Sequence record: NC_048045.1
Length of the DNA: 64,000 nucleotides
Strand: one strand, 5' to 3'
How positions within the stretch are numbered: the first letter of the stretch is position 1; the number at the start of each line of letters is the position of its first letter. Positions 1 to 64,000 of this stretch are shown here, piece by piece. The translations under genes and the position numbers were made by a program. The notes below the pieces were generated by a model. It had not been told where the DNA came from. It searched no databases and saw only the letters and a program-made list of their open reading frames with translations.

Positions 1-3000
1 AAGGCGACCATCGCCTCCATGGGCGATCGCGTGTACGCGACGGCGGGTCAGCACCTGGGCCAGACCGAGAGCAAGGACGCCGCGTCGCTGCAAGCCTACT
101 TCAAGGCCAACGGCGTCACCATCGACCCCAAGAAGCTGTCCTGGTGCGCGGCCTTCGTCAACGCCGTTCTGAACCAGAACGGTTTGGCGGGCACGGGCGA
201 CCTGCGCGCCTCCTCGTTCAAGGATTACGGCTCGGAAGTTTCGCGCCAGGACGCCCGCAAGGGCGACATCGTCGTGCTCAAGCCCCAGGCTCCGGGCGCG
301 ACCGGTCATGTGGGCTTCCTCGACAGCTTCGACAAGAACGGTCGCGTCAACATCCTGGGCGGCAACCAAAGCGATTCGGTCAAGGTCTCGTCGTTTGCCG
401 CCGATCAGGTCGTGTCGTTCCGTCGCACGGGCTCGGGCGGCGCAGCCGGCGGCATGGACCCCAACTTCCTGGGCGGCGCGATCAAGGACGGCCAGGGCGA
501 AGAGGGCGGCTCGCGCTACGAGCGCCGCATGAACGCCTTCAAGTCGCTCGGCACCATCACCGGGCAGGCCTCCCCGGCGGCCGATGCCCTGGCCGACTAC
601 CAGAGCAACCTCGAAAAGCTGCGCGACATCATCGTCTCGGAAGAGAAGCTGATGAAGGACGTCGGCGGCGACGGGGAGTCGTTCTTCAACAAGACCAACC
701 TGGAGGCGCTGGCCGCCGCCCAGAAGAAGTGGAACCGGTCGATCACCGAGGCGCTGAACCCGATCGCCAAGGAAGCCCGCACCCTGGCGGAAGGCAATGA
801 CGTCCTGGAACTGCGCGCCAAGGGCCTGTCGCAGGAAGCCGACTGGCAAGAGCGCCTGACGGAACTGCGCAACTCCGGCCTGAACGTCGACCTCATGCAG
901 GACGAGGCCAAGTGGACCCAGTACCTGAACGAGTTGAAGAAGCAGGGCCTGGAGATCGACGTCAAGGCCCTGCAACTGAAGCCGGACGAACTGCGCTACC
1001 AGCAGGGCCGCCAGGACGCGCTCCAGGCTGAACTCGACCTGACCAAGGCGCTGAACGACGCCAAGCAGGCTCAGGTCGCGCGCACCGGCTCCAGCTACGA
1101 TCGGACCCTGTCGGGCCTGATCGGCGGCAAGAGCAAGGACGGCGAAAGCCTGATGCAAACCCAACAGCGTCTGGCCGGCTCCGTCGGTTCGGACGGCCGT
1201 AACGCCCTGGAGGCTCTGCAAGAGACCGCCGGCGTGATGGAAAGCTCGCGCTTGGCCGACGCCAAGGCCAGCATGCAGTCGCAGCTTCAGATCATGCGCG
1301 AAAGCGCGCGCCTGAACAACAGCCAGCGCGGCGTCTACGAGGACTATCGCAACATCCTGGGCGAACTGCTCAACAAGCAGGGCGCCTCGCTGAAGGAACT
1401 GCTCGACTCCGCCGACGAGCAGACCAAGCAGCTTGCCCAATCGTTCGTCAAGGCCAAGCAGGAGTTCGAGAACCCGCCGGGCTTCCAGAAGTGGGCGGAC
1501 GCCCTGGAGCCGCTCGACAAGCGCCTCCAGGACATCAAGTCGCAGTTCATGGACGATCTGGGCGGCGGCATCACCGACGCGCTGCTCGGCGAGAAGGTTG
1601 ATTGGCGCGGCATGCTCCACGAGACCTTCAAGAAGCAGCTTCGCGCTCAGGTCGACGAAGGCTTGAAGAACGTCACCTACCTGCTGACCGGCCAGGACCC
1701 CAACGCGGCTGCGGCCAAGACGCCGGAAGCCCAGGCCCTGGTCTCGGCGGCCGACGTCCAGAAGCAGGCTGGTGACACGCTTCAGCAGGCCGCCAATAGC
1801 CTGCTCCAGGTCGCTCAGGGCGGAACGCCCGGCGCGCCGGGCATGATGCCGGGCGCCACGGGTCCCATGGGGGCGATGACCTCGGCGATCCAGCCGGGCA
1901 TGACCCCGATGCAGGGCCTCGCCGCGCAAGGCATCAACAGCGCGGTCCAGGGCGTGGGCTCGCTGATCGGCGGCGACCCGACCCAGCACACCGGCGCGCG
2001 CAGCTTCGGCCAGCGCGTGGGCGGCATCCTGTCGAGCGTCGGCAGCATGTTCGGCTTTGGCGGCGGCCGTCCCACGGCGATCGCGCCGGGCGGGCTGGGC
2101 GCCATTGGCGAGACCAAGACCTCGGGCGGGCTCTTCGGTGCCTTCATGAAGGCCAACAACGGCATCACCGGGTTCCAGAAGACCTCGACCCCGGTCGGCG
2201 GCATCTCTTCGGCTGGCGGCTCGACCGCGATCTCCGACGCCCTGACCATGGGCGGCGACCTGTCGCGCAACGCGGGCATGTCCAACGCGCTGTCGATCGG
2301 CAGCGCCACCATCTCGATCGGCAGCGCCAACATCTCCGGCGGCGGCCTGGGTGGTGGCGGCGGTGGAGCCGGCGGCGCGGGTGGTGCTCCGGGCGGCATG
2401 GGCATGATGGGCGGCGGCGGCCTGGGCGGGCTGCTGGGCAACCTCAACACCAGCACCGTGGGCGTCGGCGACAACATGCTGAGCGCCCTGACCATGGACG
2501 GCTCGGGCGGACCGGGCTTCATGCCCGCCGGCTCGGGCCTTATGAACCTGTTCGGCGGCGGCGGCGGCGGTGGCTTTGGCGGCGGCGCGGACCTGTCGGG
2601 CCTGACCAACAATGCCGTCGGCATCGGCGACAACATGCTGACCCCGTTCATGATGGACGGCTCGGGCGGTCCCGGCTTCCAGGCGGCGGGCACTGCCCTG
2701 CAAAACCTGAACATCGGCGGCCAGGGCGGCGGCTTCATGAGCATGCTGTCGAACTTCGGTCCCATGCTGCAAGGCGCGATGAGCTTTGCCGGCCCGCTGC
2801 TGGGTGCCCTGCTGACGGGCGGCAAGAAGCGCAACAACGCTCCGGACACTTATCGCACGCCCAACGGCGTGTTCGGTCAGGCCAGCCAGAACGCCGTCAC
2901 CGGGCGCCTGCTCGGCCCGCGCAAGAACATCTTCGGCGAGATCGCCAACATGGCGTTCCAGGCGTTCACGGGCGGCATGGGCGGCATGGGCGGCGGCGGT

Positions 3001-3402
3001 CCGATGTCGATGATGAGTATGTTCGGTGGCGGCGGCGGCGGCGGGTTCATGGGCTTCAAGGAGGGCGGCTACACCAACGCCCCGGTGACCCACTACTCGG
3101 CCGCGTCGCTGTTCGCGGGCGCCCCGCATTACGCCGAGGGTACGCCCAACACCAGCCTCGCTAATGGCGGTATGCCGGCCATCGTTCACCCGGACGAAGC
3201 CGTGATCCCGCTGTCGCGCGGCCGGAACATCCCGGTCGAATTGAACGGCGCCGGCGGCGGCCATTCCACGACGGTGATCTCGCCGATCACGGTCTACGCC
3301 AACGACGCCGACAGCTTCCGCCCGGCCCAGGCTCAGATCGCCCGCAAGCAGAACAAGACCCTGCGCCGCGCGGCCCTGCGCAACGCCACCATGGCGGCCT
3401 AA
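1..3402 (+). CDS. Tape measure protein, C-terminal part (5' end outside window), with CHAP/TIGR02594-like cell-wall hydrolase domain
   Basis: Frame is open upstream of the ATG at 19. WCAAFVNAVL...GHVGF is a Cys/His amidase-type motif, followed by a long helical region and a Gly/Met-rich tail. Lies directly before the distal tail gene. Confidence 0.8.
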   Translation, partial: KATIASMGDRVYATAGQHLGQTESKDAASLQAYFKANGVTIDPKKLSWCAAFVNAVLNQNGLAGTGDLRASSFKDYGSEVSRQDARKGDIVVLKPQAPGATGHVGFLDSFDKNGRVNILGGNQSDSVKVSSFAADQVVSFRRTGSGGAAGGMDPNFLGGAIKDGQGEEGGSRYERRMNAFKSLGTITGQASPAADALADYQSNLEKLRDIIVSEEKLMKDVGGDGESFFNKTNLEALAAAQKKWNRSITEALNPIAKEARTLAEGNDVLELRAKGLSQEADWQERLTELRNSGLNVDLMQDEAKWTQYLNELKKQGLEIDVKALQLKPDELRYQQGRQDALQAELDLTKALNDAKQAQVARTGSSYDRTLSGLIGGKSKDGESLMQTQQRLAGSVGSDGRNALEALQETAGVMESSRLADAKASMQSQLQIMRESARLNNSQRGVYEDYRNILGELLNKQGASLKELLDSADEQTKQLAQSFVKAKQEFENPPGFQKWADALEPLDKRLQDIKSQFMDDLGGGITDALLGEKVDWRGMLHETFKKQLRAQVDEGLKNVTYLLTGQDPNAAAAKTPEAQALVSAADVQKQAGDTLQQAANSLLQVAQGGTPGAPGMMPGATGPMGAMTSAIQPGMTPMQGLAAQGINSAVQGVGSLIGGDPTQHTGARSFGQRVGGILSSVGSMFGFGGGRPTAIAPGGLGAIGETKTSGGLFGAFMKANNGITGFQKTSTPVGGISSAGGSTAISDALTMGGDLSRNAGMSNALSIGSATISIGSANISGGGLGGGGGGAGGAGGAPGGMGMMGGGGLGGLLGNLNTSTVGVGDNMLSALTMDGSGGPGFMPAGSGLMNLFGGGGGGGFGGGADLSGLTNNAVGIGDNMLTPFMMDGSGGPGFQAAGTALQNLNIGGQGGGFMSMLSNFGPMLQGAMSFAGPLLGALLTGGKKRNNAPDTYRTPNGVFGQASQNAVTGRLLGPRKNIFGEIANMAFQAFTGGMGGMGGGGPMSMMSMFGGGGGGGFMGFKEGGYTNAPVTHYSAASLFAGAPHYAEGTPNTSLANGGMPAIVHPDEAVIPLSRGRNIPVELNGAGGGHSTTVISPITVYANDADSFRPAQAQIARKQNKTLRRAALRNATMAA

Positions 3403-3418
3403 CGACATCACCCACGAC

Positions 3419-3458
3419 TGTCGTGAATCTTGACGTCCCTGGATGGTCGTGGCATCCA
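3419..3458 (+). promoter_or_regulatory. Promoter with GTCGTGAATC-TTGAC motif
   Basis: TGTCGTGAATCTTGACG, 17-nt spacer, CATCCA; intergenic upstream of the distal tail gene. Confidence 0.6.
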
Positions 3459-3486
3459 GGGACTCCCTTCTCGCATGGTTAACGTG

Positions 3487-4143
3487 ATGCCGAACTACAG
3501 CTTCCACGACGTGCTGTTCCCCGAGACCATCAGCTACGGCTCGTCGGGCGGTCCGAAGTTCAAGACCACGATCTTCCAGGCCGACTCGGGCTACGAGCAG
3601 CGCAACAAGGACTGGAGCGACGTGCGGCACGAGTACGATGTCGCCCAGTCGATCCGCTCGACCGAGGACATGGAAGAACTGCGAGCCTTCTTCATGGCCC
3701 GCAACGGCCGCGCCCACGGCTTCCGCTACAAGGACTGGGGCGACTTCCGCCTGAAGAACCAGTTGATCGGCGTCGGCGACGGCGTCACCAAGACCTTCCA
3801 GATCGTCAAGACCTACACCAGCACCGGGCACGACGGCACCGACTACACCTATACTCGCAACATCCGCAAGCCCAAGTGGGACTCGATCGCCGGCGTCAAA
3901 GTCGGGCCGGTCGTCCAGGTGGCTCCGACCAACTACGAGGTCGACTATTCGACCGGCCTGATGACCTTCGTCAACGCGCCCGCGCCCGACGCGCCAGTCA
4001 CCATTGGCCTGGGCGAGTTTCACGTCCCCGTGCGCTTCGACACGGACATGATGGACGTGACCCAGGAATTCTGGATGCGCGAGACGTGGCCCAACATCGC
4101 CATCGTCGAAATCCGCGACTATCAGGAGATCATCCTCCCGTGA
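3487..4143 (+). CDS. Distal tail protein, DUF2460/TIGR02217 (GTA-like)
   Basis: FHDVLFP...SGGPKFKT...SGYEQRN, GRAHGFRYKDW and VPVRFDTD motifs typical of DUF2460. ATG 3487 preferred to the upstream TTG. Confidence 0.85.
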   Translation: MPNYSFHDVLFPETISYGSSGGPKFKTTIFQADSGYEQRNKDWSDVRHEYDVAQSIRSTEDMEELRAFFMARNGRAHGFRYKDWGDFRLKNQLIGVGDGVTKTFQIVKTYTSTGHDGTDYTYTRNIRKPKWDSIAGVKVGPVVQVAPTNYEVDYSTGLMTFVNAPAPDAPVTIGLGEFHVPVRFDTDMMDVTQEFWMRETWPNIAIVEIRDYQEIILP

Positions 4144-5765
4144 AATCCGTCCCGCCGCTCCTGATGGAGCACATCCAGCAGGAGGTGACGACGCTGGCGA
4201 CCTGCATCACGATCGTGCGGCAGGACGGCAAGGCCTTCTTCTTGACCGACCACGACCGGCCGATCCTGTTCGAGAACCAGCACTTCGTCCCCTACGACTC
4301 CTACCAGCGCACCTCGATCCTGATGTCGTCGGAACTCGAAGTCGACACCGCCGACATCACCGCCTTCCTGACCTCCGATGGCGTCACCCGCGACGACGTG
4401 GCCTCAGGCCTGTTCGACTATGCCGCGATCAAGGTGCAGTTGCTCAACTACACCAGCCCGCAGGACGGCGCGATCCTGCTGCGCAAGGGCACCTTCGGCG
4501 AAGTGGTGATGAATCAGGACGAGACGTTCACGGCCGAAATTCGCGGCCTGACCCAGGTCCTGACCTATCGGGTGGGCGAGTCCTACGCGCCCGAGTGTCG
4601 CGCCGACCTGGGCGATCGCCGCTGCAAGATCGGCCTGATGCCTGCGGAATGGCAGGGCAACACCTATTACGCCACCAGCACCTGCGTGCTGGGCGAGGTC
4701 TCGGCCGCCAACTCCTTCGTCAACCTCGACGTCATCAACTGGAGCTTCGAGTCCGGCGACCTCAACACCGTCGTCACCGCGCCGGCGGGCTGGGTGGCCT
4801 ATGGCGATCCGACCAGCCGCTGGGTCTACAAGCACGACTGGTACAACCTTTTTCGCCCGCAACTGGGTGACAAGTTCATCGCCGCCACCCGCACGTCGAT
4901 CGACGACAAGCAGGAGATCGCCGGCATGTTCCAGGACATCAGCCTCCTCAGTGCTGGCGTCTCCGAAGAAGACCTCGATTCGGGCCTCTGCCGCGTCCGC
5001 TACAAGTCGTTCGTCGCGTGCCTCAACAACCGCGCCCAGTCGCGCGAGCGCCTGACCTGCATCAAGGTCGACGGGTCGGTCGAGACGATCTGGGACACCG
5101 GCGAGAAGAAGTACCCCGAGGACCGCTGGGTCGCCGTCAACGCCGACGACGTCCTTATCCCGGCCGGCACCCGAACCCTGCGCATCGACCTGTGGTCCAA
5201 GAAGCGCAATGTCCACGAAGAGGGCGTCGCCTACGACGGCATCAAGGCCTCGATCAACCTGCCCGACGGCACGGCCGGCAATGCCGACGTCTATGGTGGG
5301 GTGATGTTCAAGTGCATCCAGGCGGGCGTCAGCGGCGACACGCCTCCCGAATGGACCAACGAGATCGGCGCCACCTTCAACGACGGCACCGTCATCTGGC
5401 AGTGCGTCACCAACTACAAGCGCGTGGGCACGGTCGACACGGTCGACTCCAACAAGTCCTTCACCCCTGAGGGTATCGGCGAGCAGGGCGGCTTCTACGA
5501 CGGCGGCGTTCTCTACTGGGAGACCGGGCGCAACGCCGGCCGCGCCCAGGAGATCAAGCTCTGGTCGGGCGGGGTCTTCACGCTCTTCCAGCGTACCTAC
5601 TACCCGATCACCGAGGGCGACCGCTTCGTGGTCTATCCCGGCTGCGACAAGCGTCGCAGCACCTGCGGCGACAAGTTCAACAACATCCTCAACTTCCGCG
5701 CCGAGCCCGACGTGCCCGGCCAGGACATCTACTATCGCACGCCCAACGCGCCGGAGCAGGAATGA
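4140..5765 (+). CDS. Baseplate hub-like tail protein (DUF2163/BR0599 family) with internal insertion
   Basis: GTG start overlaps upstream TGA. FLTDHDR, CRADLGDRRC and PGCDKRRSTCGDKFNNILNFRAEPDVPG motifs. Confidence 0.8.
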   Translation: MKSVPPLLMEHIQQEVTTLATCITIVRQDGKAFFLTDHDRPILFENQHFVPYDSYQRTSILMSSELEVDTADITAFLTSDGVTRDDVASGLFDYAAIKVQLLNYTSPQDGAILLRKGTFGEVVMNQDETFTAEIRGLTQVLTYRVGESYAPECRADLGDRRCKIGLMPAEWQGNTYYATSTCVLGEVSAANSFVNLDVINWSFESGDLNTVVTAPAGWVAYGDPTSRWVYKHDWYNLFRPQLGDKFIAATRTSIDDKQEIAGMFQDISLLSAGVSEEDLDSGLCRVRYKSFVACLNNRAQSRERLTCIKVDGSVETIWDTGEKKYPEDRWVAVNADDVLIPAGTRTLRIDLWSKKRNVHEEGVAYDGIKASINLPDGTAGNADVYGGVMFKCIQAGVSGDTPPEWTNEIGATFNDGTVIWQCVTNYKRVGTVDTVDSNKSFTPEGIGEQGGFYDGGVLYWETGRNAGRAQEIKLWSGGVFTLFQRTYYPITEGDRFVVYPGCDKRRSTCGDKFNNILNFRAEPDVPGQDIYYRTPNAPEQE

Positions 5766-6187
5766 CCCGCGACGACATCGTGACCGAAGCGCGCCGCTAT
5801 GTGGCGCTCCAAACCCCCTGGCGCCATCGGGGTCGCACCGAACGCGGCCTCGACTGCATCGGGCTGGCGGTGATGATCTTCGAGAAGTACAACCTGGAGT
5901 ACATGGATCAGGATGGCTACGCGCGCACGCCCGACGGCGAGCGGTTCGTCGATGTGATCAAGGCCCACATGACCCTGGCCGACCCCACCGACCTCAAGCC
6001 CGGCATGTTGGTCCTGTTCAACGACGATGCCCGGCCCTGCCATGTGGGCATCCTGGCCCAGAAGCATGGGGTCATGACCCTGATCCACGCGACCGCCGAT
6101 AAGAAGCGCACGGTCGAAGAAATCTATGATCGCCGCTACGCCGCCCGGTTCCGGATGGCGTTCGATTTCCCCGGCGTTGAGGACTAA
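5762..6187 (+). CDS. NlpC/P60 family tail-associated peptidase
   Basis: TPWRHRGR...GLDCIGL (catalytic Cys), CHVGIL (His), IHA; GTA-like gene order. Confidence 0.85.
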   Translation: MTRDDIVTEARRYVALQTPWRHRGRTERGLDCIGLAVMIFEKYNLEYMDQDGYARTPDGERFVDVIKAHMTLADPTDLKPGMLVLFNDDARPCHVGILAQKHGVMTLIHATADKKRTVEEIYDRRYAARFRMAFDFPGVED

Positions 6188-6189
6188 GC

Positions 6190-9100
6190 ATGGGCGCAGC
6201 TATTGCTCTTCCGATCGTCTCGGCCATTGTCAGTACGGCGATCAGCTACATCTTCCCGGACGAAGGTCCGCGCCTGCGCGACACCAAGGTCTCGGCCTCG
6301 ACCTACGGCAACGTGATTCCCGAAATCTTCGGGACCGCGCGCGTGGCCGGCAACATGATCTGGTCCAAGCCCTTCACCGAGAAGAAGAAGAAGAAGCGCG
6401 CCGGCAAGGGCGGCTCCTACTACAACCAGTACACCTACTTCTGCGACTTCGCGATGGGCTTCTGCAAGGGTCCGGTCAAGGAGGTGCGGCGCATCTGGGC
6501 CGACGGCAAGGTGATCTACGACACCACCGGCGGCTCGGAGGTCGTCGATAACAACAAGTACCGCTTCCGCTTCTACGCCGGCGATGAAGAGCAGCTTCCC
6601 GACAGCCTCGTTTCGGAAGACAAGGGCCTGGACTACGCGCCGGCCTATCGCGGGCTCTGCTACGTCGTGTTCGACGACTTCGCCCTGGCCGATTTCGGCA
6701 ACCGCATCCCCCAGATCATGGCCGAGGTCTATGCCGGCGACGAGGGCGGCACGGCGATCACCGACGTCACCTCGCTCGGCGACGACACGCCCCAACCGGG
6801 CGGCTCCTTCGCCCTGGACCAGTGCATCATCGACACCGACCGGGGCTATTTCTACCTCGTCGACCAAATCTCCGACCCGCGTGGCGGCGTGCTGCGCCGC
6901 TTCCTGCTGTCGAACGGCAAGGAAGATCGGCGCGAACTGGTGCAGGTGGCGCCCAAGACGTCGCCGTCGGTCTACGACAGCCCGGCCCTGACCTCCGTGC
7001 GCGGCTTGACGTCGAAGGGCGAACTGCTCTGCGTGTTCGGCGGCATCAACAACTACATGCGGATCGAGAAGCTCGATCCCTATTCCTGGACCTCGCTGGG
7101 GACGGTGGGGCGCAGCTTCCCGTTCGAAAATCCCGACCGCCCCGACTTTAGCCTGGAGTTCTCGAACGCCGACTTCAAGACCTCGCGCGACGACAAGGGC
7201 AACTACCTGACCCTGACGCTGGGCATCTTCGGCGAGTACAACATCTTCGACCCGACCAGTATGACCTACGTGTCCAAGGGGCACATGGCTGGCTGGAATG
7301 GTCCAGGCACGCCGATGTACATTACCGCGCGCCAGGGCGGCTCGCCGAGCGCGCGCCGCTTCTATCACGTCACCTACGACGGCGGCCCGACTCTGTCGGT
7401 GTGCAGCCTGGGTGAGACCCTCTACCATCACCCCCTGCCTCATCCGGGGCCGGCCGGCGCGACCGGCTGGGCCTTCTGGGACGAGGGTGATCCGGGCGTG
7501 GTCTTCTTCTACACCGACGGCAACCAGGATCGCTATCTGGCCAAGTGGTCGGAGACGACCGGCGCCCTGGCGTGGCAGACCCAACTCCGCAACAGCGACC
7601 CGGTCTGCGGCTATCCGGTCTGGGGCATGGACGCGCGGATCAAGGACAACGAACTCCACTGGGTCTATATCGACCACCTGTTCTCGATCAACACCTCGAC
7701 GGGCAAGTGGATCGACCGCACCTTCGACCAGGACTTCTACAAGACCACGAACGACAAAACCGCCGACCAAGTCAATGACGGCGATCGCGGCCAGTTGCTG
7801 TCCCGCGAGGTCGCCTACGACCACGTCATCTACGACCCGCGCCGCAACATCGTCATCGGCCTGGGCAACCCCCAGGTCACCAACGGCATCGTGCATGTCG
7901 GGGCCTATACCGGGCAGAAGACCAACGTCGGCCGCATCGTCGAGCAGTTGCTGGTCACCACGGGGCAGTTGACCTCCAACGACTACGACCTGACGCCGCT
8001 CTACGAAATCCCCGTGCGCGGCTACGGCTATGCGACCTCGACCGACGTCAAGTCGATCATCTCCGAACTGCGCAACCTGTTCATGTTCGACCTCGTCGAA
8101 AGCGACGGCAAGCTGGTGGCGCGCGTGCGCGGCGACCAGGAGGCGGACGCCGAGGTCCCCTGGCAGCTTCTCGGCTCCCAGAGCGGCCCCAGCGACGACA
8201 AGGCCGAATACTGGAAGGAGACGCGGATGTCGGAGTCCGATCTCCCGTCCGCGATCGACCTGACCTACATGAACATCGACGACGACTACAACCCGTCGAC
8301 GGCCAAGTCCAAGCGCATCTCCTCGCCGGTGGCGACCATGATGTCGCGCCAGCAGGTCAAGACCGAGTGCAACCTCGTCATGGACGCGACCGAGGCCAAG
8401 AACCGCGTCAACATCATGCTCTACACCCAGTGGGACGAGCGCACCCAGCACAACACCGCCCTGCCCTGGGCGTTCGCGCACCTGGACGCCTCCGACCTCA
8501 TCTCGGTGACCATGGAGGACGGCCGCAACTACTTCGACCGCATCGGCTCGATCGAGTTCGGTGCCGACTTCTCCTCGCGCCTGGAGACCTACGGCACCGA
8601 CAGCGGCGCCTACCTGTCCGAGAAGGTCGGTGACGGCGGCGGCGCGGGTCGCCCGACCGTGGTTCATGCGCCCAAGCCGGTCGTGGGCTTCATCATGAAC
8701 CTGCCGCTGCTGCGCGACACCCACGACACCGGCGCCAACTTCTCCAACTGGTACAGCGCCATCGGCCAGGGCGCGCCGGGCACCTTCTATGGCGGGACGA
8801 TGTTCAAGTCCGCCAACAGCCAGGACTACGTCGATCTCTACCAGGAGACCGAGAGCGCCGAGTGGGGCACCGTCAAGGGGATCGTCCCGCCGGCCTCGCG
8901 CGGCTGGTTCGCGCTGGACTGGGAGACCAAGATCACCATCGTCCCGGCGGTCGAGTTCTTCGAACTGGAGTCGATCACCGACGACGAACTGTGGGAAGGC
9001 CAGAACGGCTTCGTGGTCGGTAACGAGGTCATGCAGTTCCGCGACGCGGTTGAGAACGCCGACGGGACCTGGACGATCTGGAACCTGCTGCGCGGCCGGC

Positions 9101-9672
9101 GCGGGACGCAGTACGCCTGCGACACCCACGTCGCGGGCGAGAAGTTCATCTTCCTGGACGAGCGCTCGCTCGAACTCCAGGCCGAGAACCTCGACACCGC
9201 CGGGCAGAACCGCTGGTACAAGGCGGTCGGCTCGGGCATGTCGCTGTTCGAGACCGACGCCACCCAGATCAACTACCAGCCGCGCGACCTCATGCCCTAC
9301 CGGCCGTCGGACATCCGCCGCGCGATCGCCGGCGGGGACGTGACGGTCACCTGGAAGCGCCGCACGCGCTTCACCGCCACCATGAAGGACGGCACGGGCG
9401 TGGTTCCGGTCAACGAGGGCAGCGAAGCCTACGAGGCCTATGTGCTGGCCACGGCGTTCACGGGTGACCCTTCGCGTCAGGACGCGCCGGCGACTTTCGT
9501 GCGGAAATACGACCTGACGAGCCCCACCTTCACCTATACGGCGGCCGAGCAGACGGCCGATGGATTTGACGTGAATCTTGACACTCTCCACGTCGTGATC
9601 TATCAGTTGAGTTCGGCTGTTGGTCGGGGTTTCCCCGGCGCTCGCTCGATCGAGTCCTGGCAGGACTTCTAA
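6190..9672 (+). CDS. Tail tip / central fibre (host-specificity J-like, GTA orf15-like)
   Basis: STYGNVIPEIFGTARVAGNMIW, PAYRGLCYVVF, DFGNRIPQI and LLRGRRGT motifs; 1160 aa. Confidence 0.8.
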   Translation: MGAAIALPIVSAIVSTAISYIFPDEGPRLRDTKVSASTYGNVIPEIFGTARVAGNMIWSKPFTEKKKKKRAGKGGSYYNQYTYFCDFAMGFCKGPVKEVRRIWADGKVIYDTTGGSEVVDNNKYRFRFYAGDEEQLPDSLVSEDKGLDYAPAYRGLCYVVFDDFALADFGNRIPQIMAEVYAGDEGGTAITDVTSLGDDTPQPGGSFALDQCIIDTDRGYFYLVDQISDPRGGVLRRFLLSNGKEDRRELVQVAPKTSPSVYDSPALTSVRGLTSKGELLCVFGGINNYMRIEKLDPYSWTSLGTVGRSFPFENPDRPDFSLEFSNADFKTSRDDKGNYLTLTLGIFGEYNIFDPTSMTYVSKGHMAGWNGPGTPMYITARQGGSPSARRFYHVTYDGGPTLSVCSLGETLYHHPLPHPGPAGATGWAFWDEGDPGVVFFYTDGNQDRYLAKWSETTGALAWQTQLRNSDPVCGYPVWGMDARIKDNELHWVYIDHLFSINTSTGKWIDRTFDQDFYKTTNDKTADQVNDGDRGQLLSREVAYDHVIYDPRRNIVIGLGNPQVTNGIVHVGAYTGQKTNVGRIVEQLLVTTGQLTSNDYDLTPLYEIPVRGYGYATSTDVKSIISELRNLFMFDLVESDGKLVARVRGDQEADAEVPWQLLGSQSGPSDDKAEYWKETRMSESDLPSAIDLTYMNIDDDYNPSTAKSKRISSPVATMMSRQQVKTECNLVMDATEAKNRVNIMLYTQWDERTQHNTALPWAFAHLDASDLISVTMEDGRNYFDRIGSIEFGADFSSRLETYGTDSGAYLSEKVGDGGGAGRPTVVHAPKPVVGFIMNLPLLRDTHDTGANFSNWYSAIGQGAPGTFYGGTMFKSANSQDYVDLYQETESAEWGTVKGIVPPASRGWFALDWETKITIVPAVEFFELESITDDELWEGQNGFVVGNEVMQFRDAVENADGTWTIWNLLRGRRGTQYACDTHVAGEKFIFLDERSLELQAENLDTAGQNRWYKAVGSGMSLFETDATQINYQPRDLMPYRPSDIRRAIAGGDVTVTWKRRTRFTATMKDGTGVVPVNEGSEAYEAYVLATAFTGDPSRQDAPATFVRKYDLTSPTFTYTAAEQTADGFDVNLDTLHVVIYQLSSAVGRGFPGARSIESWQDF
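9568..9606 (+). promoter_or_regulatory. Motif promoter embedded in the 3' end of the tail-tip gene
   Basis: GACGTGAATCTTGACA-N17-TATCAG inside the CDS, in a locally AT-richer stretch upstream of the fibre genes. Confidence 0.45.
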
Positions 9673-9692
9673 GCTCCCTTTCCACAATCCCA

Positions 9693-9718
9693 CCGATCCC
9701 GGAGCGATCCGGGATCGG
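9693..9718. terminator. GCGA-tetraloop hairpin (terminator or processing site; no U-tract)
   Basis: CCGATCCCGGA-GCGA-TCCGGGATCGG, perfect 11-bp stem. Confidence 0.45.
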
Positions 9719-9743
9719 CCCTTGTCATAAAAGCCGTGGAACG

Positions 9744-10589
9744 ATGACCGACTACACGCCGATCCTGGGCATCCCCGAAGTCGCGCCCAACCAGAACCAA
9801 AAAGAAGACACGATCAACACCGGCTTCGCGATTCTGGAGGCGGCGCAGAACGACGACGTCCAGATCACGGTGACGTCCGGGACCTACAACGTCACCGCCG
9901 ACCAGTTCACCAAGGCCTTCGTGCATCGGTATTCGGGGCACGCCGACGCCACCGTGGTCGCGGTGATCCCGACCTCCGCCCGCTGGTTTGCCCTGTCGAA
10001 CGAAGGCGGGTTCGCCATGGGTCTGAAGGTCTTCGGGCAGGTGCCCGTCGTGACCATCCAGCCGGGCAAGATCGTCCTCTTCCAGTCCGACGGCGTCACC
10101 CTGCGCGCAGTGTCCGAGGGTGTCAGCCGCATCTTCGATCTCTCCGACGTCGACGGCTCCGATACGCCCTCCAACGGCCAGACCCTGGTCTGGAACTCGA
10201 CCTCCGGTCAGTTCGAGCCGGCCGATCTCCCGGCCGACGTCGATTTCTGGACGAGCGGGGCCACGGCCGGCAGCGGCGTGGTTCTGCGCAAGCTCTTCCT
10301 GCGGCCGGTGCGCTTCCTGGCCGATTTCCTGGGCTCGATCGCTAAGGCGGGCGTCGCCGCCACCGGCAGCGCCGTCTTCACGGTCAAGAAGACCACGGGC
10401 GTGACGACCACCAACGTCGGCACCATCACCTTCACCGGAACCACCGCCACCTTCTCCACCGATGTCGGGGCGGGTTCGGTCACCGTCAATTTCGGCGCCG
10501 GCGACATCATGACCATCACCGGTCCCGCCTCCGCCAACGCCACCCTCGCTGACATCGTCGCTTCCCTCAAGGGCGTCATCCTGCAATGA
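9744..10589 (+). CDS. DUF2793-like tail fibre-associated protein
   Basis: N-terminus MTDYTPILGIPEVAPNQNQKEDTIN resembles the DUF2793 anchor; paralogous to the N-terminus of the next gene. Confidence 0.6.
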   Translation: MTDYTPILGIPEVAPNQNQKEDTINTGFAILEAAQNDDVQITVTSGTYNVTADQFTKAFVHRYSGHADATVVAVIPTSARWFALSNEGGFAMGLKVFGQVPVVTIQPGKIVLFQSDGVTLRAVSEGVSRIFDLSDVDGSDTPSNGQTLVWNSTSGQFEPADLPADVDFWTSGATAGSGVVLRKLFLRPVRFLADFLGSIAKAGVAATGSAVFTVKKTTGVTTTNVGTITFTGTTATFSTDVGAGSVTVNFGAGDIMTITGPASANATLADIVASLKGVILQ

Positions 10590-13500
10590 CCGACTACACG
10601 CCGATCCTGAAGCTGCCTGAGGTCGCGCCGAACCAGAACCAGAAGGAAGACACGATCAACACCGCGCTCGCCATCCTGGAGAGCGCGATGAACAACGTGA
10701 AGCCCTACACCCTGTCGGGCGCGGGTCCGTTCGCCCTGACCGACGACGACTTCACTCGCTACTTCCTGCACCGCTTCTCGGGCCAGACCGCCGCCTACGA
10801 GATCACCGTCCCCGCTGGCCAGCCGCGTTGGTTCGCCGTCGAGAACGCCGGCAGCTTCGCGATCACCGTGCGCTGCTTCGGCGTGGTCGGCGGCCTGCCG
10901 TTCGAGGTCCCCTCCGGCAAGATTGGCCTCGTGGTCTCCGACGGCGCGGACCTGCGCACGGTCGTGCCGCAGTCGGGCATGGGCCTGCTCCAGGACCTTT
11001 CCGACGTCTCGGGCGTGCCCACCGACAAGCAGGTCCTGCGCTATGATGCGCCGACGAACCTGTGGAAGCCCTCGACCTTCCTGATCTCGTTTGGCGAACT
11101 GACCGACACGCCCAACAACTACTTCGGAGCCAACGGCAAGATCGTCGCGGTCAACGCTGCGGGCGATGGCCTGGAGTTCGTCTCCTCGGCCGCCAACGTC
11201 AACTCCTTCGTCGACCTCGACGACACGCCCAGCAGCTACTCGGGCGCCGCCGGCCTGACCGTCAAGGTCTCCTCGGGCGGCACCGGCCTGATCTTCGCCG
11301 CCCCGACCTTCCTCGAAGCCGCTGACACGCCCAACAGCTACGTCGGGCAGGCCAAGAAGTACCTGCGCGTCAAGTCCGACTTCTCGGGCCTGGAGTTCTT
11401 CGGCGTCGCCTTGACCGACCTCACCGACGGACCCGGCAGCTACTCGGGCGCGGCCGGCAAGTTCGTGCGCGTCAAGTCCGACGGCACCGGCTTTGAGTTC
11501 AACAATGGCTCGGGCGGGCCGGACAACTTCCTGGACCTGACCGACACGCCTGACGCGTACACGGGTCAGGGGAGCAAGGCCGTTCGCGTCAAGTCTGACG
11601 TCAGCGGCCTGGAGTTCTATACCCCCACGCTGCTGGGCCTGGGCGACACGCCGGCCAACTACACCGGCGCGGCCAACAAGGTCCTGCGGGTCAACGGCTC
11701 GGGTAACGCGGTCGTCTTCAGCACCCTGGCCTTCGGCGACTTGTCGAACGTCCCGCTGCCGGAGGCCAACAAGTGGCTGCGCTGGAGCCCGACGGGCACG
11801 GCGATCGTCAACGACACCCCTACCTTCCTGGGGCTGCTGGACACCCCCAACGCCTATGCGGGCAACGAGGGCAAGTACGTCTACGTCAAGGGTGACGGTT
11901 CGGGCCTGGGCTTTGCCGCCTCGTCGGTCAACCTGTCGTTCCTGGAACTGAACGACGCGATCGATACCACCTACGACAGCAAGACCGACATGGTGCCGAT
12001 CGTCACGATCGTCACCGGCACGCCGGTGCTCAAGCTGGGCTACTACGCCTTCAATAAGCTGGCGGGCGTCAGCCTCTCCTCGCCCACCGAAGGGCAAATC
12101 CTCGGCTATGATGCCGACCTGGGCCTGTGGACCAATATCGACGCGCCCGAGGGCGGCGGCGGCGGCTCGATCGGCGTGCCCTCCTATGGCGAACACGCCT
12201 ACTGGCGCCTGCTGCTGCACGCCACCGATGGCAGCACCGTCCAATACGGCATCCAGGAAATCCAGTTCAAGCACTCCAAGACCGGCGGGGACTTGGCCAA
12301 CGGCGGTACGGCCTCGGCCAGCAGCGATGAGTTCGGCACCGTCTCGGGCGCCTTCGACAATGTCATCTCCGGCGCGTGGTTCTCCAGCACCGCCAGCGAC
12401 GGGGAGTGGATCGCCTACCACTTCGCCACCCCGGCTGACGTGCGTTATGTGACGCTTCAGGGCTCGCAATCTCAGCCCAACACTTCGCCCAGCGCGTTCT
12501 CCGTCCAATACAGCGACGACGGTACCGTCTACACCACCGCCTGGGAAGTCACGGGGCAGAACGGCTGGGCGCCGGGCCAGACCCGCGAGTTCCATGCGCC
12601 GATCGACCTCTTCTTCACCGATCTGGCCGACGCCCCGCCCAGCTATATCGGGCAGGCGCTCAAGGTCCTGCGGGTCAATGCTGGCGAAACCGCGCTCGAA
12701 CTCTTCACCCTGCCGTCGATCCCGACCAAGCTCGATGACCTGACCGATGTCCAGGTCACGGGGACTCCGGTCGACGGGCAGGTCCTGGCCTGGGACGACG
12801 CAACGGGGGTCTTCAAGCCCACGTCCGTTCCGGGCATTACGCCGACCGCCTTCACGGACCTGACCGACGCGCCCACCTCCTACGCGGGCGAGGGCGGTAA
12901 CGCCGTGCGCGTCAAGATGACCGAGGACGGCCTGGAGTTCTACACGCCGGGCACGGGTGGCGGCGGCAGCGGCGGCAGCTATCGCGGGACTTGGGCGTCG
13001 GGCTCCGAGCAGGTCATCCTCAACTTCGAGAGCGGTGAACTCAACCCCGCCTTCACCTACGACGCGGCCGGGTTCAACGTCGTCATCCAGCCTGACGCGG
13101 TCTCCGGCACCACCCTGGCCCTGAAGTTCCGTCCGATCGGCAACGGCGGCCTCTGCTACTGCGAACTGCCCGTCGTGGATGCGGTGGGCATCGCCAACTT
13201 CAAGGTCCGCTACAAGGTTTCCTCCGAAGGCCCGGACTTGTTCCGGGTCATCCAGGATGGCACCACCACGCTGTTGACCGACAGCGGCAACACCGGGCTC
13301 TATGAGGAGGGCTCCTTCCCGGTCACCGGCGACCACACCCTGCGCTTCCAGTACACCAAGGATGGTTCGCTGGCGGTTGGTGACGACACCGTCTACATCT
13401 CTCAGATCACCTATTTCAAGACCCTGACCAACCCCTATGTCTATGGGGACACGATCACCTATGCCGGGTCCTATTGGCTCTGCCGCGTCAGCGGCACCTC

Positions 13501-15322
13501 CGAGCAGCCGGGCGTGGGTGACGATTGGATCAAGCTGCCCGACAAGCTGGCGCTCCTGACGGACGTCGACCTTTCGATTCCTCCGTCGCCCGGACAGGCC
13601 CTGGTCTTCGACGGGGCGTCCTCGAAGTTCAAGGCCGGCGATGTCGCCGGCGGATCGGGCGGGACCACCAAGTATAACGCCGGTGTCACCCCGCGCACGC
13701 GCCTGCATCGTGCCGCGACGCAGTCGATCGCCTCGTCGACCTGGACGGCCGTCCAGTGGGACACCGAGGCCGAGGATGCGATCAACGCCTTCAACAGCGC
13801 GGCCAATACCCGCATCACCATCCCGAACGGCATCAAGGCCGCGCGCGTGACGGCCTACGCCAACTGGGTGTCTCCGGTGTCGGGCGCCACGGTGGGTATG
13901 GCCTTGCGCCGTAACGGCATTGAAATCGGGGTCGGCGGCGGTTCGCCGATCGTGGCTTCGCGCGATGGCCTCTATCAGAGCCATCTCAATTTCACGTCCG
14001 AATGGTTCCCCGTGACGCCTGGGGACTACTATGAGGTGTTCGTTCTCCAGGCCACCGGCAGCACCGCCAATCTCAACGGGCCGGTCACGAACTATGGGGA
14101 AAACACCTACGTCCAGTTCGAGTGGGATGAAGGCACCACGGCCTCGACGGCGGTCGCCGGCGACTTTCACGCCGCCCACCAGGGCTGGCGGGTTCTGACC
14201 CTCGACAGCCAGACGGGCACCTACGCGACGTTCTCGGAACTGAAGTTCTATGACCGCACCGGCGTCCAGATCGCCACGACGGGCGGGAAGCTCTTCGACA
14301 CCAACTCCCATGCCTCCTATCCGGTCCAGCAGGCGTTCGATGGTAACACCTCCACCTACTGGTCGTCGCTCCAGCAGACCTCGACGGGCCAGCTTGCTGG
14401 TCCTGGCTACATCTTCGCCACGCCTGTCGACGTGGGGTCGATCAAGCTGACCTCGACGGGGACCGACTTCAACACCACCAACTCGCCCAAGAATTTCGTC
14501 ATCCAGTACACCGATGATGGCGGCGCGTCTTGGCTCACCTATGCCACCTTCAGCAACCAGACGGCCTGGGGTGATAAGGAAGAGCGCACCTTCGTCCTGC
14601 CTCTCAGCGGGATCGCGCGGGTTGGCGGCGCGCGGGCGCTCGGCGAACTCAACGACGTCACGATCGGCACGCCGAAGAACGGCGACGTGCTGACCTACGA
14701 CGACGCGGCGTCGACCTGGAAGCAGAAGAGCCGCTGGGGCTATGCGCCGCCTAAGGTGGCCGACTTCCCTACCGCCGTGGGTACCGTCCCCCTGACCCTG
14801 TCGTATGACGACGAGGCCGGCCTGATGGTCGACTGCGGGGCCAGCGCCTCCGGGGATATCCAACGCGGCGTCTTCAAGGCTCTGCCCTCGGGGGACTGGT
14901 CTTTGACGGCCAAGATCGCCGACCATCTAGCGCCGGTCTACTACAACGCCGTCGGGGTCATGCTGCGTGAGTCGTCGACCAGCAAGATCGTGCTGTTCGG
15001 CTGCGAAGTCGCTGGTTCGAGCTTCTCCGTCCCCATGCGCCAAGTGCGCTTTTCCCGCCTTCCGGGCCTGTCGGGCTTCACGGCCAACGACTACGCCCGG
15101 CCGTCTCCGTCGCTGCCGCAGTGGTATCGCCTCTCCCTGACGGGCAGCACGCTGAAGGCCGAGGTGTCGGTTGACGGCAAGTTCTGGCGCACCGTGGTCT
15201 CGCAGGCCGTGACCACGGGGTTCACGGTCAAGCCCGACCAGATCGGGCTCGGCTGCTCGCTCAACTACACCGACAGCCAGAGCGCGATGTTCTCGGTCCC
15301 CTACTGGAGCCAGTCCTGGTAA
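10586..15322 (+). CDS. Long tail fibre with DxPxxYxG repeats and discoidin/F5-8-type carbohydrate-binding modules
   Basis: 1578 aa; about 9-10 repeats FxDLxDTPxxYxGxxxKxxxV; two AFD(G)N...W(F/S)S...F...QY(S/T)DDG lectin-like modules. Confidence 0.75.
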   Translation: MTDYTPILKLPEVAPNQNQKEDTINTALAILESAMNNVKPYTLSGAGPFALTDDDFTRYFLHRFSGQTAAYEITVPAGQPRWFAVENAGSFAITVRCFGVVGGLPFEVPSGKIGLVVSDGADLRTVVPQSGMGLLQDLSDVSGVPTDKQVLRYDAPTNLWKPSTFLISFGELTDTPNNYFGANGKIVAVNAAGDGLEFVSSAANVNSFVDLDDTPSSYSGAAGLTVKVSSGGTGLIFAAPTFLEAADTPNSYVGQAKKYLRVKSDFSGLEFFGVALTDLTDGPGSYSGAAGKFVRVKSDGTGFEFNNGSGGPDNFLDLTDTPDAYTGQGSKAVRVKSDVSGLEFYTPTLLGLGDTPANYTGAANKVLRVNGSGNAVVFSTLAFGDLSNVPLPEANKWLRWSPTGTAIVNDTPTFLGLLDTPNAYAGNEGKYVYVKGDGSGLGFAASSVNLSFLELNDAIDTTYDSKTDMVPIVTIVTGTPVLKLGYYAFNKLAGVSLSSPTEGQILGYDADLGLWTNIDAPEGGGGGSIGVPSYGEHAYWRLLLHATDGSTVQYGIQEIQFKHSKTGGDLANGGTASASSDEFGTVSGAFDNVISGAWFSSTASDGEWIAYHFATPADVRYVTLQGSQSQPNTSPSAFSVQYSDDGTVYTTAWEVTGQNGWAPGQTREFHAPIDLFFTDLADAPPSYIGQALKVLRVNAGETALELFTLPSIPTKLDDLTDVQVTGTPVDGQVLAWDDATGVFKPTSVPGITPTAFTDLTDAPTSYAGEGGNAVRVKMTEDGLEFYTPGTGGGGSGGSYRGTWASGSEQVILNFESGELNPAFTYDAAGFNVVIQPDAVSGTTLALKFRPIGNGGLCYCELPVVDAVGIANFKVRYKVSSEGPDLFRVIQDGTTTLLTDSGNTGLYEEGSFPVTGDHTLRFQYTKDGSLAVGDDTVYISQITYFKTLTNPYVYGDTITYAGSYWLCRVSGTSEQPGVGDDWIKLPDKLALLTDVDLSIPPSPGQALVFDGASSKFKAGDVAGGSGGTTKYNAGVTPRTRLHRAATQSIASSTWTAVQWDTEAEDAINAFNSAANTRITIPNGIKAARVTAYANWVSPVSGATVGMALRRNGIEIGVGGGSPIVASRDGLYQSHLNFTSEWFPVTPGDYYEVFVLQATGSTANLNGPVTNYGENTYVQFEWDEGTTASTAVAGDFHAAHQGWRVLTLDSQTGTYATFSELKFYDRTGVQIATTGGKLFDTNSHASYPVQQAFDGNTSTYWSSLQQTSTGQLAGPGYIFATPVDVGSIKLTSTGTDFNTTNSPKNFVIQYTDDGGASWLTYATFSNQTAWGDKEERTFVLPLSGIARVGGARALGELNDVTIGTPKNGDVLTYDDAASTWKQKSRWGYAPPKVADFPTAVGTVPLTLSYDDEAGLMVDCGASASGDIQRGVFKALPSGDWSLTAKIADHLAPVYYNAVGVMLRESSTSKIVLFGCEVAGSSFSVPMRQVRFSRLPGLSGFTANDYARPSPSLPQWYRLSLTGSTLKAEVSVDGKFWRTVVSQAVTTGFTVKPDQIGLGCSLNYTDSQSAMFSVPYWSQSW

Positions 15323-15362
15323 TGTCGTGAATCTTGACATCGGCACAAATCCGGGCCATGGT
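15323..15362 (+). promoter_or_regulatory. Motif promoter of the lysis cassette
   Basis: TGTCGTGAATCTTGACA-N17-CATGGT immediately after the fibre stop codon. Confidence 0.65.
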
Positions 15363-15399
15363 CAAGACCTGATTTTCAGCACTTCCGGAATTCTCCCAC

Positions 15400-16038
15400 A
15401 TGCGTGTCTCTGACGCCGGTCTGAAGCTCATCCAGGCCTGGGAAGGTCTCGGTGACGGCAACCCCGCCACCGTCGACCTCGAACCCTACATCTGCCCGGC
15501 CAAGGTTTGGACCGTCGGCTGGGGGCACGCCCTGAAGACGCCGACCGGTCAGATCATCGACGTCGACGTCTTCGGCGCGGCCAGGGCCAAGGCCCTGGCC
15601 GCCGAATCCATGCAGCGCAAGTTCGGCAAGGGCGCCATCACCAAGGCCCAGGCCGTGGACCTCGTGCGCGAGGACGTGACCTTCTTCGAGCGGCAGGTCG
15701 AAAAGCTGGTCGCGGGCAATGCGGCCCAGTGCGAATTCGATGCCCTGGTGTCGTTCGCCTTCAACTGCGGCGTCGCCAACCTCCAGTCCTCGACCCTGCT
15801 GCGGATGCACAACGCCGGCAAGCGTAAGGTCGGCGACGTCTCGCTCTCGGACCTCTGCCAGAAGAGCAAGCTCACCACCCCGATCGATAACCCGGCCGTC
15901 GCGTTCGTCCGCTGGAATAAGTTCAACGGCAAGTGGGCGCTGGGGCTGTTCCGTCGGCGTCTGTCGGAGGCCTTGGTCTACGGCGGTCACGATCCTGACG
16001 AGGCGGTGAAGACCGCCCAAGCCTTCAAGGGCTGCTGA
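15400..16038 (+). CDS. Endolysin, GH24 lysozyme
   Basis: LKLIQAWEG...YICPAKVWTVGWGH, QCEFDALVSFAFNCG and LGLFRRRLSE motifs. Confidence 0.9.
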   Translation: MRVSDAGLKLIQAWEGLGDGNPATVDLEPYICPAKVWTVGWGHALKTPTGQIIDVDVFGAARAKALAAESMQRKFGKGAITKAQAVDLVREDVTFFERQVEKLVAGNAAQCEFDALVSFAFNCGVANLQSSTLLRMHNAGKRKVGDVSLSDLCQKSKLTTPIDNPAVAFVRWNKFNGKWALGLFRRRLSEALVYGGHDPDEAVKTAQAFKGC

Positions 16039-16039
16039 C

Positions 16040-16528
16040 ATGAGCCTCTTCGGGATCATCGCCCTGACCGTGAAGTTCTTGATGAACCCGGCCGTCATGG
16101 GCGTCGTCTTCGCCACGATCGCGGCCCTGACCGGCCTGTGGTTCCTCGGCGGCCCGGCGCTGTTCTGGAAGGTGATCCGCGACGCGCGTCTTTGGCTGCT
16201 CGTCGCCGTGGCTTCGGTGGTCTTCGGCTACGCCCATCTCCAGGCCAAGCTCGAAAAGACCGAGCAGCGCCTGGAGCAGGTCGAGCAACAGAAGCAGGCT
16301 CACGACGACGGCCAGGAGGTCGTCAAGAACAACATCAAAAAGCAGGTTAAGCGCGCCCAGCAGGGGGCCAAGTACCAAGAGGTTATCCACAATGCCCCGA
16401 CTGGCGAAAAGCTCGATGCTCTCCTCGACGAGTTCGCGCGCGATCAAGGCGTTCCTGATCCCCGCCCTCCTGCTGCTCTGCCTGACCCTGACGGCGTGTC
16501 AAAGTCTCCCGGTCGGATTCTCCCCTGA
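16040..16528 (+). CDS. Inner-membrane spanin (Rz-like)
   Basis: N-terminal hydrophobic segments, then a coiled coil; follows endolysin and overlaps a lipoprotein gene. Confidence 0.7.
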   Translation: MSLFGIIALTVKFLMNPAVMGVVFATIAALTGLWFLGGPALFWKVIRDARLWLLVAVASVVFGYAHLQAKLEKTEQRLEQVEQQKQAHDDGQEVVKNNIKKQVKRAQQGAKYQEVIHNAPTGEKLDALLDEFARDQGVPDPRPPAALPDPDGVSKSPGRILP

Positions 16529-16778
16529 CGATCTCTACCCGAAGGAACTGCGCACCTGCGCGCCTTCGCCTCAGGTCCCGCCGCGCCCCGCCCCCGATGC
16601 CCCGCGCTCGGAGGACGCCAAGGCCGGCTACATCAAGGATGACCACCTCGCCGGCGCCGACTGCCGCGACAAGGTCGAGTCCTGGAACGAGCGCGCCGTC
16701 AAGTACGAAGCCCAGTACAAGGCCATGAACGCCGGCCCGGTCGGCAAGCTGTTTGGCAAGCTGAAGGGGAAGCACTGA
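16392..16778 (+). CDS. Outer-membrane spanin lipoprotein (Rz1-like); start may be 16416
   Basis: Signal peptide with lipobox LTLTAC, Pro-rich mature part, overlaps the i-spanin 3' end in another frame. Confidence 0.75.
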   Translation: MPRLAKSSMLSSTSSRAIKAFLIPALLLLCLTLTACQSLPVGFSPDDLYPKELRTCAPSPQVPPRPAPDAPRSEDAKAGYIKDDHLAGADCRDKVESWNERAVKYEAQYKAMNAGPVGKLFGKLKGKH

Positions 16779-17254
16779 TGCCGCCCTGGGCCGCCGCGCC
16801 GCTGCGGGTCTGCGGCAACTTCTTCCGCTGGGTCCGCCTGACCCTGGACAATCTCTGTGATCGGCCGGACCACCTTCAGCGCCTGTCGATCATCGGCTCG
16901 GGCATGGCGGCCTTCCCGCTGATCCTGCTGATCATCCACATCCTCGTCTACTTCGGGCTCCACGGTCCGGACACGGCCGCCGCCCTGGCGGTCATCCCGA
17001 TCATCGGCAACATGGGCTATGGGGCCTTGGCGCTCTATGCGCTGTCCCAGGTTGCGCTCCTTGGGATCATCAAGGGCATCCGGATCGCCGCGCCCGGCGG
17101 CGTCAACGTCGCCATCGAGACCACGGCGGGCAATGGCGATGGCCTGTCCGACGACAACGACGACGATCATGGACACGGCCGCTGGCGCGGACGCGACCAC
17201 GATGGTCCACCCAATCCCTCTGCCGGCTCTGGCGCCGGCGCTATCACGGAGTAG
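16778..17254 (+). CDS. Membrane protein, holin candidate
   Basis: Two to three hydrophobic segments and a charged Asp/His/Arg C-tail; sits in the lysis cassette. Confidence 0.45.
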   Translation: MPPWAAAPLRVCGNFFRWVRLTLDNLCDRPDHLQRLSIIGSGMAAFPLILLIIHILVYFGLHGPDTAAALAVIPIIGNMGYGALALYALSQVALLGIIKGIRIAAPGGVNVAIETTAGNGDGLSDDNDDDHGHGRWRGRDHDGPPNPSAGSGAGAITE

Positions 17255-17259
17255 GGACC

Positions 17260-17424
17260 ATGCGCGAAGGCTTCATGCTGGAAGGCTACGGCGGGCTGAA
17301 GATCGGTCCCGGCGGCGGCGGTGGGGGCGGCGGCCTGGGTGATGGCGGCTCGGCCGGCATCATCCCGGTCAAGGACGACATCAATACCGGCTTCCCGGAC
17401 GGCGACGCGCTCGACTACGGCTAG
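17260..17424 (+). CDS. Small Gly-rich protein (54 aa), below the ORF-track cutoff
   Basis: AGGGA then ATG; MREGFMLEGYGGLKIGPGGGGGGGGLGDGGSAGIIPVKDDINTGFPDGDALDYG; GC3-rich codons like its neighbours. Confidence 0.55.
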   Translation: MREGFMLEGYGGLKIGPGGGGGGGGLGDGGSAGIIPVKDDINTGFPDGDALDYG

Positions 17425-17444
17425 GCATGCGACATCCGGTCGCA

Positions 17445-17484
17445 TGTCGTGATCCTTGACATATCGACGTTCTTGCATTATGGT
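17445..17484 (+). promoter_or_regulatory. Variant motif promoter upstream of an ORF-free region
   Basis: TGTCGTGATCCTTGACA-N17-TATGGT. Confidence 0.6.
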
Positions 17485-17489
17485 CGCGC

Positions 17490-17753
17490 TTCTTCGACGG
17501 CATCCCACCGTCCAACATGGCTCGCGACCCACCGTTCGCAGGGACACGATCGCGACCAAGGCGGTAGCCGGAACGATGCTAGGCTGCAAAGCCAAGCCTC
17601 CGGAACACGCAGTAGCCGGCTGGAACGCTAGGCTCCTATGTCCAAACGGGGTACGGACTTCCTGAGCCTCCGGGCGATAGACCCCACCACCTCGCAAGAG
17701 GTTCACGCGTGATGCGGAGAAGGGCTGAAAAGCCCAAGTGTCTGGAAGGACAG
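17490..17753 (+). ncRNA. Candidate structured ncRNA (about 270 nt)
   Basis: Between a promoter and a terminator with no credible ORF; GNRA hairpins at 17582-17593, 17689-17702, 17722-17735 and 17739-17752. Confidence 0.55.
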
Positions 17754-17787
17754 AAGGCCCCGCCGGAGCGATCCGGCGGGCCTTTTT
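17754..17787. terminator. Intrinsic terminator, GCGA loop
   Basis: AAGGCCCCGCCGGA-GCGA-TCCGGCGGGCCTTTTT between convergent units. Confidence 0.8.
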
Positions 17788-17810
17788 CCGTTGGGGCGGA
17801 GGAAGTCCCC

Positions 17811-18605
17811 TTAGGCGTGGGCGCGGACGCGAACCTTGGACGTGACCGGCAGCGTCGGCGCCAGGGCGCCCACCTTGCCGACCACCTTGCCCAGGATGAC
17901 GATCTTGCCGGCGTCGACGTCGACGTGATCCTTCAGGTCCGCGTCGTAGATGCGGTAGGGGCCGGTCTTGCTTGGGCGGGTGATGTGCGCCACCTGCATG
18001 GCCTTGTTGAGCCCGTAGACGAACTCGCCGCCGGCCGCGTTGGGCTCGACGTCGCGGCGGACCACCGCCATGTCGCCCGGATTGAGGCCAGGGGCGAAGT
18101 CGTGGATCGCCGCCAGGGCCAGATCGGTGGGCTCGGCCTCGAAGCGCTCACGCAGCCAGTCCGGATCGAGGTTCCAGGTCCGCAGACGCTGGAACTCGCC
18201 GGCGCGAGGCTTGAAGGTCAGTTCCTCGACCGGGTTGGGCGAGCCGACCCCGAAGGTGATGTACTCGGGCGTGGTCTTCAGGACGTGGGCGATCTGCTCC
18301 AACACGTCGATGTGCGGCTTGACGCTGTCGGACTCGTACATGATGTACGCAGTGCGGGCCAGGGGCCGGCGCTCACCAGCCTGCTTCGGCTCCCAGCCGG
18401 GCTTGGTGCTGACGTCCTTGCGGGAATTGCTCTGCTGGGTCAGATAGACCCGCGAGGCGACTTGCTCCTGGGTCAGGCCCAGGCCCATGCGACAGGCGGT
18501 AATCCGCTGGCCGATGGTGCGAGGATGCGCGAGGTCGGCATCCTTGTGGATCAGGGAACGAGACCGGTGCGGAACACCCGGCTTCATCTCGATCACGGCT
18601 TGCAT
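17811..18605 (-). CDS. XRE-family HTH regulator with S24-like C-terminal domain (CI/LexA-like)
   Basis: TIGQRITACRMGLGLTQEQVASRV and YIMYESDSVKPHIDVLEQIAHVLKTTPEYI HTH; C-terminal PGDMAVV...ILGKVVG S24-type fold. Confidence 0.7.
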   Translation of the reverse strand: MQAVIEMKPGVPHRSRSLIHKDADLAHPRTIGQRITACRMGLGLTQEQVASRVYLTQQSNSRKDVSTKPGWEPKQAGERRPLARTAYIMYESDSVKPHIDVLEQIAHVLKTTPEYITFGVGSPNPVEELTFKPRAGEFQRLRTWNLDPDWLRERFEAEPTDLALAAIHDFAPGLNPGDMAVVRRDVEPNAAGGEFVYGLNKAMQVAHITRPSKTGPYRIYDADLKDHVDVDAGKIVILGKVVGKVGALAPTLPVTSKVRVRAHA

Positions 18606-18700
18606 TTTGTTCTCCTCCGTCCGTTGAGAACCGCGTCATTGGGTGTCGGTGTAACCCATGACATTCGCGATGGTTCCCAGACGCAACGTCTGTTTGCCAA

Positions 18701-18737
18701 TGTTGACAAAGAGGGATTTACACCCTCTTTGGCAACA
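18701..18737. promoter_or_regulatory. 15-bp inverted repeat, candidate operator
   Basis: TGTTGACAAAGAGGG-N7-CCCTCTTTGGCAACA (1 mismatch) upstream of the repressor-like gene; contains TTGACA. Confidence 0.5.
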
Positions 18738-18739
18738 CA

Positions 18740-19474
18740 TCAAGGCCAGAGAAGAAAAAAGTTGACAGGTCGGCTTAAGGGTGCGGCTGCACTAATTCCC
18801 GGTAGAGCCAAAACCCCCGCCCCGCGCTCGGTCGAGACGAGGTCATCGACCTCGACGACGGGCACGATCAGGCATTGTTCGAGGATGATCTGAGCGATGC
18901 GGTCGCCCGGATTGATCTCCACGGTCTCGCGGAAGGACGGCCCACCGAAGACGTCCGTTTGCCGGCCGTGGTGGGTCAGGATGACCTTGACCTCGCCGGT
19001 GTAGTCCTCGTCCACCACGCCGGCCAGGACGCCCAGGCCCTTGACGCCCAGCCCCGAGCGCGGCGCGACGCGGGCATAGGTGCCCTCGGGCGCGGTGATC
19101 GCCAGCCCTGTCGACAGCAGAGCGCGCTCCCCAGGGTGCAGCCGCACCTTCTCGGTCCCGTCGTAGTAGACGTCCAGGCCGGCGGCCTTGGGCGAGCCGC
19201 GCGTCGGCAGCTTGGCGGTCTGCGTCAGGCGCTTGACCTTCAGAACGGGCTCGTCGCTCTTCATGCGCGTCAACTCCAAAGCCTCCGACCAGGAGACGAA
19301 CTTCACGTCGCGCGTGAACCGGCCGTAGAGTTCGACGTCCTGGCCCGGCCCGACCTTGACCTCCGCCTCGATGCCCGACGCCGCCAGGGTGTCGGCCAGG
19401 GCGTAGGCCTGCTCGGCTTGCGCAGTCCGTTGGTAGAAGACGACAGCTTTGCTGTAAAGGCGGGTCGGGGGCAT
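18740..19474 (-). CDS. dut: dUTPase (trimeric type) with N-terminal extension; motif V apparently frameshifted
   Basis: AAGLDV, RVAPRSGL, GVVDEDYTGEV and GDRIAQ motifs; RGAGGFGSTG appears only in a shifted frame. Confidence 0.85.
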   Translation of the reverse strand: MPPTRLYSKAVVFYQRTAQAEQAYALADTLAASGIEAEVKVGPGQDVELYGRFTRDVKFVSWSEALELTRMKSDEPVLKVKRLTQTAKLPTRGSPKAAGLDVYYDGTEKVRLHPGERALLSTGLAITAPEGTYARVAPRSGLGVKGLGVLAGVVDEDYTGEVKVILTHHGRQTDVFGGPSFRETVEINPGDRIAQIILEQCLIVPVVEVDDLVSTERGAGVLALPGISAAAPLSRPVNFFLLWP

Positions 19475-19491
19475 TATTTTCGGGCCTCTGG

Positions 19492-20856
19492 TTAACGGGG
19501 AATGTCGAGATGGTCGGCCAGATCGTCGGCGCCGCCGATGAAGGCCTCTTCGGAGCCGTCGTCCGCGTCCAGCAGGAAGATCATCGGCGAGGAGTTCCAG
19601 GCCGGATGACCCCAGGTGTTGCGGACCTCCTCGAACTTTGCGCGGCGGCCGGCATCGCTCGGCTGGACCGCCTCATAGGGGATGCCCAGGTCGTCGAGAT
19701 AGGCCTTGGCCCGGTCGCAGTGCGGGCAGTCCTTCTTGGTGTAGACGCGGTACGCCGTCACGTCCGGATCGTAGGTCTTCTCGGCCGACACCGCCGGGCG
19801 CGCGACGCTCCAGTAGCGCAGCGGCTCGGGCAGTTCGCAGACCGCCTCGTCGGTGCAGCCGCCGCCGGCGTAAGGCGTCCAGATCGGGCGCTGGAGGAAG
19901 GCGAAGGCGGTGTTCCAGCCGGCGACCTCGCCCTTGCCGTACTCGGTCGAGCGCTGCTCGAAGAAGTTGGCGTGGGTCGGGGCGTTCATGATCCAGTCGA
20001 GCCAGTCGAAGGGGTTTTCCTTCTGGCCGTAGTTGGGCTTCATGCCCAGTTGCAGCCACCGGCGGTCGGCGATGTAGCGGATGTACTTCTTGGTGTCCTC
20101 GGGCGTGACGCCGTCGACCTCGCCCAGGGCGAAGGCTTGGTCGATGAACGCATCCTCCAGGTCGACCATCCGCCGGCCGGCGTCGTAGATGCGCTTCTTG
20201 GTCTCGTCGTTCCAGGCGCGCGGGTGCTCCTTGATCAACTCGTGCAGGAGCTTGATCATGCTCTCGACGTGGTGGGTCTCGTCGCGGATCGACCACTCGA
20301 CGATCGTGGTCATGCCCTTCATCAGCCCGCGCCGCTGGTAGTTCATCAGCAGGGCGAACGAGGAGAAAAGCTGCATGCCTTCGCCGAAGGCCGAGAACAC
20401 GGCGATGTCGACGATCAGGTCGGCGATCGACGTGCCGCTCTCGCGCTCGAACATGTACTCGTGCTTCTCGCGCATCGCCTGATAGTCCAGGAAGGCGCGG
20501 AACTCGACCTCGGGCAGGCCCAGAGTGTCGATCAGGGTGGCGTAGGCGTCGATGTGATTGGCTTCGGCCGCCATGAACGCCGCCAGCATCATCCGCACTT
20601 CCGGGTGCGGGAAGCGCGGGCCGTACTTTTCGAAGTAGCCGCGCGCCACGTCCACGTCGGCTTGCGTGAAGAAACGGAAGAGTTGCGTGAGTTGGTTCTT
20701 CTCGCTGGGCTTGAGTTTCTCGTTCCAGTCCTGGATGTCGGTGTCCATCGGCGCCTCGTGGGGGAGCCAGTGGAGCGACTGCATGATCCGGTAGGCGTCG
20801 TAGGCCCAGGGGTAGGCGAAGGGCTTGTAGTAGTCGCGCGGCTTGAGCAGGGACAT
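19492..20856 (-). CDS. nrdB: Class Ia ribonucleotide reductase beta subunit with C-terminal glutaredoxin domain
   Basis: FFTQAD, EANHIDAY, EGMQLFSSF, IRDETHH and NFFEQRSTEY; C-terminal VYTKKDCPHC...SSPMIF...FIGG Grx fold. Confidence 0.92.
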   Translation of the reverse strand: MSLLKPRDYYKPFAYPWAYDAYRIMQSLHWLPHEAPMDTDIQDWNEKLKPSEKNQLTQLFRFFTQADVDVARGYFEKYGPRFPHPEVRMMLAAFMAAEANHIDAYATLIDTLGLPEVEFRAFLDYQAMREKHEYMFERESGTSIADLIVDIAVFSAFGEGMQLFSSFALLMNYQRRGLMKGMTTIVEWSIRDETHHVESMIKLLHELIKEHPRAWNDETKKRIYDAGRRMVDLEDAFIDQAFALGEVDGVTPEDTKKYIRYIADRRWLQLGMKPNYGQKENPFDWLDWIMNAPTHANFFEQRSTEYGKGEVAGWNTAFAFLQRPIWTPYAGGGCTDEAVCELPEPLRYWSVARPAVSAEKTYDPDVTAYRVYTKKDCPHCDRAKAYLDDLGIPYEAVQPSDAGRRAKFEEVRNTWGHPAWNSSPMIFLLDADDGSEEAFIGGADDLADHLDIPR

Positions 20857-20910
20857 GTGTGGGAGGTCTCGAAAGGAGGGATGGAGGAGGTGAAGGGCGC
20901 CAGCGGCGCC

Positions 20911-23721
20911 CTAGCCCTCGCAGGCCACGCAGGTGGAGTCGGACGTCGGGTTCAGGGCCAGCAGCGCGGCCTCTTCAGCAGACCCCGTGGTCGGGGCCTC
21001 CCCCATGTCGATCTGCTTGCGCTCGACCTTGGTGTTGGTGTTCTCGGCCCGCTTGGGCGTCGTCGACCGCAGGTAGTACATCGACTTGACGCCGTACCCC
21101 TCGTTCCAGGCCAGGAAGGTGACTTCCGACAGCGTCTCGGCCGTGGCGTCGTGCGGGTGGAACACGTTCAGGGACTGGCCCTGGCAGATGTCCTCGGTCC
21201 GCCCGACCGCCAGCCGCACGACCCAGCGCTGGTCGAGTTCCATCGCCGTCTTGTAGACGCGCTTCTTATGCTCCAGGACCGCCGGGTCGACGTCGATGCC
21301 CAGGGCCTCGAAGAACTCGACCGAGAAGTGCTGGATCGAGCCCTCGTTAGCGACGATGGTCTTCCAGACCTCATCGGTGTCGGCGCCCAGGCTGGCCAGC
21401 CACGCGCGCAGCCAGCGGTTCTTGACCTGGAACGAGCCCGAGAGGGTCTTGTGCAGGAAGGTGTTGGCGCGGTTGGGCTCAATCGACGGCGAGGCGCCGC
21501 CGCAGAGGATCGACGAGGAGGCGTTGGGGGCCACCGCCAGCTTGTGGGCGAAACGCTCGCCCGAGCCTTCCATGTCCGGAGCTTCGCCGCGCTCGGCGCC
21601 CAGGATCAGCGACGCCGCGTCGGCCTTGCGGCGCATGTGGCGGAAGATGGTCTTGTTGAGCGTCTCGGCCGCCATGCTCTCGAATGGGATGTCGAGCGAC
21701 TGGAGCAGCGAGTGGAAGCCCAGCAGGCCCAGGCCGACCGACCGCTCGCGCACGGCGCTGTAGGAGGCCCGGTGCATCTCGTCCGGCGCGTTGTCGATGA
21801 ACACCTGGAGGCAGTTGTCCAGCATGCGCATCAGGTCTTCGATGAAGGTCGGGTGATCCTTCCACTCGACCCACTTCTCGGCGTTGACGCTCGACAGGCA
21901 GCAGACGGCCGTGCGCATCTTGCCGAACACGTCGCGGCCGGTACCCAGCATGATCTCCGAGCAGTTGCCCGTCAGGTAGCCATTGAACACCAGCCGGTTG
22001 CGCTTGGGCTCGGTGGCGCAGAAGACGTCGGCCTTGTGGGCGAGCGGATGCACACTGGCGACCGTGGCGGCCAGCTTCGGCGCGACCTCGATCTGGTGGG
22101 CCGCGTCGATTTGCTCGGCGGTTTTGGACAGCACCGCGCCGATCTTCGACAGGTAGGCCACGTCCCAGGCCGACAGCGAGAAGGCGCTGACCGTGTCGGT
22201 CAGGCGGATGCGCGGGTGCAGGCCCGACTCGATGGCCAGCAGGCGCATCTCGCGGATCAGGTCCGCATCGGTCGAGCCGACCGTCAGCCAGCGCACGCCG
22301 TCGATCTCGACCCATTCGCCGGCCGCGTCCAGCGCCCCGCCCAGCCATGCCAGACGGCGGCTCGGGGTGTGGTGGAACGGCACGACGCCGGTGTTGATCG
22401 TCAGCGGGTCGTAGCGCAGGGTGGTGCCCGCCTCGTCGCCTTCCAGGTTCAGCGACAGAGCCGACAGGGTCTTGAGCACCGCGTCGGGCAGGCCGACCGG
22501 CACGAAGGCCGACAGGCGGTTCTTGTCACTGAAGCCGGCGAAGGTCGTCCAGCCAGCCGTGTAGGCGACCTCCAGCGGCGGGCTGGCGTCGCTCACGCCC
22601 TCGGTGACCGGCACGTTGGCTTTGGCCAGCACCGTGCCGTCCTTCAGTTCACCGGCCCGGACTTCGACGCCGGCCTCGGTGTAGAACTTGTGGTAGGGGG
22701 TGCAGTCGACAAAGTCGCCGTCCTCGAACCAGACGCGGACCAGTTCGGCCTTCTCGTCGGTGGCGTTGGTCTGGTGGATCAGGACGTTGCTGAATTCGAC
22801 GCCGTTCCAGACGTCATGGAAGCCGCCGGCCAGCGAGGCGATCGGCAGGTGCCCGTTGCGGGTCAGGATTTCGGTCTCGCCCGCCACGCAGAGGTTCGAC
22901 TGGCGAACGCTCAGGCCGAGCTTCTTCTGCCGGTCCGGGAAGTGGCGGTTGGAGGTGTCGATGAAGTGGATGTAGGGCTCGCCCGTCTGCACGCGCGTCT
23001 CGATCAGCAGGCGCCACAGGTCGCGCGCCCGCTCCATGCGGATCACCTCGCCCGTCTTGGGCGAGCGCAGGGCGAAGTCGGTGTCGTCGCGCACTGCGAT
23101 CATGAACTCGTCGGTGACGTTGACCGCGTTGTGCAGGTTGGTGATCTTGCGGTTGTGGTCGCCGCCGGTCGGCTTGCGGGCGGTGATGAACTCGCGGATT
23201 TCCGGGTGATGGATGTCCAGGTAGACGGCGTTGGAGCCCCGGCGAGTGCCGCCCTGGCTGACGGCCAGGATCAGACGGTCGTCCACGGCCATGAACGGGA
23301 TGACGCCGGTCGACTGCGAGCCCTTGGAGGTCTTTTCGCCCAGGGCGCGCAAGGCACCATAGTAGGAGCCGATGCCGCCGCCCATCGACGAGAGCCAGAT
23401 GACCTCGTCATAGTGCTCGGAGATCGACTCGCGGCTGTCCTCGATCGCGGTGAGGAAGCAGGAGATCGGCAGGCCACGGGCCGAGCCGCCATTCGACAGC
23501 AGCGGGGTGGCGTACATGAACCAGAGGTTGGAGACGTAGTCGTACAGACGCTGGCCGTGCTCGGCGTCATCCGCAAAGGCCGCACTCGCGCGCGCGAAGG
23601 CCTCCTGGGGAGACGTTTCCCCAGGCAGCAGATAGCGTTCACGGAGGGTCTGGAGGGTGAAGTCGTCGAGCAGGGCGTCGCGGGTGAGATCGATCTTGAT
23701 TTCGTGCGTTGCGACAGCCAT
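20911..23721 (-). CDS. nrdA: Class Ia ribonucleotide reductase alpha subunit containing an intein
   Basis: ATPLLSN, PISCFL, GGGIG, GEPYI, SNL/C-EI split by an insertion, APNASSS, KSMYYLR, C-terminal CVACEG. Confidence 0.92.
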   Translation of the reverse strand: MAVATHEIKIDLTRDALLDDFTLQTLRERYLLPGETSPQEAFARASAAFADDAEHGQRLYDYVSNLWFMYATPLLSNGGSARGLPISCFLTAIEDSRESISEHYDEVIWLSSMGGGIGSYYGALRALGEKTSKGSQSTGVIPFMAVDDRLILAVSQGGTRRGSNAVYLDIHHPEIREFITARKPTGGDHNRKITNLHNAVNVTDEFMIAVRDDTDFALRSPKTGEVIRMERARDLWRLLIETRVQTGEPYIHFIDTSNRHFPDRQKKLGLSVRQSNLCVAGETEILTRNGHLPIASLAGGFHDVWNGVEFSNVLIHQTNATDEKAELVRVWFEDGDFVDCTPYHKFYTEAGVEVRAGELKDGTVLAKANVPVTEGVSDASPPLEVAYTAGWTTFAGFSDKNRLSAFVPVGLPDAVLKTLSALSLNLEGDEAGTTLRYDPLTINTGVVPFHHTPSRRLAWLGGALDAAGEWVEIDGVRWLTVGSTDADLIREMRLLAIESGLHPRIRLTDTVSAFSLSAWDVAYLSKIGAVLSKTAEQIDAAHQIEVAPKLAATVASVHPLAHKADVFCATEPKRNRLVFNGYLTGNCSEIMLGTGRDVFGKMRTAVCCLSSVNAEKWVEWKDHPTFIEDLMRMLDNCLQVFIDNAPDEMHRASYSAVRERSVGLGLLGFHSLLQSLDIPFESMAAETLNKTIFRHMRRKADAASLILGAERGEAPDMEGSGERFAHKLAVAPNASSSILCGGASPSIEPNRANTFLHKTLSGSFQVKNRWLRAWLASLGADTDEVWKTIVANEGSIQHFSVEFFEALGIDVDPAVLEHKKRVYKTAMELDQRWVVRLAVGRTEDICQGQSLNVFHPHDATAETLSEVTFLAWNEGYGVKSMYYLRSTTPKRAENTNTKVERKQIDMGEAPTTGSAEEAALLALNPTSDSTCVACEG
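21964..22890 (-). mobile_element. Intein (309 aa) in nrdA
   Basis: Starts CVAGETEILT after QSNL, has block B CTPYHKF, ends FNGYLTGN followed by extein CSEIM. Confidence 0.9.
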
Positions 23722-23802
23722 GGGGTCTCGTTTTCGCGTCAAGGCGCGATGCGTTAAAAGCCCTGAGAAATCAGGGCCTTAAGATGAAAGCAAAGGATGG
23801 TT

Positions 23803-23842
23803 AAGATAGCCTGAGGGGTCCCGAAAGTCAAGATTCACGACA
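23803..23842 (-). promoter_or_regulatory. Motif promoter of the nrd operon
   Basis: TGTCGTGAATCTTGACT-N17-TATCTT on minus; TTAACCAT overlaps the -10 (23797-23804). Confidence 0.65.
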
Positions 23843-23882
23843 GTCGCGAGCCCCTCAAAGATTCCTTGACAGACCCTGGGAT

Positions 23883-24134
23883 TTACTCGTCGGCGAACTT
23901 CATCCCGGCCGCCTTCAGGATGTCCTTGGTATTGCAAGGCTTTCCGTCCAGCAGGAAGCAGGTCTTGGTTTCCCGGACCCGGTCGCCCAGGGCCGCCATC
24001 GCCCGCTCCAGGATGGTGAGCCCATCGCCGAGCGGCGCGATCAGGGCGCCGGTTTCGCGGGGAAGGCGAGGACCGCTGGTGCTCACCTTCTCGGGTTTCT
24101 TGGCGCGCTTAGCGGACAACGCCCTGGACCCCAA
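23883..24134 (-). CDS. Hypothetical protein (start uncertain)
   Basis: Fills the operon gap with GC3-rich codons. Confidence 0.45.
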   Translation of the reverse strand: MGSRALSAKRAKKPEKVSTSGPRLPRETGALIAPLGDGLTILERAMAALGDRVRETKTCFLLDGKPCNTKDILKAAGMKFADE

Positions 24135-24459
24135 CGATGCTGCGGAACTTGTCGAGGGCGGCGTCGACGTCCTGGCCGCTGGCGATCTGGGCCGACAGGT
24201 CCGAGACGGCGGTGTTGATCTTGTCGACTTCAGCCTTGAACACGTCGGGCGTGTCCTTCAGGATGTTGACCAGGGCCAGGATCACGATGTCGACCACCGG
24301 GATGCGAATGGTCTCGCCGTCGGCTTCGTTGAACGAGGCCAGCGACAGGCCGATGGTGAAGCCGCCGGGATTGGTGGGGCTCTCGGTCAGGGCGAGCACC
24401 GACTGGGCGGTGATCACCTCTTCGCGGACCGGGATGAAATCTTCAGTGGGGGAGGTCAT
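24109..24459 (-). CDS. Hypothetical protein
   Basis: AGGA SD-like sequence upstream, tight packing. Confidence 0.6.
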   Translation of the reverse strand: MTSPTEDFIPVREEVITAQSVLALTESPTNPGGFTIGLSLASFNEADGETIRIPVVDIVILALVNILKDTPDVFKAEVDKINTAVSDLSAQIASGQDVDAALDKFRSIVGVQGVVR

Positions 24460-24742
24460 GGGATTCCTGCTGCATGAGGAGGGCGATGCGGTTGACGGCG
24501 TCGACTTCGTTGATCGGGCCGGCGGCGAGCAGGGCCTCGATCGTGTCGGCGATCACCCCCTGCTGGTCGAGGGTCATGATCGCGAGGCCGTAGAGAAGCG
24601 CCTGGGAGGCGTGCCGGCGGATGCTCGGGACGGTGTTGTGGATGATGAGGTCGACCTCGCCACGGTCGCCATCGGCCGGCACGTAGGCCGCGAGGGAGAA
24701 CTGCGGCTCCAGGTCTTCGGGGATGGCGAGCGGGGCGTTCAT
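24443..24742 (-). CDS. Hypothetical protein
   Basis: GGAG then ATG at 24742, downstream of a motif promoter. Confidence 0.6.
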   Translation of the reverse strand: MNAPLAIPEDLEPQFSLAAYVPADGDRGEVDLIIHNTVPSIRRHASQALLYGLAIMTLDQQGVIADTIEALLAAGPINEVDAVNRIALLMQQESHDLPH

Positions 24743-24757
24743 GGGCGGCTCCGGGGG

Positions 24758-24797
24758 ATGTCGTGTCTCCCGACAAGACATGTCAGGATTCACGACA
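24758..24797 (-). promoter_or_regulatory. Variant motif promoter
   Basis: TGTCGTGAATCCTGACA on minus; TTAACCAC at 24807-24814. Confidence 0.45.
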
Positions 24798-24834
24798 TCG
24801 GTCAACGTGGTTAATGGGCGGGTGCGCGCTTTTG

Positions 24835-25770
24835 TCAGGCGTCCCAGACCGCCTCGCCCGGCACGAACTTGCGGAACTGCTGGAAGCCCCGGAAATTGCC
24901 CTGGAACTGGCTATTGAGCCCCGCCGGCCGCGCTTGGTGTTCGAGCGGGGAGGCGTGGACCGGCTGGGAGCCGGCGAGCTTCAGGAAGGTGCCGACGTCG
25001 CGCTCGATCGCGGCCTTGGAGCCGTCGAAGTCACGATAGCTGGCGCGGGCGCAGCGGGCCGCCGAGGAGACGATCAGCAGGCGCTCGACGAGCGGCAGGT
25101 TCGGAAGATTCTTGAACGCGAAGTCGACCTGCCCTGCCAGGGCCATGAAGAGGTCGGATTGATCGCGCATCATCCGCAAGACGTCGTCGAGATCGGCTTC
25201 CAGGTCGACGAACGGCAGGTGCCATTCGTTCGGCCCCAGCAGGCGCGGCGTCTGGGCTTCGAGATCGGCCTTGATCCTGCGGGCCAGGACCTGGATTTCG
25301 TCCTGGGCGCCGGCGTCGTCGCGCAGGGTCAGGAAATTGATCCAGTCGGTGGCCGAGACCACCACCGAGATGTAGCCGAAGAACTCGGTCGCGCGGTTCA
25401 CCCACTGCTTGTGGATGTTCAGGCCGCCCTCGGCGCGCGGCAGGCCCAGCTTGGCGACGCCGGCGCGCACCGCGTCGGCCATCTCCAACCAGATCGCCTC
25501 GGCCGCTTTCTGGTCGGCGTTGGAGAGGTATTCGCCCGGCTGCATGCCCGGCTGGTTCTCGCGGAACAGCGGCACGTAGGGCGCGTCCAGCAGCATCTTC
25601 TTGAGCGGGATGGCCCGGCTCGAAGAGGCGTTGCGACTGAACACCCGGTGGGTCATGAAGTCGGCATGGACCATGCGCGGATAGCGCAGGAGCAGGCTGT
25701 CCAGGCGCTTGCCGTCATGGGTGATCGACGACGCCAGGGGCGTCGTCTGCACGAAGTCGAGGGTAGGCAT
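24835..25770 (-). CDS. thyX: Flavin-dependent thymidylate synthase
   Basis: THRVFSRNASSSRAIP ThyX motif, HKQWVNR, HASPLEHQA. Confidence 0.85.
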   Translation of the reverse strand: MPTLDFVQTTPLASSITHDGKRLDSLLLRYPRMVHADFMTHRVFSRNASSSRAIPLKKMLLDAPYVPLFRENQPGMQPGEYLSNADQKAAEAIWLEMADAVRAGVAKLGLPRAEGGLNIHKQWVNRATEFFGYISVVVSATDWINFLTLRDDAGAQDEIQVLARRIKADLEAQTPRLLGPNEWHLPFVDLEADLDDVLRMMRDQSDLFMALAGQVDFAFKNLPNLPLVERLLIVSSAARCARASYRDFDGSKAAIERDVGTFLKLAGSQPVHASPLEHQARPAGLNSQFQGNFRGFQQFRKFVPGEAVWDA

Positions 25771-25776
25771 GGGGGA

Positions 25777-26313
25777 TTAGTCCTGGTCTTCGGGGAGCAC
25801 GATCATGCCGATCGCGTTGTGGAGGTCGTGGATCGTCCGGTCGTTGACGATGGTCCAGTCGGGGACGATTTTCTCCATCTCCAGTTCGGAGGCGTGCTGC
25901 GACGCCGCGTCCGTGGAGACCTTGCGCGGATCGTCGACGCGGATGATCATCCCGCCCAGGGCGCGCACGGCGTCGGCCTCGTTCAGGAACCGGCAGTCCG
26001 AGCAGACCACCAGCTTGTAATCGCCGGCCGAGCGCTTGAAGGCCTCGATCCAGGTGTCCTCGGCGTAGGAGCGGAACATCTCGGTCCCGATCTTCTGAAG
26101 GATGTCGCGAGGGCTCTTGAAGGGGTAGCGATCCAGCACCTTCTCCTTCAGGATCGGGTCCAGCATCTCCTCCATCGTCACCCCGTAGGCGACGCGGGCG
26201 ATCTCGCGCAGCGGATCGGCGAAGTTGATGTGCTTGTAGCCGGCTTGCTCCAGGCGGGCGGCGGCGGTCGACTTGCCGTGCCCCCGCTTGCCGGTGATGG
26301 CGACGAGTTCCAT
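25777..26313 (-). CDS. Deoxynucleoside monophosphate kinase
   Basis: ITGKRGHGKST P-loop, FADPLR, PRDILQKIGTE, DCRFLNE, HASE. Confidence 0.85.
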   Translation of the reverse strand: MELVAITGKRGHGKSTAAARLEQAGYKHINFADPLREIARVAYGVTMEEMLDPILKEKVLDRYPFKSPRDILQKIGTEMFRSYAEDTWIEAFKRSAGDYKLVVCSDCRFLNEADAVRALGGMIIRVDDPRKVSTDAASQHASELEMEKIVPDWTIVNDRTIHDLHNAIGMIVLPEDQD

Positions 26314-26323
26314 GGTCTGCTCC

Positions 26324-27658
26324 CTAGCGAAGGACGGTGAGGGTTTCGGCCGCGCGGGTGACGGCCGTGTAGAGCCACTTGTCCTCGTCGGCGCGGAAGC
26401 AGCCGGACTCGTCGATCACGACGACGTCCTTCCACTGCGAGCCCTGCGAGGCGTGGCAGGTGATGGCGTAGGCCCAGTCGGCGACGATCGAGTTCTTCAG
26501 CGCCCGCCACGCCTTCTGCTCGGGCGCGGTGTAGCCCTTGGGCGTGCGCGAGAAGTGCTCCTCGAACATGCCCTGGAACATCATCTTGTCGTGGTGCTCG
26601 ACTCCGCTCTCCTCCTGGAACGAGCCCATGAAGGTGGCGTCGCCTTTGGTGAAGCTGACGTCCTTGATCGAGGTGACCTCGGTGCCGTTGGTCAGGTCCG
26701 GGTTGTCGCGGACGTTCTTGCGGATCATCAGCGGCTCACCCTTCTGGGGGCCGACGCGCTCGCCGGGATATTCGACGAAGCCGAACTCCGAGCGCAGTTG
26801 CTGGTTGGTGTTCCAGCGCGTCTTGTTGCGGCCGACGATGAACTGCGGGCGGTCCTCGAAATCGAAGACCTCCTCGTACTCCTGGCGCCGCATCACCTTC
26901 ACGCCGCTGCCGTAGTCGCGGTACGGCAGGTCCTTGCCTTCGCGCGCCAGGGTCGACAGGTGGATGATCGGATTGTCCTTGGCCTGACGGTGGATTTCCG
27001 ACAGGAAGAAGTCAGGGTCGTTCGCCAGCAGGCCTGCGGAGTCCTCGACCGGCGGAAGCTGACCGGGATCGCCCATTGCGAAGATCGGCACGCCGAATTC
27101 CATCAGGTCGTCGGTCATGCGCCGGCCGACCATGGAGGCTTCGTCGACCACGATCAGGCTGGCCAGTTGGATGGCGCTGTCGGGGTTGAGTTGGAAGTTG
27201 ATCTTGTCCTCGCGGTACGCGGCGCTGAGTTCGGCCTCCAGGCGCGTGATCAGCTTGCGTTGCGTGAAGATGTGCTGATCCTTGTCGGGATCGCCGCCGT
27301 CCATGGCCAAGATGTACATCGCCTCCGAGAGCGCTTCCCGGTGGTTTTCCAGGTCGGTTTCCAGTTGCGAGATCGGCGCGGGCTTGGCGCGATAGATGGA
27401 CGAGTGGATCGTGCCGGCGTTGGTGTTCGGGTAGCCCTGGGCCTTGAGCTTGGTGCGCATGACCTTGGCGGCCTTGCCCGTCGGGGCGACGAAGGCCACG
27501 GTCTCGGGCGCGATGCCGAGGGTGTCGAGGATGAAGGGTAGGATGGTCGACTTGCCCGAGCCGGCGAAGCCGGTCATGGTCGTCAGAGGCTGGCCGTCCT
27601 TGATCTTCTCAACGACGACCTTGCGGCACTTGTCCTGTTGATCGCTGAGAGTGGTCAT
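26324..27658 (-). CDS. SF1B helicase (RecD/Dda-like)
   Basis: GFAGSGKS, APTGKAA, VDEASM, GDPGQLPPV, YAITCHASQGSQW, YTAVTRA. Confidence 0.88.
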   Translation of the reverse strand: MTTLSDQQDKCRKVVVEKIKDGQPLTTMTGFAGSGKSTILPFILDTLGIAPETVAFVAPTGKAAKVMRTKLKAQGYPNTNAGTIHSSIYRAKPAPISQLETDLENHREALSEAMYILAMDGGDPDKDQHIFTQRKLITRLEAELSAAYREDKINFQLNPDSAIQLASLIVVDEASMVGRRMTDDLMEFGVPIFAMGDPGQLPPVEDSAGLLANDPDFFLSEIHRQAKDNPIIHLSTLAREGKDLPYRDYGSGVKVMRRQEYEEVFDFEDRPQFIVGRNKTRWNTNQQLRSEFGFVEYPGERVGPQKGEPLMIRKNVRDNPDLTNGTEVTSIKDVSFTKGDATFMGSFQEESGVEHHDKMMFQGMFEEHFSRTPKGYTAPEQKAWRALKNSIVADWAYAITCHASQGSQWKDVVVIDESGCFRADEDKWLYTAVTRAAETLTVLR

Positions 27659-27730
27659 CGGGGTCTTTCGGGCACGAGCGAGGTAACCCGCCCGGACAAG
27701 CCGGGCGGGTTGGTCGAAGCAGAGAGGTGC

Positions 27731-28819
27731 TTAGAAGCGCCCGCGCGTGGTGCGCGGCTTGTCCTCGTCCTCGTCGTCGCGGCTCGAACGACGGGTCGAA
27801 CGCTCTTCACGTTCGTCGCGGTCGTCACGATCGTCGTCGCGCGAGCGGCGGGCCGGACGCTCATCCTCGTCGTCGCGGCTCGAACGACGCGCCGGGCGCT
27901 CTTCGTCCTCGTCACGCGAACGGCGGGCCGGGCGTTCCTCGCGGTCGTCCTTGGCCTTGTCGTCCTCGTCGTCGCGGCTCGAACGGCGGGTCGAACGCTC
28001 TTCACGCTCGTCCTCGTCACGGGCCGGGCGGCGGGTCGAACGCTCTTCGCGCTCGTCCTCGTCGCGCGAGGTGCGCTTGTCCTCGTCGCCGCGCGCGCGG
28101 CGGGCCGGACGCTCGTCTTCGTCCTCGCGACCACGGCGCGAGCCGCGCTTGTCTTCGAGGGCCTTGCCCTTGCCGGCTTCGTAGTCTTCCTGCGAGCCCT
28201 CGACCAGGGAGGCGAGGTCCTTCTCGGCCATCCAGTCGACGATCTTGAACTTGGGCGCGTACTTGGTGACCTTACGGCCGCCCTTGGTCTTGCCCTCGAA
28301 CTCGTTGGAGTCCAGTTCGATGATCGGCAGTTCGCCGGGGTGGTTGCGGAAGCTGTTGCCGAAGTCCTTCAGGAACGCGGCCAGCGCGCGGCGCTTGGAC
28401 ACGTTGTTGGCCTGGAAGACCATCTCGACATAGGGCTCGTCGATCAGACGGAAGTCGATCGTGTACTGCTCGACCGGGCCGTCTTCTTCGCCGTAGGGGC
28501 CGTGGTCCGGCAGGCTACCCTTGGTGGGCTGCGGGCCGTCCGCCAGGGCGACCATTTCTTCGTAGACGACCTTGCCGTCCACCCAGATCACCCAGCCGCG
28601 CTTGTAGGAGCGCAGGTTCGCGGCCATCCGCGTGCCCGTCTTCAGCGGCTCGTCTTCGGCGCCGTAGGAATACGAGCCGTCGTTGCCGTCGAACTTCATG
28701 AAGGCCTTGCCGTCGCCGCCGCCCTTGAGGTTGTTGGCCTCGGTGGCGATCATGGCGTAGAAATCGTCGTTCGAGGTCAGATAGCCGCCGCTCGAACGGG
28801 TGGTCACTTCGTTACCCAT
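27731..28819 (-). CDS. Putative single-stranded DNA-binding protein with Arg/Asp/Glu repeat tail
   Basis: N-terminal MKFDG...Y, GWVIW, YAPKFKIVDW beta-rich domain in a replication module; low-complexity repeat tail. Function inferred. Confidence 0.5.
   Translation of the reverse strand: MGNEVTTRSSGGYLTSNDDFYAMIATEANNLKGGGDGKAFMKFDGNDGSYSYGAEDEPLKTGTRMAANLRSYKRGWVIWVDGKVVYEEMVALADGPQPTKGSLPDHGPYGEEDGPVEQYTIDFRLIDEPYVEMVFQANNVSKRRALAAFLKDFGNSFRNHPGELPIIELDSNEFEGKTKGGRKVTKYAPKFKIVDWMAEKDLASLVEGSQEDYEAGKGKALEDKRGSRRGREDEDERPARRARGDEDKRTSRDEDEREERSTRRPARDEDEREERSTRRSSRDDEDDKAKDDREERPARRSRDEDEERPARRSSRDDEDERPARRSRDDDRDDRDEREERSTRRSSRDDEDEDKPRTTRGRF
27760..28150 (-). repeat. Degenerate coding tandem repeats (RRSSRDDEDE / EREERSTRR / ERPARR)
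   Basis: Repeated tcgtcgtcgcggctcgaacg and gggtcgaacgctcttc units on plus. Confidence 0.75.
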
Positions 28820-28930
28820 AGTGCTGATGCCTATTTTCTGGGAGTTCCCCGGAAGCGAGATTGCCTCCGGGGCTGTTTCTAGGACTAGACTGAGACTAGC
28901 TAGGACTAAGTGAAGAGAACCGAAGTAGAG

Positions 28931-30067
28931 CTATTCCTCGTCCGCCTTCTGAGCACCCTTTTCAGAGATGTTCAGGCGGCCGTGGCCTTCGCCTTCCTTC
29001 ATGTAATCTTCGATATTGAGACCATGTTCAGCCAGCGCCTCGCGAACCGCGCTGGTGTCGAGGGTCTTGCGACCCTTGATCCAGGAAATGGAGCCCTTGA
29101 TCTTGCCGTCCGCAGACTTCGCGACCCGGACCCCGGTATTCGTGAACCACTGCTTCAGAGCCTCCGAAGCAGCTTTGTGGCCCACTTCGGCGGCCTTTTT
29201 CGCAGCCGAGGCGCACCGCTCCTCGACCACAAGGCGTTCGAACTCAGCCAGGATGGGCAGCGGCGTCTCCTTGGAGTTCGCCTCGCCCTTCGTGGGGGTG
29301 GACTTTTTGATGGTCTGCGCGCACGCGACCTTGTAGGGGCAGTAGGTGCAGGAACTGTCGATCTTGCCCTCGGCCATGATCTCGCTCGGGTCTTCGATCT
29401 CGAAGACGTCCCGCGAGCGCTGCATGGCCACGTCGAAGGCCTTCTGGTCGAAGGGCACCACGAAGATTTCGATGTCGTCGAAGAAGCTGGCGTCGACGTA
29501 GATGATCACCGCGTAGTTCGGTCGCCACGACGAAAGCTGACGGGTAAGGCCCATCTGGACGATCGTCTGGCCCCGATGGATGGCCTTTTCCTCCTTCAGA
29601 TTCACGCGGGGATCGACCGATTTGATCTCCACGTTGAAGCAGTTGGAGGGGTGCTCGACATCCTTGCGCGAGCCGCCCAGCGAGGCGATCCCGTAGTTGG
29701 CCAGGGCGTCGTCGTCGGCGTAGATCACCAGCCCGTCGGGCGTGGCCGACAGCGGGGCCTCAGGCGAGATGAGGGTCTTCTGGTTGGCGCCGCCCCAGAT
29801 CAGTTGGGCGTCGCGCGTCAGGTTCTCGGTGATCCACTGCACGCCGGGCTCGACGAAGTGGTTCTCGATCATGTCCCCGCGCTGGAGCGCGCCCCAGGAC
29901 TGCTCATAGTCGGGGTCCTTGGGGGCGTCGTGCTTGGCGTACCAGACCTTGCGCAGGCACCCAAAAGCCTCGGACGCGCCCACGGACTTGGTCCGGTCGT
30001 GCTTCCAGACCTTCTGGCGGGAGTTCACCCACTTGTCGAAGCCGTCTTTGAAATCGATCGCAGCCAT
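28931..30067 (-). CDS. Cas4-like PD-(D/E)XK exonuclease
   Basis: GCLRK, SATPDGL, VEIKS and CTYCPYKVAC (Fe-S-type cysteines). Confidence 0.8.
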   Translation of the reverse strand: MAAIDFKDGFDKWVNSRQKVWKHDRTKSVGASEAFGCLRKVWYAKHDAPKDPDYEQSWGALQRGDMIENHFVEPGVQWITENLTRDAQLIWGGANQKTLISPEAPLSATPDGLVIYADDDALANYGIASLGGSRKDVEHPSNCFNVEIKSVDPRVNLKEEKAIHRGQTIVQMGLTRQLSSWRPNYAVIIYVDASFFDDIEIFVVPFDQKAFDVAMQRSRDVFEIEDPSEIMAEGKIDSSCTYCPYKVACAQTIKKSTPTKGEANSKETPLPILAEFERLVVEERCASAAKKAAEVGHKAASEALKQWFTNTGVRVAKSADGKIKGSISWIKGRKTLDTSAVREALAEHGLNIEDYMKEGEGHGRLNISEKGAQKADEE

Positions 30068-30142
30068 TAGCGTACCGCCGTCATAAAATCCTGGTTTCGT
30101 GACTAGGGTTCATCCAGGGTCACGGGCCTGGGGACGCGGGCG

Positions 30143-30226
30143 CTAGGTCCGGTCGAGCCGGTTGCGCAACCAGATCAGGCCGCCGATCGCGGCGACGACG
30201 AAGAGGGTCAGGATGACGTCGTTCAC
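30143..30226 (-). CDS. Possible 27-aa membrane peptide
   Basis: GTG overlapping the upstream TGA; MNDVILTLFVVAAIGGLIWLRNRLDRT. Confidence 0.35.
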   Translation of the reverse strand: MNDVILTLFVVAAIGGLIWLRNRLDRT

Positions 30227-30852
30227 GCCGTCTTCTCCTGGAGCTTGGCCGCCACCATGTCCTGCATGGCGTAGTAGCAGCGGCGCGTGGCCTGGACGTC
30301 GGCGATTGCGGTGTGGGCGTCTTCGAAGCCTTCGCCGGTCAGGTGCTTGTGCAGGTCGATCAGCTTGGGCTTGCGATAGCCGCCCTGGCGCGAGGGCAGC
30401 TTCATCAGCGGCGTGCCCGCCACGATGGTGTCAAACATCGACTTGCCTTCGAACGGGTCGGCGTCGGGCCGGCCCATGACGCGGCGCACCACGTTGGTCA
30501 CGATCTTGTTGTCGAAGGAGATGTGGTTGTGCCCCACGATCACGTCGGCGACGGCGACGAGGTCCATGAAGGCCTCGATCGCGATGGCCTCGGTCATGCC
30601 GATCTTCTCGGAGATTTCCGGCGAGACGCCGTGGATGGCGGCGGCGCCGCCCTTGCCGTCGCGGCCAATCGTCCAATCGCTCAAGACGCTGGTCGGGACC
30701 GTCCCCAGGCTCAGGATCGTGTCGAGGCGGGCGGCCTCGCGGCGATCGGGATAGGCCAGGATCGCACCCAGTTGGACGATGCGGGGTTGCTCGTCCAGGG
30801 GCTTCTTGCCGTCCGGAAAACCGGTGGTCTCGGTGTCGTAAAAAAGGATCAT
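30223..30852 (-). CDS. DEDDh 3'-5' exonuclease (DnaQ-like)
   Basis: FYDTETTG, IHG, VGHNHISFD, AHTAIADV. Confidence 0.85.
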   Translation of the reverse strand: MILFYDTETTGFPDGKKPLDEQPRIVQLGAILAYPDRREAARLDTILSLGTVPTSVLSDWTIGRDGKGGAAAIHGVSPEISEKIGMTEAIAIEAFMDLVAVADVIVGHNHISFDNKIVTNVVRRVMGRPDADPFEGKSMFDTIVAGTPLMKLPSRQGGYRKPKLIDLHKHLTGEGFEDAHTAIADVQATRRCYYAMQDMVAAKLQEKTA

Positions 30853-30877
30853 CGGGGCGATCTCGTTCGGGAGTGTC

Positions 30878-30917
30878 TTGTTAACCAAGTTCCGGATGGG
30901 TGTCAAGATTCACGACA
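30878..30917 (-). promoter_or_regulatory. Motif promoter
   Basis: TGTCGTGAATCTTGACA-N17-TAACAA on minus; TTAACCAA overlaps the -10. Confidence 0.65.
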
Positions 30918-30924
30918 TCAAAAG

Positions 30925-31587
30925 TCACGAAGGATGACGCACGGCCTTGATGATTTCGTAGACGCGCTGCACCGACAGGCCCAGGTCCGCCGCGATCGAC
31001 GACACCGGCTCGCCGTCGGCGTAGCGCTTCTCGGTCCAGGCGTAGTGCGCCTTCTTGGTCTCCTCGCGCTTGGCCTTGGCCTCGGGCGCGTGGCGGTCGA
31101 TGAAGCGGTAGATCGCGATCCGCGAGACGCCGTATTGCTCGGCGATGAACGGCACGGGCGCGAAGCTGGTGAATTGCAGGACGATGTCGTCGGCGTGGTC
31201 GGCGAGGGCCATGTTGTGCTCCAGGGTATCGAGGGCGCGGTCGATCACCACCGCCGCGCGCTTGGAAGGCTGTTTGGTCAGGAAGCCGCAGGGGCGGCCG
31301 GCGGCGTAGGGCGGCTCGCACCCTTCGATGAGGTATTGTTCGGCGGTAGGGTCCAGCCGCTGGCCGGCCGCGTTCGCCAGCCACCAGTGGGTGCCGCCGT
31401 CGGGGTCGGGCGCGACCATGGGCCGCCAGGGGCCGTCGCGCCCGCCGGACAGATGCCAGAGCGCCTCGGAGGCGACATAGCAGTGCCCGGCGGTCGGGTT
31501 CGAAGCCGTGTACGCGGAACGGTAGGGCTCGCGCAGAAGCTCGGGTGTAAGGGCGCGCTGCACCGCTCTGAGGGTCTCGATGTCCAT
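30925..31587 (-). CDS. Hypothetical protein: Cys-His-Asp (papain/transglutaminase-like) N-domain plus tandem HTH C-domain
   Basis: ATG overlaps the polA TGA; GHCYVASE...THWWL...LDPT; GVSRIAIYR and DLGLSVQRVYEII HTH-like segments. Confidence 0.6.
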   Translation of the reverse strand: MDIETLRAVQRALTPELLREPYRSAYTASNPTAGHCYVASEALWHLSGGRDGPWRPMVAPDPDGGTHWWLANAAGQRLDPTAEQYLIEGCEPPYAAGRPCGFLTKQPSKRAAVVIDRALDTLEHNMALADHADDIVLQFTSFAPVPFIAEQYGVSRIAIYRFIDRHAPEAKAKREETKKAHYAWTEKRYADGEPVSSIAADLGLSVQRVYEIIKAVRHPS

Positions 31588-33833
31588 CAGTGCGTCTCGG
31601 CCCAGGTGCGGCCCCACTTTACGTCCACGTCGACCGGCAGGCGGAAGTCGAACCGGTGCCCGGCTTCCTTCGCCGCGTCGACGATGTTGCGGCGGCAGAT
31701 TTCCTTGATCGCAGGGTCGTCGCGCACGGCGACTTGCATTTCGTCGTGGACCCAGGCCAGCACCGCGTAGTCGCCGTCCCAGCCGTGGACGAGGCCGTCG
31801 TCTTCGTTGAAGGTCTCGAAGTTGACGCACCAGCCCTTGGCGATGGTCGCGCCCGCGCCCTGGAGCTTGGTGTTGAGCGCCGAGTGCTTGGCCCGCACAT
31901 AGAGCAGGCGCCCGTCGAGCGCGTCGACATAGCCGCGCTTGGCCTCCCGCTGCACGGCCTTGACGACCTGTTGTAGCGCGGGGATGCGCGTCATAATGCG
32001 GCGGCGCATTTCCGAGCCCAGGGCCTTGGCCTTGGCGACGTTCATCGTCAGGGTCGGATCGACGGTGCAGCCCAGCTTGTAGTCCTGAGCGCCGTAGATC
32101 ATGGCGTAGATGAAGGTCTTGGCGGTGTCGCGCGACTCCATTTCCATGGCGGCTTGGTGGACGCCGTGGACATCGCCATCCAGGACGATCTTGCCGTACT
32201 GGCCGTTGTCGAACTCCGCCATGAAGTGCGCAAGACAGCGCAGTTCGATGCCCGCTTGGTCGGCGCCCATGAGGACCCAGCCCTCGGGCACGTAGAAGAG
32301 GTCGCGGCTGTCCCAGCCGTGGTCGCCCTCGCGGCCCTTCATCAGGACCTTCTTGGTGACCACCTCGCCCTTCTCGTTGAGCGTGAACTCGCCCTCGGGC
32401 GTCAGCACCGGCCGGCCCCGGATTTGCTTGCCGTCCGGGCCGAGCAGCGGGACCTTCTTGGCCTCGTCCTGCCATTGCGGCGGCGACTTGAAGACGACGC
32501 GGGGGACCTGGGCGATGTTGGGATTGGAGTGCGAGGCGCGGTTGGTCACCGTGCCGCCCACGTTGACGCGGCCGTGAATCTTGCCGTCGCCGTTCCATTC
32601 CTCGCACTTGGCGAGCCAGCCGTTCTTGCCGTCGACCAGTTGTCCCAGGCGCTTCTTGTAGTAGAAGATTTCCGCCAGGGTCTCGCAGATCGGGATGACC
32701 AGCTTCTTGGTGTTCTCGTCCTCGGCCTTGGCCAGATCGCGCAGCACCTCGTCGTCGACGACGGGGGCGTTGTTCTCGGTGAACTCCTGGGGCTCCCAGC
32801 CGTAGACCTTGGTCAGGCGGTCGACGATCTGCTGGCGCGAGTTCGGGTTGAACTCGGTCAGCTTCACCGGGCAGAACGGGGCGCCGGCGGTGCGGTCGCC
32901 CTTCATCGGGTCCTTGTACTTGACGTCGCGCGTGGGCACCGTCACCTCGGCCCAGTGCTCGCGCGTGTCGTCCTCGCCGAACTCCGGGCGCGGACGATAG
33001 GAGACCTGATCCTTCTCGGGCTTGCCGGTCTCGGGCGAGCAGTAGGTGGTCGACTTGTTGCGCTTCAACCACTTGCCCGGAACCCACCAGGAGCCGAAGT
33101 GCTCGATCGCCTCGTCCGACATCTTGGTGTGGGCCGTGCGCAGTTCGTCTTCCAGGCGGCGCGCGCGCTCGCGGTGGAACGGGAAGCCGTTGCGCTGCAC
33201 CCGCTCCATCATGTCGTGAACCATGTGTTCGAGCGTGATCGCGGTCTTGGACCACGGCCGGCTCTCGATCTTGCGCCACAGGGCCTCGGTGACCTCGACG
33301 TCCTGGATGGCGTAGTCTTCCATGTCCTGGTTCCAGGAGCCCCAGACGTAGCGGCTGATTTCCGCCTTGTCGGTGATGCCCTTGGCCTTGGCCTCTTCCT
33401 CGGCGACGTCGGCATAGTCGCCCTTGGGGAAGCCCAGGCGCTGGCCCCAGGCCCCCAGTTCGTGCGAGCCGATGTAGCCGCCGTAGAGGTCGCCGCGCTT
33501 CCACATCCGGAAGTCGTCGTCCTTCAGGTCGGCGAACAGCATCCGCGTCATCACCAGGGTGTCGCGCAGGATGCCTTGCGGGTTGAACTTGTCGCCGTAG
33601 ACCTTCTTGAGGGCCTCGCAGTCGAAGCCCACGATGTTGTGGCCGATCAACATCTCGGCCTCGTTCAGCATCTTGATGCCTTCGAGGATGTTGTCCTCGC
33701 GCTTGTTGCGGTGGAAGACCCACCGCTGGCGCGTGTCGGCGTCCTTGATCACCAGGATGTGGATGCGCGTGAGTTGCAGTAGCAGCCCATCGGTTTCCAA
33801 GTCGAAGAGGAGGCGGCGCTTACGCAGCTTCAT
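31587..33833 (-). CDS. polA: Family A DNA polymerase (T7 gp5-like) with 3'-5' exonuclease
   Basis: FDLETDG, GHNIVGFD, GADQAGIELR, RDTAKTFIYAMIYG, LNTKLQGAG, WVHDEMQ. Confidence 0.93.
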   Translation of the reverse strand: MKLRKRRLLFDLETDGLLLQLTRIHILVIKDADTRQRWVFHRNKREDNILEGIKMLNEAEMLIGHNIVGFDCEALKKVYGDKFNPQGILRDTLVMTRMLFADLKDDDFRMWKRGDLYGGYIGSHELGAWGQRLGFPKGDYADVAEEEAKAKGITDKAEISRYVWGSWNQDMEDYAIQDVEVTEALWRKIESRPWSKTAITLEHMVHDMMERVQRNGFPFHRERARRLEDELRTAHTKMSDEAIEHFGSWWVPGKWLKRNKSTTYCSPETGKPEKDQVSYRPRPEFGEDDTREHWAEVTVPTRDVKYKDPMKGDRTAGAPFCPVKLTEFNPNSRQQIVDRLTKVYGWEPQEFTENNAPVVDDEVLRDLAKAEDENTKKLVIPICETLAEIFYYKKRLGQLVDGKNGWLAKCEEWNGDGKIHGRVNVGGTVTNRASHSNPNIAQVPRVVFKSPPQWQDEAKKVPLLGPDGKQIRGRPVLTPEGEFTLNEKGEVVTKKVLMKGREGDHGWDSRDLFYVPEGWVLMGADQAGIELRCLAHFMAEFDNGQYGKIVLDGDVHGVHQAAMEMESRDTAKTFIYAMIYGAQDYKLGCTVDPTLTMNVAKAKALGSEMRRRIMTRIPALQQVVKAVQREAKRGYVDALDGRLLYVRAKHSALNTKLQGAGATIAKGWCVNFETFNEDDGLVHGWDGDYAVLAWVHDEMQVAVRDDPAIKEICRRNIVDAAKEAGHRFDFRLPVDVDVKWGRTWAETH

Positions 33834-34893
33834 GGAGCACCTTGAGAATCTGGTCGCCGATCCAGTCCACCATCGGGACGATCAAGCTGTTGCCGATGAT
33901 GGTCCGGCGCTCGGTGTCGGAGAGGCCGGGCACGTCGGTATGGGTCCCCGACATCCCCATCAGGCGCTCGCACTCGGACACCGAATGGTTGCGGAGACGC
34001 CAGTCCTCGCCCTCCTTGACCAGGAGCATGCCGATGCTGGAGCCGCCGGCGGCGGTGCGCAGGCAGTTGGCGATCTGCCCGCCTTCTTCGATCTGCTGAC
34101 CCGAGAAGCCGTTGATCACCCGCCCCCGGACGGCGACGGTGCGAGCCCGAAAGACAGGGCGGCCATCAATTCCGGGGACAACGTCCGCCCCGCGCTCAAA
34201 GCATTGCTCAAGAGCGTCGCACGGCGCGACGGGCTCATGTACAATCCGGCGGGGATCGAACCCGGAGCGTCGAGTACACGCGACAACGACAAGCCGCCGG
34301 CGGGACTGCGGGATTCCGAACTCAGGGCCGTCGAAGACGCGCCAAGCGATGGCGCGACGGGGTCCCAGCACGAAACCACAGTCCGGCCACCGACGCCCTG
34401 CCGCGTCGTCGTCACCTTCGGGCTTTCCGTAGGGGTAGAGGGGCTCGCGCTCTCCGGCGAGACGGCCGAGGAACTGTCCAAAGGCGTTGTCCTTGTTGGT
34501 GAGGAGCTTCGGGACGTTCTCGAAGCAGAAGATCGGAGGATCGACCTCGTCGACCACGCGCAGCCCCGAGAGCGTCAACTGCCCGCGCGGGTCATCCAGG
34601 CCCAGGCCCTTGCCGGCCTCGCTATAGGGCTGGCACGGGAACGAGGCCCACAGGACGTCGACCTCGCCCTCGTGGGCCGTGCCGTCGATCTGTTCGAGGT
34701 CCCCCAGGTTGGGGACGCTCGACCAGTGGTGCTTCAGCAGCCGGATCGGCGCCGAGGCGATTTCGCTGAAGAAGCGGGCCTTGCCGCCCTTACGCTCCCA
34801 GGCGTAGGACGGGACGTCCGCGCCGGAGCAAAGGGTCGCAAAGGTCCACGGCTGGACGTCGGGGACGTCCGCCTGGGGAGGGATCGAGGGCAT
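33820..34893 (-). CDS. DNA (cytosine-5) methyltransferase
   Basis: ASFPCQPYSEAG (catalytic PC), FENVP, PQSRRR, IGNS. Confidence 0.88.
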   Translation of the reverse strand: MPSIPPQADVPDVQPWTFATLCSGADVPSYAWERKGGKARFFSEIASAPIRLLKHHWSSVPNLGDLEQIDGTAHEGEVDVLWASFPCQPYSEAGKGLGLDDPRGQLTLSGLRVVDEVDPPIFCFENVPKLLTNKDNAFGQFLGRLAGEREPLYPYGKPEGDDDAAGRRWPDCGFVLGPRRAIAWRVFDGPEFGIPQSRRRLVVVACTRRSGFDPRRIVHEPVAPCDALEQCFERGADVVPGIDGRPVFRARTVAVRGRVINGFSGQQIEEGGQIANCLRTAAGGSSIGMLLVKEGEDWRLRNHSVSECERLMGMSGTHTDVPGLSDTERRTIIGNSLIVPMVDWIGDQILKVLHEAA

Positions 34894-34898
34894 GAGGT

Positions 34899-34928
34899 AT
34901 GGTTAACCGATGTCGTGAATCACGTCAA
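34899..34928 (-). promoter_or_regulatory. Promoter with inverted half-motif in the spacer and TTAACCAT on the -10
   Basis: TTGACG-N17-TAACCA on minus; GTCGTGAATC at 34912-34921 on plus. Confidence 0.55.
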
Positions 34929-34947
34929 GAAATGTCGTCAGGGACGA

Positions 34948-35754
34948 CTACTTCTGACCGTTGGCGGCGGCGATCTCGGCATCCGTCAGCAGACGGCGGC
35001 CGGTGGTCTTGACCTCGCCGCGCCAGACGCGGTCGGCCATCTTCAGGAAGGCCTTGGCGACCTTCTGCTTGTTCTCGTGGCCGATGTGACGCACCATCGA
35101 CAGCGGCCAGCGCGGGGGAAGGGCGTAGAAGAACATCACCCCCGGCTTGGTGTAGGCGTCGACGACGAAGTCGCCGGCCATCCGCTTGTTGACCGAGAAC
35201 GACTGGTCGCCCAGGATCGCGGTGTTGGTGTCGTCGTAGTAGCCGATGCCCAGCCTGATCTTGTCGATCGCGCTGTCGTAGGCCAGCCAGATGAGGCGCC
35301 CGTCACCCAGGCTCACCTCGTCGACCTTCCAGTCCTCAGGGTGGCCCCAGACGGCGTCGTGCGCCATCCGGATGGCCTCGGCCAGCAGGGTGCGTTTCAT
35401 GGGCGCGGGCTTGATCAGTTCCCTGGTCGGCCGGCCTTCTGCGTCGGTGCCTTCGAGGTAGTACGCCATCCCCGGACCCTCGCCGCTCAGGTCGAACGCT
35501 TCCAGGCCGTTGAACATCGGGGCCAGCCGCCCCGTCTTCAGGCGGATGCCTTCGCGCTCGATCTGGTCGGCGATCTCGTAGGCGAAACCCGGCTTGAGAT
35601 TCATGGTCATGACGTGCGTCATGTTGAGGCCCGTGGGGGACTCATGGCCCACGCCGATCTGGATCGACTGGGTTTCGTCGGTGACCAGGGCGTAGAGGAA
35701 GCCGCCCTTGGGGCTCGTGTCCATGGGGACGCGGCGGGAGACGAGAAGGGTCAT
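34948..35754 (-). CDS. Hypothetical protein (two internally similar halves)
   Basis: 268-aa ORF in a minus-strand operon. Confidence 0.65.
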   Translation of the reverse strand: MTLLVSRRVPMDTSPKGGFLYALVTDETQSIQIGVGHESPTGLNMTHVMTMNLKPGFAYEIADQIEREGIRLKTGRLAPMFNGLEAFDLSGEGPGMAYYLEGTDAEGRPTRELIKPAPMKRTLLAEAIRMAHDAVWGHPEDWKVDEVSLGDGRLIWLAYDSAIDKIRLGIGYYDDTNTAILGDQSFSVNKRMAGDFVVDAYTKPGVMFFYALPPRWPLSMVRHIGHENKQKVAKAFLKMADRVWRGEVKTTGRRLLTDAEIAAANGQK

Positions 35755-35766
35755 GGAGGGTCCTCG

Positions 35767-37473
35767 TTACAGGCGCCAGCGGCGGCCGTGGAAAGTGACG
35801 AGCGCGCGCTTGCCGTTCGGGTACTGCACGCAATGGGTGTGCGCCCAGGACGAGGGGCCGGTGTTGTAGCCCATGTCCAGCTTCGAGGTCGTGCCGGTGT
35901 TGTAGGCGCTCTCGAAGATGCCCGGCGAGTGGGTGTGCCCGAACGTCACCTTGGGGCCGATCTTGGCGAACTGCTGGATGTTGCCACGCGAGCCATTGGC
36001 CCCGTTGTGACCGTGGTTCGAGTGCTCGACGCCCCCGATGACGCAGCTTTCGTCCTCGCGCAGGAAGCGCACGCCCTCACAGGCCCAGGGCGTGAAGGCG
36101 TTGCGCATCACCTCCTCGAAGATCGAGAAGCCGCGTTCGCCCGTCCGGATGGCGGCATAGACCGCCTGCTGGCACTTGAGGAAGAACTCGGCATTGACCG
36201 GGTCCTGGCGGTAGTCGGCGGTCTTCAGCCACTTGTTGAGGGCCAGATCATGGTTGCTCTCGACCACCGTGATCTCGGTATCGAAGCGGTCGCGCGCCAG
36301 GATCGACAGGAACATCGCCACCTCGCGCAGTTCGTGCTCGACGCTTTCGGTCCCCTTGACGTACAGACGGAAGCGGTCATGCGGGTCGGCGATGTTGTGG
36401 TGGTTGCGCGCCCGGAAGTCGGAGACGTCGTGGACGAAGACGTGCTCGGGCCGCAGGACGTCGATCATCGACGGGGTCGCCACGCTGGCCCAGACCCGGC
36501 TCCCGTCCGACGACTTCTGCTCGGTCGGATAGAAGCCGAACGTCGCGGCCGAGACCTCGGGGTCGATCTGGGCGACATGGACGTCGCCGGGCGTGATGCA
36601 GGCCACGCGCTGGCCCTCGGTCACGACCCCATCCTTGACCAGGACGTCGAGGTCGTAGAACGAGCCATCGTGGACATCGCCCAGGAGGTGGCGACAGAAG
36701 AACGCGCCATCCTCGTCGACCTCGACCAGGACCGCGCCCAGTTGGTGGTGGAAGCTGGCCTTGATGCCGGCCTTCTTGGGCACGTAGTTGGGCTTGGTGA
36801 CCGCGCCGGTCGTCATGACCTGCTTGGACGGGGTGTGCTTCATCGTCGGAACGCTGACGAGTTGCACCTTGGCGTGAGGGAAGATGCCCCAGCGCTCGCG
36901 CGTGTAGGAGTGGAAGCCCGACAGCGGGTTCTCGGCGGTCGGCAGGGTGTTCATCTCGCCGCAGAAGTCGACCCGGTCGGCGATCCGGATGCGCTCGTTC
37001 ACGAGGTACTGCATCACCCGCTTGTGGAAGAACGCCGCGTGCTTGGCGTGATCCTCGAACAGGCGCTTGGAGTAGGTGAAGCCGGCGATCATGATCTCGC
37101 ACGGGGCATCGCGCCGCAGGTGCTCGGCGTAGGCTTCCAGGTTGTCGACGAACTCCTCGTGGATGTGCGTGGAGTCCTGGGCCGACGACAGGATGAAGCG
37201 GCGCCGGCCGGTCTCGACGCTGACTTCGATCTCACGCGCTGCGGGAGCCGGGCGGTGCGACAACGGGTCCTTGCGCATCGCGTAGAGGCGGTTCTGGAGC
37301 GTGGTGCGCTTGACGCCGTACTTACGCGAGAACGCCCGCTGGCCGCCGGCCTTCTTGACCATCGCGTTGAGGTCCTCGGGCGACACCGAGTAGATGTCGA
37401 ACGGGCCGTCCGGCGGGAGATCGACCTTGGACTTCTTGCGCGCCTGGGACGCGTGTTCGAACTCAGCCGGCAT
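35767..37473 (-). CDS. T5 A1-like metallophosphoesterase/nuclease with N-terminal HTH
   Basis: PGDVH, HDVSD, VESNHD, NHGHNG and FGHTH calcineurin-like motifs; YGVKRTTLQNRL HTH. Confidence 0.7.
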   Translation of the reverse strand: MPAEFEHASQARKKSKVDLPPDGPFDIYSVSPEDLNAMVKKAGGQRAFSRKYGVKRTTLQNRLYAMRKDPLSHRPAPAAREIEVSVETGRRRFILSSAQDSTHIHEEFVDNLEAYAEHLRRDAPCEIMIAGFTYSKRLFEDHAKHAAFFHKRVMQYLVNERIRIADRVDFCGEMNTLPTAENPLSGFHSYTRERWGIFPHAKVQLVSVPTMKHTPSKQVMTTGAVTKPNYVPKKAGIKASFHHQLGAVLVEVDEDGAFFCRHLLGDVHDGSFYDLDVLVKDGVVTEGQRVACITPGDVHVAQIDPEVSAATFGFYPTEQKSSDGSRVWASVATPSMIDVLRPEHVFVHDVSDFRARNHHNIADPHDRFRLYVKGTESVEHELREVAMFLSILARDRFDTEITVVESNHDLALNKWLKTADYRQDPVNAEFFLKCQQAVYAAIRTGERGFSIFEEVMRNAFTPWACEGVRFLREDESCVIGGVEHSNHGHNGANGSRGNIQQFAKIGPKVTFGHTHSPGIFESAYNTGTTSKLDMGYNTGPSSWAHTHCVQYPNGKRALVTFHGRRWRL

Positions 37474-38146
37474 AGAGAAGCTCCGGTTTGGCGCTGACGG
37501 GCTTGGACCAGTCCCAGACGAACCACGCGTAAGCGAAGCGCGGCGCGCCCTTGGTCCCCTCGATCCAGCGGGGGCGATGGCGAAGAGTGACCTTCGCGGC
37601 GAAAGCAGGGTGATCGAAGAGGTCCGAGCGCGAGCGCGCGGCGTCCCATTCGTGGCGGCAGAGGAAGGCGACGAAGCCCTTGTCGGCTTCCATCAGCTTG
37701 AGGGCGTGGCGGGCGGCGCGCTCGGCGTCCTTGCCGTAGGGCGGGTTGGAGATGATGGCGTCCGGGCGCGCCGGCAGCGGAGTGACCTTGCGCTCCTTGC
37801 CCTCGTCATCGATCACCGTCTCGGGGCGGGCCTTCAGCGCGCCCAGGCGATCGAGATCGTCCGGGGTCAGCTTGAAGAAGTCCTCGACCGCGTCGACGTC
37901 GAAGCCCTCGTAGCGATGGATGTCTGTGGAAAGGACCTCCTGCACGTAGGGCCGCAGCGGGTTGGCAATCGCGCCGTTGCCGGCGAAGGGCTCCCAGGCG
38001 AAGAAGCCGGCGAACTCGTCGCCCATGGCCTCAATCAGCGCGTCGAACGCGGGACGAGGCGTCGGATAGAAATCCAAGGGGTTCCTGGCATAGCCCGAGG
38101 CGCCCAGCATGGAGGGGTCTTTGCGACCGGCATCGGAGAGAGACAT
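37463..38146 (-). CDS. Amino (N6A/N4C) DNA methyltransferase-like protein; start 38146 or 38164
   Basis: WEPFAGNG SAM-binding motif and IISNPPY catalytic motif. Confidence 0.75.
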   Translation of the reverse strand: MSLSDAGRKDPSMLGASGYARNPLDFYPTPRPAFDALIEAMGDEFAGFFAWEPFAGNGAIANPLRPYVQEVLSTDIHRYEGFDVDAVEDFFKLTPDDLDRLGALKARPETVIDDEGKERKVTPLPARPDAIISNPPYGKDAERAARHALKLMEADKGFVAFLCRHEWDAARSRSDLFDHPAFAAKVTLRHRPRWIEGTKGAPRFAYAWFVWDWSKPVSAKPELLYAG

Positions 38147-38154
38147 GGCCTGGA

Positions 38155-38194
38155 GGGATGTCATGGTTAACGAAGGGTGTCAAGATTCACGACA
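38155..38194 (-). promoter_or_regulatory. Motif promoter (divergent from the RNA island)
   Basis: TGTCGTGAATCTTGACA-N17-CATCCC on minus; TTAACCAT in the spacer. Confidence 0.6.
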
Positions 38195-38223
38195 TTGACT
38201 GTCGTGACGCACCACGCTAGATA
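38195..38223 (+). promoter_or_regulatory. Sigma70-type promoter of the large ncRNA
   Basis: TTGACT-N17-TAGATA; GCTAGATA resembles the Caulobacter housekeeping -10. Confidence 0.65.
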
Positions 38224-38855
38224 CCCTCGACGAGGCGGTCTCCTGCTCCTAGCGCGTGCCCTCCAGCCTTTCCGAAGGCAATGCGCCGGATCGCTGAGCG
38301 TGGGAATCCAGAGCGAGGCAGCGCTCTGCTCCCCAAAGAGTGGGCCAAGCGGTGCGGGCGGAAAGGCTCAGGGTCCGTGGCTCCATCCAATGCGCAGGAG
38401 AGGCCGTGCTCCTTCTGACGCAGCGGGCGCCCGACGTTGCGGGTTGTGAGGCGGGACTGGCCGAGATGATCAACGGTCCGGGGCGGGAGGGGCTTGACCT
38501 CTCCCGCGTCCGCCTCTAGCGTAGCCAGACATTTAGGCGCAGCACTGCCCTAAGGATGCGGGTCAAGTTCGGGCCGGTCTAGGGCTTGGAAGTCTACCCT
38601 TGGAGCAGGACTGCCTCTGCGACTTGGACGGCCTGGGCGACGCACCCGACCCATGAGGCGAACGCCGGCCAAGACATGGCACTAGGCGTGACGGGGACCA
38701 GAGGTCCCGCCCATTCGCCGCGCCGGCGGCAGCAAAGCTCATTGAGCGGATGGTGGCACGGGCGCGAGCCCGATTTTGAGAGCCAGCGGAGAGCCACCTT
38801 CCTCCCTGGCCCGGCGACGACGAAAGCTGGGTGGCTGTAACCGCTCGTCTGAGGG
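38224..38855 (+). ncRNA. Large (about 630 nt) multidomain structured ncRNA, family unassigned
   Basis: 5'/3' ends complementary (38224-38239 with 38840-38855); 38241-38249 pairs with 38602-38610; many local hairpins; promoter before, terminator after, no credible ORF. Confidence 0.7.
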
Positions 38856-38881
38856 ATGCGTCCCCAAGATCATCAAGACGC

Positions 38882-38912
38882 AAAAGGCCCCGATCTCGCG
38901 ATCGGGGCCTTT
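38882..38912. terminator. Bidirectional intrinsic terminator
   Basis: AAAAGGCCCCGATC-TCGC-GATCGGGGCCTTT (GCGA loop on minus) between convergent RNAs. Confidence 0.8.
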
Positions 38913-38919
38913 CAAAATC

Positions 38920-39008
38920 TGGAGCTACGGGAGGGACTCGAACCCTCATAGGTGTCGCCACCAGCAGAGCTTTGCAGGCCCGCGCCTAACCTCTCGGACC
39001 ACCGTAGC
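38920..39008 (-). tRNA. tRNA-Cys(GCA) with long variable arm
   Basis: GCTACGG/CCGTAGC acceptor, CTGCAAA anticodon loop, GAGGG-TTCGAGT-CCCTC T-arm, U73 plus encoded CCA; 89 nt. Confidence 0.85.
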
Positions 39009-39009
39009 A

Positions 39010-39190
39010 AAATCAGGACTGGCGCCCGAAGGCCCAGCCCCGATCCCGACGATCCAAGGGAGGGCCATAGCTGTCCCAAGGAGCACCGTGACGGCGTGGC
39101 AGGCGACTGAAGCCGTCAAGTCGAAGGGCTTCCGGCGCCGGTCACCCTAACCTCCGGGCTCTTTCGAGCGCGAGTGAGGTCCTCCTACGC
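39010..39190 (-). ncRNA. Structured leader or ncRNA upstream of tRNA-Cys
   Basis: GCTC-GAAA-GAGC and GCC-TTCG-GGC tetraloop hairpins downstream of promoter 39196-39224. Confidence 0.4.
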
Positions 39191-39195
39191 CGATC

Positions 39196-39224
39196 CTTAT
39201 AGCGGAGCCTTCACGTGTCCGCAA
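39196..39224 (-). promoter_or_regulatory. Promoter for the minus-strand RNA unit
   Basis: TTGCGG-N17-TATAAG (GCTATAAG). Confidence 0.5.
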
Positions 39225-39256
39225 CGAAAAATGTGTCGTGAGCGACGACTTTTCTC

Positions 39257-39286
39257 TTGACAGTCCCGATTGGGCTCTGGTAGAGA
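39257..39286 (+). promoter_or_regulatory. Promoter for the tmRNA/tRNA unit
   Basis: TTGACA followed after 17-18 nt by GTAGAGA; start near 39290. Confidence 0.55.
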
Positions 39287-39289
39287 ACA

Positions 39290-39665
39290 GGCATCGTTGT
39301 AATTCGGACAACGGAAACGGCGGCAAGACAGGGGTGCGATTCCCCTCGCCTCCACCATGAGCCCCTGGCGCTGGGAGTACGCGACTCCTGGGCGGGGAGC
39401 GTTACCCCGACGGGATGCGTCCCGAGCAAAGGTGTAGCCAGGGTCTCATGATGGGGGCGATCAGTTTCGATTGGCGCATGTGACTGGAAGACGCAACGGT
39501 GGGTGACCTCCAGGCCAGCTTGCTGGTGATCGGGTCAGTGCAACAGAAATGTCGCATCGAACGACAACGACGTCGTGGCTTACGCCTCGGCTCGTGAAGC
39601 CATCGCCGCCTAATAAGCGGTAGAGGCGTGTCCCGGCGGACGCGCGTGTCACAAAAAGGCCCTGC
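39290..39665 (+). ncRNA. ssrA: tmRNA, circularly permuted two-piece type (acceptor piece to 39357; intervening segment 39358-39452; coding piece from 39453)
   Basis: T-arm AGGGG-TGCGATT-CCCCT plus CGCCTCCACCA precedes GGGGGCG (G3-U70 pair). Resume codon GCA at 39554; tag ASNDNDVVAYASAREAIAA then TAA TAA. Outer ends approximate. Confidence 0.88.
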
Positions 39666-39824
39666 ATCTACGGACCGGGGCCAGTCCGCCTCCCACCTTT
39701 CGCAGGTGGGATCGTCATCATCGCGTGTCTGTCGGAAACTTCACGTAACCATTGACGATCCCATCTCCGTAAGGTGGTCCCATTCTGGAGCGTGGTGTGA
39801 TATCCACGGGGACCACCACACAAA

Positions 39825-39903
39825 CGCGGGGTAGAGGAGTCCGGTTGTCCTCGTCTGGCTCATAACCAGGAGATCGGGGGTTCAAATCCCCCTCCCGCTC
39901 CCA
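39825..39903 (+). tRNA. tRNA-Met(CAT), initiator-like
   Basis: CGCGGGG 5' end with unpaired C1, CTCATAA loop, GGGGG-TTCAAAT-CCCCC, CCA. Confidence 0.85.
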
Positions 39904-40146
39904 ATGCGAACGCCGGCTATTGAGAACGAAGGCGTGACAGGCTCGGAGAGAACGAGCACTGCAATCCGGGCTATGAGGCCGTGATGTAGCGGACGTCGGC
40001 GAGATCAGACGTGACACCTGGAGAGACGGGACCAGTTTTCCAGGCCGCATGCTCGGCGCGCCGCGATCCGCCCTAGGGTCAAGCGTCAGGGGATGAGGCT
40101 AGTCTCCGGCTTCCGAGCTAGGGCATGCGGCTTGGAAAGCTGGTTT
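39904..40146 (+). ncRNA. Structured inter-tRNA RNA(s)
   Basis: 23-bp continuous stem 40031-40053/40122-40144; modules shared with the large ncRNA. Confidence 0.5.
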
Positions 40147-40233
40147 GGTACGGTGGCTCGACAGGTAAGGCATCGGCCTCATAAGCCGAGGGACTAGCTC
40201 CCGATCCTGGTTCAAATCCAGGTCGTACCTCCA
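40147..40233 (+). tRNA. tRNA with CAT anticodon (Met/Ile2) and long variable arm
   Basis: GGTACGG/TCGTACC acceptor, TCGGC-CTCATAA-GCCGA, V-arm GGGA-CTAGC-TCCC, CCTGG-TTCAAAT-CCAGG, U73-CCA; 87 nt. Confidence 0.82.
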
Positions 40234-40240
40234 AAAATCA

Positions 40241-40272
40241 GACGGCCGCCGGGGCGATCCGGCGGCCGTTTT
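40241..40272 (+). terminator. Intrinsic terminator, GCGA loop
   Basis: GACGGCCGCCGGG-GCGA-TCCGGCGGCCGTTTT. Confidence 0.75.
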
Positions 40273-40274
40273 GC

Positions 40275-40314
40275 TGTCGTGAATCTTGACACTCCGGGTT
40301 GAGCTAGGCATTAT
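40275..40314 (+). promoter_or_regulatory. Motif promoter of the cadherin-repeat gene
   Basis: TGTCGTGAATCTTGACA-N17-CATTAT. Confidence 0.7.
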
Positions 40315-40342
40315 GCCGCTTGACTTTCAGGAGATTTGTGTC

Positions 40343-43033
40343 GTGGCTCGATCCACTCGTTCCGTCGCGTTGGCGCGCGTCGTCACGCCCGCGCAACTGA
40401 AGCGCGATATCCGTATTCGTCGCGCGGACGAACTGGCTGGGCCGAGCGGCCCCAATGGCGTGGTCCTGATCGGGATCACCAACGACCGCGTCATGGAAAA
40501 CAGCGCGCCGGGCACGCCCGTGGGCGACATCTACACGATCCCGGCCGGCGCCGACATCGAACTCGTCACCACCGGCGGCAATCGCTTCGATCTCGTCGGC
40601 TCGACCCTGGTGGTGGGCACGACGCCCCTCGACCACGAGGCCACGCCCGTCGTCAACGTCCTGGTGCATGCCGAGTACGCGGGATCGACCCTGGAAACCA
40701 ACCTGCCGATCACCATCCTCAACGAGACCGAGGTGATCGGCGTCACGCTGTCGGCCAACACCGTCCTGGAAAACTCGGCGGCCGGCGTGACGATCGGGAC
40801 CTTGACCCCCAACCCGGCGGACGCGACGCTCCAGGTCGTCGGCCCCTACGCCGGCTATTTCACGGTCGCGGCCGGCAACATCCTGAAGACCGGGGCGACG
40901 CCGACCGACTACGAGACCGCACCCAACCTGACCGATCACTCCTACCCGGTGACGATCGCCGCCACCCGCCAGGGCGAGACGGCCAATTTCACCATCCCGG
41001 TCTTCGTCCTCAACCAAGTCGAGATCACCAACATCACCCTCTCGGCCAATCACATCGCCGAGGGCTCGGGTAGCGGCACGGTGGTGGGCGGCCTGACTTC
41101 CACGCCGTCGGGCGCGACCTTCTCGCTGGTCGACAACGCCGGCTCGCGCTTCGCCCTGGCCGGCAACAACGTCGTCGCCGGCAGCGTCGCCACCAACTAC
41201 GACACCGCTACCCAGCACGACATCACCGTGCGCGGCACGATCGGCAACGAGAGCCTCAACAAGACCTTTACGATCCTGGTCGACAACGTCAACTCGATCA
41301 GCGACATCACCTTGACGGGCGCGTCGGTCAACGAGAACACTGCCGCTGGCGTTACCGTCGGGACCTTCGCCACTGTCCCGCCCGGCCTGCCGCTGACCCT
41401 GTCCGACACGGCTGGAAACCGCTTCGCCCTGGTTGGAAACACGCTCCAGACGGGCGCGGTCGCGACCAACTACGAGGTCGCCCAGACCCACCAGATCACG
41501 GCCCAGGCGACGTTCGGCAGCGACACCCTGTCGAAGAACTTCACGATCACCGTGGTCGACGTCGACGAGATCAGCGACATCACGCTCTCGGCCAACACGG
41601 TGACCGAGAATACGGCCGCCGGCGTCACCGTCGGCGCCCTGACCTCGACGCCGTCGGGCGCGACCTTCTCGATCGTTTCCCAGACGCCGGCTGGAACCTA
41701 TTTCGCTGTCAACGGGACTAACCTCCAGACGGGGGCGACGCCGACCAACTACGAGGCCAATACCAGCCATTCGGTCACGATCCGGGGCACGCGTCAGAGC
41801 GAGACCTTCGACAAGACGTTCACGATCAACGTGTCCGACGTCGACGAGATCAACAACATCACCCTGTCGGCCACGTCCTTGAACGAGAACTCGCCGCAGG
41901 GCACCACCGTTGGTACACTGACGGCCGCGCCGATTGACACCGGGGTGACCTACTCGATCGTCTCCCAGACGCCGGCTGGCAACTATCTCCAGATCAGCAG
42001 CAACACCCTCCAGGCCGGATCGACCGCGACCAACTACGAGGCCAACACCAGCCACTCGGTCACGATCCGGGGCACGCGCCTGAGCGAGACCTTCGACAAG
42101 ACGTTCACGATCACCATCAACGATCTGGTCGAACTGAGCACCATCAGCCTGTCGGGCTCGTCGATCGACGAGAACTCGGGACCGGGCACGGGGGTGGGCA
42201 CGCTCTCGTCGTCGCCGGCCGGCGCGAGCTTCAGTCTGACGGACAACGCCGGCGGGCGGTTCGCCTTGACCGGTGGCGTGAACATCGTCGCAGGCTCCGT
42301 GGGCACGGATTATGAGGCCGCCCAGTCGCACCAAATCACCGTCCAAGGTACGCGCCTGGGCGAGACCAAGAGCCAGAGCTTCACCATCACCGTCAACGAC
42401 GTGAACGAAGCTCCGCCGGCGCCTGATCTGGACAGCTTCAGCCTGTCGGGCAACTCGCTACAAGAGAACTCGGCGCCGGGCACGCCAATCGGGACCTTCT
42501 CGTCTTCGCCGTCGGGGGCGAGCTATACGCTGACCGACAGCGCGGGCGGCCGGGTATCGCTGGCGGGCGCCAACCTCTCGGCGGGCTCGACCAACACCGA
42601 CTACGAGACCACGCCTTCGTTCTCGATCGGCGTCACCGCGACGCGCGGCGCGACCTCGATCCCGCAGAACTTCACGATCAACGTGGGCGACGTCTCGGAA
42701 GGCGGCGGCGGCGGAAGCCAGACCCTTTCCGTCTCGAAAAACGCCGGTAATCTGACCGGCTCGGCCGTTGGGGGTACGACCCCGCCCACTACCACCCAGA
42801 CCATCACCGCGACTGCCTCGGGCGGTACCGCTCCGTATAGCTATCAATGGGAATATGTGAGTGGCGATACGGGTTGCCTGCTCGCCAACGTTTCTGACCG
42901 TGAAGCCTACTGGTACCTCGCCAATGGTGATCGGCCGTCCAACCGCACGGCGATCTGGCGGTGTAAGGCCACCGACGCGATCGGGAACTACGGCTACACG
43001 TCGAACTCCCAGATCACGCTTACCTGGAGCTAA
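40343..43033 (+). CDS. Cadherin/Ig-like repeat protein (8 repeats), probable virion appendage
   Basis: AGGAG SD then GTG 40343; eight roughly 95-aa repeats ITLSxxxxxENxxxGxxVGxL...(N/D)YE...FTIxVxDV. Confidence 0.8.
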   Translation: MARSTRSVALARVVTPAQLKRDIRIRRADELAGPSGPNGVVLIGITNDRVMENSAPGTPVGDIYTIPAGADIELVTTGGNRFDLVGSTLVVGTTPLDHEATPVVNVLVHAEYAGSTLETNLPITILNETEVIGVTLSANTVLENSAAGVTIGTLTPNPADATLQVVGPYAGYFTVAAGNILKTGATPTDYETAPNLTDHSYPVTIAATRQGETANFTIPVFVLNQVEITNITLSANHIAEGSGSGTVVGGLTSTPSGATFSLVDNAGSRFALAGNNVVAGSVATNYDTATQHDITVRGTIGNESLNKTFTILVDNVNSISDITLTGASVNENTAAGVTVGTFATVPPGLPLTLSDTAGNRFALVGNTLQTGAVATNYEVAQTHQITAQATFGSDTLSKNFTITVVDVDEISDITLSANTVTENTAAGVTVGALTSTPSGATFSIVSQTPAGTYFAVNGTNLQTGATPTNYEANTSHSVTIRGTRQSETFDKTFTINVSDVDEINNITLSATSLNENSPQGTTVGTLTAAPIDTGVTYSIVSQTPAGNYLQISSNTLQAGSTATNYEANTSHSVTIRGTRLSETFDKTFTITINDLVELSTISLSGSSIDENSGPGTGVGTLSSSPAGASFSLTDNAGGRFALTGGVNIVAGSVGTDYEAAQSHQITVQGTRLGETKSQSFTITVNDVNEAPPAPDLDSFSLSGNSLQENSAPGTPIGTFSSSPSGASYTLTDSAGGRVSLAGANLSAGSTNTDYETTPSFSIGVTATRGATSIPQNFTINVGDVSEGGGGGSQTLSVSKNAGNLTGSAVGGTTPPTTTQTITATASGGTAPYSYQWEYVSGDTGCLLANVSDREAYWYLANGDRPSNRTAIWRCKATDAIGNYGYTSNSQITLTWS

Positions 43034-43143
43034 AGTCGACCGCCCAGCAGGTTCCAGACACTTTCGATGTGCTTGACCACCGCGTCTGATCTGCTACCCT
43101 GATCTCGGTAGGGTCCGCGTCCTTCCAGACAGCACTCAAAACC

Positions 43144-43175
43144 AAGCCGCCGAAGCCCTGCTTCGGCGGCTTTTC
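43144..43175. terminator. Bidirectional terminator
   Basis: AAGCCGCCGAAGC-CCT-GCTTCGGCGGCTTTT. Confidence 0.75.
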
Positions 43176-43527
43176 AGTTCTCGACGATCCGCAGTTTCCG
43201 GGCCGCGTCGGCGCGCTCCATCGCGGCGTATCGCGACACATCCTGGAGGTGGGCCTTGGCGATGAGGTCGGGCGCACCAACGGGCCGGAAGGGCACGGCT
43301 GGCGAGAGTTCGACATAGCGCCGCAGCAGCGGCTCGAACTCCAGGTCGCGGGCCTTGGCCAACCGCGACAGGGCGCCGGCGACGATGGCGACGACCAGGA
43401 CGGTGGCCGGCGTCTCCTTGGTCAGGTTCCAGACGCCGGGCAAGCTCTGACCCGGATGGAGGGGCTGACGCGCCACGTCGTCTGCGGCGGCGCGAAAGAT
43501 GTTCTCGTAGGGGACGCCATCATTCAT
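43174..43527 (-). CDS. Hypothetical protein
   Basis: ATG 43527; ends at the terminator. Confidence 0.5.
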   Translation of the reverse strand: MNDGVPYENIFRAAADDVARQPLHPGQSLPGVWNLTKETPATVLVVAIVAGALSRLAKARDLEFEPLLRRYVELSPAVPFRPVGAPDLIAKAHLQDVSRYAAMERADAARKLRIVEN

Positions 43528-43607
43528 GCGGGGCACATTACTCAAACCGAGCACTCTGTCTACCGCCTACCCCTGATAGTAGAAATGTCGATTTTACAAC
43601 ACAGGCG

Positions 43608-44003
43608 CTAAAGCCGCCCGCCGTAGTAATCGCGCCACATCCCTTCCCAGTATGTGATATGTTCCTCGGTGCAGGGCGGGCAGTACCGGCGGTCACGGTT
43701 GGGGTCCTCGCCCTTGCCGTCCCAGTGGTAGCAGGTCATCGAGCCCACCATGTCCAGGCGCCAGAACGTGCCGCAATGCTCGCACCCGCCCAGGGCGATG
43801 TTCTGCATCAGCCGGTGGCCGTTCCACCACGCCAGGGGCCGGCGCCAGAGTTCATAGACCAGCGCCGAGCGGATGCTCGGGTACTGGTGGAGCCCGACCT
43901 GGACGACCTTGCGCTGCCCGTTAGGCGCGACCAAGCCCCCGGCCCAGCGGTAGGCCGGTTCGTGGTAGACCTTGATCTTCGGGAGCCAGCGGCGCTTCTT
44001 CAC
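43608..44003 (-). CDS. Hypothetical protein with two CxxC pairs
   Basis: GTG overlapping the helicase TGA; GCEHCG and YCPPC. Confidence 0.55.
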   Translation of the reverse strand: MKKRRWLPKIKVYHEPAYRWAGGLVAPNGQRKVVQVGLHQYPSIRSALVYELWRRPLAWWNGHRLMQNIALGGCEHCGTFWRLDMVGSMTCYHWDGKGEDPNRDRRYCPPCTEEHITYWEGMWRDYYGGRL

Positions 44004-45946
44004 GTGTCCATGACCTTCGCGATATTGTCCTCCTTCTCCTTGGCGGCCTGGGCGATGCGCGCGTCGAGCGAGCCGTTGGCCACCAGGAAGAAGCACATGA
44101 TTTTCTCGGCCGTCTGCCCGATCCGGCAGGCGCGGTCCTCGGCCTGCTCGATCAGGGTCGGCGTCCAGTCCCCCTCGGCGAACGCCACGTCGTGCGCCCG
44201 CGTCATGGTGAAGCCTACACCGGCGGCCTGGAGGTTGCAAACGATGACCCGGCAGGTCTCGTCCTCCTGGAACTTGTCGACCTGAAGCTGGCGCTTGTTG
44301 ACGGGGGTCCCGCCGTAAATCATGGCGGGGTTGTAGTCGGCCAGGGCCTCGGCGAGCGCCTTGACAACGTCGGAGTGGTAGGCGAACAGGATCAGCTTGT
44401 CGCCGCCGTCCAGGAAGTTCTTGACCCACGGGATGATCGCCGGGAGCTTGGCCATCCCCAGTTCGCGGCGGACGGCGGCGATCTCCTCGAACAGCACCGC
44501 CACGGCCGGCGGCGCGAGGCCCAGCACGGCGGCGGCATAGTCGAGGTTCAGCGCCCGCGAGTTGGGCTTGTCGGGATCGCCGTCCACGCCCACGGCCTTG
44601 TCGAAGCCGTAGGCCTCGGCCGTCTCCAGGATCGACAGACCCAGGCGGATGTCGCGCTGGTCCTCGGTCTCGTCGTCGCCGGCCAGGACCGAGGACTCGT
44701 AGAGCTTGAGCGCCTGGGAAAGCTCGTCTTCGCGGGCCACCACCTCGCGGATTTCCGGGCTGTCGAGGAGCACGACTTGCCGGAACTTCGGGGGAAGTTC
44801 GGGCAGCACCTCGCGCTTGTTGCGCCGGACCATGAAGGTCGATCGCAGGCGATAGCCTAGCTCCTCCAGGTTCGAGGCGCCGGTGAAGTTGTAGGCCCCG
44901 TTCTTGCCGCGCGTGTTGTCGAACCAGCCCTCGCAGTAGCGATAGCCGTAGTCGTTGTAGCTCTTACCCAGGCCGTCGGGGTCGAAGGCCTTGACGATCG
45001 ACCACATCTCGATCGGGCGGTTCATCATCGGCGTGCCCGACAGGAAGACCCGCCGCTTGGCGTCGACCGGGTTGAACCAGATGTCGGCCAGCACCGGCTC
45101 GCGGTTCTCGGCCTCGGCCTTCTTGATCTCGGCGGCGTTGGCCTCCTTGCGCTTCTTGCGCACGGCCGCCTTGGAGCGGGCGTCCATCTGCTCGCCGCCC
45201 AGGATGAAGATCGTTCGACCACTGTCGGGGGTCTTGATCGCGTGGCACTCGTCGCAGACCAGCAGGTCCCACGGCTGCTCGTGGATTTCCTTGGAGAAGC
45301 GCTCCAGGATGTCGTAGTTGATGATCACCACGTCGGTCTTGGGCCACCAGCGCGGGTGGACGACCTTCTTGAAGCGCGGCTTGCCGTTCTTGTAGAAGCC
45401 GTCGCGCACGGTTTCGCGGTAGCGGGTCTCGGCGATCCCCACCGTCAGGCCCTTGCTGCACCAGAGCTTCCACTCGCGACGCCAGTTCTCCTTCAGCGAC
45501 GCCGGCACCACCACCAGCACGCGGCGGATTTTCTTCATCGCGTTGGAGACGCCGACCGCCTGGATCGTCTTGCCCAGGCCGGGCGGATCGGCAATGAGCG
45601 TGTCGCGCCGGCCCGGCAGGGTGGCGAAGTCGATCCCCGCACGCTGGAACGGCTTGAAGTCCCAGCCCTTGGCCTCGACCGCCTTGGAGATCGGCGGCCA
45701 GAAGTCGCAGTCGGCCTTGTAGGAAAGCTCGCGGCTGATGTTGGCCAGATGCTCGCGCCGGCTCAGTTCGTCGAGCGCGTTGGCCTTCCAGACCACGCCC
45801 GCCACCTTGAGGGCCACGGCGGGATTGTGGGTGATCAGCGCCTTGCGCGGCGGGCTCCAGCTAAAGCCGGCCTCCTGGAACCGCTTGCGGTCTTCCCATT
45901 CGGTGACGGCCCAGAAATAGCCGTCTCGGTAGTCGATAAATGCCAT
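44000..45946 (-). CDS. SNF2-family helicase (HARP/SMARCAL1-like)
   Basis: KPFQRAG, ADPPGLGKT, LVCDECH, LSGTPMMNR, AAGVGFTM, QAEDRACRIGQ. Confidence 0.88.
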   Translation of the reverse strand: MAFIDYRDGYFWAVTEWEDRKRFQEAGFSWSPPRKALITHNPAVALKVAGVVWKANALDELSRREHLANISRELSYKADCDFWPPISKAVEAKGWDFKPFQRAGIDFATLPGRRDTLIADPPGLGKTIQAVGVSNAMKKIRRVLVVVPASLKENWRREWKLWCSKGLTVGIAETRYRETVRDGFYKNGKPRFKKVVHPRWWPKTDVVIINYDILERFSKEIHEQPWDLLVCDECHAIKTPDSGRTIFILGGEQMDARSKAAVRKKRKEANAAEIKKAEAENREPVLADIWFNPVDAKRRVFLSGTPMMNRPIEMWSIVKAFDPDGLGKSYNDYGYRYCEGWFDNTRGKNGAYNFTGASNLEELGYRLRSTFMVRRNKREVLPELPPKFRQVVLLDSPEIREVVAREDELSQALKLYESSVLAGDDETEDQRDIRLGLSILETAEAYGFDKAVGVDGDPDKPNSRALNLDYAAAVLGLAPPAVAVLFEEIAAVRRELGMAKLPAIIPWVKNFLDGGDKLILFAYHSDVVKALAEALADYNPAMIYGGTPVNKRQLQVDKFQEDETCRVIVCNLQAAGVGFTMTRAHDVAFAEGDWTPTLIEQAEDRACRIGQTAEKIMCFFLVANGSLDARIAQAAKEKEDNIAKVMDT

Positions 45947-45973
45947 GGGACCGCACGTGGTTAACGCGCGGCA

Positions 45974-46041
45974 ATGTCGCCCATCACGACGTCACGTGTC
46001 AAGATTCACGACTTGACCAGCGGCGTTAACCATGGCACGGT
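45974..46041. promoter_or_regulatory. Divergent promoter pair with motif and TTAACCAT
   Basis: Minus: GTCGTGAATCTTGACA (46012-45997). Plus: TTGACC-N17-CACGGT with TTAACCAT at 46026-46033. Confidence 0.55.
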
Positions 46042-46084
46042 CGGGGTACGGCTGAGAGATCGGCCGGTCACAAGGAGAACTACC

Positions 46085-46384
46085 ATGACCCTGATCGTCA
46101 AGATCATGTCGGATGAGAACCTGCCCGACACCGACCCCTCCAAGCGCTTCTCGCTTTATGCCGGGGTGAAGTCCTTCCATCCGATCGTCCAGGAGCCTGA
46201 GGTGGCGGGTGGCAAGCCCTACTGCTACCTGCGGCTCTACATCGCCGATCCCGTCAAGACCGCTGCCGTGCCCGGCTTTGTCGAGCATGAGACCTGCGTC
46301 GACGTGGACGGCAACGTCTACGTGATGAACGAGGCCGGCAAGACCATCGCCACCTGGACCCCGCCCTGCGGCGCGCCCAACTAG
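46085..46384 (+). CDS. Hypothetical protein
   Basis: AAGGAG SD, ATG 46085. Confidence 0.65.
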   Translation: MTLIVKIMSDENLPDTDPSKRFSLYAGVKSFHPIVQEPEVAGGKPYCYLRLYIADPVKTAAVPGFVEHETCVDVDGNVYVMNEAGKTIATWTPPCGAPN

Positions 46385-46617
46385 GTCTTCTGCGCTTCCA
46401 GACCCGGATCGTCTTTCCAGGCGGCCGGGTCTTTCTGCCAGCCCATCCGCTCCATGACCGCGTGGCAGTCGAGCGGCGCGCTGCCGTCCTTGGGCTCCTC
46501 GCCCAGGCAGAGGAAGACGAACCGCTTGCCCTTGCTGGCCTTGTAGCGGATGCGCAGATCGCCGTCTTCGGAGACGATCTCGCAGGCGGTCATGTTGACG
46601 ACTTCACCGGGCCTCAT
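46381..46617 (-). CDS. Hypothetical protein
   Basis: ATG overlapping the 3' end of the upstream gene. Confidence 0.55.
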   Translation of the reverse strand: MRPGEVVNMTACEIVSEDGDLRIRYKASKGKRFVFLCLGEEPKDGSAPLDCHAVMERMGWQKDPAAWKDDPGLEAQKT

Positions 46618-46852
46618 TGGCGGCGCCTTCCGGAAGAGGGAGGGGATCAAGGCTCAGGGCCATGCGGGCGAGATTGCGCCAGGGGCGCTTGGAACGGATG
46701 CTGAGCGAGTGCCAGCCCTTGCCGTTGCCTTCGCCCTGCTGGTCGGCGATGTAGAACTGCATCGCCAGCGTCTCGATCGCGGCCTGCTCTTGGAGGGTGA
46801 ATGTCTCGCCCGGCAGGAGGGGGATGCGCGTGGCGTTCTGGAGTGCGGTCAT
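46604..46852 (-). CDS. Hypothetical protein
   Basis: ATGA coupling with the glycosylase stop; AAGGA SD. Confidence 0.55.
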   Translation of the reverse strand: MTALQNATRIPLLPGETFTLQEQAAIETLAMQFYIADQQGEGNGKGWHSLSIRSKRPWRNLARMALSLDPLPLPEGAANEAR

Positions 46853-47421
46853 GCGGCTTCCTTGATTTCCCGAGCGCGCTCGGTCCAGATCATCAGGTCG
46901 TAGTCGGCCGGGCTCATCCCGGCGGCGTCGGCAAGGCCCAGGAAGGCCTCCTCCAGGCGGCGATAGACCTTCGGGTTGCCCGGCGTCACCTTGGGCGCTT
47001 CCACCCCGTTCTGGGCCAGATGCGCGAGGATGTGGGTGTCCAGGGCCGACAGGCGTTGGTCGGCGCGCGAGTGCAGCAGGAAGAACCGGGCGGTCTTGGG
47101 GCCAACCCCGTGGATGGCCTCGAACTTCTCGACCGGGTCGTGACGCAGGTCCAGGCCCCAGGCGCTCTGGGCGAAGCAGGCTTCCAGCCGGGCGTATTGG
47201 CCGATGCCGAACATCTCCATGTAGGCGCGCAGCTTGTTCTCGAAGATCGCGCAGCGCAGCTTGTCGAACGGCGTGGTCCCGACCATGGCGTGGAGCATCT
47301 GGTCGAGCTTGCGGGCCTGGATGTCGGCGGTCTTGCCCGCGACGATGCAGCAGAACAGCCACCACTCTTCCAGTTCCGCGTCGGTGCGGTCGAACTTGGT
47401 CACGTCACGCGGGTCGATCAT
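46849..47421 (-). CDS. HhH-GPD DNA glycosylase (OGG/EndoIII-like)
   Basis: IHGVGPKTARFFLL helix-hairpin-helix with Lys, followed by ALDTHIL (catalytic Asp). Confidence 0.75.
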   Translation of the reverse strand: MIDPRDVTKFDRTDAELEEWWLFCCIVAGKTADIQARKLDQMLHAMVGTTPFDKLRCAIFENKLRAYMEMFGIGQYARLEACFAQSAWGLDLRHDPVEKFEAIHGVGPKTARFFLLHSRADQRLSALDTHILAHLAQNGVEAPKVTPGNPKVYRRLEEAFLGLADAAGMSPADYDLMIWTERAREIKEAA

Positions 47422-47424
47422 GGG

Positions 47425-47880
47425 TCACTTCTTGTACTTTTTGGCGTGCTGGCGGCCTTTCCAGGACACCTTATAGCCGCCGATCTTGCGCCAGCCGCCG
47501 CAACAGGGCGAGCCGCAGTCGCAACGTTCGTGCGCCTCCTCGACCAAGCCGCGCTGGTGGAGGTTGTGCATGTGCGAGCCCTTGAACGGCGTGGGCGCTG
47601 GCCTGACCTTGTCGTCCGCCGCCATCTCGATCAGCAGCCACTTTGGACCGTCGATCTCGCACTGGCGACAGATGTGCTCGTCCTCGGCGGCGAACATCGC
47701 TTCGGTCTCGGCCTGTGAGCGCACGAGAGCGGAGAACTGCTCGTCCGTGTACGCGCCACTGATGTAGCGCTCGACGACGACCTCCCGCTTCAGCGTCCGG
47801 CCGCAGGTCTTGCAGGCGCAGGTGTAGCCCACCTTGGCCGTGAAGCGATCGACGTCGTCGTGGACAGCGTAACCGGCCAT
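47425..47880 (-). CDS. Hypothetical Cys-rich (Zn-binding) protein
   Basis: CACKTC, ICRQC, CDCGSPCC. Confidence 0.55.
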   Translation of the reverse strand: MAGYAVHDDVDRFTAKVGYTCACKTCGRTLKREVVVERYISGAYTDEQFSALVRSQAETEAMFAAEDEHICRQCEIDGPKWLLIEMAADDKVRPAPTPFKGSHMHNLHQRGLVEEAHERCDCGSPCCGGWRKIGGYKVSWKGRQHAKKYKK

Positions 47881-47882
47881 GG

Positions 47883-48332
47883 CTAGAGGTGGGGCGCCAG
47901 TTCGCGTTCCAGGCGGTCGAGTTCGCCGCGCTTGTGGAGTTCGGAGACGCGATGCAGGGCGATGATCTTCTGCTCGATGTAGGTCATGGTCGCCGGCGCC
48001 CGCGTGGGCAGTTCCGACAGGCCCGTGCCGATCCCGTCGGACGGGTAGACCACGATGCCGCCCTTCTTGACGTGCTCGAACAACGGACGGAAATCCTCGT
48101 CGATCGTCCGGCACTGGGCGTCGGTGGCGATCGGATCGTCGCCGAAGAAGTCGGTGGCGTGCATGCCCGGCGTGCGCTTGGTCGCCACGCCGATGGCGTT
48201 TGGCTCGCCACGCATGTGGCCGGCCTGCCCGCCCATCCCCTGGCGGATCATGTTGTCGCCGAAGACGTAGAGGACGTCGGGGTTGCGGCGCAGGTCTTCG
48301 CGGAAAATGCGGTGCTGGTAGATGACGGGCAT
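47883..48332 (-). CDS. Hypothetical protein, possible macrodomain-like fold
   Basis: LYVFGDN...GMGGQA...NAIGVATK and PSDGIGTGL resemble macro-type Gly-rich loops (recognition from memory). Confidence 0.5.
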   Translation of the reverse strand: MPVIYQHRIFREDLRRNPDVLYVFGDNMIRQGMGGQAGHMRGEPNAIGVATKRTPGMHATDFFGDDPIATDAQCRTIDEDFRPLFEHVKKGGIVVYPSDGIGTGLSELPTRAPATMTYIEQKIIALHRVSELHKRGELDRLERELAPHL

Positions 48333-48393
48333 GGAAGCGATCCTTCAAGGTGGAAGAGGGGCCGGCGGGCCGGCCCTCGGGTTGCAGGGTGGA

Positions 48394-49953
48394 CTAGGCG
48401 CCGTGGGTGGCGACGTAGGCCTTGGCGTAGGCTTCGCGGTAGACGTCCTCGTAGGTGACGCCGGCGTCGTTCTCGCCCAGGTCCTCGAACGTCTCGAAGG
48501 CGCCGCCGCGCGAGGGCACGAGATTGAAGCCGTCGGTGTCGCCCTGGGCGTCCTGGCGGCCGTCATAGTCGCCGGCCAGCTTGGCGAAGGTGGTGTGATT
48601 GGCGTTCACCACCGCATCGAAGGCGTCGTCGTAGATCGTCGTGAAGTCGCCCGACGCGTCGATCTCCGATTCGTCGATCACGTCGCGGCGCTCGCCGTCG
48701 GTCGAGTTGTCGATCAGATCGATGATCGCATCGATCTTCTTGTCCTCGTCGCTGTTGGCGAGGATGTCGGCGATGAACTTCTCGGCGTCCTCCGTGCCCC
48801 AGGACTTGGCCATGGTCTCGGCCAGATCACGATCGTTGGCGGCGAAGCCGTTGGCGTCGTAGACCGGGCTCTCGGCGGTCGTGTCGTCCTTGGCGTCGTC
48901 TTCAGCGGCGGCCGAGAAACCCACGCCATAGCCGGACACATAGCCCTCCGAGTACGCCTGCCGGGCCGAGTCGGGGCCGTCGGTGAGTTCGCCCGGCAGA
49001 TCGAAAGACGCGTCGTACTCGTAGCCGTTGTCGAGGTCGGCCGCGCCCGCCTTCAGGCCGGCGTCGTGACCGATCTTGGCCCAGTCGACCACCGCTTCGG
49101 GAGCCTCGGTGGTGATCACGCCGTCCGCCGCCGTGGCGTCGGTCTCGATCTCGGGGTCCTGCTCAGGCGGGGTGTTGGCCTTCTCTTCGGCGTAGCGGCG
49201 CTCGACCGCCGACTGGAAGTAGTTGACCGCGTCGGCCTCGGGGATTTCGCCCAGGACCTTCATCTCGCAGCAGCGCAGCTTGGTGAGGTTGTAGTCGGTC
49301 GGGATCGCCGTGACGTCCTTGGGGTTGATCTCGACGATGATGATCTTGCCCCGGCCGCCGTGGAACGACTGGAGATAGTCGAACGAGCAGGCGTGCAGAC
49401 CGCGCGAGCAGGTCTGGTTGCGATTGGGATCGCACTTGTCGCGGTCCATCGAGACCGTGCTGCCGATCTTGTACTCGACGGTGTGCGAGTGCAGGTCGAA
49501 GTAGTCTTCGCCCACGCGCTTGAAGGCGTGGAACATGCCGTCCGGGGTCAGCGGGTTGCGGCCCTTCTCCAGGAAGGCGTAGAGATCGGCGGCGATCGAC
49601 TTGTCGGGGTTGAGGTCGACGTTGGCGATGAAGTTGGTCAGCGGCTCCATGTCGAAGCCTTCCGCCAGCACGCGCTTGAAGGTGCCGGCCGCCACGTAGT
49701 CGACGACCTTGCCGTCCAGGCGCAGGCGGTCGCGGTCGTCCAGGATGACGCGGCCGAACGAGTGGGCCGCCACATAGGCCGCCACGTCGGCGATCAGCCG
49801 GATTTCGTCGATGTCCTGCGGGACCTTCTTGACGGCTTCCTCCAGCTTCTTGCCCTGCGACGAGCCGCGCGGGAAGGAGCGGTAGCGCCCGTCCAGGGTA
49901 ATCGAGATCGCGTCGACGGTGATCGTCACGGCGACCTTCGCTTGGGTAGTCAT
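48394..49953 (-). CDS. rIIB: T4 rIIB-like protein with acidic C-terminal extension
   Basis: PLTPDGMFHAFKRV, CSRGLHAC, EINPKDVTAIPTDYN, KLRCC; adjacent to rIIA. Confidence 0.85.
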   Translation of the reverse strand: MTTQAKVAVTITVDAISITLDGRYRSFPRGSSQGKKLEEAVKKVPQDIDEIRLIADVAAYVAAHSFGRVILDDRDRLRLDGKVVDYVAAGTFKRVLAEGFDMEPLTNFIANVDLNPDKSIAADLYAFLEKGRNPLTPDGMFHAFKRVGEDYFDLHSHTVEYKIGSTVSMDRDKCDPNRNQTCSRGLHACSFDYLQSFHGGRGKIIIVEINPKDVTAIPTDYNLTKLRCCEMKVLGEIPEADAVNYFQSAVERRYAEEKANTPPEQDPEIETDATAADGVITTEAPEAVVDWAKIGHDAGLKAGAADLDNGYEYDASFDLPGELTDGPDSARQAYSEGYVSGYGVGFSAAAEDDAKDDTTAESPVYDANGFAANDRDLAETMAKSWGTEDAEKFIADILANSDEDKKIDAIIDLIDNSTDGERRDVIDESEIDASGDFTTIYDDAFDAVVNANHTTFAKLAGDYDGRQDAQGDTDGFNLVPSRGGAFETFEDLGENDAGVTYEDVYREAYAKAYVATHGA

Positions 49954-49974
49954 GGGAGACTCCTTGCTCGCGGC

Positions 49975-52098
49975 TTAGTAGCTGCCGAACTTCAGGTTGA
50001 GAGGGATGGTGCGGATCAGGGCTTCCAGGGCCTTGGTGCAGGCGGTCACCTGCTCGGTCGAGGTCGCATGATTCATGGTGTCGAGGAACTTGCGGATCGG
50101 GTGGTTGGTGTTGGCGTTCAGCTTGGTGTGCCCGTCCTCGAACGTCTTGGTCAGTTCCGAGCGCGGCGGTGCCTTGAACTGGCCCTCCACCTCGTAGAGC
50201 GCCTTGATGAAGGAGCGCTCGCGCTCGGTCCACTCGACGAGACCGGCGTCCAGCAGCGGCTTGAGCGCGCCGAAGTAGGCCGCGACCGGCGACTTCATCC
50301 GCGTCAGGCGGTCGAAGTCGGCCGGGCACTTGCTGATCGCCCGGCTGTAGAAGCTGTAGGACGTCGACGAGGTCGAGAGCTTCTGGACGGCCACGACGCA
50401 GTCATCCAGACCGATGTTGTGCTTGGCCTTGACCGCCGCGTCGATCGCCTCGCGCATGGTCGGGACCTTGGCGTCCTCGACGTGCTTCTGAGCGGTGGGC
50501 GAGGCGATGTAGATGTTCTTGATGCCGTACTTGTTGGCGACGACGAAGACGTCCTCGGCCTTCTTGCGGTACAGGTCCGACGACACCCAGGCCACCGTGC
50601 CGGCAGGGAAGGTGTCGACGCCGGTCACCGCCATCTGCTCGCCCGCGCGCTTGGCCAGGGCCAGACCCCGGATCGGCGGCACGTAGGCGGGCGCGTCCTT
50701 GCTGACCTTGTCGCGGCGCGGGACCTCGCCCTTCAGAGTGGCCACGTCGATGTCCTCGAACTTGGCGGTCGGCAGGGCGCAGTTCCAGAAGGCCTTGTCC
50801 TTGTCGAAGCCCAGCATGAACACGCCGTCTTTCAGGCTCTTGCTCTCCAGGTAGAGGCGCAGGATGCGCGCAAGGCGCCGCGTCTCGCTCTGGGAGAATT
50901 CGCGCTTGGTTGTATCGTCGCGCGACGGGTCAAGCAGGTCGGAGATGTCGCGCAGGACAAGGAAGTGAGTGTCGGTCTTCTGGTTCAGGTCGAGCGTGTT
51001 CTCGATCCGGTAGCCCCAGCGCTCGCGGTGCTGGTCGAACGAGGCCTTGTAGAGGCAGGCCACGCCGGGGAAGGAGATCGTCGTGCCGTCCAGGCCCGTC
51101 GCCGGGTGCTTGGGACGGCTGTTGATGAACGGCGGGCGCAGCTTGTTGTGGGTCGTGAAGAACTCGGTGACCGACTCGATGTCCTTGATCTTGACCCAGA
51201 TCGCCGCCTCGACCTCCTGGCTGATGGACTCGATCGTGTCTTGCAGGACCTTGACCGCCTCGGGCTTGTACTGGATTTCTTCGCGCGACGGAATGGGCTC
51301 GACCGTGCCCATCGGGACGGTGATCAGCCACTTGCGGCCGTTGTCGTGCGGCAGGTTCAGGCCACCTTTGGCGGCCAGCGGGTAGATGGCGCAGCCCTGG
51401 CGCACGTTCCAGGTCGCCGGCAGTGCCGAGTCCGCATAGGCGGCCCAGACGCCGTTGGCGGCTTCGAACTGCGTCGTGCCCAGCGGGGTCCCCAGGTCGA
51501 TGTTGCTGTCGTACATGGGGATGAAGCCCATGGCGACGTTCTTGACGGCGCGCTCGAAGGCGGCGAAGTCCTTGCTGTCGACCGCGACGGTGACCCGCAC
51601 GCCGGCCGGCTCCGAACAGTCCTCGGTGCCCTGAAGCATGACGCGCGGCACACCGCCCTTGCCGATCGCGGCGGTGTAATGGCGCACGACGTCGCCGTCG
51701 TAGCAGGACAGGGCGAATTGGCTGGTGTAGGCGAAGGGGCTCTTGGAGCCCAGGCCGAAGGCGCCGGTGAGATCGTCGGTCTCGTCCTTGTCCGACTCGA
51801 ACAGGGTCGAGTAGAGGTGCATGACCTTGCCGTGGTCCATGCCGGGGCCGTAGTCGCGCACGTAGAATTCGGGGCGCATCTCGTTGGGGACGTGGACGAA
51901 GAAGCTGCCGGGGTAGCCGGCGACGATATGGGCGTCCTGGGCGTTCGAGCAGATTTCGCGGACCAGCGAGCCGATCTTGTCCGAATAGAGCCCGTCGATC
52001 AGCATCTTGAACGCTTTGCCGGAGGCCTTGATCCGGAACTCCTGCTCCTCCTCAACGCCAATGGTTTCGAGGAAGACCGGTTCGGTGGCAAGACGCAT
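49975..52098 (-). CDS. rIIA: T4 rIIA-like protein (GHKL ATPase)
   Basis: LYSDKIGSLVREICSNAQDAH, RDYGPGM, GAFGLGSKSPFAY. Confidence 0.87.
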   Translation of the reverse strand: MRLATEPVFLETIGVEEEQEFRIKASGKAFKMLIDGLYSDKIGSLVREICSNAQDAHIVAGYPGSFFVHVPNEMRPEFYVRDYGPGMDHGKVMHLYSTLFESDKDETDDLTGAFGLGSKSPFAYTSQFALSCYDGDVVRHYTAAIGKGGVPRVMLQGTEDCSEPAGVRVTVAVDSKDFAAFERAVKNVAMGFIPMYDSNIDLGTPLGTTQFEAANGVWAAYADSALPATWNVRQGCAIYPLAAKGGLNLPHDNGRKWLITVPMGTVEPIPSREEIQYKPEAVKVLQDTIESISQEVEAAIWVKIKDIESVTEFFTTHNKLRPPFINSRPKHPATGLDGTTISFPGVACLYKASFDQHRERWGYRIENTLDLNQKTDTHFLVLRDISDLLDPSRDDTTKREFSQSETRRLARILRLYLESKSLKDGVFMLGFDKDKAFWNCALPTAKFEDIDVATLKGEVPRRDKVSKDAPAYVPPIRGLALAKRAGEQMAVTGVDTFPAGTVAWVSSDLYRKKAEDVFVVANKYGIKNIYIASPTAQKHVEDAKVPTMREAIDAAVKAKHNIGLDDCVVAVQKLSTSSTSYSFYSRAISKCPADFDRLTRMKSPVAAYFGALKPLLDAGLVEWTERERSFIKALYEVEGQFKAPPRSELTKTFEDGHTKLNANTNHPIRKFLDTMNHATSTEQVTACTKALEALIRTIPLNLKFGSY

Positions 52099-52137
52099 AG
52101 TCAACTCCAGGGGTTGGGATCAGTGATGTCGCCGATC

Positions 52138-52226
52138 CTTCTAGCTACCGCCTCCGGTTCTGTCAACACACTCGATCCGGCTTTTTGGTCGTGAATCTTG
52201 ACGTTCGCGCGCGGGTCAGGCACAAT
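52138..52226. promoter_or_regulatory. Divergent promoters
   Basis: Minus: TTGACA-N17-TAGAAG (52166-52138). Plus: GTCGTGAATCTTGACG-N17-CACAAT (52188-52226). Confidence 0.6.
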
Positions 52227-52232
52227 TTTCGC

Positions 52233-52481
52233 ATGTGGTCAATCCGCAACATCACGTCCGAAGCCTCCCACTCGATTCGCACCTGCACCTCCAAGGACTA
52301 CCCGTGGCCTGAGCGGGGGTCGGAGGGCTGCATTTGCCGCGAACCGGGCGCGCGCCGCGACCGGGACTTCATGTTGCTGGTCGATCGCCATGGCGAGATT
52401 CAATGGTACGCGAGGACGACATGCCCGATCCACGGCCCGAAGATCACGACGGTGGACGTCGCAACAAAATCCACGACCTGA
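52233..52481 (+). CDS. Hypothetical protein (probably leaderless mRNA)
   Basis: ATG 7 nt after the -10; CIC...CPIH motif. Confidence 0.5.
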   Translation: MWSIRNITSEASHSIRTCTSKDYPWPERGSEGCICREPGARRDRDFMLLVDRHGEIQWYARTTCPIHGPKITTVDVATKSTT

Positions 52482-52828
52482 TCGTCGGTGACCCGCGCGA
52501 GGACCCGCGCTACAACCGCAAGCTCAGCAACCGCGACAAGACCGCCTTCCTCTGCGGGGTCCTGCGCCATCCGCCCCAGGCGTTCGACCTGGACCTGCCG
52601 TTCCCGGTCGAGGACTGGGTTGCCTCGGACGACAACTCCCTGATCGTGGCCGGCCTCTACCTGTCGGACCTGCGGCTCCAGTTCTACGACGCCCTGGAAG
52701 TCAAGCCCGAGGACGAGCACGGCTTCGTGCGCCAGGGCGAGGCCGAGTTCTGGCACCATGCCTTCAACGTCATGGTCGAGCGCCGCAGCCACGGCGTGCT
52801 GGTCTCCGACGGGCGCGTGCTCAATTGA
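52421..52828 (+). CDS. Hypothetical protein
   Basis: GAGGA SD, ATG 52421, GC3-rich codons. Confidence 0.55.
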   Translation: MPDPRPEDHDGGRRNKIHDLIVGDPREDPRYNRKLSNRDKTAFLCGVLRHPPQAFDLDLPFPVEDWVASDDNSLIVAGLYLSDLRLQFYDALEVKPEDEHGFVRQGEAEFWHHAFNVMVERRSHGVLVSDGRVLN

Positions 52829-53196
52829 CCCTGCTCTATGACGGCGCCCTGGAAGGCAACTGCGTCGGCCGCTTCGTGCGCGCCGGCCAGACCTTCGACG
52901 TCATTCGCCCCGGCTACGACGCCCAGGGCGTCAAGCGCCAGACCTGGACCCAGATCATCCATGAGGGTGTGCCGGTCTTCGAGGTCAAGGTCCGCACCGA
53001 CCTCGACAACGTGATCGACCGCTTCGACACGCTCTGGGAGCGCCACATCGGCGATGACGCCGACTTCCTGGCCCGCGCCCTGGCCTCGGTCAAGCGCGAG
53101 CGGACCTCCAAGTTCCGCGACGGCAAGTCCGGCGTCGCCCCGGCCCCGACCCTGGTCCACGACGATCATCCCTACCCGCCGCACTATGTCGCATAA
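52825..53196 (+). CDS. Hypothetical protein
   Basis: TTG start overlapping the upstream TGA. Confidence 0.6.
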   Translation: MTLLYDGALEGNCVGRFVRAGQTFDVIRPGYDAQGVKRQTWTQIIHEGVPVFEVKVRTDLDNVIDRFDTLWERHIGDDADFLARALASVKRERTSKFRDGKSGVAPAPTLVHDDHPYPPHYVA

Positions 53197-53212
53197 TGTT
53201 GGCGCGAGACTG

Positions 53213-53241
53213 TTGACACCTCTGATTTTGTGACATAGAAG
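53213..53241 (+). promoter_or_regulatory. Sigma70-type promoter of the recombinase operon
   Basis: TTGACA-N17-TAGAAG. Confidence 0.6.
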
Positions 53242-53270
53242 CCTCCTCGACGACAACGAAGGAGGCTTTC

Positions 53271-53897
53271 ATGCCCAAGCGGATCAAAGGCAAGCGCATC
53301 GCCCTGCACCAAGCCAAGGTGCTGGACGCCCAAGAGTTCCAGATGGTTCTCGACCGCGCCGAGCAGGGGGACAACCCGCTGCGCGACCGCGTGCTCTTCA
53401 AGCTCTCTTTCTATTGCGGCATGCGTGTCGCCGAGATCGCCGGCATGGAGTGGCGCAAGCACCTCCTCGACGCCAGCGGCCGGCTGCGTCCCGCCCTCCA
53501 CGTCACCCACGACATCGGCAAGAACGCCGTCGCCCGCCACGTCCCGATCGAGGCGTCGCTGGCGGCTGACCTGCGCGCCCTGCGCAAGGAACGCCCCAAC
53601 GACCGCTTCGTTATCTACCCGCTGCGCGCCTCGATGCGCGGTGGTCCCGAGAAGACCGACGCCAACACCCTGGCCCAGTATATGCGCCGCCTCTATCGTG
53701 AGGTCGGCCTGGACGGGGCCTCGTCGCACTCGGGTCGCCGCACCTTCATCACCGATCTGGCGCGCAAGGCGAACATGGCCGATTGCTCGCTCCGGGACAT
53801 CCAGGAGATGGTTGGTCACCGGCGGATCGAAACGACCGGGACCTATATCGAGACGAGCCCCCGCCAGGACCGGCTCGTCAACATGGTCCTGCGATAG
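53271..53897 (+). CDS. Tyrosine recombinase (catalytic domain only, XerC/D-like)
   Basis: CGMRVAEI (R), DIGK (K), SHSGRRT (HxxR), MVGH (H), TGTY (Y); GGAGG SD. Confidence 0.87.
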
Positions 53898-53906
53898 GGG
53901 GCGGCG

Positions 53907-54314
53907 ATGACCTTCATCTGCACCGAACTGGACAACGCCACCCCCGTCGATCTGGACGCGGCCGAAGCCCTGCTCGCGCCGCGCGCCCGGCCCAACTTCG
54001 CCAAGGCCAAGGGCATCTGCCGTGAGTGCGGCGCGCCCAAGAACGAGCGCCGCCTGGGCGCAGACTTCTGCTCGGCCCGCTGCCGCTCGGACTTCCACAA
54101 CCGGGCCAAGATGGAGGGCGCCTCGATCGTCCACATCATCAAGCGCTGGCGCCGTTACCGCCGGCCCGGCGACTTCGCCCTGATGACCAAGATGGCCGAC
54201 GACCTGATCCGCATGGACAAGGCGCTCAACCGCAATTTCTACCCCGATCCGCCGACCACCGCCCACGCCAAGGTCGTCGCCACCAACATCGCCGGCCGCC
54301 GCCGGCGCGCCTGA
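53907..54314 (+). CDS. Hypothetical Zn-finger protein
   Basis: CRECG...FCSARC. Confidence 0.6.
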   Translation: MTFICTELDNATPVDLDAAEALLAPRARPNFAKAKGICRECGAPKNERRLGADFCSARCRSDFHNRAKMEGASIVHIIKRWRRYRRPGDFALMTKMADDLIRMDKALNRNFYPDPPTTAHAKVVATNIAGRRRRA

Positions 54315-54328
54315 AGAAGGAGTACAGC

Positions 54329-54583
54329 TTGAACCCACCCACCGAAAAGCCCGTCTACGCCATCGAGAGCGGGGGCTATCTGTTCGAGGTCCATCGGGCG
54401 CCGGACGATCACCCCCGCGCCTATCTGGGCTACTGCGACGGCGAACTGAGCGCCAGCGGCGACAGCGTCGGCGTGCTGCTGCGCGTCCTGGCCCGCAAGC
54501 ACGCGGCGCCCAAGCGCACGGCTCAGGTCATCGATTTCACCGCCGAAAAGCTCAAGCGCCTGCGCGCGGTGGTGGCGGCCTGA
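54329..54583 (+). CDS. Hypothetical protein
   Basis: GAAGGAG SD then TTG. Confidence 0.55.
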   Translation: MNPPTEKPVYAIESGGYLFEVHRAPDDHPRAYLGYCDGELSASGDSVGVLLRVLARKHAAPKRTAQVIDFTAEKLKRLRAVVAA

Positions 54584-54939
54584 TGGCGTCCGAAATAGAA
54601 GAGCGCCTGGACCCGAAACTGCTGGCTCCGCTGATCTACCGCTACTTCTACAATGGCCCCGTCGGCGGTGCGGCCCAACGGCTGGCGCGGATCATCCGCA
54701 ACCATGCCATGGGCTTGCCGATCATGACCTTCGACGAGGTGTTCGCCGAGTATCTCGCCGACCGCTTTGGCCTCGACGAGGACGCCATCGCCGCCGAGCG
54801 CGCCGTCTTCTGGAAGGCGATGAACGGCATGGGCGAGCCGGACCCGATCGACCGCTTTTACCGCTACGCCCAGGCCAAGGAACTCCTCGACTGCGTCAAG
54901 GTGACCCTCGAAAAACGTCGTCCGCAACAACTGTCATGA
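54583..54939 (+). CDS. Hypothetical protein
   Basis: TGATG coupling. Confidence 0.6.
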   Translation: MASEIEERLDPKLLAPLIYRYFYNGPVGGAAQRLARIIRNHAMGLPIMTFDEVFAEYLADRFGLDEDAIAAERAVFWKAMNGMGEPDPIDRFYRYAQAKELLDCVKVTLEKRRPQQLS

Positions 54940-54971
54940 ATCTTGACACCTGTCGGGAAAGGAGGCTAGAT
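54932..54971 (+). promoter_or_regulatory. Variant motif promoter of the primase gene
   Basis: TGTCATGAATCTTGACA followed by GCTAGAT. Confidence 0.55.
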
Positions 54972-55006
54972 GACCCCCGCCTTTCACCCCCGTCCCGACA
55001 GGCTTC

Positions 55007-58000
55007 ATGTCCGACCCCTTTGATTTCCTCGCCGCGCTGTTCGCGGCGCATGAAGGCCCGATCGCCTTCGAACACGACAACAAGACCGTCAAGACCCGCG
55101 AGCCTGAGTTCGTCGAGGATCATGCCGGCGCTCTGTATGTCTCGCCGTCCACGCCGGACGGCCGCGTCGCCTTCGTGTTCGGCTCTGACCAGGATGTCGA
55201 CCGCGACGCCTGGGAGTCGTTCCGTCTCAAGCCGACCGTGGTCCTCTACAAGGAGAAGACCGGCGACATGATCGTCGCCTGGGCCTTCGACGAGACCCAG
55301 GAACCCGACGATGTCCGCCGGCTGGCCGATGCCCTGGGCATGGCTGACCTGGAGGAGCCGATCCCGCTGCCGGGGACCAACGGCTGGGCCTTGGTCCACG
55401 CCGAGGAGAGCGACTACTACACGCTCGACGAGGTCGAACGCGTGTACGCGCCGGCCAAGAAGGTCGGCTACGACGATCCGCCCAAGAATCGGCAAAAAGA
55501 TCGGCAATTTTCTGACGCGCCTGCCGAGCAAGCCTCGGAAAAGTCTAAGAAAAAGGCTGCTTCTGACACCGGCAAGAAAACCGGCGCGGACGACCCGCCC
55601 TGGGACGAGGACCTGGGGACCTATGCCGACGCTCAGGTCAAGACGCCCTATGACGAGCGCGACCCGGCCCTGAGCCGTGAGATCATCGTCTCGGTCGGCG
55701 GCAACAGCAAGTCGATGAACTGGCAACCCAAGGCCATGCCGCTGGGCGCGTTCGTCGCCCAGTTCTGCCAGCACCGCGAGGGCGCCAAGGATGGCGTCTC
55801 CTTCGTCATGGGCGACATGGTCCCCGGCCAGCGCAAGAAGACGGCGGTCAAGGCCCTCTACGCGGTGGGCCTGGACGTCGACGTCGGCATGTCCTCGGCG
55901 GCGATCGACGCGGCGTTGAAGAAGTTCGGGCGCATGGCCGTGCGCTACACCACCCACTCGCACCTGAAGTCGGTCACGGACGTCAAGAAGGACGTCTTGA
56001 TCAAGTGGTGCGAGCAGGAAGCCGACGGCGCTGACTACGAGGAGGACGAGGTCCTCCAGCGCTACTTCCTGGCCAAGGACCTGATGACGCCGGAGATCGC
56101 CAAGACGGTCGAGTTCAACGGCACCGAGCACAAGGACGGCGGCATCATGGTGAGCGTCAAGCACGCTCCCATCGCCAAGCACCGGATCATCGTGCCGCTC
56201 GCCGAGGCGTTCGACATCTCCAAGGTCGCCCCGACCCAGAAGGAGGCGATGGAAAAGTGGGCCAAGGTTCCGACCGCGCTGGCGGCGGAACTGGGCGTGC
56301 CGCTCGACAAGTCGTGCCTGGACCCCTCGCGCCTCTTCTATCTGCCGCGTCACGCCAAGGGCAAGCCGTTCGAGGTCAGCCTGTTTGGTGGCGACCTCTT
56401 CGACTGGAAGAGCCTGACGCTCGACGACCCGTTCGAGGCCGAGATCGCCAAGCTCTCCAAGGGCACCAGCAAGTCCAAGACCGCCGCTGGCCGCGACCTC
56501 GGCCGCTGGTCGATGAAGGCCGCCCACGGCTTCCAGGTCGTGCAGGTGATGGAGGAGCACTGCCCCGACAAGCTGCGCCATCAAGTCTCGACCGGCTACG
56601 AGATCGAGTGCCCGTTTGACGACCTGCACTCCAATGCCGGCGACACCGAAGACCGCGCCTGTCTGGCGGTCAACGCCGGCGATGGCCCCAGCGAGTGGTT
56701 CACCGTCCGCTGCCAACACGAGTCCTGCCGCGAGTTCACCAACCTCGACATGCTGGGCAAGATGGTCGAGGACGGCTGGTTCGACCGCGCCTGCCTGGAC
56801 GACGAGGACTACAACATCGTCGAGGCCGAGAACGCGCCCAACCCGGTCGCGGCCAAGCGCATCGAGACCGAGGACAAGGCCAAGGAAGCCTACATGCAGG
56901 CGATCTTCGACCTGCCTCAGATCGACTTCACCGACGACGACGTCGACAAGGTGGTGCGCATCTGTTGCGAGGCCGCCCTGGGGACCCTGGCCGAGAACAA
57001 GGCCAAGGACGCCCTCAAGGCGCGCCTGGGCGTCAACGGCACGGTCATCAACAAGATGTTCAAGGACATGAAGGCGAGCCTCGCCCGTGAACAGAACGTC
57101 GAGGGCACGGTCAAGGACCCCCTGGGCCGCAGCATCTTCTCCTATGCCGGCGAGTTCAACTTCGACGAGGCGTTCTCCTGCTGCTTCCGGGCGCTGCTGA
57201 ACACCAACCGCGAGAAGGACCAGCCGATCTTCTCCTGCTTGCAGGACAAGCCGGTCCGGATGGCGACGGATGTCGATGGGCGCCTGAAGTTCACCGAGAT
57301 CGGGGCCTCGGCCGCGATGAACGCCGAACTGAACGAGCTTGTCACCTTCGTGCGCAAGAACGATCAGGGCACGGGCGCTCGCGGCCGGGTGCCCGACGAC
57401 GTCGCCCGCCACGTCTACGAGAAGTGCTATACCCGCCTGCCTCGGACGCCCGAGATCATGTACACCCCGATCTACACGGCCGACGGTGACCTGATCCGCA
57501 AGCCGGGCTGGTATCAGAACCTGGACATCATGATGGCCGACATCGGCTTCCAGGTGCCCAAGGTCTATAGCGACCCGACGCCCGAGGAGGTCCAAGAGGC
57601 CGTGCGCCTGCTGACCGACGACGTGCTGATCGACTTCCCGTTCCTGGACTACGACACCCAGGGCAACGAGCGTCGTGAGCCGTCGCTGGCCAACGCCCTG
57701 GCGATGCTGATCACCCCGTTCATGCGCCGCATGATCGATAGCTGCACGCCGGTGTTCTTCGTCTCCAAGCCCACGCCCGGCACGGGTGGGACATTCCTGG
57801 GCATGGTGCCGATCATCCTCTTCGACGGGGAAGAGCCGGCCCCGATCCGCTATACTCAGAACGAAGAAGAGATGCAGAAAGCTCTTCTGGCTTCGCTGAT
57901 GAATTCGAAGGCCTACTTGTTCTTCGATGACGTCAAGGAGTTTAACAATCGGGTGCTCCTGATGGCGATTACTTCCCGCTATATTGGCGGGCGGGTGCTG

Positions 58001-58663
58001 GGTTCCTCGAAGAACATCGAGATGCCTAACAACTCGATCTGGATCGCCACCGGCAACAACCCCTTGATCTCCTCGGAAATGGCGCGGCGGGTGGTCGACA
58101 TCCGCCTGAACGCCAAGACCTCGGACATCCAGAAGCGGACCTACCGCCACCCCGACTACGTCCAGTGGCTCAAGGCCAACCGGGGCGAGATCGTCCATGC
58201 GATCCTGACCCTGATCGCCCACTGGATCAACTGCGGGATGCCCAAGTTCACGGCGCGCAAGCGCGCCTCGTTCGAGGACTGGTCCGAGAAGGTCGGCGGC
58301 GTGCTGATGTGCGCCAACATCGACGGCTTCCTGGACAACCGCCGCTCGGTGGCCGCCGACATGGATGAGGCCGCCATCAAGCAGTTCGTCCGCGACTGGC
58401 TGCTGAAGTGGGGCGAGAAGGCTCCGGTCAAGATTTCCGACCTGTGGAGCTACGCGTTCGACATGGAACTCGACATCGTGTCGGGCGCCAACGACGACCA
58501 GAAGAAGGCCCGCTTCATGCGCATCCTTCCGACCCTGGACGGCCGGACGTTCAAGATGCCGCGCGGCGACTGCATGGTCCGCGCCGGCTCCGACATCGAC
58601 GGCAACGTCACCTATCATCTGGAGCGCTTGAGCGCGCCGGAGGAGGTCCTGGAGACTGCCTGA
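55007..58663 (+). CDS. Large primase (AEP-type) with Zn-binding domain and degenerate P-loop helicase domain
   Basis: GLDVD, RYTTHSH, RIIVPL and DPSRLFYLP AEP-like motifs; CPFDDLH...C...CQHESC; KPTPGTGGT, FFDDV, IATGNN. Confidence 0.7.
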   Translation: MSDPFDFLAALFAAHEGPIAFEHDNKTVKTREPEFVEDHAGALYVSPSTPDGRVAFVFGSDQDVDRDAWESFRLKPTVVLYKEKTGDMIVAWAFDETQEPDDVRRLADALGMADLEEPIPLPGTNGWALVHAEESDYYTLDEVERVYAPAKKVGYDDPPKNRQKDRQFSDAPAEQASEKSKKKAASDTGKKTGADDPPWDEDLGTYADAQVKTPYDERDPALSREIIVSVGGNSKSMNWQPKAMPLGAFVAQFCQHREGAKDGVSFVMGDMVPGQRKKTAVKALYAVGLDVDVGMSSAAIDAALKKFGRMAVRYTTHSHLKSVTDVKKDVLIKWCEQEADGADYEEDEVLQRYFLAKDLMTPEIAKTVEFNGTEHKDGGIMVSVKHAPIAKHRIIVPLAEAFDISKVAPTQKEAMEKWAKVPTALAAELGVPLDKSCLDPSRLFYLPRHAKGKPFEVSLFGGDLFDWKSLTLDDPFEAEIAKLSKGTSKSKTAAGRDLGRWSMKAAHGFQVVQVMEEHCPDKLRHQVSTGYEIECPFDDLHSNAGDTEDRACLAVNAGDGPSEWFTVRCQHESCREFTNLDMLGKMVEDGWFDRACLDDEDYNIVEAENAPNPVAAKRIETEDKAKEAYMQAIFDLPQIDFTDDDVDKVVRICCEAALGTLAENKAKDALKARLGVNGTVINKMFKDMKASLAREQNVEGTVKDPLGRSIFSYAGEFNFDEAFSCCFRALLNTNREKDQPIFSCLQDKPVRMATDVDGRLKFTEIGASAAMNAELNELVTFVRKNDQGTGARGRVPDDVARHVYEKCYTRLPRTPEIMYTPIYTADGDLIRKPGWYQNLDIMMADIGFQVPKVYSDPTPEEVQEAVRLLTDDVLIDFPFLDYDTQGNERREPSLANALAMLITPFMRRMIDSCTPVFFVSKPTPGTGGTFLGMVPIILFDGEEPAPIRYTQNEEEMQKALLASLMNSKAYLFFDDVKEFNNRVLLMAITSRYIGGRVLGSSKNIEMPNNSIWIATGNNPLISSEMARRVVDIRLNAKTSDIQKRTYRHPDYVQWLKANRGEIVHAILTLIAHWINCGMPKFTARKRASFEDWSEKVGGVLMCANIDGFLDNRRSVAADMDEAAIKQFVRDWLLKWGEKAPVKISDLWSYAFDMELDIVSGANDDQKKARFMRILPTLDGRTFKMPRGDCMVRAGSDIDGNVTYHLERLSAPEEVLETA

Positions 58664-58688
58664 CGGGGGTGAGTGCTCCAGGACTACG

Positions 58689-58721
58689 AAAAAGGCCCCA
58701 GGAGCGATCCTGGGGCCTTTT
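58689..58721. terminator. Bidirectional terminator, GCGA loop
   Basis: AAAAAGGCCCCAGGA-GCGA-TCCTGGGGCCTTTT. Confidence 0.85.
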
Positions 58722-58732
58722 GAGTAGGCGGC

Positions 58733-59122
58733 TTAGAGCCAGACCACCCGAGGCGGCTTGCCGCGCTCCCGGACGATCCTGACATCGCCGGAGGCGACGA
58801 GCTTGGCGAACATCTTGTCGAGCGACGAGGTCTTGGTCTTGCCCTTCTGGGCGGCCTGGGCGCGCCGGCGCTGGCGGCGGTTCATCTGCCCTTCATCCGC
58901 GAAGGCGTTATTGGTGCTGTCGGCCTCGGTCCCCCGACCGTAGCTCATCTCGAACGCGCCCGATTGGAGGTCCTGGCGGCTCAGACTGCCGCTGGAGATC
59001 GCTTGGTCCAGGACGGCGATCGCGTCGGGCGGGTACTTGTCGCGGACGGCCTCCAGATAGGCCGCCTTCTCCTCAGGAGAGATGGCCTCGGCCGGATCAA
59101 GGGTGGAGGGGTGGGGCGTCAT
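58733..59122 (-). CDS. Hypothetical protein
   Basis: GGAG SD; ends at the terminator. Confidence 0.6.
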   Translation of the reverse strand: MTPHPSTLDPAEAISPEEKAAYLEAVRDKYPPDAIAVLDQAISSGSLSRQDLQSGAFEMSYGRGTEADSTNNAFADEGQMNRRQRRRAQAAQKGKTKTSSLDKMFAKLVASGDVRIVRERGKPPRVVWL

Positions 59123-59237
59123 GAAAATCTCCAGAGGCGGGAATGTCGCCCTTCATGACACGCCCCGCAGTAGACGTAAAGTGTTGACAGACGACACTCG
59201 ATCCCGGTATGTGATCCTTGTACGGTAAGGGAAACCG

Positions 59238-59837
59238 ATGAACGACGACGATTTGGACTGGCAGGATGGCGAGCTTTCGCCGCCCCGCGCTCCGGTCACG
59301 ACCAAGGACATCGCCGATGTCGCCCAGGCTCCGGCTGGCGGGCGGATGGCGGCGATGCGCGAGGCGGGGGATGCGCATCGGCGCGACTTCCTGCTTCTGC
59401 GTGGTCCGCTGGGCGTTGTCCGTCTGTCGCTCGCGCACATCCCAGCGCTGCACGCTCTTTGGCGGGTCTGGACGCGCAAGCGCACGGCCCAGGCCGCCGA
59501 CCCTGGCGCCAGTCTTGCAGAGATCGGCGAGGAGATGAATTTGCCGGCGGCCTCGGTGCGTCCGATGGTCGTCAGCCTGCTCAAGAACCGACTCATCCGG
59601 ACGCGGCGCAGCCACCACGGATGGCAAGGGGTGCGGGCGACCTACTACCCGTCGGCGATCGCCGTCCAGGCCCTGGCCTTGGCGGAGGTCCTCGGTCCGG
59701 GGCATGCGGTTCAGGTGGGGCGTAACGCCTCGGCCTGGGCCAACCGCAGCCTGACCGAACCCGGCAATTTGTTCCAACACGCCGCCTTGTTGCGCGGCGG
59801 GGCTCCCCTCGGGGCCTCCGAGACGGAGTATTCATGA
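59238..59837 (+). CDS. Putative winged-helix DNA-binding protein
   Basis: SLAEIGEEMNLPAASVRPMVVSLLKNRLI...RATYY; TTGACA promoter at 59184. Confidence 0.55.
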   Translation: MNDDDLDWQDGELSPPRAPVTTKDIADVAQAPAGGRMAAMREAGDAHRRDFLLLRGPLGVVRLSLAHIPALHALWRVWTRKRTAQAADPGASLAEIGEEMNLPAASVRPMVVSLLKNRLIRTRRSHHGWQGVRATYYPSAIAVQALALAEVLGPGHAVQVGRNASAWANRSLTEPGNLFQHAALLRGGAPLGASETEYS

Positions 59838-59838
59838 G

Positions 59839-60255
59839 ATGCCGCAACGCCAAAAAGACGACCAAGCCCAAGCCGCCAAGCCCCCTGGGGTTAAGGGAGG
59901 CTCGCAGCCTGGAAGTCCTCAAGGCGAGGCCACCCAGGGCGCGGTGCTTCTGAGCCCCGAGGCGATCGGTCAGATCGGCGAGGCGCTCGGTGGTCGGACC
60001 CACTGGCAGGCCTCGATCGCGCGCCGCGTCGGCGTCTCCAAGTCGCAGATCACCCGCTACCTCAACGGGGATCGCACGCCCAACACCGCGCTGGGCGACA
60101 GCTATCTCGAACTGATGGTCGACAACATCGAGGAGCTTTCGGAGCTTCTGGCGACGCCGGGCTTGCCCCAGGCCGATAGTCCTGAGGTCAGCGAGGCCCG
60201 CCGCCACATCGAGCAAGCCGTGCGCCTCCTGCGCGAAAAAGTTCTCTACATCTGA
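59839..60255 (+). CDS. XRE-type HTH protein
   Basis: WQASIARRVGVSKSQITRYLNGDRTP. Confidence 0.7.
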   Translation: MPQRQKDDQAQAAKPPGVKGGSQPGSPQGEATQGAVLLSPEAIGQIGEALGGRTHWQASIARRVGVSKSQITRYLNGDRTPNTALGDSYLELMVDNIEELSELLATPGLPQADSPEVSEARRHIEQAVRLLREKVLYI

Positions 60256-60263
60256 AGGACCCC

Positions 60264-60725
60264 ATGACCACCCTGATCGAACAACTCCGCAACGACGCCC
60301 TGGCCGCGCGCAAGGCCGCCGTCAAGAAGGAAGCCGGCGGCGAGCACGCCGCGCTCCTGGCCTCGGTCGCGTCCGACGCCACCATGATCGGCAAGAACGA
60401 CCGGGCCGCGCCCGGCCGCGAGCCGACCGATGACGAAACCGCCAAGGTCGTGAAGAAGTACATCGCCGGCCTGGAGACCTCGATCGAGGCGGCCCGCAGC
60501 GAGGAGGAGCGTTCGCGCTTCATCGTCGAGAAGCGGCGCCTGGAGGGCTTCCTGCCGCAGATGCTCGATGGCGGTCATCTGACCGATGCGATCCACGTCA
60601 CCCTGGCCAAGCTGGGCGTCGAGCGCGACGTCAAGAGCACCAAGGCGGTGGTCGCCGATCTGCAAGAGACCTATCCCGGTCAGATTGACCCGGCGGCCGT
60701 CTCGCGCTACCTTCGCAACGTCTGA
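60264..60725 (+). CDS. YqeY/GatB-domain protein
   Basis: EQLRNDALAARK...PTDDE...VKKY...E...LEGFLPQML...G.ID pattern of YqeY. Confidence 0.7.
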   Translation: MTTLIEQLRNDALAARKAAVKKEAGGEHAALLASVASDATMIGKNDRAAPGREPTDDETAKVVKKYIAGLETSIEAARSEEERSRFIVEKRRLEGFLPQMLDGGHLTDAIHVTLAKLGVERDVKSTKAVVADLQETYPGQIDPAAVSRYLRNV

Positions 60726-60752
60726 TCCCAGACGAAATCCCAACCAGAACTC

Positions 60753-60782
60753 AAAAGGCCCCGGAGCGATCCGAGGCCTTTT
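60753..60782. terminator. Bidirectional terminator, GCGA loop
   Basis: AAAAGGCCCCGGA-GCGA-TCCGAGGCCTTTT. Confidence 0.8.
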
Positions 60783-60794
60783 CTTCGTCCAGGT

Positions 60795-61103
60795 CTATGC
60801 TGGCGGATCGCCGTAGATGACGGGGTAGCGTGCCCGGACGTCCGGCGCGGTGAAGTCGCCGCCATCCTTGAGGCACTCCCGCGCCCGCATGACGGTGTGG
60901 TCGTAGAGTGTCAGAAGCTCCTCGCGCGTCAGCGCCATCAGGGCGTTGGTGAACCAGACCCGCTGGGAGCCGTGGACCTCGGTCCGATCAAACTCCAGCG
61001 GCGCGGTCAAGAAGACCTGATGGGCGCGATCGTCGCGCCAGTTGGCGGTCTTGAGCGCCCGCTGGAGCAGGTCCATGGGGTTGACGGGATCAAGCGGCGT
61101 CAT
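60795..61103 (-). CDS. Hypothetical protein
   Basis: AGGAGG SD before ATG 61103. Confidence 0.6.
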   Translation of the reverse strand: MTPLDPVNPMDLLQRALKTANWRDDRAHQVFLTAPLEFDRTEVHGSQRVWFTNALMALTREELLTLYDHTVMRARECLKDGGDFTAPDVRARYPVIYGDPPA

Positions 61104-62163
61104 CGTCGGCCGCCTCCTGCTGGGCCAGCCAATCGGCGTAGAGCGCTTGAAGGACCTTGACGCGGGCGCCGTCCATGTCGGACGGATCACGCAGGCCCTC
61201 GAACACCCCGTGGCGCGGCAGGTCGTAGTCGCCGGCCAGGGCATAGCTCATCTTGACGAACTGGCCCAGCGGTGGATTGGCGTAGAACTCGGCCTTGTTC
61301 TTGTCGTTCAGCCCCGAAGCGACGCGCGCGACCTCGCCCGGCCATTCGGGGAAGATCACCAGGAGCTTGCCGGCGCGACCCTTGGCGGCCTTGTTCGCCT
61401 TGTGGGTCGAGCGCTTGGTGTAGCCGCGCTCATCGAGCGTCGCCTCGTTGTTGTTGGCGAACTCCTCCTCGACGCCGACGCAGACGCCCTCCAGGTCGGC
61501 CTTGTCCTTGGCCTTGACGTTGTAGCCCTCCAGGACCGTCGAGCGGCCCGGCTTGTAGGGGCCGTCGAGCGCGCAGAAGATCAGGCCCTCGTCGTCGTTC
61601 TCCAGCGCCTCGCGGTACATCGCCAGCGCCTCCTCGGCGTTGCGAAGCAGGCGCTGCTCCAGGACCACCACCCACGACGGCAGGGAGAGTTCCAGGGCCT
61701 TGAGAGCGTTCAGACGCTCGGTCTTGCCGCCCGGCGTCAGGAAGTGCTCGAAGACGTAATAGCGGATGTCCGGCTCGCCAGCCTGGGTCATCACCGCCGA
61801 GGTCGACCCCCGGAAGTTCAGCTTGCCGTCGACCAGGATGCCGATCTCGCCGTCCAGGCCGTGCGGCAGCGTCGACAGCAGCTTGCGCACATGCAGGTTG
61901 GGGATGTATTTCAGTGAGCGGGTGATGCCATGGCCGATCACGTCGCGCTCGCTGGTCACCCAGCCGGTCTCGGTATGGGTGATCACGTCCGCGATCTTGT
62001 CGGGATGCACCGGCGAGACGCTGGCGCGAACCCCATCCTTCTTGAAGGACCCGTAGCACGGGAACTGGATGCGTGTTTCGAATTCGCTCGGCTTGACCGA
62101 GTCGGTGTCGGCCAGGGCGATCCGGAAGCGCCCGTAGAGCTTGGGCTTCTTGGTCTTGCTCAT
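61090..62163 (-). CDS. ATP-dependent DNA ligase
   Basis: KKDGVR (KxDGxR adenylation motif), LDGEI, YYVFE, EGLI, PRHGVF. Confidence 0.87.
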   Translation of the reverse strand: MSKTKKPKLYGRFRIALADTDSVKPSEFETRIQFPCYGSFKKDGVRASVSPVHPDKIADVITHTETGWVTSERDVIGHGITRSLKYIPNLHVRKLLSTLPHGLDGEIGILVDGKLNFRGSTSAVMTQAGEPDIRYYVFEHFLTPGGKTERLNALKALELSLPSWVVVLEQRLLRNAEEALAMYREALENDDEGLIFCALDGPYKPGRSTVLEGYNVKAKDKADLEGVCVGVEEEFANNNEATLDERGYTKRSTHKANKAAKGRAGKLLVIFPEWPGEVARVASGLNDKNKAEFYANPPLGQFVKMSYALAGDYDLPRHGVFEGLRDPSDMDGARVKVLQALYADWLAQQEAADDDAA

Positions 62164-62621
62164 CTCAATTTCCCCTCGATCAACTTGAGGCCGGGTTGGT
62201 CCCGGTCCATCTGGTAGACGGTGTAGCGATCGCCGTCGAACTCGACGCTGTAGACCCGGATGCCGGCGTTGAGGCACTGCATCCACATGTCCCGCGTGCC
62301 CGGCCCGCCGGGGAACGCCACGCAGACGTCGGGCTGGCTGGTCTCACGCATGCGGGTGTTGCGGCGCTTGGGCGCATCGTCGCCCTCGCCGTCCAGCGCG
62401 GGGTCGACCTTGTAGACCTCGGTGGCGAACCCCCACTTCTTGGCCCAGGCCCGGCAGAGCCGGTCATAGCCCACTGCATCACCGTCGACCCAGATCATGT
62501 CGCGCGGCCAGCGCAGCGCCGAGACCAGGGCCGACAGCACCAGGGTGGGCGCGACCTCGACGACGCCGACCCGGCCGCCGCAGACCACCGCCACGAACGG
62601 GCGTTCAGCTTCAGGCGTCAT
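62160..62621 (-). CDS. SLOG/YspA-like (DUF2493) protein
   Basis: VVCGGR, DGDAVGYDRL, APKRRNTRM, VAFPGGPGTRDM. Confidence 0.75.
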   Translation of the reverse strand: MTPEAERPFVAVVCGGRVGVVEVAPTLVLSALVSALRWPRDMIWVDGDAVGYDRLCRAWAKKWGFATEVYKVDPALDGEGDDAPKRRNTRMRETSQPDVCVAFPGGPGTRDMWMQCLNAGIRVYSVEFDGDRYTVYQMDRDQPGLKLIEGKLR

Positions 62622-64000
62622 CGAAGATATCCGGGTTGAGGATTTCGGGTTCCATGTCGATGAACGAGCCGTCGAGCTTGCCGGCGCGGCCAATGCCCGG
62701 CACCTGCGCGTGGTACGACATCAGGTCCATCTCGACACGGTGGCGTTGATAGTCAGCGTTCGCGTTGTAGCTGTATTTGTTGTGATACACCTTGACAGCA
62801 TGCTCAATGGTGTCCGAAGGCGGCGCGTAGCTGACCCCCCGCCCACCGCTGCCGAGATAGTCGTAGCGCGGGCTATGGCGGTGCCGCCCGAACTCGCGCT
62901 CGGACATCACTGCTTGTTGCTGCATCTGGTCGCGGAACTTGGTGTAGCGCGTCGACAGGGCGACGTGATAGGCGCTGACATCGGCCAGGAGCTTGATCAG
63001 GGGCTTGAACGATTTCTGCCCGTCCGAAAACTCGGTCACCGCGTCGACGAAGGCCTCCGCCGCCGCGACCGAACGTGGCGCGCCGCCCAGCCAGGACAGA
63101 AGCTGCCCAGGCTTGACGTCGTAGCAGGAGCCGTCGATCGCCCATCCCCGTTCCTGTTCGTCCCAGGTCCACTGGGCATTGTTCATCAGCGCCAGGACCC
63201 CGAACGGGTCGTAGCGATCCTTGCCGTCGCGCAGCACACCGAACCCGAACTTGGTCTTGGCCATCAGCGCCGTCCACTCGGCCATGATGCCCGCGTCGGC
63301 GTTCATCTGGCTGAGAAGCTGCTGGAGCCGCCGCACGTTCGCCGGGACGTCGGTGCTGACGCTGTCGCGCACGACCGACCCTTGGAACGTCGTCCAGGAT
63401 TCGAGGGTGCAGAACCGCTGGTGCAGGGGCTGACGGTCGTATTCCATGCGCACGTCGTCCAGGGCCGCGAACTGACCGGCGGAGCCGGGGAAGCCATAGC
63501 GATCCCGGCGGCGATAGTACATCCCGCCGCCGACCTTCATGATCGGCATGTCGTGGTAGGCTTCGAAGATGCTGCCCAGGTCGTGGTAGCCGTCGTAGTC
63601 CCGGCTCTTCTCCAGTTCGGCATCGGGGATCGCCCACAGACCCGTCCATTCGCCGTCCGGACCCCAGAGGAAGAGGTTGGCCATCGGCCCCATCTCATTC
63701 ACCGACGGCGTGCGATCCGGCAGGTAGGGCGCGAAGTGGTGAGCGTTCTTGTGGATGAAGTCGCGCACGTGAACTTCATAGCGATCGCGGGCGCGCCTTT
63801 CGCTGCGGTCGTACATCGAGTGATGAATGGAAGACATCTTGGTGTCCATGTACTTGAGGGGCGAGGCGGTCAGCCACCGCATCATGTCGCGTTGGTAGGG
63901 GCGGAGCGAAAGGCTCTGGTCCATGATCAGGTGGTCGCGCATGACCTGATCGGCGGTGCGCCCCTGGGCCTTGTGCGCGGTGATCACGAGGGTCCTCGCC
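62611..64000 (-). CDS. Hypothetical protein (frame open to the window edge; true start uncertain)
   Basis: At least 458 aa with GC3-rich codons; no recognisable domain. Confidence 0.6.
   Translation of the reverse strand, partial: ARTLVITAHKAQGRTADQVMRDHLIMDQSLSLRPYQRDMMRWLTASPLKYMDTKMSSIHHSMYDRSERRARDRYEVHVRDFIHKNAHHFAPYLPDRTPSVNEMGPMANLFLWGPDGEWTGLWAIPDAELEKSRDYDGYHDLGSIFEAYHDMPIMKVGGGMYYRRRDRYGFPGSAGQFAALDDVRMEYDRQPLHQRFCTLESWTTFQGSVVRDSVSTDVPANVRRLQQLLSQMNADAGIMAEWTALMAKTKFGFGVLRDGKDRYDPFGVLALMNNAQWTWDEQERGWAIDGSCYDVKPGQLLSWLGGAPRSVAAAEAFVDAVTEFSDGQKSFKPLIKLLADVSAYHVALSTRYTKFRDQMQQQAVMSEREFGRHRHSPRYDYLGSGGRGVSYAPPSDTIEHAVKVYHNKYSYNANADYQRHRVEMDLMSYHAQVPGIGRAGKLDGSFIDMEPEILNPDIFDDA

Follow-up and report, generated by a model that had tools for sequence, protein, structure and literature searches.

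The 64,000-nucleotide stretch analysed here (the window) covers genome positions 62001-126000 of the Caulobacter phage CcrBL10, a phiCbK-like phage, and contains a recurrent 15-nucleotide sequence, GTCGTGAATCTTGAC, which merges at its 3' end with a TTGAC -35 box and carries a GANTC site at its centre. In the initial annotation, it was regarded as a class-specific promoter element that might be read either by a phage activator following a MotA-like logic or, after methylation by CcrM, by GcrA. The locus thus raises the question of what recognizes the sequence upstream of the -35 box, and in which direction this recognition would affect transcription. In light of the evidence described below, we consider it probable, at about two chances in three, that the element constitutes a composite promoter-operator, in which a host-type -35 box is fused to a dyad docking site for a phage protein.

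Distribution and promoter context of the element

The eight exact copies and four variants described initially are all present in the window (Table 1), with no exact copy found in 100 dinucleotide-preserving shuffles. At up to three mismatches to GTCGTGAATCTTGAC, 16 sites are found in the window compared to 1.6 expected. Among the other near-matches, that at 34912+ is a putative symmetric operator lacking a -35 box, that at 32571+ is a conserved antisense stretch within polA and not a class M promoter, and those at 51181+ and 58427- are intragenic. Genome-wide, the exact sequence occurs 15 times and the promoter sites of the class, which we term M, number about 22. The proposal that all twelve sites precede correctly oriented genes holds for eleven, which precede a gene annotated on the same strand by 44-205 nt (in the deposited annotation, gp323, gp319, gp317, gp310, gp307, gp301, gp295, gp294, gp291, gp282 and gp275), whereas the site at 17446+ faces a convergent gene. 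Latter is part of a stand-alone unit comprising a promoter and a structured RNA of about 290 nt (z = -2.5), followed by an intrinsic terminator (17759-17780). As anticipated, class M promoters head virion and replication operons, and they also serve lysis, tRNA, ncRNA and packaging (terminase) units. The -10-like hexamer assigned to a position 17 nt downstream shows this spacing in 8 of the 12 sites, although the boxes are heterogeneous and weak; a hexamer score of at least 4 at spacers of 16-18 is reached in 7 of the 12, compared to 6% of the other TTGAC sequences in the window.

Table 1. Sites and candidate genes in window coordinates (genome positions in brackets); promoter-operator, operator and reader designations are putative.
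Feature	Position	Strand	Context
Class M promoter-operator, exact GTCGTGAATCTTGAC	3420..3434	+	heads gp323 (GTA-like glycoside hydrolase) and distal tail genes
Class M promoter-operator GACGTGAATCTTGAC	9568..9582	+	heads tail fibre gp319
Class M promoter-operator, exact GTCGTGAATCTTGAC	15324..15338	+	heads endolysin (gp317)/lysis cassette
Class M variant GTCGTGATCCTTGAC without GANTC, ncRNA unit	17446..17790	+	TTGACA-17-TATGGT, structured RNA, terminator
Candidate reader gp313	17811..18605	-	CI-like HTH (PHROG 4, transcriptional repressor)
Class M promoter-operator, exact GTCGTGAATCTTGAC	23827..23841	-	heads RNR alpha/beta (gp310) and dUTPase; orthologous series in six phages
Partner operator	24760..24774 (86760)	.	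exactly 22 bp downstream of 24782; centre ~-16, over -10
Class M promoter-operator GTCGTGAATCCTGAC	24782..24796	-	heads gp307-gp309
Class M promoter-operator, exact GTCGTGAATCTTGAC	30902..30916	-	heads exonuclease gp301
Candidate reader gp300	30925..31419	-	C-terminal HTH
Symmetric operator GTCGTGA.A.TCACGtC without -35	34912..34926	.	between gp297 and gp298
Partner operator-like site GTCGTCAGGGACGAC, 3 mismatches	34934..34948 (96934)	.	22 bp from 34912
Class M promoter-operator, exact GTCGTGAATCTTGAC	38179..38193	-	operon of gp295 methylase, A1-like gp296, gp297, C5-methylase, PolA
Partner operator	38201..38215 (100201)	.	22 bp upstream of 38179; centre ~-60
Operator-like palindrome GTCGTGAGCGACGAC	39235..39249 (101235)	.	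RNA island, directly upstream of TTGACA promoter
Class M promoter-operator, exact GTCGTGAATCTTGAC	40276..40290	+	heads gp294
Partner operator-like site	45976..45990 (107976)	.	22 bp downstream of 45998; centre ~-16
Class M promoter-operator, exact GTCGTGAATCTTGAC	45998..46012	-	heads helicase gp291
Class E promoter core GTGTTGAC, then N17, TAGAAG	52162..52169	-	drives rIIA/rIIB; contrast to class M
Class M promoter-operator, exact GTCGTGAATCTTGAC	52188..52202	+	heads gp282-gp277; back-to-back with class E promoter
Class M promoter-operator GTCATGAATCTTGAC	54933..54947	+	heads gp275 (PE-PGRS-like)
Tentative candidate reader gp272	59839..60255	+	XRE/Cro-type HTH, 138 aa from upstream start

The idea of a class-specific element is supported by the presence of a second class of promoters, E, with the organization GTG-TTGACA-N17-TAGAAG, which serves small-gene blocks. 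Both classes share the same TTGACA and differ in the sequence immediately upstream. In class M, the information content is near-maximal at all ten upstream positions and the -35 box matches the consensus perfectly in 21 of 22 sites, while the -10 region is weak and variable, compared to the strong TAGAAG of class E. The two bases preceding TTGAC are TC in class M, which mirrors the GA of the opposite half, and TG in class E, so that TC does not appear to be a sigma requirement here. Beyond 17 bp, the flanks are not shared between copies within one genome. A search of the phage genome for Sigma70 region 2 yielded no match, and the only RNA run found was a wastewater metagenome with 6% of the words.

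Symmetry and spacing of the sites

The 15-mer takes the pseudo-palindromic form GTC..GA.n.TC..GAC, with the -35 box as its right half. At the axis through the centre of GAnTC, the fraction of complementary pairs is 0.69 in CcrBL10, 0.70 in phiCbK, 0.57 in Bajun, 0.62 in Colossus, 0.51 in BL9 and 0.46 in Gurke, compared to about 0.2 at most other axes, with the qualification that part of this score (the GA/TC and TG/CA pairs) could have other causes. Symmetric sites with up to two mismatches to their own palindrome number 24 in CcrBL10 and 0-2 in shuffled genomes, and a search of the CcrBL10 genome with the half-sites of other lineages retrieved 0-3. Colossus contains 14 symmetric sites with GCCAGGA, one of which is perfect (GCCAGGAATCCTGGC); in BL9 and Gurke, where the dyad signal is weak, no symmetric sites were found using guessed half-sites. 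Fully symmetric copies also exist without a -35 box, as exemplified by the site at 34912, which is identical in phiCbK and whose Colossus ortholog reads GCCAGGA.T.TCCTGtC within conserved flanks, so that both halves have changed together.

Sites are moreover found in pairs separated by exactly 22 bp, with six such pairs in CcrBL10, about six in phiCbK and two to three in Bajun, compared to an expectation of about 0.05 per given offset; other spacings occurred 0-2 times. Partner sites cover the -10 region at the gp307 and helicase promoters, the +1 region at the class-E-type promoter of the RtcB operon and the spacer of another promoter in the terminase region.

Dependence on phage lineage and host

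The half-site is GTCGT in CcrBL10, phiCbK and Bajun, GCCAG in Colossus, GACGC in BL9 and GTTGT in Gurke. Three of these versions (GTCGT, GCCAG and GACGC) are thus used by phages of the same host, CB15, which is infected by CcrBL10, Colossus and BL9, yet Bajun, growing on Brevundimonas, shares GTCGT. At orthologous promoters in phiCbK and in Bajun, with its different host genus, the element is kept while the flanks have diverged, and conservation ends sharply at its edges; the 15-mer persists within randomised flanks even between phages with 73% PolA identity. The box consequently follows the phage lineage rather than the host, which agrees with the earlier suggestion of a phage factor and argues against reading by host RNA polymerase alone. 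Since the upstream sequences of class E likewise vary between lineages on one host, lineage specificity by itself is no proof of a phage reader. Its combination with the concerted change of both halves at one orthologous operator indicates that the regulator of class M sites would be dimeric and phage-encoded.

Candidate readers and direction of control

In the arrangement that we favour, the 3' part, (TC)TTGAC(A), would serve as ordinary sigma-70/sigma-73 -35 box for host RNA polymerase, and the full 15-17 bp, (T)GTCGTGA.A.TCTTGAC(A), as putative dyad-symmetric binding site whose axis runs through the central base of GAATC (about -38). The -35 box would double as imperfect promoter-proximal half of an ideal site GTCGTGA.n.TCACGAC, which a dimeric phage-encoded protein may recognize, with pairs of dimers presumably binding cooperatively at sites exactly 22 bp apart. 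This element would define class M as one of two promoter classes of CcrBL10.

Three genes encode candidate readers (Table 1). The gene of gp272 is located behind a class-E-like promoter at 59181 (GTG-TTGACA), and fold comparison of the protein gave partial matches to C.BclI, C.Kpn2I, P22 c2 and HipB, none of them significant. The CI-like gp313 is conserved in all six phages. Finally, gp300, which displays sub-threshold similarity to Mor and to PHROG late activators, is restricted to the GTCGT-box lineage and absent from Colossus and BL9. When compared across phages, neither gp272 nor gp313 has a recognition helix whose changes cleanly follow those of the box.

Because the site spans the entire -35 box and partner sites cover -10, +1 or spacer regions, negative, operator-type control is somewhat favoured over activation, although the balance is close. 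The composite promoter-operator competes with a possible, but less probable, version in which an early phage HTH protein, either gp272 or the Mor-like gp300, would bind mainly to the left half, which is perfect and lies at about -42, and contact sigma region 4 or the alpha-CTD. It would switch on class M promoters with their weak -10 boxes and repress where its site covers -10 or +1. The left half is centred at the position from which class II activators, and lambda CI at PRM, exert their effect, the -10 boxes of class M are weak and variable compared to the strong box of class E, the class-E-like promoter upstream of gp272 and the similarities of gp300 would fit such a factor, and upstream partners at about -60 would suit tandem activator sites. 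Activator-dependent phage promoters, such as those of MotA, Mor/C and CII, usually do not contain a good -35 box, unlike the perfect consensus found in nearly all class M sites. Additionally, the outer GAC of the -35 box is part of the dyad, which would bring the second subunit into conflict with sigma region 4, and several partner sites are located over -10.

Relation to GcrA, CcrM and other explanations

The second proposal of the initial annotation, in which either host GcrA or its phage homolog, here gp193, the product of an early-block gene, would recognize a CcrM-methylated GAATC and thereby make promoter activity depend on methylation or on the cell cycle, appears improbable. The phage homolog does retain the sigma-interacting domain, and the guanine-reading arginine pair of the host protein (R33, R42) is conservatively kept as K and R in CcrBL10, but CcrBL10 and Bajun, despite an identical motif, encode homologs with different DNA-binding residues. 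Similarly, GANTC is depleted genome-wide (307 vs 443 expected) and within the element it is fixed solely in the clade encoding full-length GcrA (CcrBL10 21/22, phiCbK 20/20, Bajun 13/20, compared to Colossus 7/17, BL9 3/9 and Gurke 1/9), yet this co-occurrence amounts to a single phylogenetic event. The site described as invariant is thus nearly so in CcrBL10, the exception being the ncRNA promoter at 17446+; Bajun, which encodes GcrA, lacks GANTC in 7 of 20 equivalent and genuine promoters, and it has a site without GANTC at the position corresponding to 17446+. The TGAATCT flanks of class M correspond on the opposite strand to AGATTCA, which ranks 32nd among NGANTCN contexts and was used as low-ranked site for host GcrA (Haakonsen 2015, PMC4647560). 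GcrA boxes are found at about -20, about -30 or between +2 and +30, and according to modelling the DNA-binding domain cannot extend to positions upstream of the -35 box (PMC5887438, PMC9976885), where the GANTC of class M resides at -40 to -36. GcrA binds as a monomer contacting all seven bases of TGATTCG, which leaves GTCGT and the dyad beyond its explanation. Most likely, GANTC is a by-product of the symmetry, since a half-site ending in GA that is mirrored across one base generates GA.n.TC, and the presence of GANTC at the centre of symmetric operators in Colossus, which does not contain GcrA, is in line with this origin.

It is very unlikely that the ten upstream bases function with no dedicated factor, as extended -35 or UP-like element contacted by alpha-CTD or sigma region 4 of host RNA polymerase. 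The TC before TTGACA and the A/T step at -39/-38, found in class M of all lineages, do resemble the general consensus tcTTGACat and a proximal UP subsite. However, such a role is at odds with three 5-mers in three phages of the same host and the same 5-mer in a phage of another genus, with a G+C-rich, highly specific 5' half, with symmetric copies devoid of any -35 box and with the 22-bp pairs; the matches listed in a bacterial scan gave no sign of enrichment, being isolated hits apart from one contig that carried two, and none of those listed came from Caulobacter vibrioides. Least plausible is a spread of promoter cassettes by duplication or gene conversion with functionless hitch-hiking bases, as it would account for many identical copies in one genome and for lineage-specific upstream sequences in both classes, but not for the sharp conservation edges within randomised flanks, the lack of shared flanks past 17 bp or the compensatory two-sided change at the gp297/gp298 operator.

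Comparison with known regulatory systems

The proposed promoter-operator shares features with several known systems. As in GcrA/CcrM promoters of Caulobacter, a sigma-70 promoter is combined with GANTC and a GcrA homolog with sigma-interacting domain is encoded (PMC4647560, PMC5887438, PMC9976885), but in class M the context is low-ranked, the site lies upstream of -35, is dispensable in Bajun and belongs to a longer dyad. The Mu proteins Mor and C and phage late activators are dimeric HTH proteins binding dyads that lie immediately ahead of the -35 region or overlap it, although Mor/C promoters contain a poor -35 box and a centre at about -43.5, and Colossus and BL9 show the same promoter architecture without gp300. 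With T4 MotA, class M shares a phage-specific box that sets apart, by timing or by function, one class of promoters used by host sigma-70 polymerase. The MotA box, however, is asymmetric, substitutes for -35 at about -30 and depends on AsiA (sigma appropriation), whereas CcrBL10 retains a consensus -35 box and displays an operator-like dyad at -38 with putative cooperative partners, and the initially suggested MotA-like logic therefore fails in detail.

P1 C1 acts on many scattered operators and gp71 of mycobacteriophage L5 on 'stoperators'. In both, one phage protein binds 20-30 near-identical sites genome-wide, many overlapping the -35 box of promoters of lytic functions. These phages are temperate with asymmetric sites, whereas the phiCbK-like family is regarded as lytic, and in CcrBL10 the site is a dyad with the -35 box as proximal half and the reader known only as candidates. 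The C proteins of restriction-modification systems and lambda CI at OR are small dimeric XRE/Cro-type HTH proteins that bind palindromic boxes beside or over the -35 region, cooperatively on adjacent sites, and that activate or repress depending on position. They govern a single autoregulated locus, whereas the sites in CcrBL10 mark a genome-wide promoter class and differ from theirs in spacing and in the hybrid use of the -35 box. In phiCbK, replication genes are expressed early and virion genes late (PMC10688885), a timing for which repression of all class M promoters would not on its own account. It is quite possible that the class M sites are bound by a position-dependent dual regulator resembling lambda CI or the C proteins.

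Two classes of promoters in the CcrBL10 genome

The window matches the genome of Caulobacter phage CcrBL10 (MH588544 / NC_048045; 220,934 bp), a phiCbK-like Poindextervirus, with 100% identity at positions 62001-126000. It carries distal tail genes, the lysis cassette, an RNA island, a replication/nucleotide module and, in part, the small-gene region. The eight exact copies of the 15-mer GTCGTGAATCTTGAC reported in the initial annotation were all recovered at their positions, with none found in 100 shuffles, and so were its four variants. Genome-wide, the element occurs 15 times exactly and 25 times with up to two mismatches, and 22 of these near-matches were counted as promoter sites, which we term class M. 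According to the deposited annotation, class M sites precede, in the correct orientation, virion-side genes (portal, scaffold, capsid, tail, tail-fibre and lysis), the tRNA block, replication-side operons (RNR, exonuclease, methylase/A1/PolA and helicase) and the resolvase-terminase operon together with several operons of unknown function, whereas no class M copy is found between ~120 and 205 kb of the genome. The proposed placement of every copy in front of a co-oriented gene is thus borne out except for the site at 17446(+), which faces a convergent gene, yet heads a complete RNA unit. This convergent gene encodes the CI-like protein gp313, and a promoter is found at the equivalent place in Bajun. 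Another near-match, GCCGTGAATCTTGCC at 32571-32585(+), is located antisense within polA and is conserved in phiCbK and Bajun, which most likely reflects conservation of the coding region and not a promoter.

The -35 box reads TTGAC in all but one of the 22 class M sites, mostly as TTGACA, the hexamer of sigma-70/sigma-73 type promoters. The -10-like hexamer described downstream of most copies is present at a spacing of 16-18 bp with a score of at least 4 in 7 of the 12 window sites, compared to 6% of other TTGAC sequences of the window, but the boxes are weak and only moderately consensus-like. Conversely, a strong -10 box characterizes a second group of promoters, termed class E, with the structure cTGGCg-N5/6-GTG-TTGACAg-N17-TAGAAG followed by a conserved leader CGACGACAAC..GGAGG. 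These promoters, as stereotyped as those of class M, occupy intergenic gaps of the region devoid of class M and number about 22 copies. Class E promoters serve small-gene blocks (genome 135-201 kb) and rIIA/rIIB. Both classes have TTGACA in common and differ in the sequence immediately upstream, where TC directly precedes TTGAC in class M and TG in class E, and in the quality of the -10 box, which in class M is weak and variable. The information content at the ten upstream positions of class M and the preceding T is similar to that of the -35 box itself.

In the phiCbK infection RNA-seq study, replication genes are described as peaking by 15 min and those for virion and lysis as belonging to the middle or late group (PMC10688885), which indicates that the element marks a class of promoters and does not alone set their timing. 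A wastewater RNA-seq metagenome sharing 6% of the window's words consists of contigs only and thus cannot show transcription starts. The Pfam Sigma70 region 2 model had no match in the phage genome, hence no phage sigma factor was detected. In the literature searched, neither the exact motif nor a description of phiCbK promoters was found, with Gill 2012 using the word 'promoter' once.

Coordinates of features (window positions unless stated otherwise)
Feature	Position	Strand	Description
Class E promoter, rIIA/rIIB	52162-52169	-	back-to-back with class M 52188(+)
Class E promoter, gp273-gp272	59181-59188	+	second of two in the window
Stand-alone RNA unit	17446-17790	+	class M variant promoter TTGACA-17-TATGGT, ~290 nt structured RNA (z = -2.5), intrinsic terminator 17759-17780
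Symmetric site without -35	34912		GTCGTGAATCACGTC
Symmetric site without -35	CcrBL10 genome 19239		GTCATGAATCATGAC
Symmetric site without -35	CcrBL10 genome 139737-139751 (outside window)		GTCGTGATTTACGAC
Symmetric site without -35	CcrBL10 genome 205725		GTCGTGGTTAACGAC
Symmetric site without -35	Colossus 117434		GCCAGGAATCCTGGC, perfect; five others at up to two mismatches
22-bp pairs	24760/24782, 34912/34934, 38179/38201, 45976/45998
GTTAAC / TTAACCA(T/C) near class M promoters	3478, 30880, 34902, 38166, 45960, 46025 and others

The -35 box is part of a dyad

Written as GTCGTGA.A.TCTTGAC, the element is self-complementary at five of seven pairs around the middle base of GAATC. The average fraction of complementary pairs at this axis, taken over eight pairs per CcrBL10 site, is 0.69, compared to about 0.2 at neighbouring axes, and the same axis is found in the related phages. 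Besides the promoters, the genome contains sites composed of two mirrored half-sites without a -35 box. Within two mismatches of the palindrome, we counted 24 sites in CcrBL10 and 14 in Colossus, compared to 0-3 both in shuffled genomes and with a half-site taken from another lineage; guessed half-sites revealed none in BL9 and Gurke. At the site between the gp297 and gp298 orthologs, the flanks tatGGTTAAC-N4-site-AAG are kept in CcrBL10 and Colossus, while the site itself reads GTCGTGA.A.TCACGtC in CcrBL10 and phiCbK and GCCAGGA.T.TCCTGtC in Colossus, a compensatory change in both halves. The near-perfect operator GTCGTGATTTACGAC, identical in phiCbK, is located between the -10 box and the Shine-Dalgarno sequence of a GTG-TTGACA promoter of an operon for an RtcB-like tRNA-splicing ligase.

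In CcrBL10, a strong site is accompanied by an operator-like partner at a distance of exactly 22 bp six times, including four pairs within the window, with about six such pairs in phiCbK and two to three in Bajun. The expectation for a given offset is about 0.05, and spacings other than 22 bp were seen 0-2 times. Counted as second copies of the 5-mer that follow the motif, the signal was weak (4 vs 1.3 expected), and it became clear only in form of the 22-bp pairs. Together, the dyad, the symmetric sites and the 22-bp pairs point to a dimeric DNA-binding protein, and the spacing points to dimers that would bind cooperatively to neighbouring sites along the same helical face.

Since the dyad site spans the whole -35 hexamer, a bound dimer should exclude region 4 of sigma. 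In the gp307 and helicase promoters, partner sites overlie the -10 box. Another covers the spacer of a promoter that immediately precedes the terminase-operon site, and the operator at genome 139737 overlies the start region of the class-E-type promoter of the RtcB operon. Operators over a -10 box, start region or spacer are in repressor positions, and we consider negative or dual control as somewhat more probable. The weak -10 boxes of class M promoters and the partners located at -60 would suit an activator as well.

The box follows the phage lineage

For comparison, we used the whole genomes of phiCbK, Brevundimonas phage Bajun, Colossus, CcrBL9 and Brevundimonas phage Gurke. Orthologous promoters of phiCbK and of Bajun, which comes from a different host genus and whose PolA is 73% identical to that of CcrBL10 (phiCbK: 94%), retain the element in otherwise diverged flanks. 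In Colossus, BL9 and Gurke, the orthologous promoters share the same architecture with another 5' box, and the RNR-alpha promoter offers a clean orthologous series in all six phages. C. crescentus CB15 is the host of CcrBL10, Colossus and BL9, and the presence of three different boxes on this single host indicates that the box tracks the lineage of the phage rather than its host. In viral and bacterial collections, records with multiple copies were exclusively phiCbK-like, for bacteria among the matches listed, which otherwise were scattered single ones, with one contig carrying two.

Promoter element in six phages (complementarity: value at the GAnTC-centre axis)
Phage	Box before TTGACA	GANTC at element	Complementarity
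CcrBL10	GTCGT + GAATC	21/22	0.69
phiCbK	GTCGT + GAATC	20/20	0.70
Bajun	GTCGT + GAATC	13/20	0.57
Colossus	GCCAG + (G/T/A)A(A/T)TC	7/17	0.62
BL9	GACGC + nA(A/T)TC	3/9	0.51
Gurke	GTTGT + AA(A/T)TC	1/9	0.46

The Colossus sequence AAACGTGACTC was rejected as variant of the motif, as it is intragenic, runs antisense to the genes and lacks TTGAC. The Colossus word GGAGTCACGTTT (sense strand), which includes GANTC with no TTGAC attached, is present in at least five copies in 42 kb, mostly within genes (10441, 17296, 27280, 30375, 30822, 33435).

GANTC and the role of GcrA

As one of two options next to a phage activator, the initial annotation had proposed that GAATC is a CcrM-methylated GANTC site read by GcrA. 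In favor of such methylation control of class M promoters, the phage homolog gp193 aligns with host GcrA across the DNA-binding and sigma-interacting domains. Full-length GcrA (PF07750) is also found in phiCbK and Bajun and is absent in Colossus and BL9, and the fixation of G6 coincides with its presence, but as one phylogenetic event. The sequence context, the position and the dispensability of GANTC nevertheless make this explanation probably wrong. As initially suspected from its flanks, TGAATCT (AGATTCA on the other strand) is outside the preferred YGAKTCK context, and AGATTCA ranks 32nd among NGANTCN contexts and has been used as low-ranked site for host GcrA (PMC4647560). Known GcrA boxes are located at about -20, about -30 or between +2 and +30, and in structural models access of the DNA-binding domain to DNA upstream of the -35 box is described as blocked by the linker and sigma region 4 (PMC9976885, PMC5887438), whereas GAATC is found at about -40 to -36. 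GANTC is absent from seven genuine-looking promoters of the GcrA-positive Bajun and from the CcrBL10 site at 17446. Moreover, the base-contacting residues of GcrA, which are R33, N34, I37, H41 and R42 in the host, read K-S-C-D-R in CcrBL10 and R-A-I-R-R in Bajun despite an identical motif. Finally, GcrA binds DNA as a monomer contacting the seven bases of TGATTCG (PMC5887438, PMC9976885) and thus explains neither GTCGT nor the dyad.

Conversely, a half-site that ends in GA and is mirrored over one base automatically generates GA.n.TC. This explains both the presence of GANTC in the middle of operators of Colossus, which lacks GcrA, and the TC that precedes TTGAC in class M promoters in place of the TG in class E. 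Methylation of the central GANTC may still modulate the binding of the actual factor. GANTC is depleted in the CcrBL10 genome (307 observed vs 443 expected from a third-order Markov model), and about one third of its 60 GAATC sequences fall in class M elements. For the methylase gp295, no relative indicating its specificity was found in Pfam or the PDB. The Bajun GcrA homolog (genome 30556-31188(-)) contains two tandem GcrA DNA-binding domains followed by one sigma-interacting domain, and an ORF of Gurke (87960-88199(-)) encodes a GcrA-like DNA-binding domain with no recognisable sigma-interacting domain.

The suggested MotA-like logic does not apply in detail, since the T4 MotA box replaces the -35 box at about -30, with sigma region 4 being remodelled by an AsiA-like protein, whereas class M promoters retain a consensus -35 with the box upstream of it.

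Candidate readers of the operator

Candidates for the presumed dimer were drawn from DNA-binding proteins conserved in all six phages, with gp300 considered in addition, and the fit of gp272, gp313 and gp300 is partial in each case. The 138-residue XRE/Cro-type helix-turn-helix protein gp272 contains a helix, SKSQITRYL, that the three GTCGT phages share unchanged, with altered versions in the other phages. This mapping of helix to box is weakened by a metagenomic phage, where the helix has changed to SKSQVTRLL and GTCGTGAATC-TTGAC is kept. The predicted fold of gp272 is of modest confidence (pLDDT 62) and showed no significant match in the PDB. The CI-like gp313 is assigned to PHROG 4 'transcriptional repressor' (E = 1e-11), and its putative recognition helix, which hardly changes from Colossus to Gurke, is not the same in CcrBL10 and Bajun. 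Autoregulation of gp313 via the class M operator was rejected, as its promoter lacks this operator and contains a different inverted repeat. The upstream region concerned (18606-18739(-)) carries its own conserved element, gatgtgTTGCCAA ... TTGGCAA, with a first arm that is also conserved in phiCbK, Bajun and Colossus. The third candidate, gp300 (30925-31419(-)), has homologs only in phiCbK and Bajun and contains a C-terminal HTH_23 domain (E = 5e-8). Below threshold, it resembles Mu Mor (21.3 bits vs a cut-off of 24.9) as well as sigma-70 region 4 and a late transcriptional activator of the PHROG collection. The protein is fast-evolving, and unrelated membrane-like ORFs occupy its position in Colossus and BL9.

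The TgrL-like gp199 is unlikely to be a lineage-specific reader, since its recognition helix is nearly invariant over the six phages. An ImmA/ImmR-like pair of gp041 and gp040, which adjoin the perfect palindrome, was rejected, with gp041 being a transglutaminase-like cysteine protease.

Putative sites for host cell-cycle regulators near class M promoters

The motif GTTAAC / TTAACCA(T/C), which we take to be a CtrA half-site or of SciP type, is found within -60 to +80 of 9 of the 22 class M promoters and at none of class E. These regions, amounting to 1.4% of the CcrBL10 genome, contain 11 of its 35 GTTAAC sequences. The association recurs in Colossus, BL9, Gurke and Bajun and thus looks like a host-factor input that is common to all. 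The paper on CtrA in phages concerns full CtrA sites in the left arm.

Discussion

The composite of a -35 box and dyad operator with its 22-bp partners provides a clean natural case of the co-evolution of a putative regulator and its sites across phage genera, and its design points to a global regulator of the jumbo phage. While the attractive epigenetic link to GcrA and CcrM is removed as probably wrong, the CtrA/SciP-type half-sites offer a better-supported link to the host. In the Caulobacter cell-cycle model, phiCbK is the classic phage. The map of two promoter classes with about 22 sites each makes the published infection RNA-seq interpretable, and the mapped promoters are ready-made parts for reporters.

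Jointly, these features could describe a genome-wide operator network akin to those of P1 or L5, where one phage dimer, perhaps gp313, and the CtrA/SciP half-sites (TTAACCAT) would gate or defer the lytic programme according to the cell-cycle state of the host, a reading to which we assign a probability of about 0.2. If true, the dimer would be able to occupy the -35 box of essentially all replication, morphogenesis, lysis and packaging promoters, and at the molecular level the network would underlie the proposed 'lytic deferment' in supposedly strictly lytic jumbo phages. As the half-site would co-evolve with the protein, related phages sharing a host would in this way be insulated from each other.

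What the first reader, a model, noticed from the sequence alone, without database searches (positions are those of the whole stretch)
17445..17787. Stand-alone roughly 270-nt RNA with four GNRA hairpins and a duplicated internal module
Seen: own promoter (TTGACA-N17-TATGGT) and terminator, no credible ORF. Hairpins GGCT-GCAA-AGCC, ACCTC-GCAA-GAGGT, GGGCT-GAAA-AGCCC and TGTCT-GGAA-GGACA. Two copies of a module GTAGCCGG..GGAACG..CTAGGCT...AGCCTCCGG (about 17564-17604 and 17612-17673); AGGCTC 17630-17635 pairs with GAGCCT 17664-17669. I do not recognise it as 6S, SRP, RNase P or a ribozyme. Inference: a phage sRNA with repeated protein-binding sites (sponge, antitoxin mimic) or a structural RNA co-regulated with virion genes.
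Basis: partly seen in the sequence, partly recalled or inferred. Interest (0 to 1): 0.7.

Follow-up and report, generated by a model that had tools for sequence, protein, structure and literature searches.

The report
Undescribed structured RNA of phiCbK-like phages

Summary
The window is Caulobacter phage CcrBL10. Bases 17425-17810 are the gap between the end of the lysis genes (+ strand) and a convergent HTH gene (- strand). The promoter, the terminator and all four quoted hairpins are there.

Relatives show a real RNA gene. It is found in 26 phiCbK-like records, and in diverged form in Brevundimonas phage Bajun, CcrColossus, CcrPW and one uncultured 279-kb phage. The position and orientation are always the same.

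A core of about 120 nt (17517-17634) is the conserved part. It has three hairpins joined by invariant linkers. In an 11-sequence alignment 96% of cells pair and 12 of 32 pairs show compensatory changes. Slid controls pair in 26-39% of cells. Between CcrBL10 and phiCbK the core is 93% identical, against 84% for the flanking genes.

Frame-shifting indels and frame-inconsistent conservation exclude a peptide. Rfam gives no match.

GGA motifs are not enriched and there are no tandem repeats, so the sponge or antitoxin-mimic idea is unsupported.

In Colossus-like relatives the same slot also holds a Ro60/TROVE gene with YrlA-like RNAs. This RNA fails every Y RNA test.

Best guess: a trans-acting RNA recognised through its invariant core.

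The parts
17260..17424 (+). Last small ORF of the lysis module (CcrBL10 gp099, glycine-rich, 54 aa). It is the upstream neighbour and not part of the RNA.
   Evidence: Annotation. Translation. Conserved in phiCbK and Colossus but not in Bajun.
17426..17446 (+). Hairpin directly after the gp099 stop codon (8-bp arms, 5-nt loop). Probably the 3' end or stabiliser of the upstream operon.
   Evidence: Sequence. It is the only match to this palindrome in the window. An inverted repeat of different sequence sits at the same place in Bajun, Colossus and UViG_3300001199. This favours an RNA hairpin over a protein operator.
17456..17484 (+). Sigma-70-type promoter: TTGACA, 17-nt spacer, TATGGT.
   Evidence: Both hexamers are invariant in 8 phiCbK-like sequences. 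TTGACA with a 16-17 nt spacer and a -10-like hexamer is also present in Colossus, CcrPW, UViG_3300001199 and, more weakly, Bajun.
17489..17787 (+). The inferred transcript, about 300 nt. The ends are inferred from promoter and terminator and have not been mapped.
17496..17512 (+). 5' hairpin H1 (5 bp, 7-nt loop), preceded by a pyrimidine-rich leader at 17489-95.
   Evidence: Paired 5/5 in all 8 close relatives, but invariant, so there is no covariation. Every distant homolog has a 5' hairpin of unrelated sequence at this place.
17517..17634 (+). Conserved core. Invariant ATGGC at 17517-21. Helix H2 pairs 17522-27 with 17550-55, with an inner extension pairing 17528-30 with 17541-43. Invariant linker 17556-60. 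Invariant helix H3 pairs 17561-65 with 17605-10 and has a bulged A at 17607. Helix H4a pairs 17568-71 with 17600-03. H4b is a GCAA-capped hairpin at 17578-97. Helix H5 pairs 17614-20 with 17627-34, with loop TGGAAC at 17621-26.
   Evidence: Model R2 finds this core in Bajun, Colossus, CcrPW and UViG_3300001199 at E = 1e-4 to 4e-3. In alignment A7, 96.4% of cells pair, 12 of 32 pairs are compensatory and 0 of 500 shuffles reach this. Slid controls pair in 26-39% of cells. The core is 93.3% identical between BL10 and phiCbK, against 84% for the flanking genes.
17635..17753 (+). Variable 3' domain. Helix H6 pairs 17648-52 with 17681-85 and encloses hairpin H7 at 17666-75. H8 is at 17689-702. A conserved linker at 17703-21 contains GATGCGG (17711-17). 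H9 is at 17722-35. A BL10-specific hairpin is at 17739-52.
   Evidence: H6, H7 and H9 show compensatory changes among close relatives. H8 changes length and also changes in Bajun. The domain is 74% identical to phiCbK, about 260 nt long in Colossus, and absent in UViG_3300001199.
17754..17787 (+). Intrinsic terminator shared with the convergent gene (bidirectional hairpin, T run on the + strand).
   Evidence: Annotated as a terminator in phiCbK, Swift and Karma. A near-identical hairpin ends both this RNA and the TROVE gene in Colossus.
17811..18605 (-). Convergent HTH (XRE-type) gene gp100c. It is the conserved downstream neighbour and not part of the RNA.
   Evidence: Pfam HTH_3. Synteny RNA -> terminator <- HTH <- dUTPase <- RNR is kept in UViG_3300001199, where the HTH protein is only 31% identical.

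Best explanation
This is a gene for a stand-alone, non-coding, highly structured RNA of about 300 nt in CcrBL10. It is transcribed from its own host-type promoter and ended by an intrinsic terminator.

The gene is specific to phiCbK-like (Dolichocephalovirinae) phages and always lies between the lysis cassette and the convergent HTH/nucleotide-metabolism genes.

Its functional unit is a core of about 120 nt. Three hairpins have stems that are free to change as long as they pair. They are held together by linker and loop nucleotides that never change. These are ATGGC, the linker at 17556-60, an invariant bulged helix, and a hairpin loop beginning U-G-G-A-A, which has the U1...A5 spacing of a T-loop.

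The peripheral hairpins capped by GNRA or UUCG loops and the whole 3' domain are lineage-specific padding.

My inference is that the RNA acts in trans. A conserved partner, a host or phage protein or another macromolecule, would recognise it through this invariant, probably compactly folded core. Long antisense pairing or repeated binding sites would not be involved.

Shown: the gene exists, its strand, its structure, its non-coding nature, its conservation and its distribution. Inferred: the exact 5' and 3' ends, the tertiary fold, action in trans and the kind of partner.
For: - **Identity and context.** The window is CcrBL10.
- **Distribution.** 26 phiCbK-like records have the whole region at 82-100% identity, and none annotates it beyond a terminator.
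- **Distant homologs.** They lie in the same slot and orientation in Bajun, Colossus, CcrPW and UViG_3300001199.
- **Covariation, core.** Alignment A7 has 96.4% of cells paired and 12 of 32 pairs compensatory. No shuffle of 500 reaches this, and slid controls pair in 26-39%.
- **Covariation, full length.** On a MAFFT alignment that was not fitted to the structure, 95.7% of cells pair against 23-50% for slid controls, with 7 compensatory pairs.
- **Strand.** G-U pairs are tolerated on the + strand in 8 pairs. On the - strand these would be A-C mismatches.
- **Constraint.** The core is more conserved than the neighbouring coding DNA (93% against 84%).
- **Invariant linkers next to covarying stems.** This is seen across phages whose neighbouring HTH protein is only 31% identical.
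- **Not coding.** There are separate 1-nt indels among close relatives. The ORF opened by the invariant ATG lies in three different frames relative to the next invariant stretch and has lengths of 16 to 109 codons.
- **Promoter and terminator.** Both are conserved.
- **T-loop description.** Taken from PMC4810234.
Against: - No transcript data were found. The phiCbK genome paper and an infection RNA-seq paper do not mention the region.
- The invariant helix H3 and all proposed tertiary contacts carry no covariation, so they are untested.
- The T-loop reading rests on a 5-nt spacing only.
- No partner is identified.
- Only five independent lineages exist, and the A7 alignment was fitted to the model.
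- In Colossus the RNA's 5' hairpin plus U run looks like a terminator lying downstream of the promoter. This could mean attenuation, or a different start.
- A conserved single-stranded linker is also what a base-pairing seed looks like.
Confidence: 0.45

Rival explanations
1. It is a base-pairing regulatory sRNA of the Hfq-dependent type. An invariant single-stranded stretch, such as the linker 17556-60 with its flanks, the H5 loop, or the stretch after H9, would be a seed that pairs with host or phage mRNAs.
For: It is a stand-alone gene with a Rho-independent terminator and a U tail. Conserved unpaired stretches lie between stable hairpins. Complements of 17556-67 are somewhat over-represented in the window (11 against 5.3 expected; 2 of 100 shuffles reach this).
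Against: None of those complementary sites lies at a start codon. They are all 1-2 mismatch matches to a 12-mer. The invariant nucleotides are scattered over four short segments and one helix rather than forming one long seed. The host genome could not be searched.
Confidence: 0.2
2. It is a riboswitch-like sensor. The core would be an aptamer whose ligand state decides whether the terminator works, and so whether antisense transcription runs into the convergent HTH and nucleotide-metabolism genes.
For: Invariant junctions plus covarying stems followed by an intrinsic terminator is riboswitch anatomy. In UViG_3300001199 the terminator follows the core after about 20 nt. The convergent genes are dUTPase and ribonucleotide reductase.
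Against: There is no ORF downstream on the same strand. The spacer between core and terminator varies from about 20 to about 260 nt. In Colossus the gene behind the terminator is TROVE and not HTH. I found no conserved alternative pairing between core and terminator.
Confidence: 0.08
3. It has no function of its own. It would be the structured 3' untranslated tail of the lysis operon, or an insulator between convergent operons.
For: It lies exactly between convergent transcription units. The terminator is bidirectional.
Against: A separate hairpin closes the upstream operon before a conserved promoter. Unpaired nucleotides stay invariant across lineages whose proteins are about 31% identical, and an insulator does not need that. 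The core is more conserved than the flanking genes.
Confidence: 0.08
4. It is a sponge, or an antitoxin or other mimic, with repeated protein-binding modules.
For: Repeated words lie about 48 nt apart in CcrBL10. There is a GGA in the conserved H5 loop.
Against: The repetition is confined to the phiCbK/BL10 clade. The minimal homolog has single simple hairpins. GGA counts are at expectation in all ten sequences. There is no tandem array and no toxin gene nearby.
Confidence: 0.05
5. It is a Y RNA-like partner of a Ro60/TROVE protein.
For: In CcrColossus, CcrPW and giant Brevundimonas phages the same genomic slot carries a TROVE gene and sub-threshold YrlA-like modules. Colossus has this RNA convergent on TROVE.
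Against: tblastn finds TROVE in Colossus and CcrPW but in no phiCbK-like genome. Domovoi and Gurke have TROVE without this RNA. There is no YrlA or Y_RNA match up to E = 10. The GNCGAAN0-1G motif of PMC4201824 is absent from BL10 and is not conserved. No tRNA-like domain is found.
Confidence: 0.04
6. It encodes a small peptide starting at the invariant ATG at 17517.
For: ATGGC is invariant in all ten sequences.
Against: The reading frame relative to the next invariant block differs between lineages (offset 0, 2, 1, 1). Peptide lengths are 16, 62, 30 and 109 codons. There are 1-nt indels among close relatives. No Shine-Dalgarno-like purine run lies upstream.
Confidence: 0.02

Closest known systems
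YrlA / bacterial Y RNAs (Rfam RF02553) with Ro60/TROVE
   Same: They are phage-encoded structured non-coding RNAs. In Colossus-like relatives they occupy the very same intergenic slot. A 5'-3' end pairing is possible.
   Different: There is no TROVE gene in CcrBL10 or any phiCbK-like genome. There is no covariance-model match, no conserved GNCGAAN0-1G motif and no tRNA-like module. The presence of the RNA and of TROVE are uncoupled across phages.
Large orphan structured RNAs often carried by phages (GOLLD, ROOL; named from my own knowledge; both are in Rfam)
   Same: They are stand-alone, strongly covarying phage-borne RNAs with no ORF and no known partner, found in regions rich in RNA genes.
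   Different: This RNA is much smaller, with a core of about 120 nt and a total of 150-400 nt. It has no Rfam match. Its distribution is restricted to one phage subfamily.
Riboswitch aptamers and T-box-type RNAs
   Same: Invariant junction nucleotides lie between covarying helices. The hairpin loop has T-loop-like U1...A5 spacing. An intrinsic terminator follows.
   Different: There is no downstream gene on the same strand. The distance to the terminator is very variable. No ligand or tRNA link has been shown.
CsrB/RsmZ-type protein sponges and ToxI-type antitoxin repeats
   Same: One conserved GGA-containing hairpin loop. Repeated words in CcrBL10.
   Different: There is no enrichment of GGA, no tandem repeat and no conservation of the repetition. 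No toxin gene is nearby.
Hfq-dependent trans-acting sRNAs, including other phage-encoded sRNAs
   Same: Its own promoter, a Rho-independent terminator, and a size of a few hundred nucleotides.
   Different: It has far more structure, and its conservation pattern is typical of a folded recognition module rather than a linear seed. No target was found.

Membership tests
Any Rfam 15 family | A covariance-model match at or near the gathering score | tested here: not met
   Nothing at gathering threshold in the window at this locus. Up to E = 10 the best hit is 17 bits against a 58-bit cut-off, and it covers the terminator only. The same holds for the minimal homolog and for the Bajun and Colossus loci.
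YrlA / Y RNA | Encoded next to a Ro60/TROVE gene | tested here: not met
   tblastn with Colossus gp139 finds TROVE in Colossus and CcrPW only among Caulobacter phages. The neighbours in CcrBL10 are lysis genes and an HTH gene.
YrlA / Y RNA | A GNCGAAN0-1G motif near the 5' end (PMC4201824) | tested here: not met
   Absent from BL10, RBC63, Rogue, BL57, Bajun, Colossus, CcrPW and the UViG. It is present only as a GNRA hairpin in the middle of the Shapirovirus sequences.
YrlA / Y RNA | A tRNA-like domain (T arm and D arm) | tested here: not met
   ARAGORN finds nothing at 17400-17800. There is no tRNA or YrlA hit up to E = 10.
CsrB/RsmZ-type sponge | Many GGA motifs in hairpin loops | tested here: not met
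   There are 9 GGA against 6.3 expected in BL10, with similar figures in all homologs. Only the H5 loop GGA is conserved.
CsrB/RsmZ-type sponge | A CsrA/RsmA protein in the host or the phage | not tested
Type III antitoxin (ToxI-like) | A tandem array of about 35-nt repeats next to a toxin endoribonuclease gene | tested here: not met
   Tandem Repeats Finder reports only a CGG run inside gp099. The neighbours carry no toxin domain.
Riboswitch | An aptamer in the 5' leader of a regulated gene on the same strand | tested here: not met
   The next gene is convergent. The same holds in all homologs.
Riboswitch | Ligand binding | not testable with these tools
   -
Hfq-type base-pairing sRNA | A Rho-independent terminator with a U tail | tested here: met
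Hfq-type base-pairing sRNA | A conserved seed with conserved complementary targets | tested here: inconclusive
   Only the 64-kb window was searched. There was a weak excess of imperfect complements, none at a start codon.
Small-protein gene | A conserved reading frame | tested here: not met

The most novel reading that the evidence does not exclude
The core would be a new class of compact, riboswitch-grade folded RNA carried by giant alphaproteobacterial phages. Its invariant junction and T-loop-like hairpin would dock onto a conserved host machine, such as a tRNA, the ribosome, RNA polymerase or an RNA-processing enzyme, in order to redirect it during infection. That would make it an RNA effector and not an antisense regulator.
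Probability: 0.3. Interest if true: 0.75.

Novelty: new variant of a known kind. Interest (0 to 1): 0.6.

Why it matters
phiCbK is the classic phage of a major model bacterium, yet this RNA is unannotated in all 26 or more genomes. I found no paper that mentions it.

It is one of the few phage-encoded RNAs for which sequence comparison alone gives a well-supported structure. A naturally occurring minimal version of about 150 nt also exists.

Its conservation pattern is variable stems with frozen linkers, kept across phages whose proteins have drifted to about 30% identity. That is the pattern of RNAs that bind something specific. Identifying the partner would therefore show a new way in which large lytic phages use RNA.

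The same genomic slot also collects Ro60/Y RNA-like genes and other unexplained repeats in sister phages. This marks it as a hotspot for phage RNA genes.

Tried and rejected
**Searches that found nothing useful**
- Rfam at gathering and at permissive thresholds gave nothing on the window, the minimal homolog or the distant loci.
- The first full-length model R1 found only terminators in distant phages. It was replaced by the core model R2.
- The RNAalifold consensus of close relatives proposed long-range pairings of the 17600 region with the 17715 region. The distant homologs instead support local closure of H4, so I dropped them.
- Degenerate-pattern scans of IMG/VR, metagenomes and GTDB genomes added one true homolog, UViG_3300001199. 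All other matches lie in coding DNA and fail the model.
- No homolog was found next to the HTH gene in Domovoi, Gurke, Bertelyvirus C2 or Erythrobacter phage XM05.

**Ideas rejected**
- Y RNA: rejected.
- Peptide: rejected.
- Sponge or ToxI-like antitoxin: rejected.
- The palindrome upstream of the promoter as a protein operator: rejected. The sequence differs in every lineage while the hairpin potential stays.

**Left open**
- An end-to-end closing stem pairing 17489-96 with 17715-22 is kept 8/8 in Poindextervirus but only 5/8 elsewhere.
- The alternative pairing of 17500-04 with 17711-15 is invariant and competes with H1.
- Both are left as inconclusive.

**Literature**
- Searches found no description of the RNA.

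- I built short IUPAC search patterns (two R codes) from stretches shared by the homologs. I used them and wrote them in note 2. If that counts as writing a consensus, it is a slip too.
- No full-length consensus was built, saved or used.

Full report
**Where we are.** The query 17440-17800 is 100% identical to Caulobacter phage CcrBL10 (MH588544.1, Poindextervirus). In that record the stretch 17425-17810 is an unannotated gap. It lies between the last gene of the tail and lysis module (gp099, + strand) and a convergent HTH gene (gp100c, - strand). Behind the HTH gene come dUTPase and ribonucleotide reductase.

**Checking the observation.** The promoter-like site (TTGACA 17456-61, 17 nt, TATGGT 17479-84) and the terminator (stem 17759-80 plus a T run) are found by the consensus scan. 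That hexamer pattern occurs four times in the window against 0.24 expected. One of the other copies lies in front of the lysozyme gene. All four hairpins and the repeated words are in the sequence as quoted. The 311-nt stretch folds with z = -3.1 against shuffles. Rfam has nothing there, at gathering or up to E = 10.

**Close relatives.** Twenty-six phage records, all phiCbK-like, carry the whole region at 82-100% identity. None annotates more than a terminator. In an alignment of eight distinct sequences both promoter hexamers are invariant. Separate single-base indels occur inside the RNA, which no reading frame would tolerate.

I drew a full-length structure by hand and counted it on a MAFFT alignment that was not fitted to it:
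- 95.7% of cells pair, against 23-50% when partners are slid.
- Seven pairs show compensatory changes. They lie in the GCAA hairpin (17578-97), H6, H7 and H9.
It is 2-3/6 in the other five.
- The fourth hairpin (17739-52) is 0-1/5 outside Poindextervirus.

**Distant relatives.** I searched the phage collection with the neighbouring HTH protein to find the syntenic locus in more distant Dolichocephalovirinae. Reading those gaps showed diverged copies of the RNA in the same place and orientation in three phages:
- Brevundimonas phage Bajun (L012, about 5190 to 4755, minus strand of the locus).
- CcrColossus (L013, about 7865 to 7430, minus strand).
- CcrPW (L016).

A pattern scan of IMG/VR added a 279-kb uncultured phage, UViG_3300001199 (L018). 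Its GC content is about 55%. Its HTH protein is only 31% identical to that of CcrBL10, but the order RNA -> terminator <- HTH <- dUTPase <- RNR is the same. In that phage the RNA is a natural minimal version of about 150 nt. It has a 5' hairpin, the core, about 20 nt of spacer and the terminator.

Scans of metagenomes and of one genome per prokaryotic species gave only chance matches inside coding DNA. No copy was found beside the HTH gene of Domovoi, Gurke, Bertelyvirus C2 or Erythrobacter phage XM05.

**The core.** I built a covariance model of 17517-17640 with a hand-drawn structure. It recovers Bajun, Colossus, CcrPW and the UViG at E = 1e-4 to 4e-3, exactly at the expected places. On the resulting 11-sequence alignment (10 distinct rows):
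- 96.4% of cells pair.
- 12 of 32 pairs have changes on both sides.
- No shuffle of 500 reaches any of the five measures.
- Slid controls pair in 26-39% of cells.

The caveat is that this alignment is fitted to the model and contains only five independent lineages.

Helix by helix in window coordinates:

| Helix | Pairing in the window | Pairs with compensatory changes |
|---|---|---|
| H2 | 17522-27 with 17550-55 | 4 of 6 |
| H4a | 17568-71 with 17600-03 | 3 of 4 |
| H4b | cap hairpin 17578-97 | 2 |
| H5 | 17614-20 with 17627-34 | 3 of 7 |
| H3 | 17561-65 with 17605-10, bulged A at 17607 | none (identical in every sequence) |

H3 is therefore neither supported nor contradicted.

Between these helices several nucleotides never change in any lineage. 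They are ATGGC (17517-21), the linker 17556-60 (one R position), and the first five loop bases of H5 together with its closing C-G pair.

G-U pairs occur on the + strand in eight pairs. On the other strand these would be mismatches, so the + strand is the RNA.

Between CcrBL10 and phiCbK the identities are as follows:
- core: 93.3%
- holin and HTH genes: 84%
- 3' domain: 74%

**Not coding.** The ORF opened by the invariant ATG lies in three different frames relative to the next invariant block. It runs for 16, 62, 30 or 109 codons in different lineages.

In the phiCbK/BL10 clade the 5' half of H4 resembles H5. This may be a local duplication that enlarged H4. In Bajun, Colossus and the UViG, H4 is a plain hairpin capped by an 8-nt loop, a GAAA-type loop or UUCG. 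The repetition is therefore not part of the conserved design. GGA motifs are not enriched and there is no tandem array.

**The Ro60 lead.** In CcrColossus, CcrPW and the giant Brevundimonas phages the same slot carries a TROVE (Ro60) gene. It is preceded by several sub-threshold YrlA-like, tRNA-like modules, the best at 42 bits and E = 3e-6. That made a Y RNA identity worth testing. It fails on every count:
- tblastn finds no TROVE in any phiCbK-like genome.
- Domovoi and Gurke have TROVE without this RNA.
- Colossus has both, convergent and sharing a bidirectional terminator.
- The Rsr-binding motif given in PMC4201824 is absent or not conserved.
- There is no tRNA-like domain.

The slot looks like a collecting place for RNA genes and not like a functional unit.

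**How it most likely works.** The following are shown:
- it is a separately promoted and terminated gene;
- the RNA strand;
- the helices of the core and of the 3' domain;
- the absence of coding capacity;
- purifying selection that is strongest on the core.

The rest is inferred. The combination of freely covarying stems with frozen linkers and one frozen hairpin loop is what folded recognition modules show. A linear seed would not look like this, and these phages' proteins have diverged to about 30% identity. The H5 loop begins U-G-G-A-A. That matches the U1...A5 spacing of the pentanucleotide T-loop described in PMC4810234. The first three bases of the linker could pair with loop positions 1-3. 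Both are invariant, so this remains an untested idea.

I therefore favour a trans-acting RNA that is bound through its core by a conserved partner. The peripheral GNRA- or UUCG-capped hairpins and the 3' domain would serve folding and stability.

My confidence that this is a real structured RNA gene is about 0.85-0.9. My confidence in the mode of action is about 0.4-0.45. The rivals are listed with their evidence in the rival explanations. They are:
- a base-pairing sRNA;
- a riboswitch-like terminator control over antisense read-through;
- an inert 3' tail or insulator;
- a sponge;
- a Y RNA;
- a peptide.

**Open points.**
- The 5' and 3' ends are not mapped.
- An end-to-end stem is possible but inconsistent between clades.
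- In Colossus the 5' hairpin plus U run resembles a terminator placed after the promoter.
- The host genome could not be searched.

**Known or new.** I found no mention of the RNA in the phiCbK genome paper, in an infection RNA-seq study or elsewhere. There is no Rfam family. It is a new family within a known kind, phage-encoded structured non-coding RNAs of unknown function.

- I used short IUPAC patterns derived from shared stretches as search queries and wrote them in note 2.
- No full-length consensus was built or kept.

Noticed in passing
window 39295-39613 (+), 39825-39900 (+), 40147-40230 (+), 38920-39008 (-): The phage carries a permuted (two-piece) tmRNA gene (Rfam 82 bits against a 47-bit cut-off) followed by two tRNA-Met-like genes. 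One of them has a long insertion. ARAGORN alone also calls an 89-nt tRNA-Cys on the minus strand, which Rfam does not report at gathering threshold.
   Followed up: no
L013 (CcrColossus) 5006-7406; L015 (Gurke) 5069-7061; L014 (Domovoi) 5082-7106: In sister phages the slot between the HTH gene and the lysis module holds a Ro60/TROVE gene. It is preceded by several sub-threshold YrlA-like, tRNA-like modules. One of these is annotated as tRNA-Gln in Colossus and one as tRNA-Ser in Gurke. TROVE genes also turned up in Xanthomonas, Rhizobium, crAss-like and other phages.
   Followed up: partly
L014 (Domovoi) 7372-7928: The 1.1-kb unannotated gap after the TROVE gene contains three copies of a module of about 45 nt, spaced about 250 nt apart. 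It is unrelated to the RNA studied here (no model hit). It may be another repeated RNA element.
   Followed up: partly
window 15334-15362, 40286-40314, 41934-41961: Three further sites match TTGACA, 16-18 nt, NATNNT. That makes 4 in the window against 0.24 expected by chance. One lies directly upstream of the lysozyme gene with CATGGT as the second hexamer. This suggests a shared promoter type for the lysis cassette and the RNA.
   Followed up: no
L013 (CcrColossus) 7795-7817 (-): The hairpin plus U run annotated as the terminator of the Colossus lysis operon lies downstream of the RNA's TTGACA...CATAAT promoter. It corresponds in position to the RNA's 5' hairpin. It may act as an attenuator, or the Colossus RNA may start elsewhere.
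   Followed up: no
window 17260-17424 (+): The glycine-rich 54-aa ORF gp099 just upstream begins MREG and has a GDGGS motif. It is conserved in phiCbK and CcrColossus but is replaced by an unrelated 83-aa ORF in Bajun. It contains a CGG triplet run at 17310-34.
   Followed up: partly
window 20914-23742 (-): The ribonucleotide reductase alpha subunit has a split barrel-domain match and a weak intein-splicing hit. The Colossus homolog is annotated as intein-containing.
   Followed up: no
window 17504-11 and 17528-35; 17681-89: The 8-mer CCCACCGT occurs twice in the 5' part, once in the loop and 3' strand of H1 and once at the inner extension of H2. A related C/A-rich stretch follows H6. Colossus has two TCCACCC stretches in its 3' domain. 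The meaning is unknown.
   Followed up: no

Follow-up and report, generated by a model that had tools for sequence, protein, structure and literature searches.

Which kind of information does Caulobacter phage CcrBL10 (MH588544.1) store in the ~2.1 kb of its 221-kb genome where the record annotates no CDS at all (38165-40285)? Positions are those of the window, a stretch of 64,000 nucleotides with 100% identity to that record (window position = record position minus 62000). An earlier reading of this DNA from its letters (hereafter the sequence-only reading) had described a protein-free island of three transcription units, encoding a large ncRNA, a structured RNA with tRNA-Cys, and a tmRNA with two CAT tRNAs, and had proposed that these RNAs keep translation running under attack by host defences. 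The published account of phiCbK-like genomes reports no functional RNA besides tRNAs (PMC3556154).

Layout of the island

The locus is bordered on each side by an outward-facing promoter element (Table 1), and the GTGAATCTTGACA copies at record positions 100190 (-) and 102279 (+) flank it as an 18-nt inverted repeat. Between these borders, sequence and conservation in relatives upheld the proposed arrangement in three promoter-to-terminator units. The three promoter-like elements named in the sequence-only reading (38195+, 39224- and 39257+) were recovered with the conservation listed in Table 1, and their sequences fit the Caulobacter sigma-73 pattern. In phiCbK, the counterpart of the tRNA-Cys promoter reads TTGACG-15-GCTAGAAC (reverse-complemented by eye from the alignment row) and faces GOLLD. 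Both terminators that had been said to delimit the units were likewise found: T1 and T2 are G+C-rich hairpins followed by a U-run, as intrinsic terminators are, with short U-runs on the plus strand (UUUCAAAA and UUUUGCUGU, respectively). T1, which carries a terminator annotation in phage Karma, is common to the plus-strand ncRNA unit and the minus-strand tRNA-Cys unit.

The sequence-only reading had pointed to synteny across phiCbK-like phages as a check, and genome comparison shows that the island is conserved, in syntenic position, in Caulobacter and Brevundimonas phages. Sequence, Rfam, Aragorn and this conservation agree on a layout of tmRNA, three tRNAs and structured spacers. In four wastewater "RNA" runs, flagged as probably DNA, island pieces of 150-270 nt occur at a depth of 2-20; a coding control stretch is present at similar shares in the same study, so these reads are no evidence of specific island expression.

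Table 1. Features of the CcrBL10 island, in window positions.
Feature	Position	Strand	Remarks
Outward promoter element GTGAATCTTGACA, putatively for the methylase gene; left border	38178-38190	-	13-mer with 13 copies in the 221-kb genome
Putative promoter P1	38194-38222	+	TTGACT-17-(GC)TAGATA; alignment columns 4-43, including the -35 box, invariant in 9 phages
ncRNA unit 1	38229-38514	+	Covarying hairpins (RNAalifold, compensatory changes) and invariant blocks; comparative z only -2.05
Second promoter-like site	38494-38522	+	TTGACC-17-TAGCGT; TTGAC and TA of the -10 box kept in 9 phages
ncRNA unit 2	38530-38716	+	Conserved box AGGCGCAGCAC (38535-38545), then motif copy 1
Motif copy 1	38650-38716	+	R1 71.7 bits; hairpin 1 38662-38689, GAC, hairpin 2 38694-38708
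ncRNA unit 3	38717-38882	+	GNRA-loop hairpins; invariant boxes GAGAGCCA and CCAAGAT
Bidirectional intrinsic terminator T1	38884-38911	both	12-bp G+C stem, invariant in relatives; U-runs on either strand
tRNA-Cys(GCA), 89 nt	38920-39008	-	Aragorn; Rfam tRNA 35.2 bits
Leader RNA of tRNA-Cys unit	39009-39188	-	Ends in hairpin and UUUU (39045-39009) directly before the tRNA
Putative promoter, tRNA-Cys unit	39224-39196	-	TTGCGG-17-(GC)TATAAG; conserved in Rogue
Putative promoter, tmRNA unit	39257-39286	+	TTGACA-18-TAGAGA; TTGAC invariant in 9 phages of 4 genera, including Brevundimonas phages
tmRNA acceptor piece	39295-39357	+	T arm, 3' acceptor strand CGCCUCC, then ACCA ending at 39357 (RF04321 alignment)
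tmRNA intervening segment	39358-39452	+	Insert in the RF04321 alignment; predicted to be removed during maturation
tmRNA coding piece	39453-39704	+	5' GGGGGCG; tag frame 39554-39610; stops 39611-39616; 3' limit by homology to the Aragorn tmRNA call in phiCbK
Initiator-like tRNA(CAU)	39825-39903	+	Aragorn; Rfam 47.7 bits
Motif copy 2	39898-39962	+	R1 51.0 bits; begins 3 nt past the CCA of the initiator-like tRNA(CAU)
Motif copy 3	39981-40039	+	R1 43.7 bits; hairpin-1 stem ACGUC/GACGU, a compensatory C-G to U-A variant
Leader module before second tRNA(CAU) (tRNA-Met2)	40040-40146	+	Outer stem CCGCAUGC/GCAUGCGG; hairpin with conserved loop AUGAGGCUAGU; core 40085-40102
tRNA(CAU) with long variable arm	40147-40233	+	Aragorn; Rfam 47.1 bits; U73, encoded CCA; variable arm covaries
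Bidirectional intrinsic terminator T2	40242-40269	both	11-bp stem with 10 G-C pairs
Outward promoter, GTGAATCTTGACA class, putatively for the cadherin-like protein gene; right border	40279-40314	+	

A two-piece tmRNA

The third unit holds a circularly permuted two-piece tmRNA that is absent from the annotation of the record. The Rfam family tmRNA_permuted (RF04321) matches 39295-39613 with 82.2 bits against a gathering score of 47 (E = 3e-14), and its homologues reach 58-88 bits in 8 relatives. In the gene, the acceptor piece precedes the coding piece, and GGGGGCG (39453-39459) pairs with CGCCUCC (39346-39352) to form a tRNA-Ala-like acceptor stem with G3-U70. The encoded tag is ASNDNDVVAYASAREAIAA, in a frame that reads VASNDNDVVAYASAREAIAA, has a degron-like tail and closes with two stops, and relatives carry related tags; the tag of the host Caulobacter tmRNA is AANDNFAEEFAVAA (PMC1233412). 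Since the phage tag keeps a host-like ANDN start and xAA end, tagged proteins would reach host proteases. No SmpB was found in the whole CcrBL10 genome, and host SmpB is for this reason the presumed partner with which the phage tmRNA would work.

The island tRNAs and a possible role against host defences

Aragorn and Rfam both identify the two CAT tRNAs that had been assigned to the tmRNA unit. The first of them is initiator-like in that it has no strong 1:72 pair, carrying a C1xU72 mismatch; across 8 phages this position is CxU, CxA or U-A, and never G-C. The A11:U24 pair of initiators is present too, in the D stem GAGG/CCUC of the Caulobacter phages (Gurke has C11:G24). Two other initiator features are absent: 29:41 is U-A, which leaves two of the three anticodon-stem G:C pairs, and position 73 is C instead of A. 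The second, with its long variable arm, is a paralogue of the island tRNA-Cys.

The tRNA-Cys combines 7/5 acceptor/T arms (7-bp acceptor stem GCUACGG/CCGUAGC and 5-bp T stem GAGGG/CCCUC) with U73, an encoded CCA, and a 4-bp variable arm with a GCGA loop; across 8 phages this arm covaries and has a GNRA loop every time. Its U73 and GCA anticodon are the main CysRS identity elements (PMC5389517). The sequence-only reading had joined a structured RNA to this tRNA in a single unit: the tRNA stands, recovered by both Aragorn and Rfam, but the 180-nt RNA upstream of it is not significantly structured (fold z = -1.29). The first ~100 nt of this leader are nearly identical between BL10 and Rogue, and 39078-39292 has no counterpart in phiCbK, whose GOLLD occupies that place. 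The orientation of the tRNA-Cys segment is inverted between phage genera.

The strongest competing account regards the island as an anti-defence toolkit, in which replacement tRNAs would withstand anticodon nucleases or toxins with a PIN domain, the tmRNA would release ribosomes that had stalled under defences cutting mRNA or tRNA, and the ncRNA would serve as a decoy or scaffold, the last being pure conjecture. The parts list as read from the sequence is compatible with this idea. The three island tRNAs stand apart from the main 22-tRNA cluster of the phage, and the atypical long variable arm of two of them, conserved across the subfamily, could alter recognition by nucleases. Both initiator tRNA and tRNA-Cys are targets of VapC toxins in other bacteria, which counts in favour of such a role. 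Evasion of tRNA-targeting defences by phage tRNAs in other systems makes it generally plausible (PMC10264068, PMC11555353). However, no link between the island and a defence system emerged from this analysis, no nuclease of Caulobacter that targets these tRNAs was identified, and plain tRNA supply or independence from host regulation accounts for the same parts. The YqeY-like gene at 60264, which the sequence-only reading had linked to the island, corresponds to a match (60264-60725) that falls below the Pfam cut-off (24.8 against 27 bits) and lies 20 kb away. We consider a toolkit of this kind possible, but doubtful.

A probably modular structured RNA on the plus strand

The first unit contains a conserved structured region of ~680 nt (38229-38912). 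Folding of the single sequence beats shuffles only modestly (z = -3.1 and -3.4 for the plus and minus strands), but comparative folding of six phages yields z = -8.8 (plus) and -5.9 (minus), in agreement with the heavily structured island RNA that had been proposed. RNAalifold reveals 37 compensated pairs, with a better structure on the plus strand, and G-U pairs favour the same strand; this structural support for transcription unit 1 comes from about 4-5 independent lineages only. Comparative z is -5.7 over alignment columns 315-500, which take in the P2 hairpin and the body of unit 2 as far as the motif described below, and -4.6 for the block that begins shortly before motif copy 1 and extends to the end of unit 3, the plus strand again being better.

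What had been taken for one large ncRNA is indeed a structured and conserved RNA, but it probably comprises two or three units instead of a single giant one, as the internal promoter-like site at 38494-38522 argues; the -35 box of this site coincides with the loop of a hairpin whose stem covaries, and the site may act as either a promoter or an RNA hairpin. Unit 1 presents an invariant loop, CGAGGCAGCG, at 38314-38323, and ends in a pair of hairpins (38449-38514), one with a GGCCGAGA loop and the next with the loop CUUGAC, which in sequence resembles a degenerate copy of the two-hairpin motif. Searches with nhmmer profiles of the three bodies returned no convincing homologues in Colossus, Bajun and Gurke; the exception to this picture was the 5' box of unit 2, which has a match in one IMG/VR relative, shortly before the tRNA-Cys there. 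Outside the motif, transcription unit 1 is unrecognisable by nhmmer in Colossus and the Brevundimonas phages, and a wider alignment of unit 2 produced nothing alignable beyond the motif. Rfam searches at E up to 10 matched only the tmRNA and tRNAs in 38100-40350, and likewise in the Gurke island.

The same region might instead be one large ornate RNA of the GOLLD/ROOL type, assembling into a higher-order particle and replacing the GOLLD that phiCbK-type relatives carry 300 nt away. It adjoins phage tRNA genes, the typical setting of GOLLD and ROOL (10.1101/2024.12.08.627333), has many hairpins with conserved loops as well as the overall comparative score given above, and shares its island with GOLLD in the Shapiroviruses phiCbK, Karma, Magneto and BL57, where scores of 165-171 bits exceed the threshold of 150. 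Yet phiCbK holds both GOLLD and a homologue of 38229-38912, so that neither replaces the other. Rogue and CcrBL10 lack GOLLD: in CcrBL10 the model of its conserved 3' domain (RF02032) finds no match at E up to 10, whether in 38100-40350 or genome-wide, and the region itself matches no Rfam family even at E = 10. The conserved internal promoter-like site, the recurrence of the motif as a module end, and the 3 to 7 short units found instead in Colossus and the IMG/VR relative also speak against a single particle-forming RNA, which we regard as improbable.

In phage Kikimora a TROVE+vWA gene (Pfam) lies directly upstream of the island, and Gurke has a same-sized ORF upstream of its own, annotated merely as hypothetical. 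A Y-RNA reading prompted by this Ro60 gene of Kikimora was rejected for BL10, as no TROVE domain occurs in the whole BL10 genome and Y-RNA models found no match in BL10 or Gurke.

A two-hairpin motif at module ends

A motif of ~55 nt joins an ACGCC...GGCGUGAC hairpin to a second hairpin, which covaries and has the loop AGA/GAGAGA. The 221-kb genome contains three copies of it, all on the plus strand and within the island, compared to 0 occurrences in the reversed control. The covariance model R1 assigns 44-72 bits to these copies and at most 13 bits elsewhere in the window. Hairpin 2 shows 56 doubly changed cells against 27 in shuffles, a value exceeded in 0 of 500 shuffles. Hairpin 1 is almost invariant in sequence, which would fit a protein-binding site too. 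The motif is unmatched in Rfam 15.

Across the Dolichocephalovirinae the motif marks module ends; in Colossus and IMG/VR relatives it precedes tRNA-Cys by 5-8 nt, and TTGACA promoters follow it in Colossus and Gurke. Elsewhere it lies downstream of genes: about 46 unrelated metagenome contigs show this arrangement, as do several viral contigs and MAGs, and positions in unrelated contigs include the 3' side of major-head or RecT-like genes and the stretch ahead of a T9 run. The BL10 copies have no U-run and are therefore not classical terminators here. Because the motif follows genes elsewhere, sometimes with a U-run or promoter after it, or abuts the 5' end of a tRNA, we infer a function at RNA 3' ends, in processing or in stability, and the motif would close or separate modules of the island. 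It is a candidate new RNA family with dozens of metagenomic members.

The leader module of the second tRNA(CAU) has a recurrent element of its own: its core (40085-40102) recurs in Bajun, Gurke and an IMG/VR relative, where it is part of the intervening segment of the tmRNA, and in both settings it lies upstream of a predicted RNase P site. Hammerhead and other ribozyme readings of both motifs, attempted by eye, were discarded, since the core sequences do not fit and Rfam offers no match.

A tentative extension, which we consider less likely than not, is that the two-hairpin motif (GCGA-ACGCC-loop-GGCGU-GAC with the covarying AGA/GAGAGA stem) represents an undescribed, widespread class of phage RNA "punctuation" that sets or protects 3' ends after highly used genes, and that phiCbK-like phages multiplied it into a modular small-RNA array around tmRNA and tRNAs. 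With its G-A/G-A flanks, hairpin 1 hints at a kink-turn-like fold that a specific factor would read, and the two odd tRNAs might use their GNRA-capped variable arms for docking on partner island RNAs.

It could also be argued that the region acts as DNA, in the form of a replication origin, regulatory hub or recombination hot spot in which the ACGCC...GGCGTGAC repeats are protein-binding sites. It is true that the island belongs to the replication module, with divergent promoters on either side, that the GC skew switches sign near 40000, that hairpin 1 varies little, and that the tRNA-Cys segment is inverted between genera. The spacing of the half-sites, however, ranges from about 9 to 30 nt, as would suit a hairpin rather than a dimer site. 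Hairpin 2 shows free covariation, every copy points the same way, and the plus strand is the one that G-U pairs support. The skew change tracks the orientation of the genes, and in phiCbK no strand switch occurs at this place. We deem a DNA-level role very unlikely.

Coding potential

Between BL10 and Rogue, substitutions in 38232-38880 are distributed 21/16/14 over the codon phases and indels of 1, 3, 1, 1, 2 and 1 nt shift the frame, compared to 3/5/26 and zero indels in the adjacent methylase gene. As the sequence-only reading had maintained, 38165-40285 is non-coding and contains no real gene. That 38229-38880 is a minus-strand protein gene, as CDS features at this place in several relatives have it (CbK_gp128, CcrRogue_gp125 and the "DNA transfer protein" of BL64/RBC8), is hardly credible, given that its stop-free stretches of 100-200 codons are expected at 65% G+C, that codon periodicity is absent here as in gp128 compared with Karma (4/11/8) and Magneto (14/16/13), that close relatives differ by frame-shifting indels, that the longest open frame varies in frame and length among phages, and that BL10, RBC63 and RBC57 have no CDS annotated here.

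A probable conserved stable-RNA gene island

Taking into account the gene identities, the non-coding nature, the conserved structure, the strand preference and the synteny observed above, we read the locus as a conserved stable-RNA gene island of the phiCbK-like phages (Dolichocephalovirinae), and we assign this explanation as a whole a probability of about 60%. Host RNA polymerase with the housekeeping sigma factor would transcribe the three units, and RNase P and other host enzymes would cut the primary transcripts, with predicted ends, into mature RNAs. Transcription unit 1 (+) would produce the structured non-coding RNA, most likely in two or three modules; unit 2 (-) the tRNA-Cys with a long variable arm; and unit 3 (+) the two-piece tmRNA, the initiator-like tRNA(CAU) and the tRNA(CAU) with a long variable arm. 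Once its tRNAs were charged, the island might benefit the phage by supplying initiator tRNA, a Met or Ile tRNA, tRNA-Cys and ribosome-rescue capacity independent of host pools.

New here are the two-hairpin motif and the presence of GOLLD in the island of phiCbK-type relatives as opposed to its absence from CcrBL10. The locus concentrates a phage tmRNA, an initiator-like tRNA, two tRNAs with long variable arms and, in one genus, GOLLD, together with more conserved structured RNA, which in several records bears the annotation of hypothetical proteins. The phiCbK-like phages belong to the standard tools for the study of Caulobacter, and this RNA-dense locus would accordingly offer a genetically tractable system for the roles of phage tmRNAs and ornate RNAs and for the relation between GOLLD and its tRNA neighbours. 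The motif adds a candidate RNA family with a testable role in RNA-end formation.

Comparison with known systems

The tRNA cluster of phage T4 mixes tRNAs with the small stable RNAs species 1 and 2, of unknown function, in one unit that is processed by host enzymes. The likeness to our island lies in this mixing of tRNAs with other stable RNAs; the two differ in phage family and in the RNAs themselves, and T4 is not known to have a tmRNA or a repeated end motif.

With the alphaproteobacterial two-piece tmRNA, as in Caulobacter (RF04321 / RF01849), the phage molecule shares the permuted order, a tRNA-like domain with G3-U70, the encoded CCA, the intervening segment and an ANDN...xAA tag. In contrast to its Caulobacter counterpart, it is encoded by a phage without SmpB and is predicted to be co-transcribed with two tRNAs; its tag, with 19 coded residues, is longer than the host tag with 13 (published as 14, the Ala carried by the tmRNA being counted in) and ends in IAA instead of VAA, and some relatives carry a conserved extra module inside the intervening segment.

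The tRNA-Cys has the long variable arm, U73 and GCA anticodon of selC*-type tRNA-Cys (Mukai et al., PMC5389517), but its acceptor/T arms are the normal 7/5 and not 8/4, its variable arm is short (3-4 bp) and GNRA-capped, and it is phage-borne with a CAU paralogue nearby. GOLLD (RF02032) and ROOL islands likewise place a phage structured RNA next to, or in one transcript with, tRNA genes (10.1101/2024.12.08.627333, PMC5737381), and the GOLLD of phiCbK, Karma, Magneto and BL57 embeds tRNA-Gly or tRNA-Lys; the CcrBL10 RNA, by comparison, matches no Rfam family and appears to be built of modules, with promoter-like sites inside it and an end motif that recurs. Finally, the two-hairpin motif is akin to the DUF3800-I, drum and skipping-rope motifs (PMC5737381) in being short and strongly conserved, with covarying stems, and in lying downstream of genes and not in 5' UTRs, sometimes with a terminator at its end. 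It differs from them in sequence and fold, matches no Rfam family, and is repeated inside a stable-RNA island, where it abuts the 5' ends of tRNAs.

Borders of the RNA island

In the RNA island of Caulobacter phage CcrBL10 (BL10; MH588544.1, genus Poindextervirus), which is described here in window positions (record position minus 62000), the identities of the genes, the absence of coding sequence, conserved structure and its strand, synteny and a recurrent two-hairpin motif are established. Between the methylase gene and the gene for a cadherin-like protein, the record carries three tRNA features only. The island is bracketed by two outward promoter-like elements of one class, GTGAATCTTGACA, whose flanking copies form an 18-nt inverted repeat. 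The 221-kb genome has 13 copies of this 13-mer, seemingly a promoter class specific to the phage; one of them (record position 46938) immediately precedes the main tRNA cluster.

Features of the BL10 island and of loci from other records. Unprefixed positions refer to the window; L numbers denote loci from other records (L002, phiCbK; L007, Bajun; L009, Gurke; L079, an IMG/VR relative).
Feature	Location	Strand	Details
Methylase gene	ends 38164	-	record annotation; left neighbour of island
Cadherin-like protein gene	starts near 40286	+	record annotation; right neighbour of island
Promoter-like 13-mer GTGAATCTTGACA, island copies	38178-38190; 40279-40291	-; +	
Initiator-like tRNA	39825-39903	+	CAU, 79 nt; C1xU72, A11:U24
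Long-arm tRNA-Cys			GCA, 89 nt; acceptor stem GCUACGG
Second, long-arm tRNA(CAU)			87 nt; acceptor stem GGUACGG
AUGAGGCUAGU hairpin module	40085-40102; L007:2810-2827; L009:4626-4643; L079:6114-6131		
Two-hairpin motif in MAG contigs	L112:7451-7609; L145:5874-5942; L124:3299-3367	-; -; +	labelled Myxococcales (two tandem copies); Planctomycetaceae; "bacterium"
GOLLD RNA	L002:3113-3599; same place in L003, L005, L006	-	RF02032
CDS features overlapping ncRNA region in relatives	L002:2130-2702; L004:2372-2785; L005:2150-2662; L016:872-1285; L016:1612-1953		labelled hypothetical or "DNA transfer protein"

The island does not encode proteins

As the sequence-only reading had proposed, the island is protein-free. 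Over 38232-38880, BL10 and its relative Rogue differ at 51 positions, distributed over codon phases as 21/16/14, and by six indels of 1, 3, 1, 1, 2 and 1 nt. This lack of phase bias, together with frame-shifting indels, is unlike the pattern of the adjacent methylase gene (3/5/26, zero indels); in a second control comparison, the A1-like gene gave phases of 77/43/128 and indels of 3 nt only. Furthermore, the longest open frame at unit 1, the + strand ncRNA region 38229-38912, differs in frame and length between phages. For the gp128 ORF of phiCbK (- strand), comparison with Karma gives phases of 4/11/8 and comparison with Magneto 14/16/13, and 1-nt indels are present. On these phase counts and indels, gp128-like ORFs and the "DNA transfer protein" labels of BL64 and RBC8 were rejected as artefacts of 65% G+C, and the CDS features of relatives over the ncRNA/tmRNA region are probably spurious ORFs. 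BL64_127c overlaps the tmRNA region.

Unit 1 has conserved RNA structure on the + strand

Nine phages share, without variation, the unit 1 promoter (TTGACT-17-GCTAGATA) and roughly 30 nt of sequence preceding it. RNAalifold analysis of nine homologues yielded 165 pairs, of which 37 show compensatory changes. When six non-redundant phages were tested against column-shuffled controls, z was -8.8 on the + strand and -5.9 on the - strand, and the + strand scored better in all sub-regions. This preference is consistent with the promoter, the motif orientation and G-U pairs, including those of the invariant-loop CGAGGCAGCG hairpin. Single-sequence folding (z ~ -3 on either strand) is not decisive alone.

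A second conserved site, TTGACC-17-TAGCGT, lies within unit 1 (38494-38522), its -35 box doubling as the loop of a covarying hairpin. Taken together, this internal promoter-like site, a copy of the motif at 38650-38716 and the bidirectional terminator at 38884-38911 suggest that unit 1 comprises three modules (roughly 285, 180 and 200 nt), so that the "large ncRNA" originally proposed stands as a region of conserved + strand structure but probably not as one giant molecule. Colossus carries three ~230-nt units of this type, each closing with the motif, with TTGAC promoters after two of them, and covariance model (CM) detection reveals eight motif copies across the island of an IMG/VR relative.

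A two-hairpin RNA motif recurs in the island and beyond

The 220,934-bp genome contains three matches to the pattern ACGYCGGC-N-RGRCGTGAC, always on the + strand and within the island, and none to its reversed control. A CM built from 31 copies scored the three BL10 copies at 71.7, 51.0 and 43.7 bits, and nothing in the rest of the 64-kb window above 13 bits. Hairpin 1 (ACGCC/GGCGU, with 5' flank GA and 3' flank GAC) hardly varies, the rare exceptions being compensated changes of C-G to U-A. Hairpin 2 is free to vary in sequence and keeps its pairing, as indicated by 56 doubly changed cells versus 27 in shuffles, a count matched in 0 of 500 shuffles and far lower in all slid controls. The halves of hairpin 1 are separated by about 9 to 30 nt, a variable spacing that fits a hairpin, not a dimeric DNA site.

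In phiCbK-like phages the motif appears right after the initiator-like tRNA and, in two copies, between the CAU tRNAs; its place in Colossus and IMG/VR relatives is 5-8 nt 5' of tRNA-Cys. It is also found in unrelated IMG/VR contigs, Myxococcales and Planctomycetaceae MAGs and some 46 metagenome contigs, the MAG contigs being presumably prophages or phage contigs binned with genomes. In unrelated contigs it sits 5-40 nt 3' of genes, such as those for a major head protein or a RecT-like protein, and in one case ahead of a T9 run. About 100 instances lie in loci L018-L250, and Rfam 15 contains no match to the motif. These properties suggest an element that forms RNA ends or takes part in RNA processing or stabilisation.

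GOLLD RNA and a Ro60-like gene at or near the island in relatives

The - strand between tRNA-Cys and the tmRNA promoter matches the Rfam GOLLD model (RF02032) in phiCbK, Karma, Magneto and BL57, with scores of 165-171 bits; a tRNA-Gly or tRNA-Lys lies inside this RNA. The promoter ahead of it, read by eye from the reverse-complemented phiCbK alignment row, is TTGACG-15-GCTAGAAC. Since phiCbK has both GOLLD and a unit 1 homologue, these are two different RNAs. GOLLD is unannotated in the four records and was unreported in the 2012 genome paper. At this place BL10 and Rogue have an unrelated, nearly identical leader of ~180 nt (39009-39188), which has no significant structure (z = -1.3) and ends in a hairpin and UUUU immediately 5' of tRNA-Cys.

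Immediately upstream of its ncRNA/tRNA/tmRNA island, Kikimora, a Brevundimonas jumbo phage, has a gene for a Ro60-like protein (TROVE, 1e-12, plus vWA; L010:1131-2501, +), and a Gurke ORF of the same size and place (L009:1130-2500) is annotated as hypothetical only. Some RNAs of the island there might act as Y-RNA-like partners. A TROVE gene is lacking in BL10.

A permuted tmRNA and three tRNAs

Positions 39295-39613 score 82.2 bits with the Rfam permuted-tmRNA model (threshold 47). Direct reading of the sequence places the T arm and 3' acceptor strand first, with the terminal ACCA at 39357, followed by a 95-nt intervening segment and, from 39453, the coding piece, whose 5' GGGGGCG pairs with CGCCUCC and thus yields G3-U70. 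Two stops follow the tag frame (39554-39610), which encodes ASNDNDVVAYASAREAIAA. No SmpB gene was found in a search of the phage genome. Caulobacter's own tmRNA is cell-cycle regulated by the host. All relatives examined have the tmRNA gene; among the records fetched, only that of Brevundimonas phage Bajun annotates it, and in the phiCbK genome paper Rfam gave no functional RNA besides tRNAs (PMC3556154).

The genome has 25 tRNA genes, 22 in a single cluster 50 kb away and three in the island. C1xU72 and A11:U24 of the 79-nt tRNA are initiator hallmarks, with class membership being partial because its discriminator is C and just two G:C pairs form in the anticodon stem. Position 1:72 is CxU, CxA or U-A in eight phages, never a G-C pair. 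The other two tRNAs are paralogues that share U73, an encoded CCA and a long variable arm; the arm has 3-4 bp and covaries across Caulobacter and Brevundimonas phages. Most homologues cap this arm with a GNRA loop, the BL10 loops being GCGA in tRNA-Cys and a 5-nt CUAGC in the 87-nt tRNA(CAU).

A hairpin with a conserved loop, AUGAGGCUAGU, lies in the leader of the latter (40040-40146); its core also occurs inside the tmRNA intervening segment of Bajun, Gurke and one IMG/VR relative; in both settings the module lies upstream of an RNase P site. The module moves between the tRNA(CAU) leader, its setting in Caulobacter phages, and the intervening segment of the tmRNA, its setting in Brevundimonas-type relatives.

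Possible function and comparison with known systems

From these features we infer transcript number, processing, tRNA charging and a benefit to the phage. That the island may be an anti-defence toolkit, as first suggested, is no more than a reasonable hypothesis; an equally simple reading of the same genes is that the phage would make its supply of initiator tRNA, Met and Cys, and ribosome rescue, host-independent. The ORF noted as YqeY-like (60264-60725, +), 20 kb from the island, matches the Pfam YqeY model over nearly its full length, but at 24.8 bits, below the cut-off of 27. A helix-turn-helix protein gene (59839-60255) lies just upstream. Wastewater RNA-type libraries from 2024-2025 (public runs X1-X3 and X8) contain near-identical 150-270-nt pieces of the phage over 38100-40350, indicating that a BL10-like phage circulates in wastewater; the public runs offered no usable sign of expression. 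An RNA-seq series of phiCbK infection exists (PMC10688885).

Compared with the tmRNA tag of the Caulobacter host, AANDNFAEEFAVAA (PMC1233412), the phage tag is longer, with the same ANDN start and xAA end. The main identity elements for CysRS are U73 and GCA, and natural long-arm tRNA-Cys species go by the name selC* (PMC5389517); selC* tRNA-Cys has 8/4 arms, whereas the phage long-arm tRNAs have 7/5.
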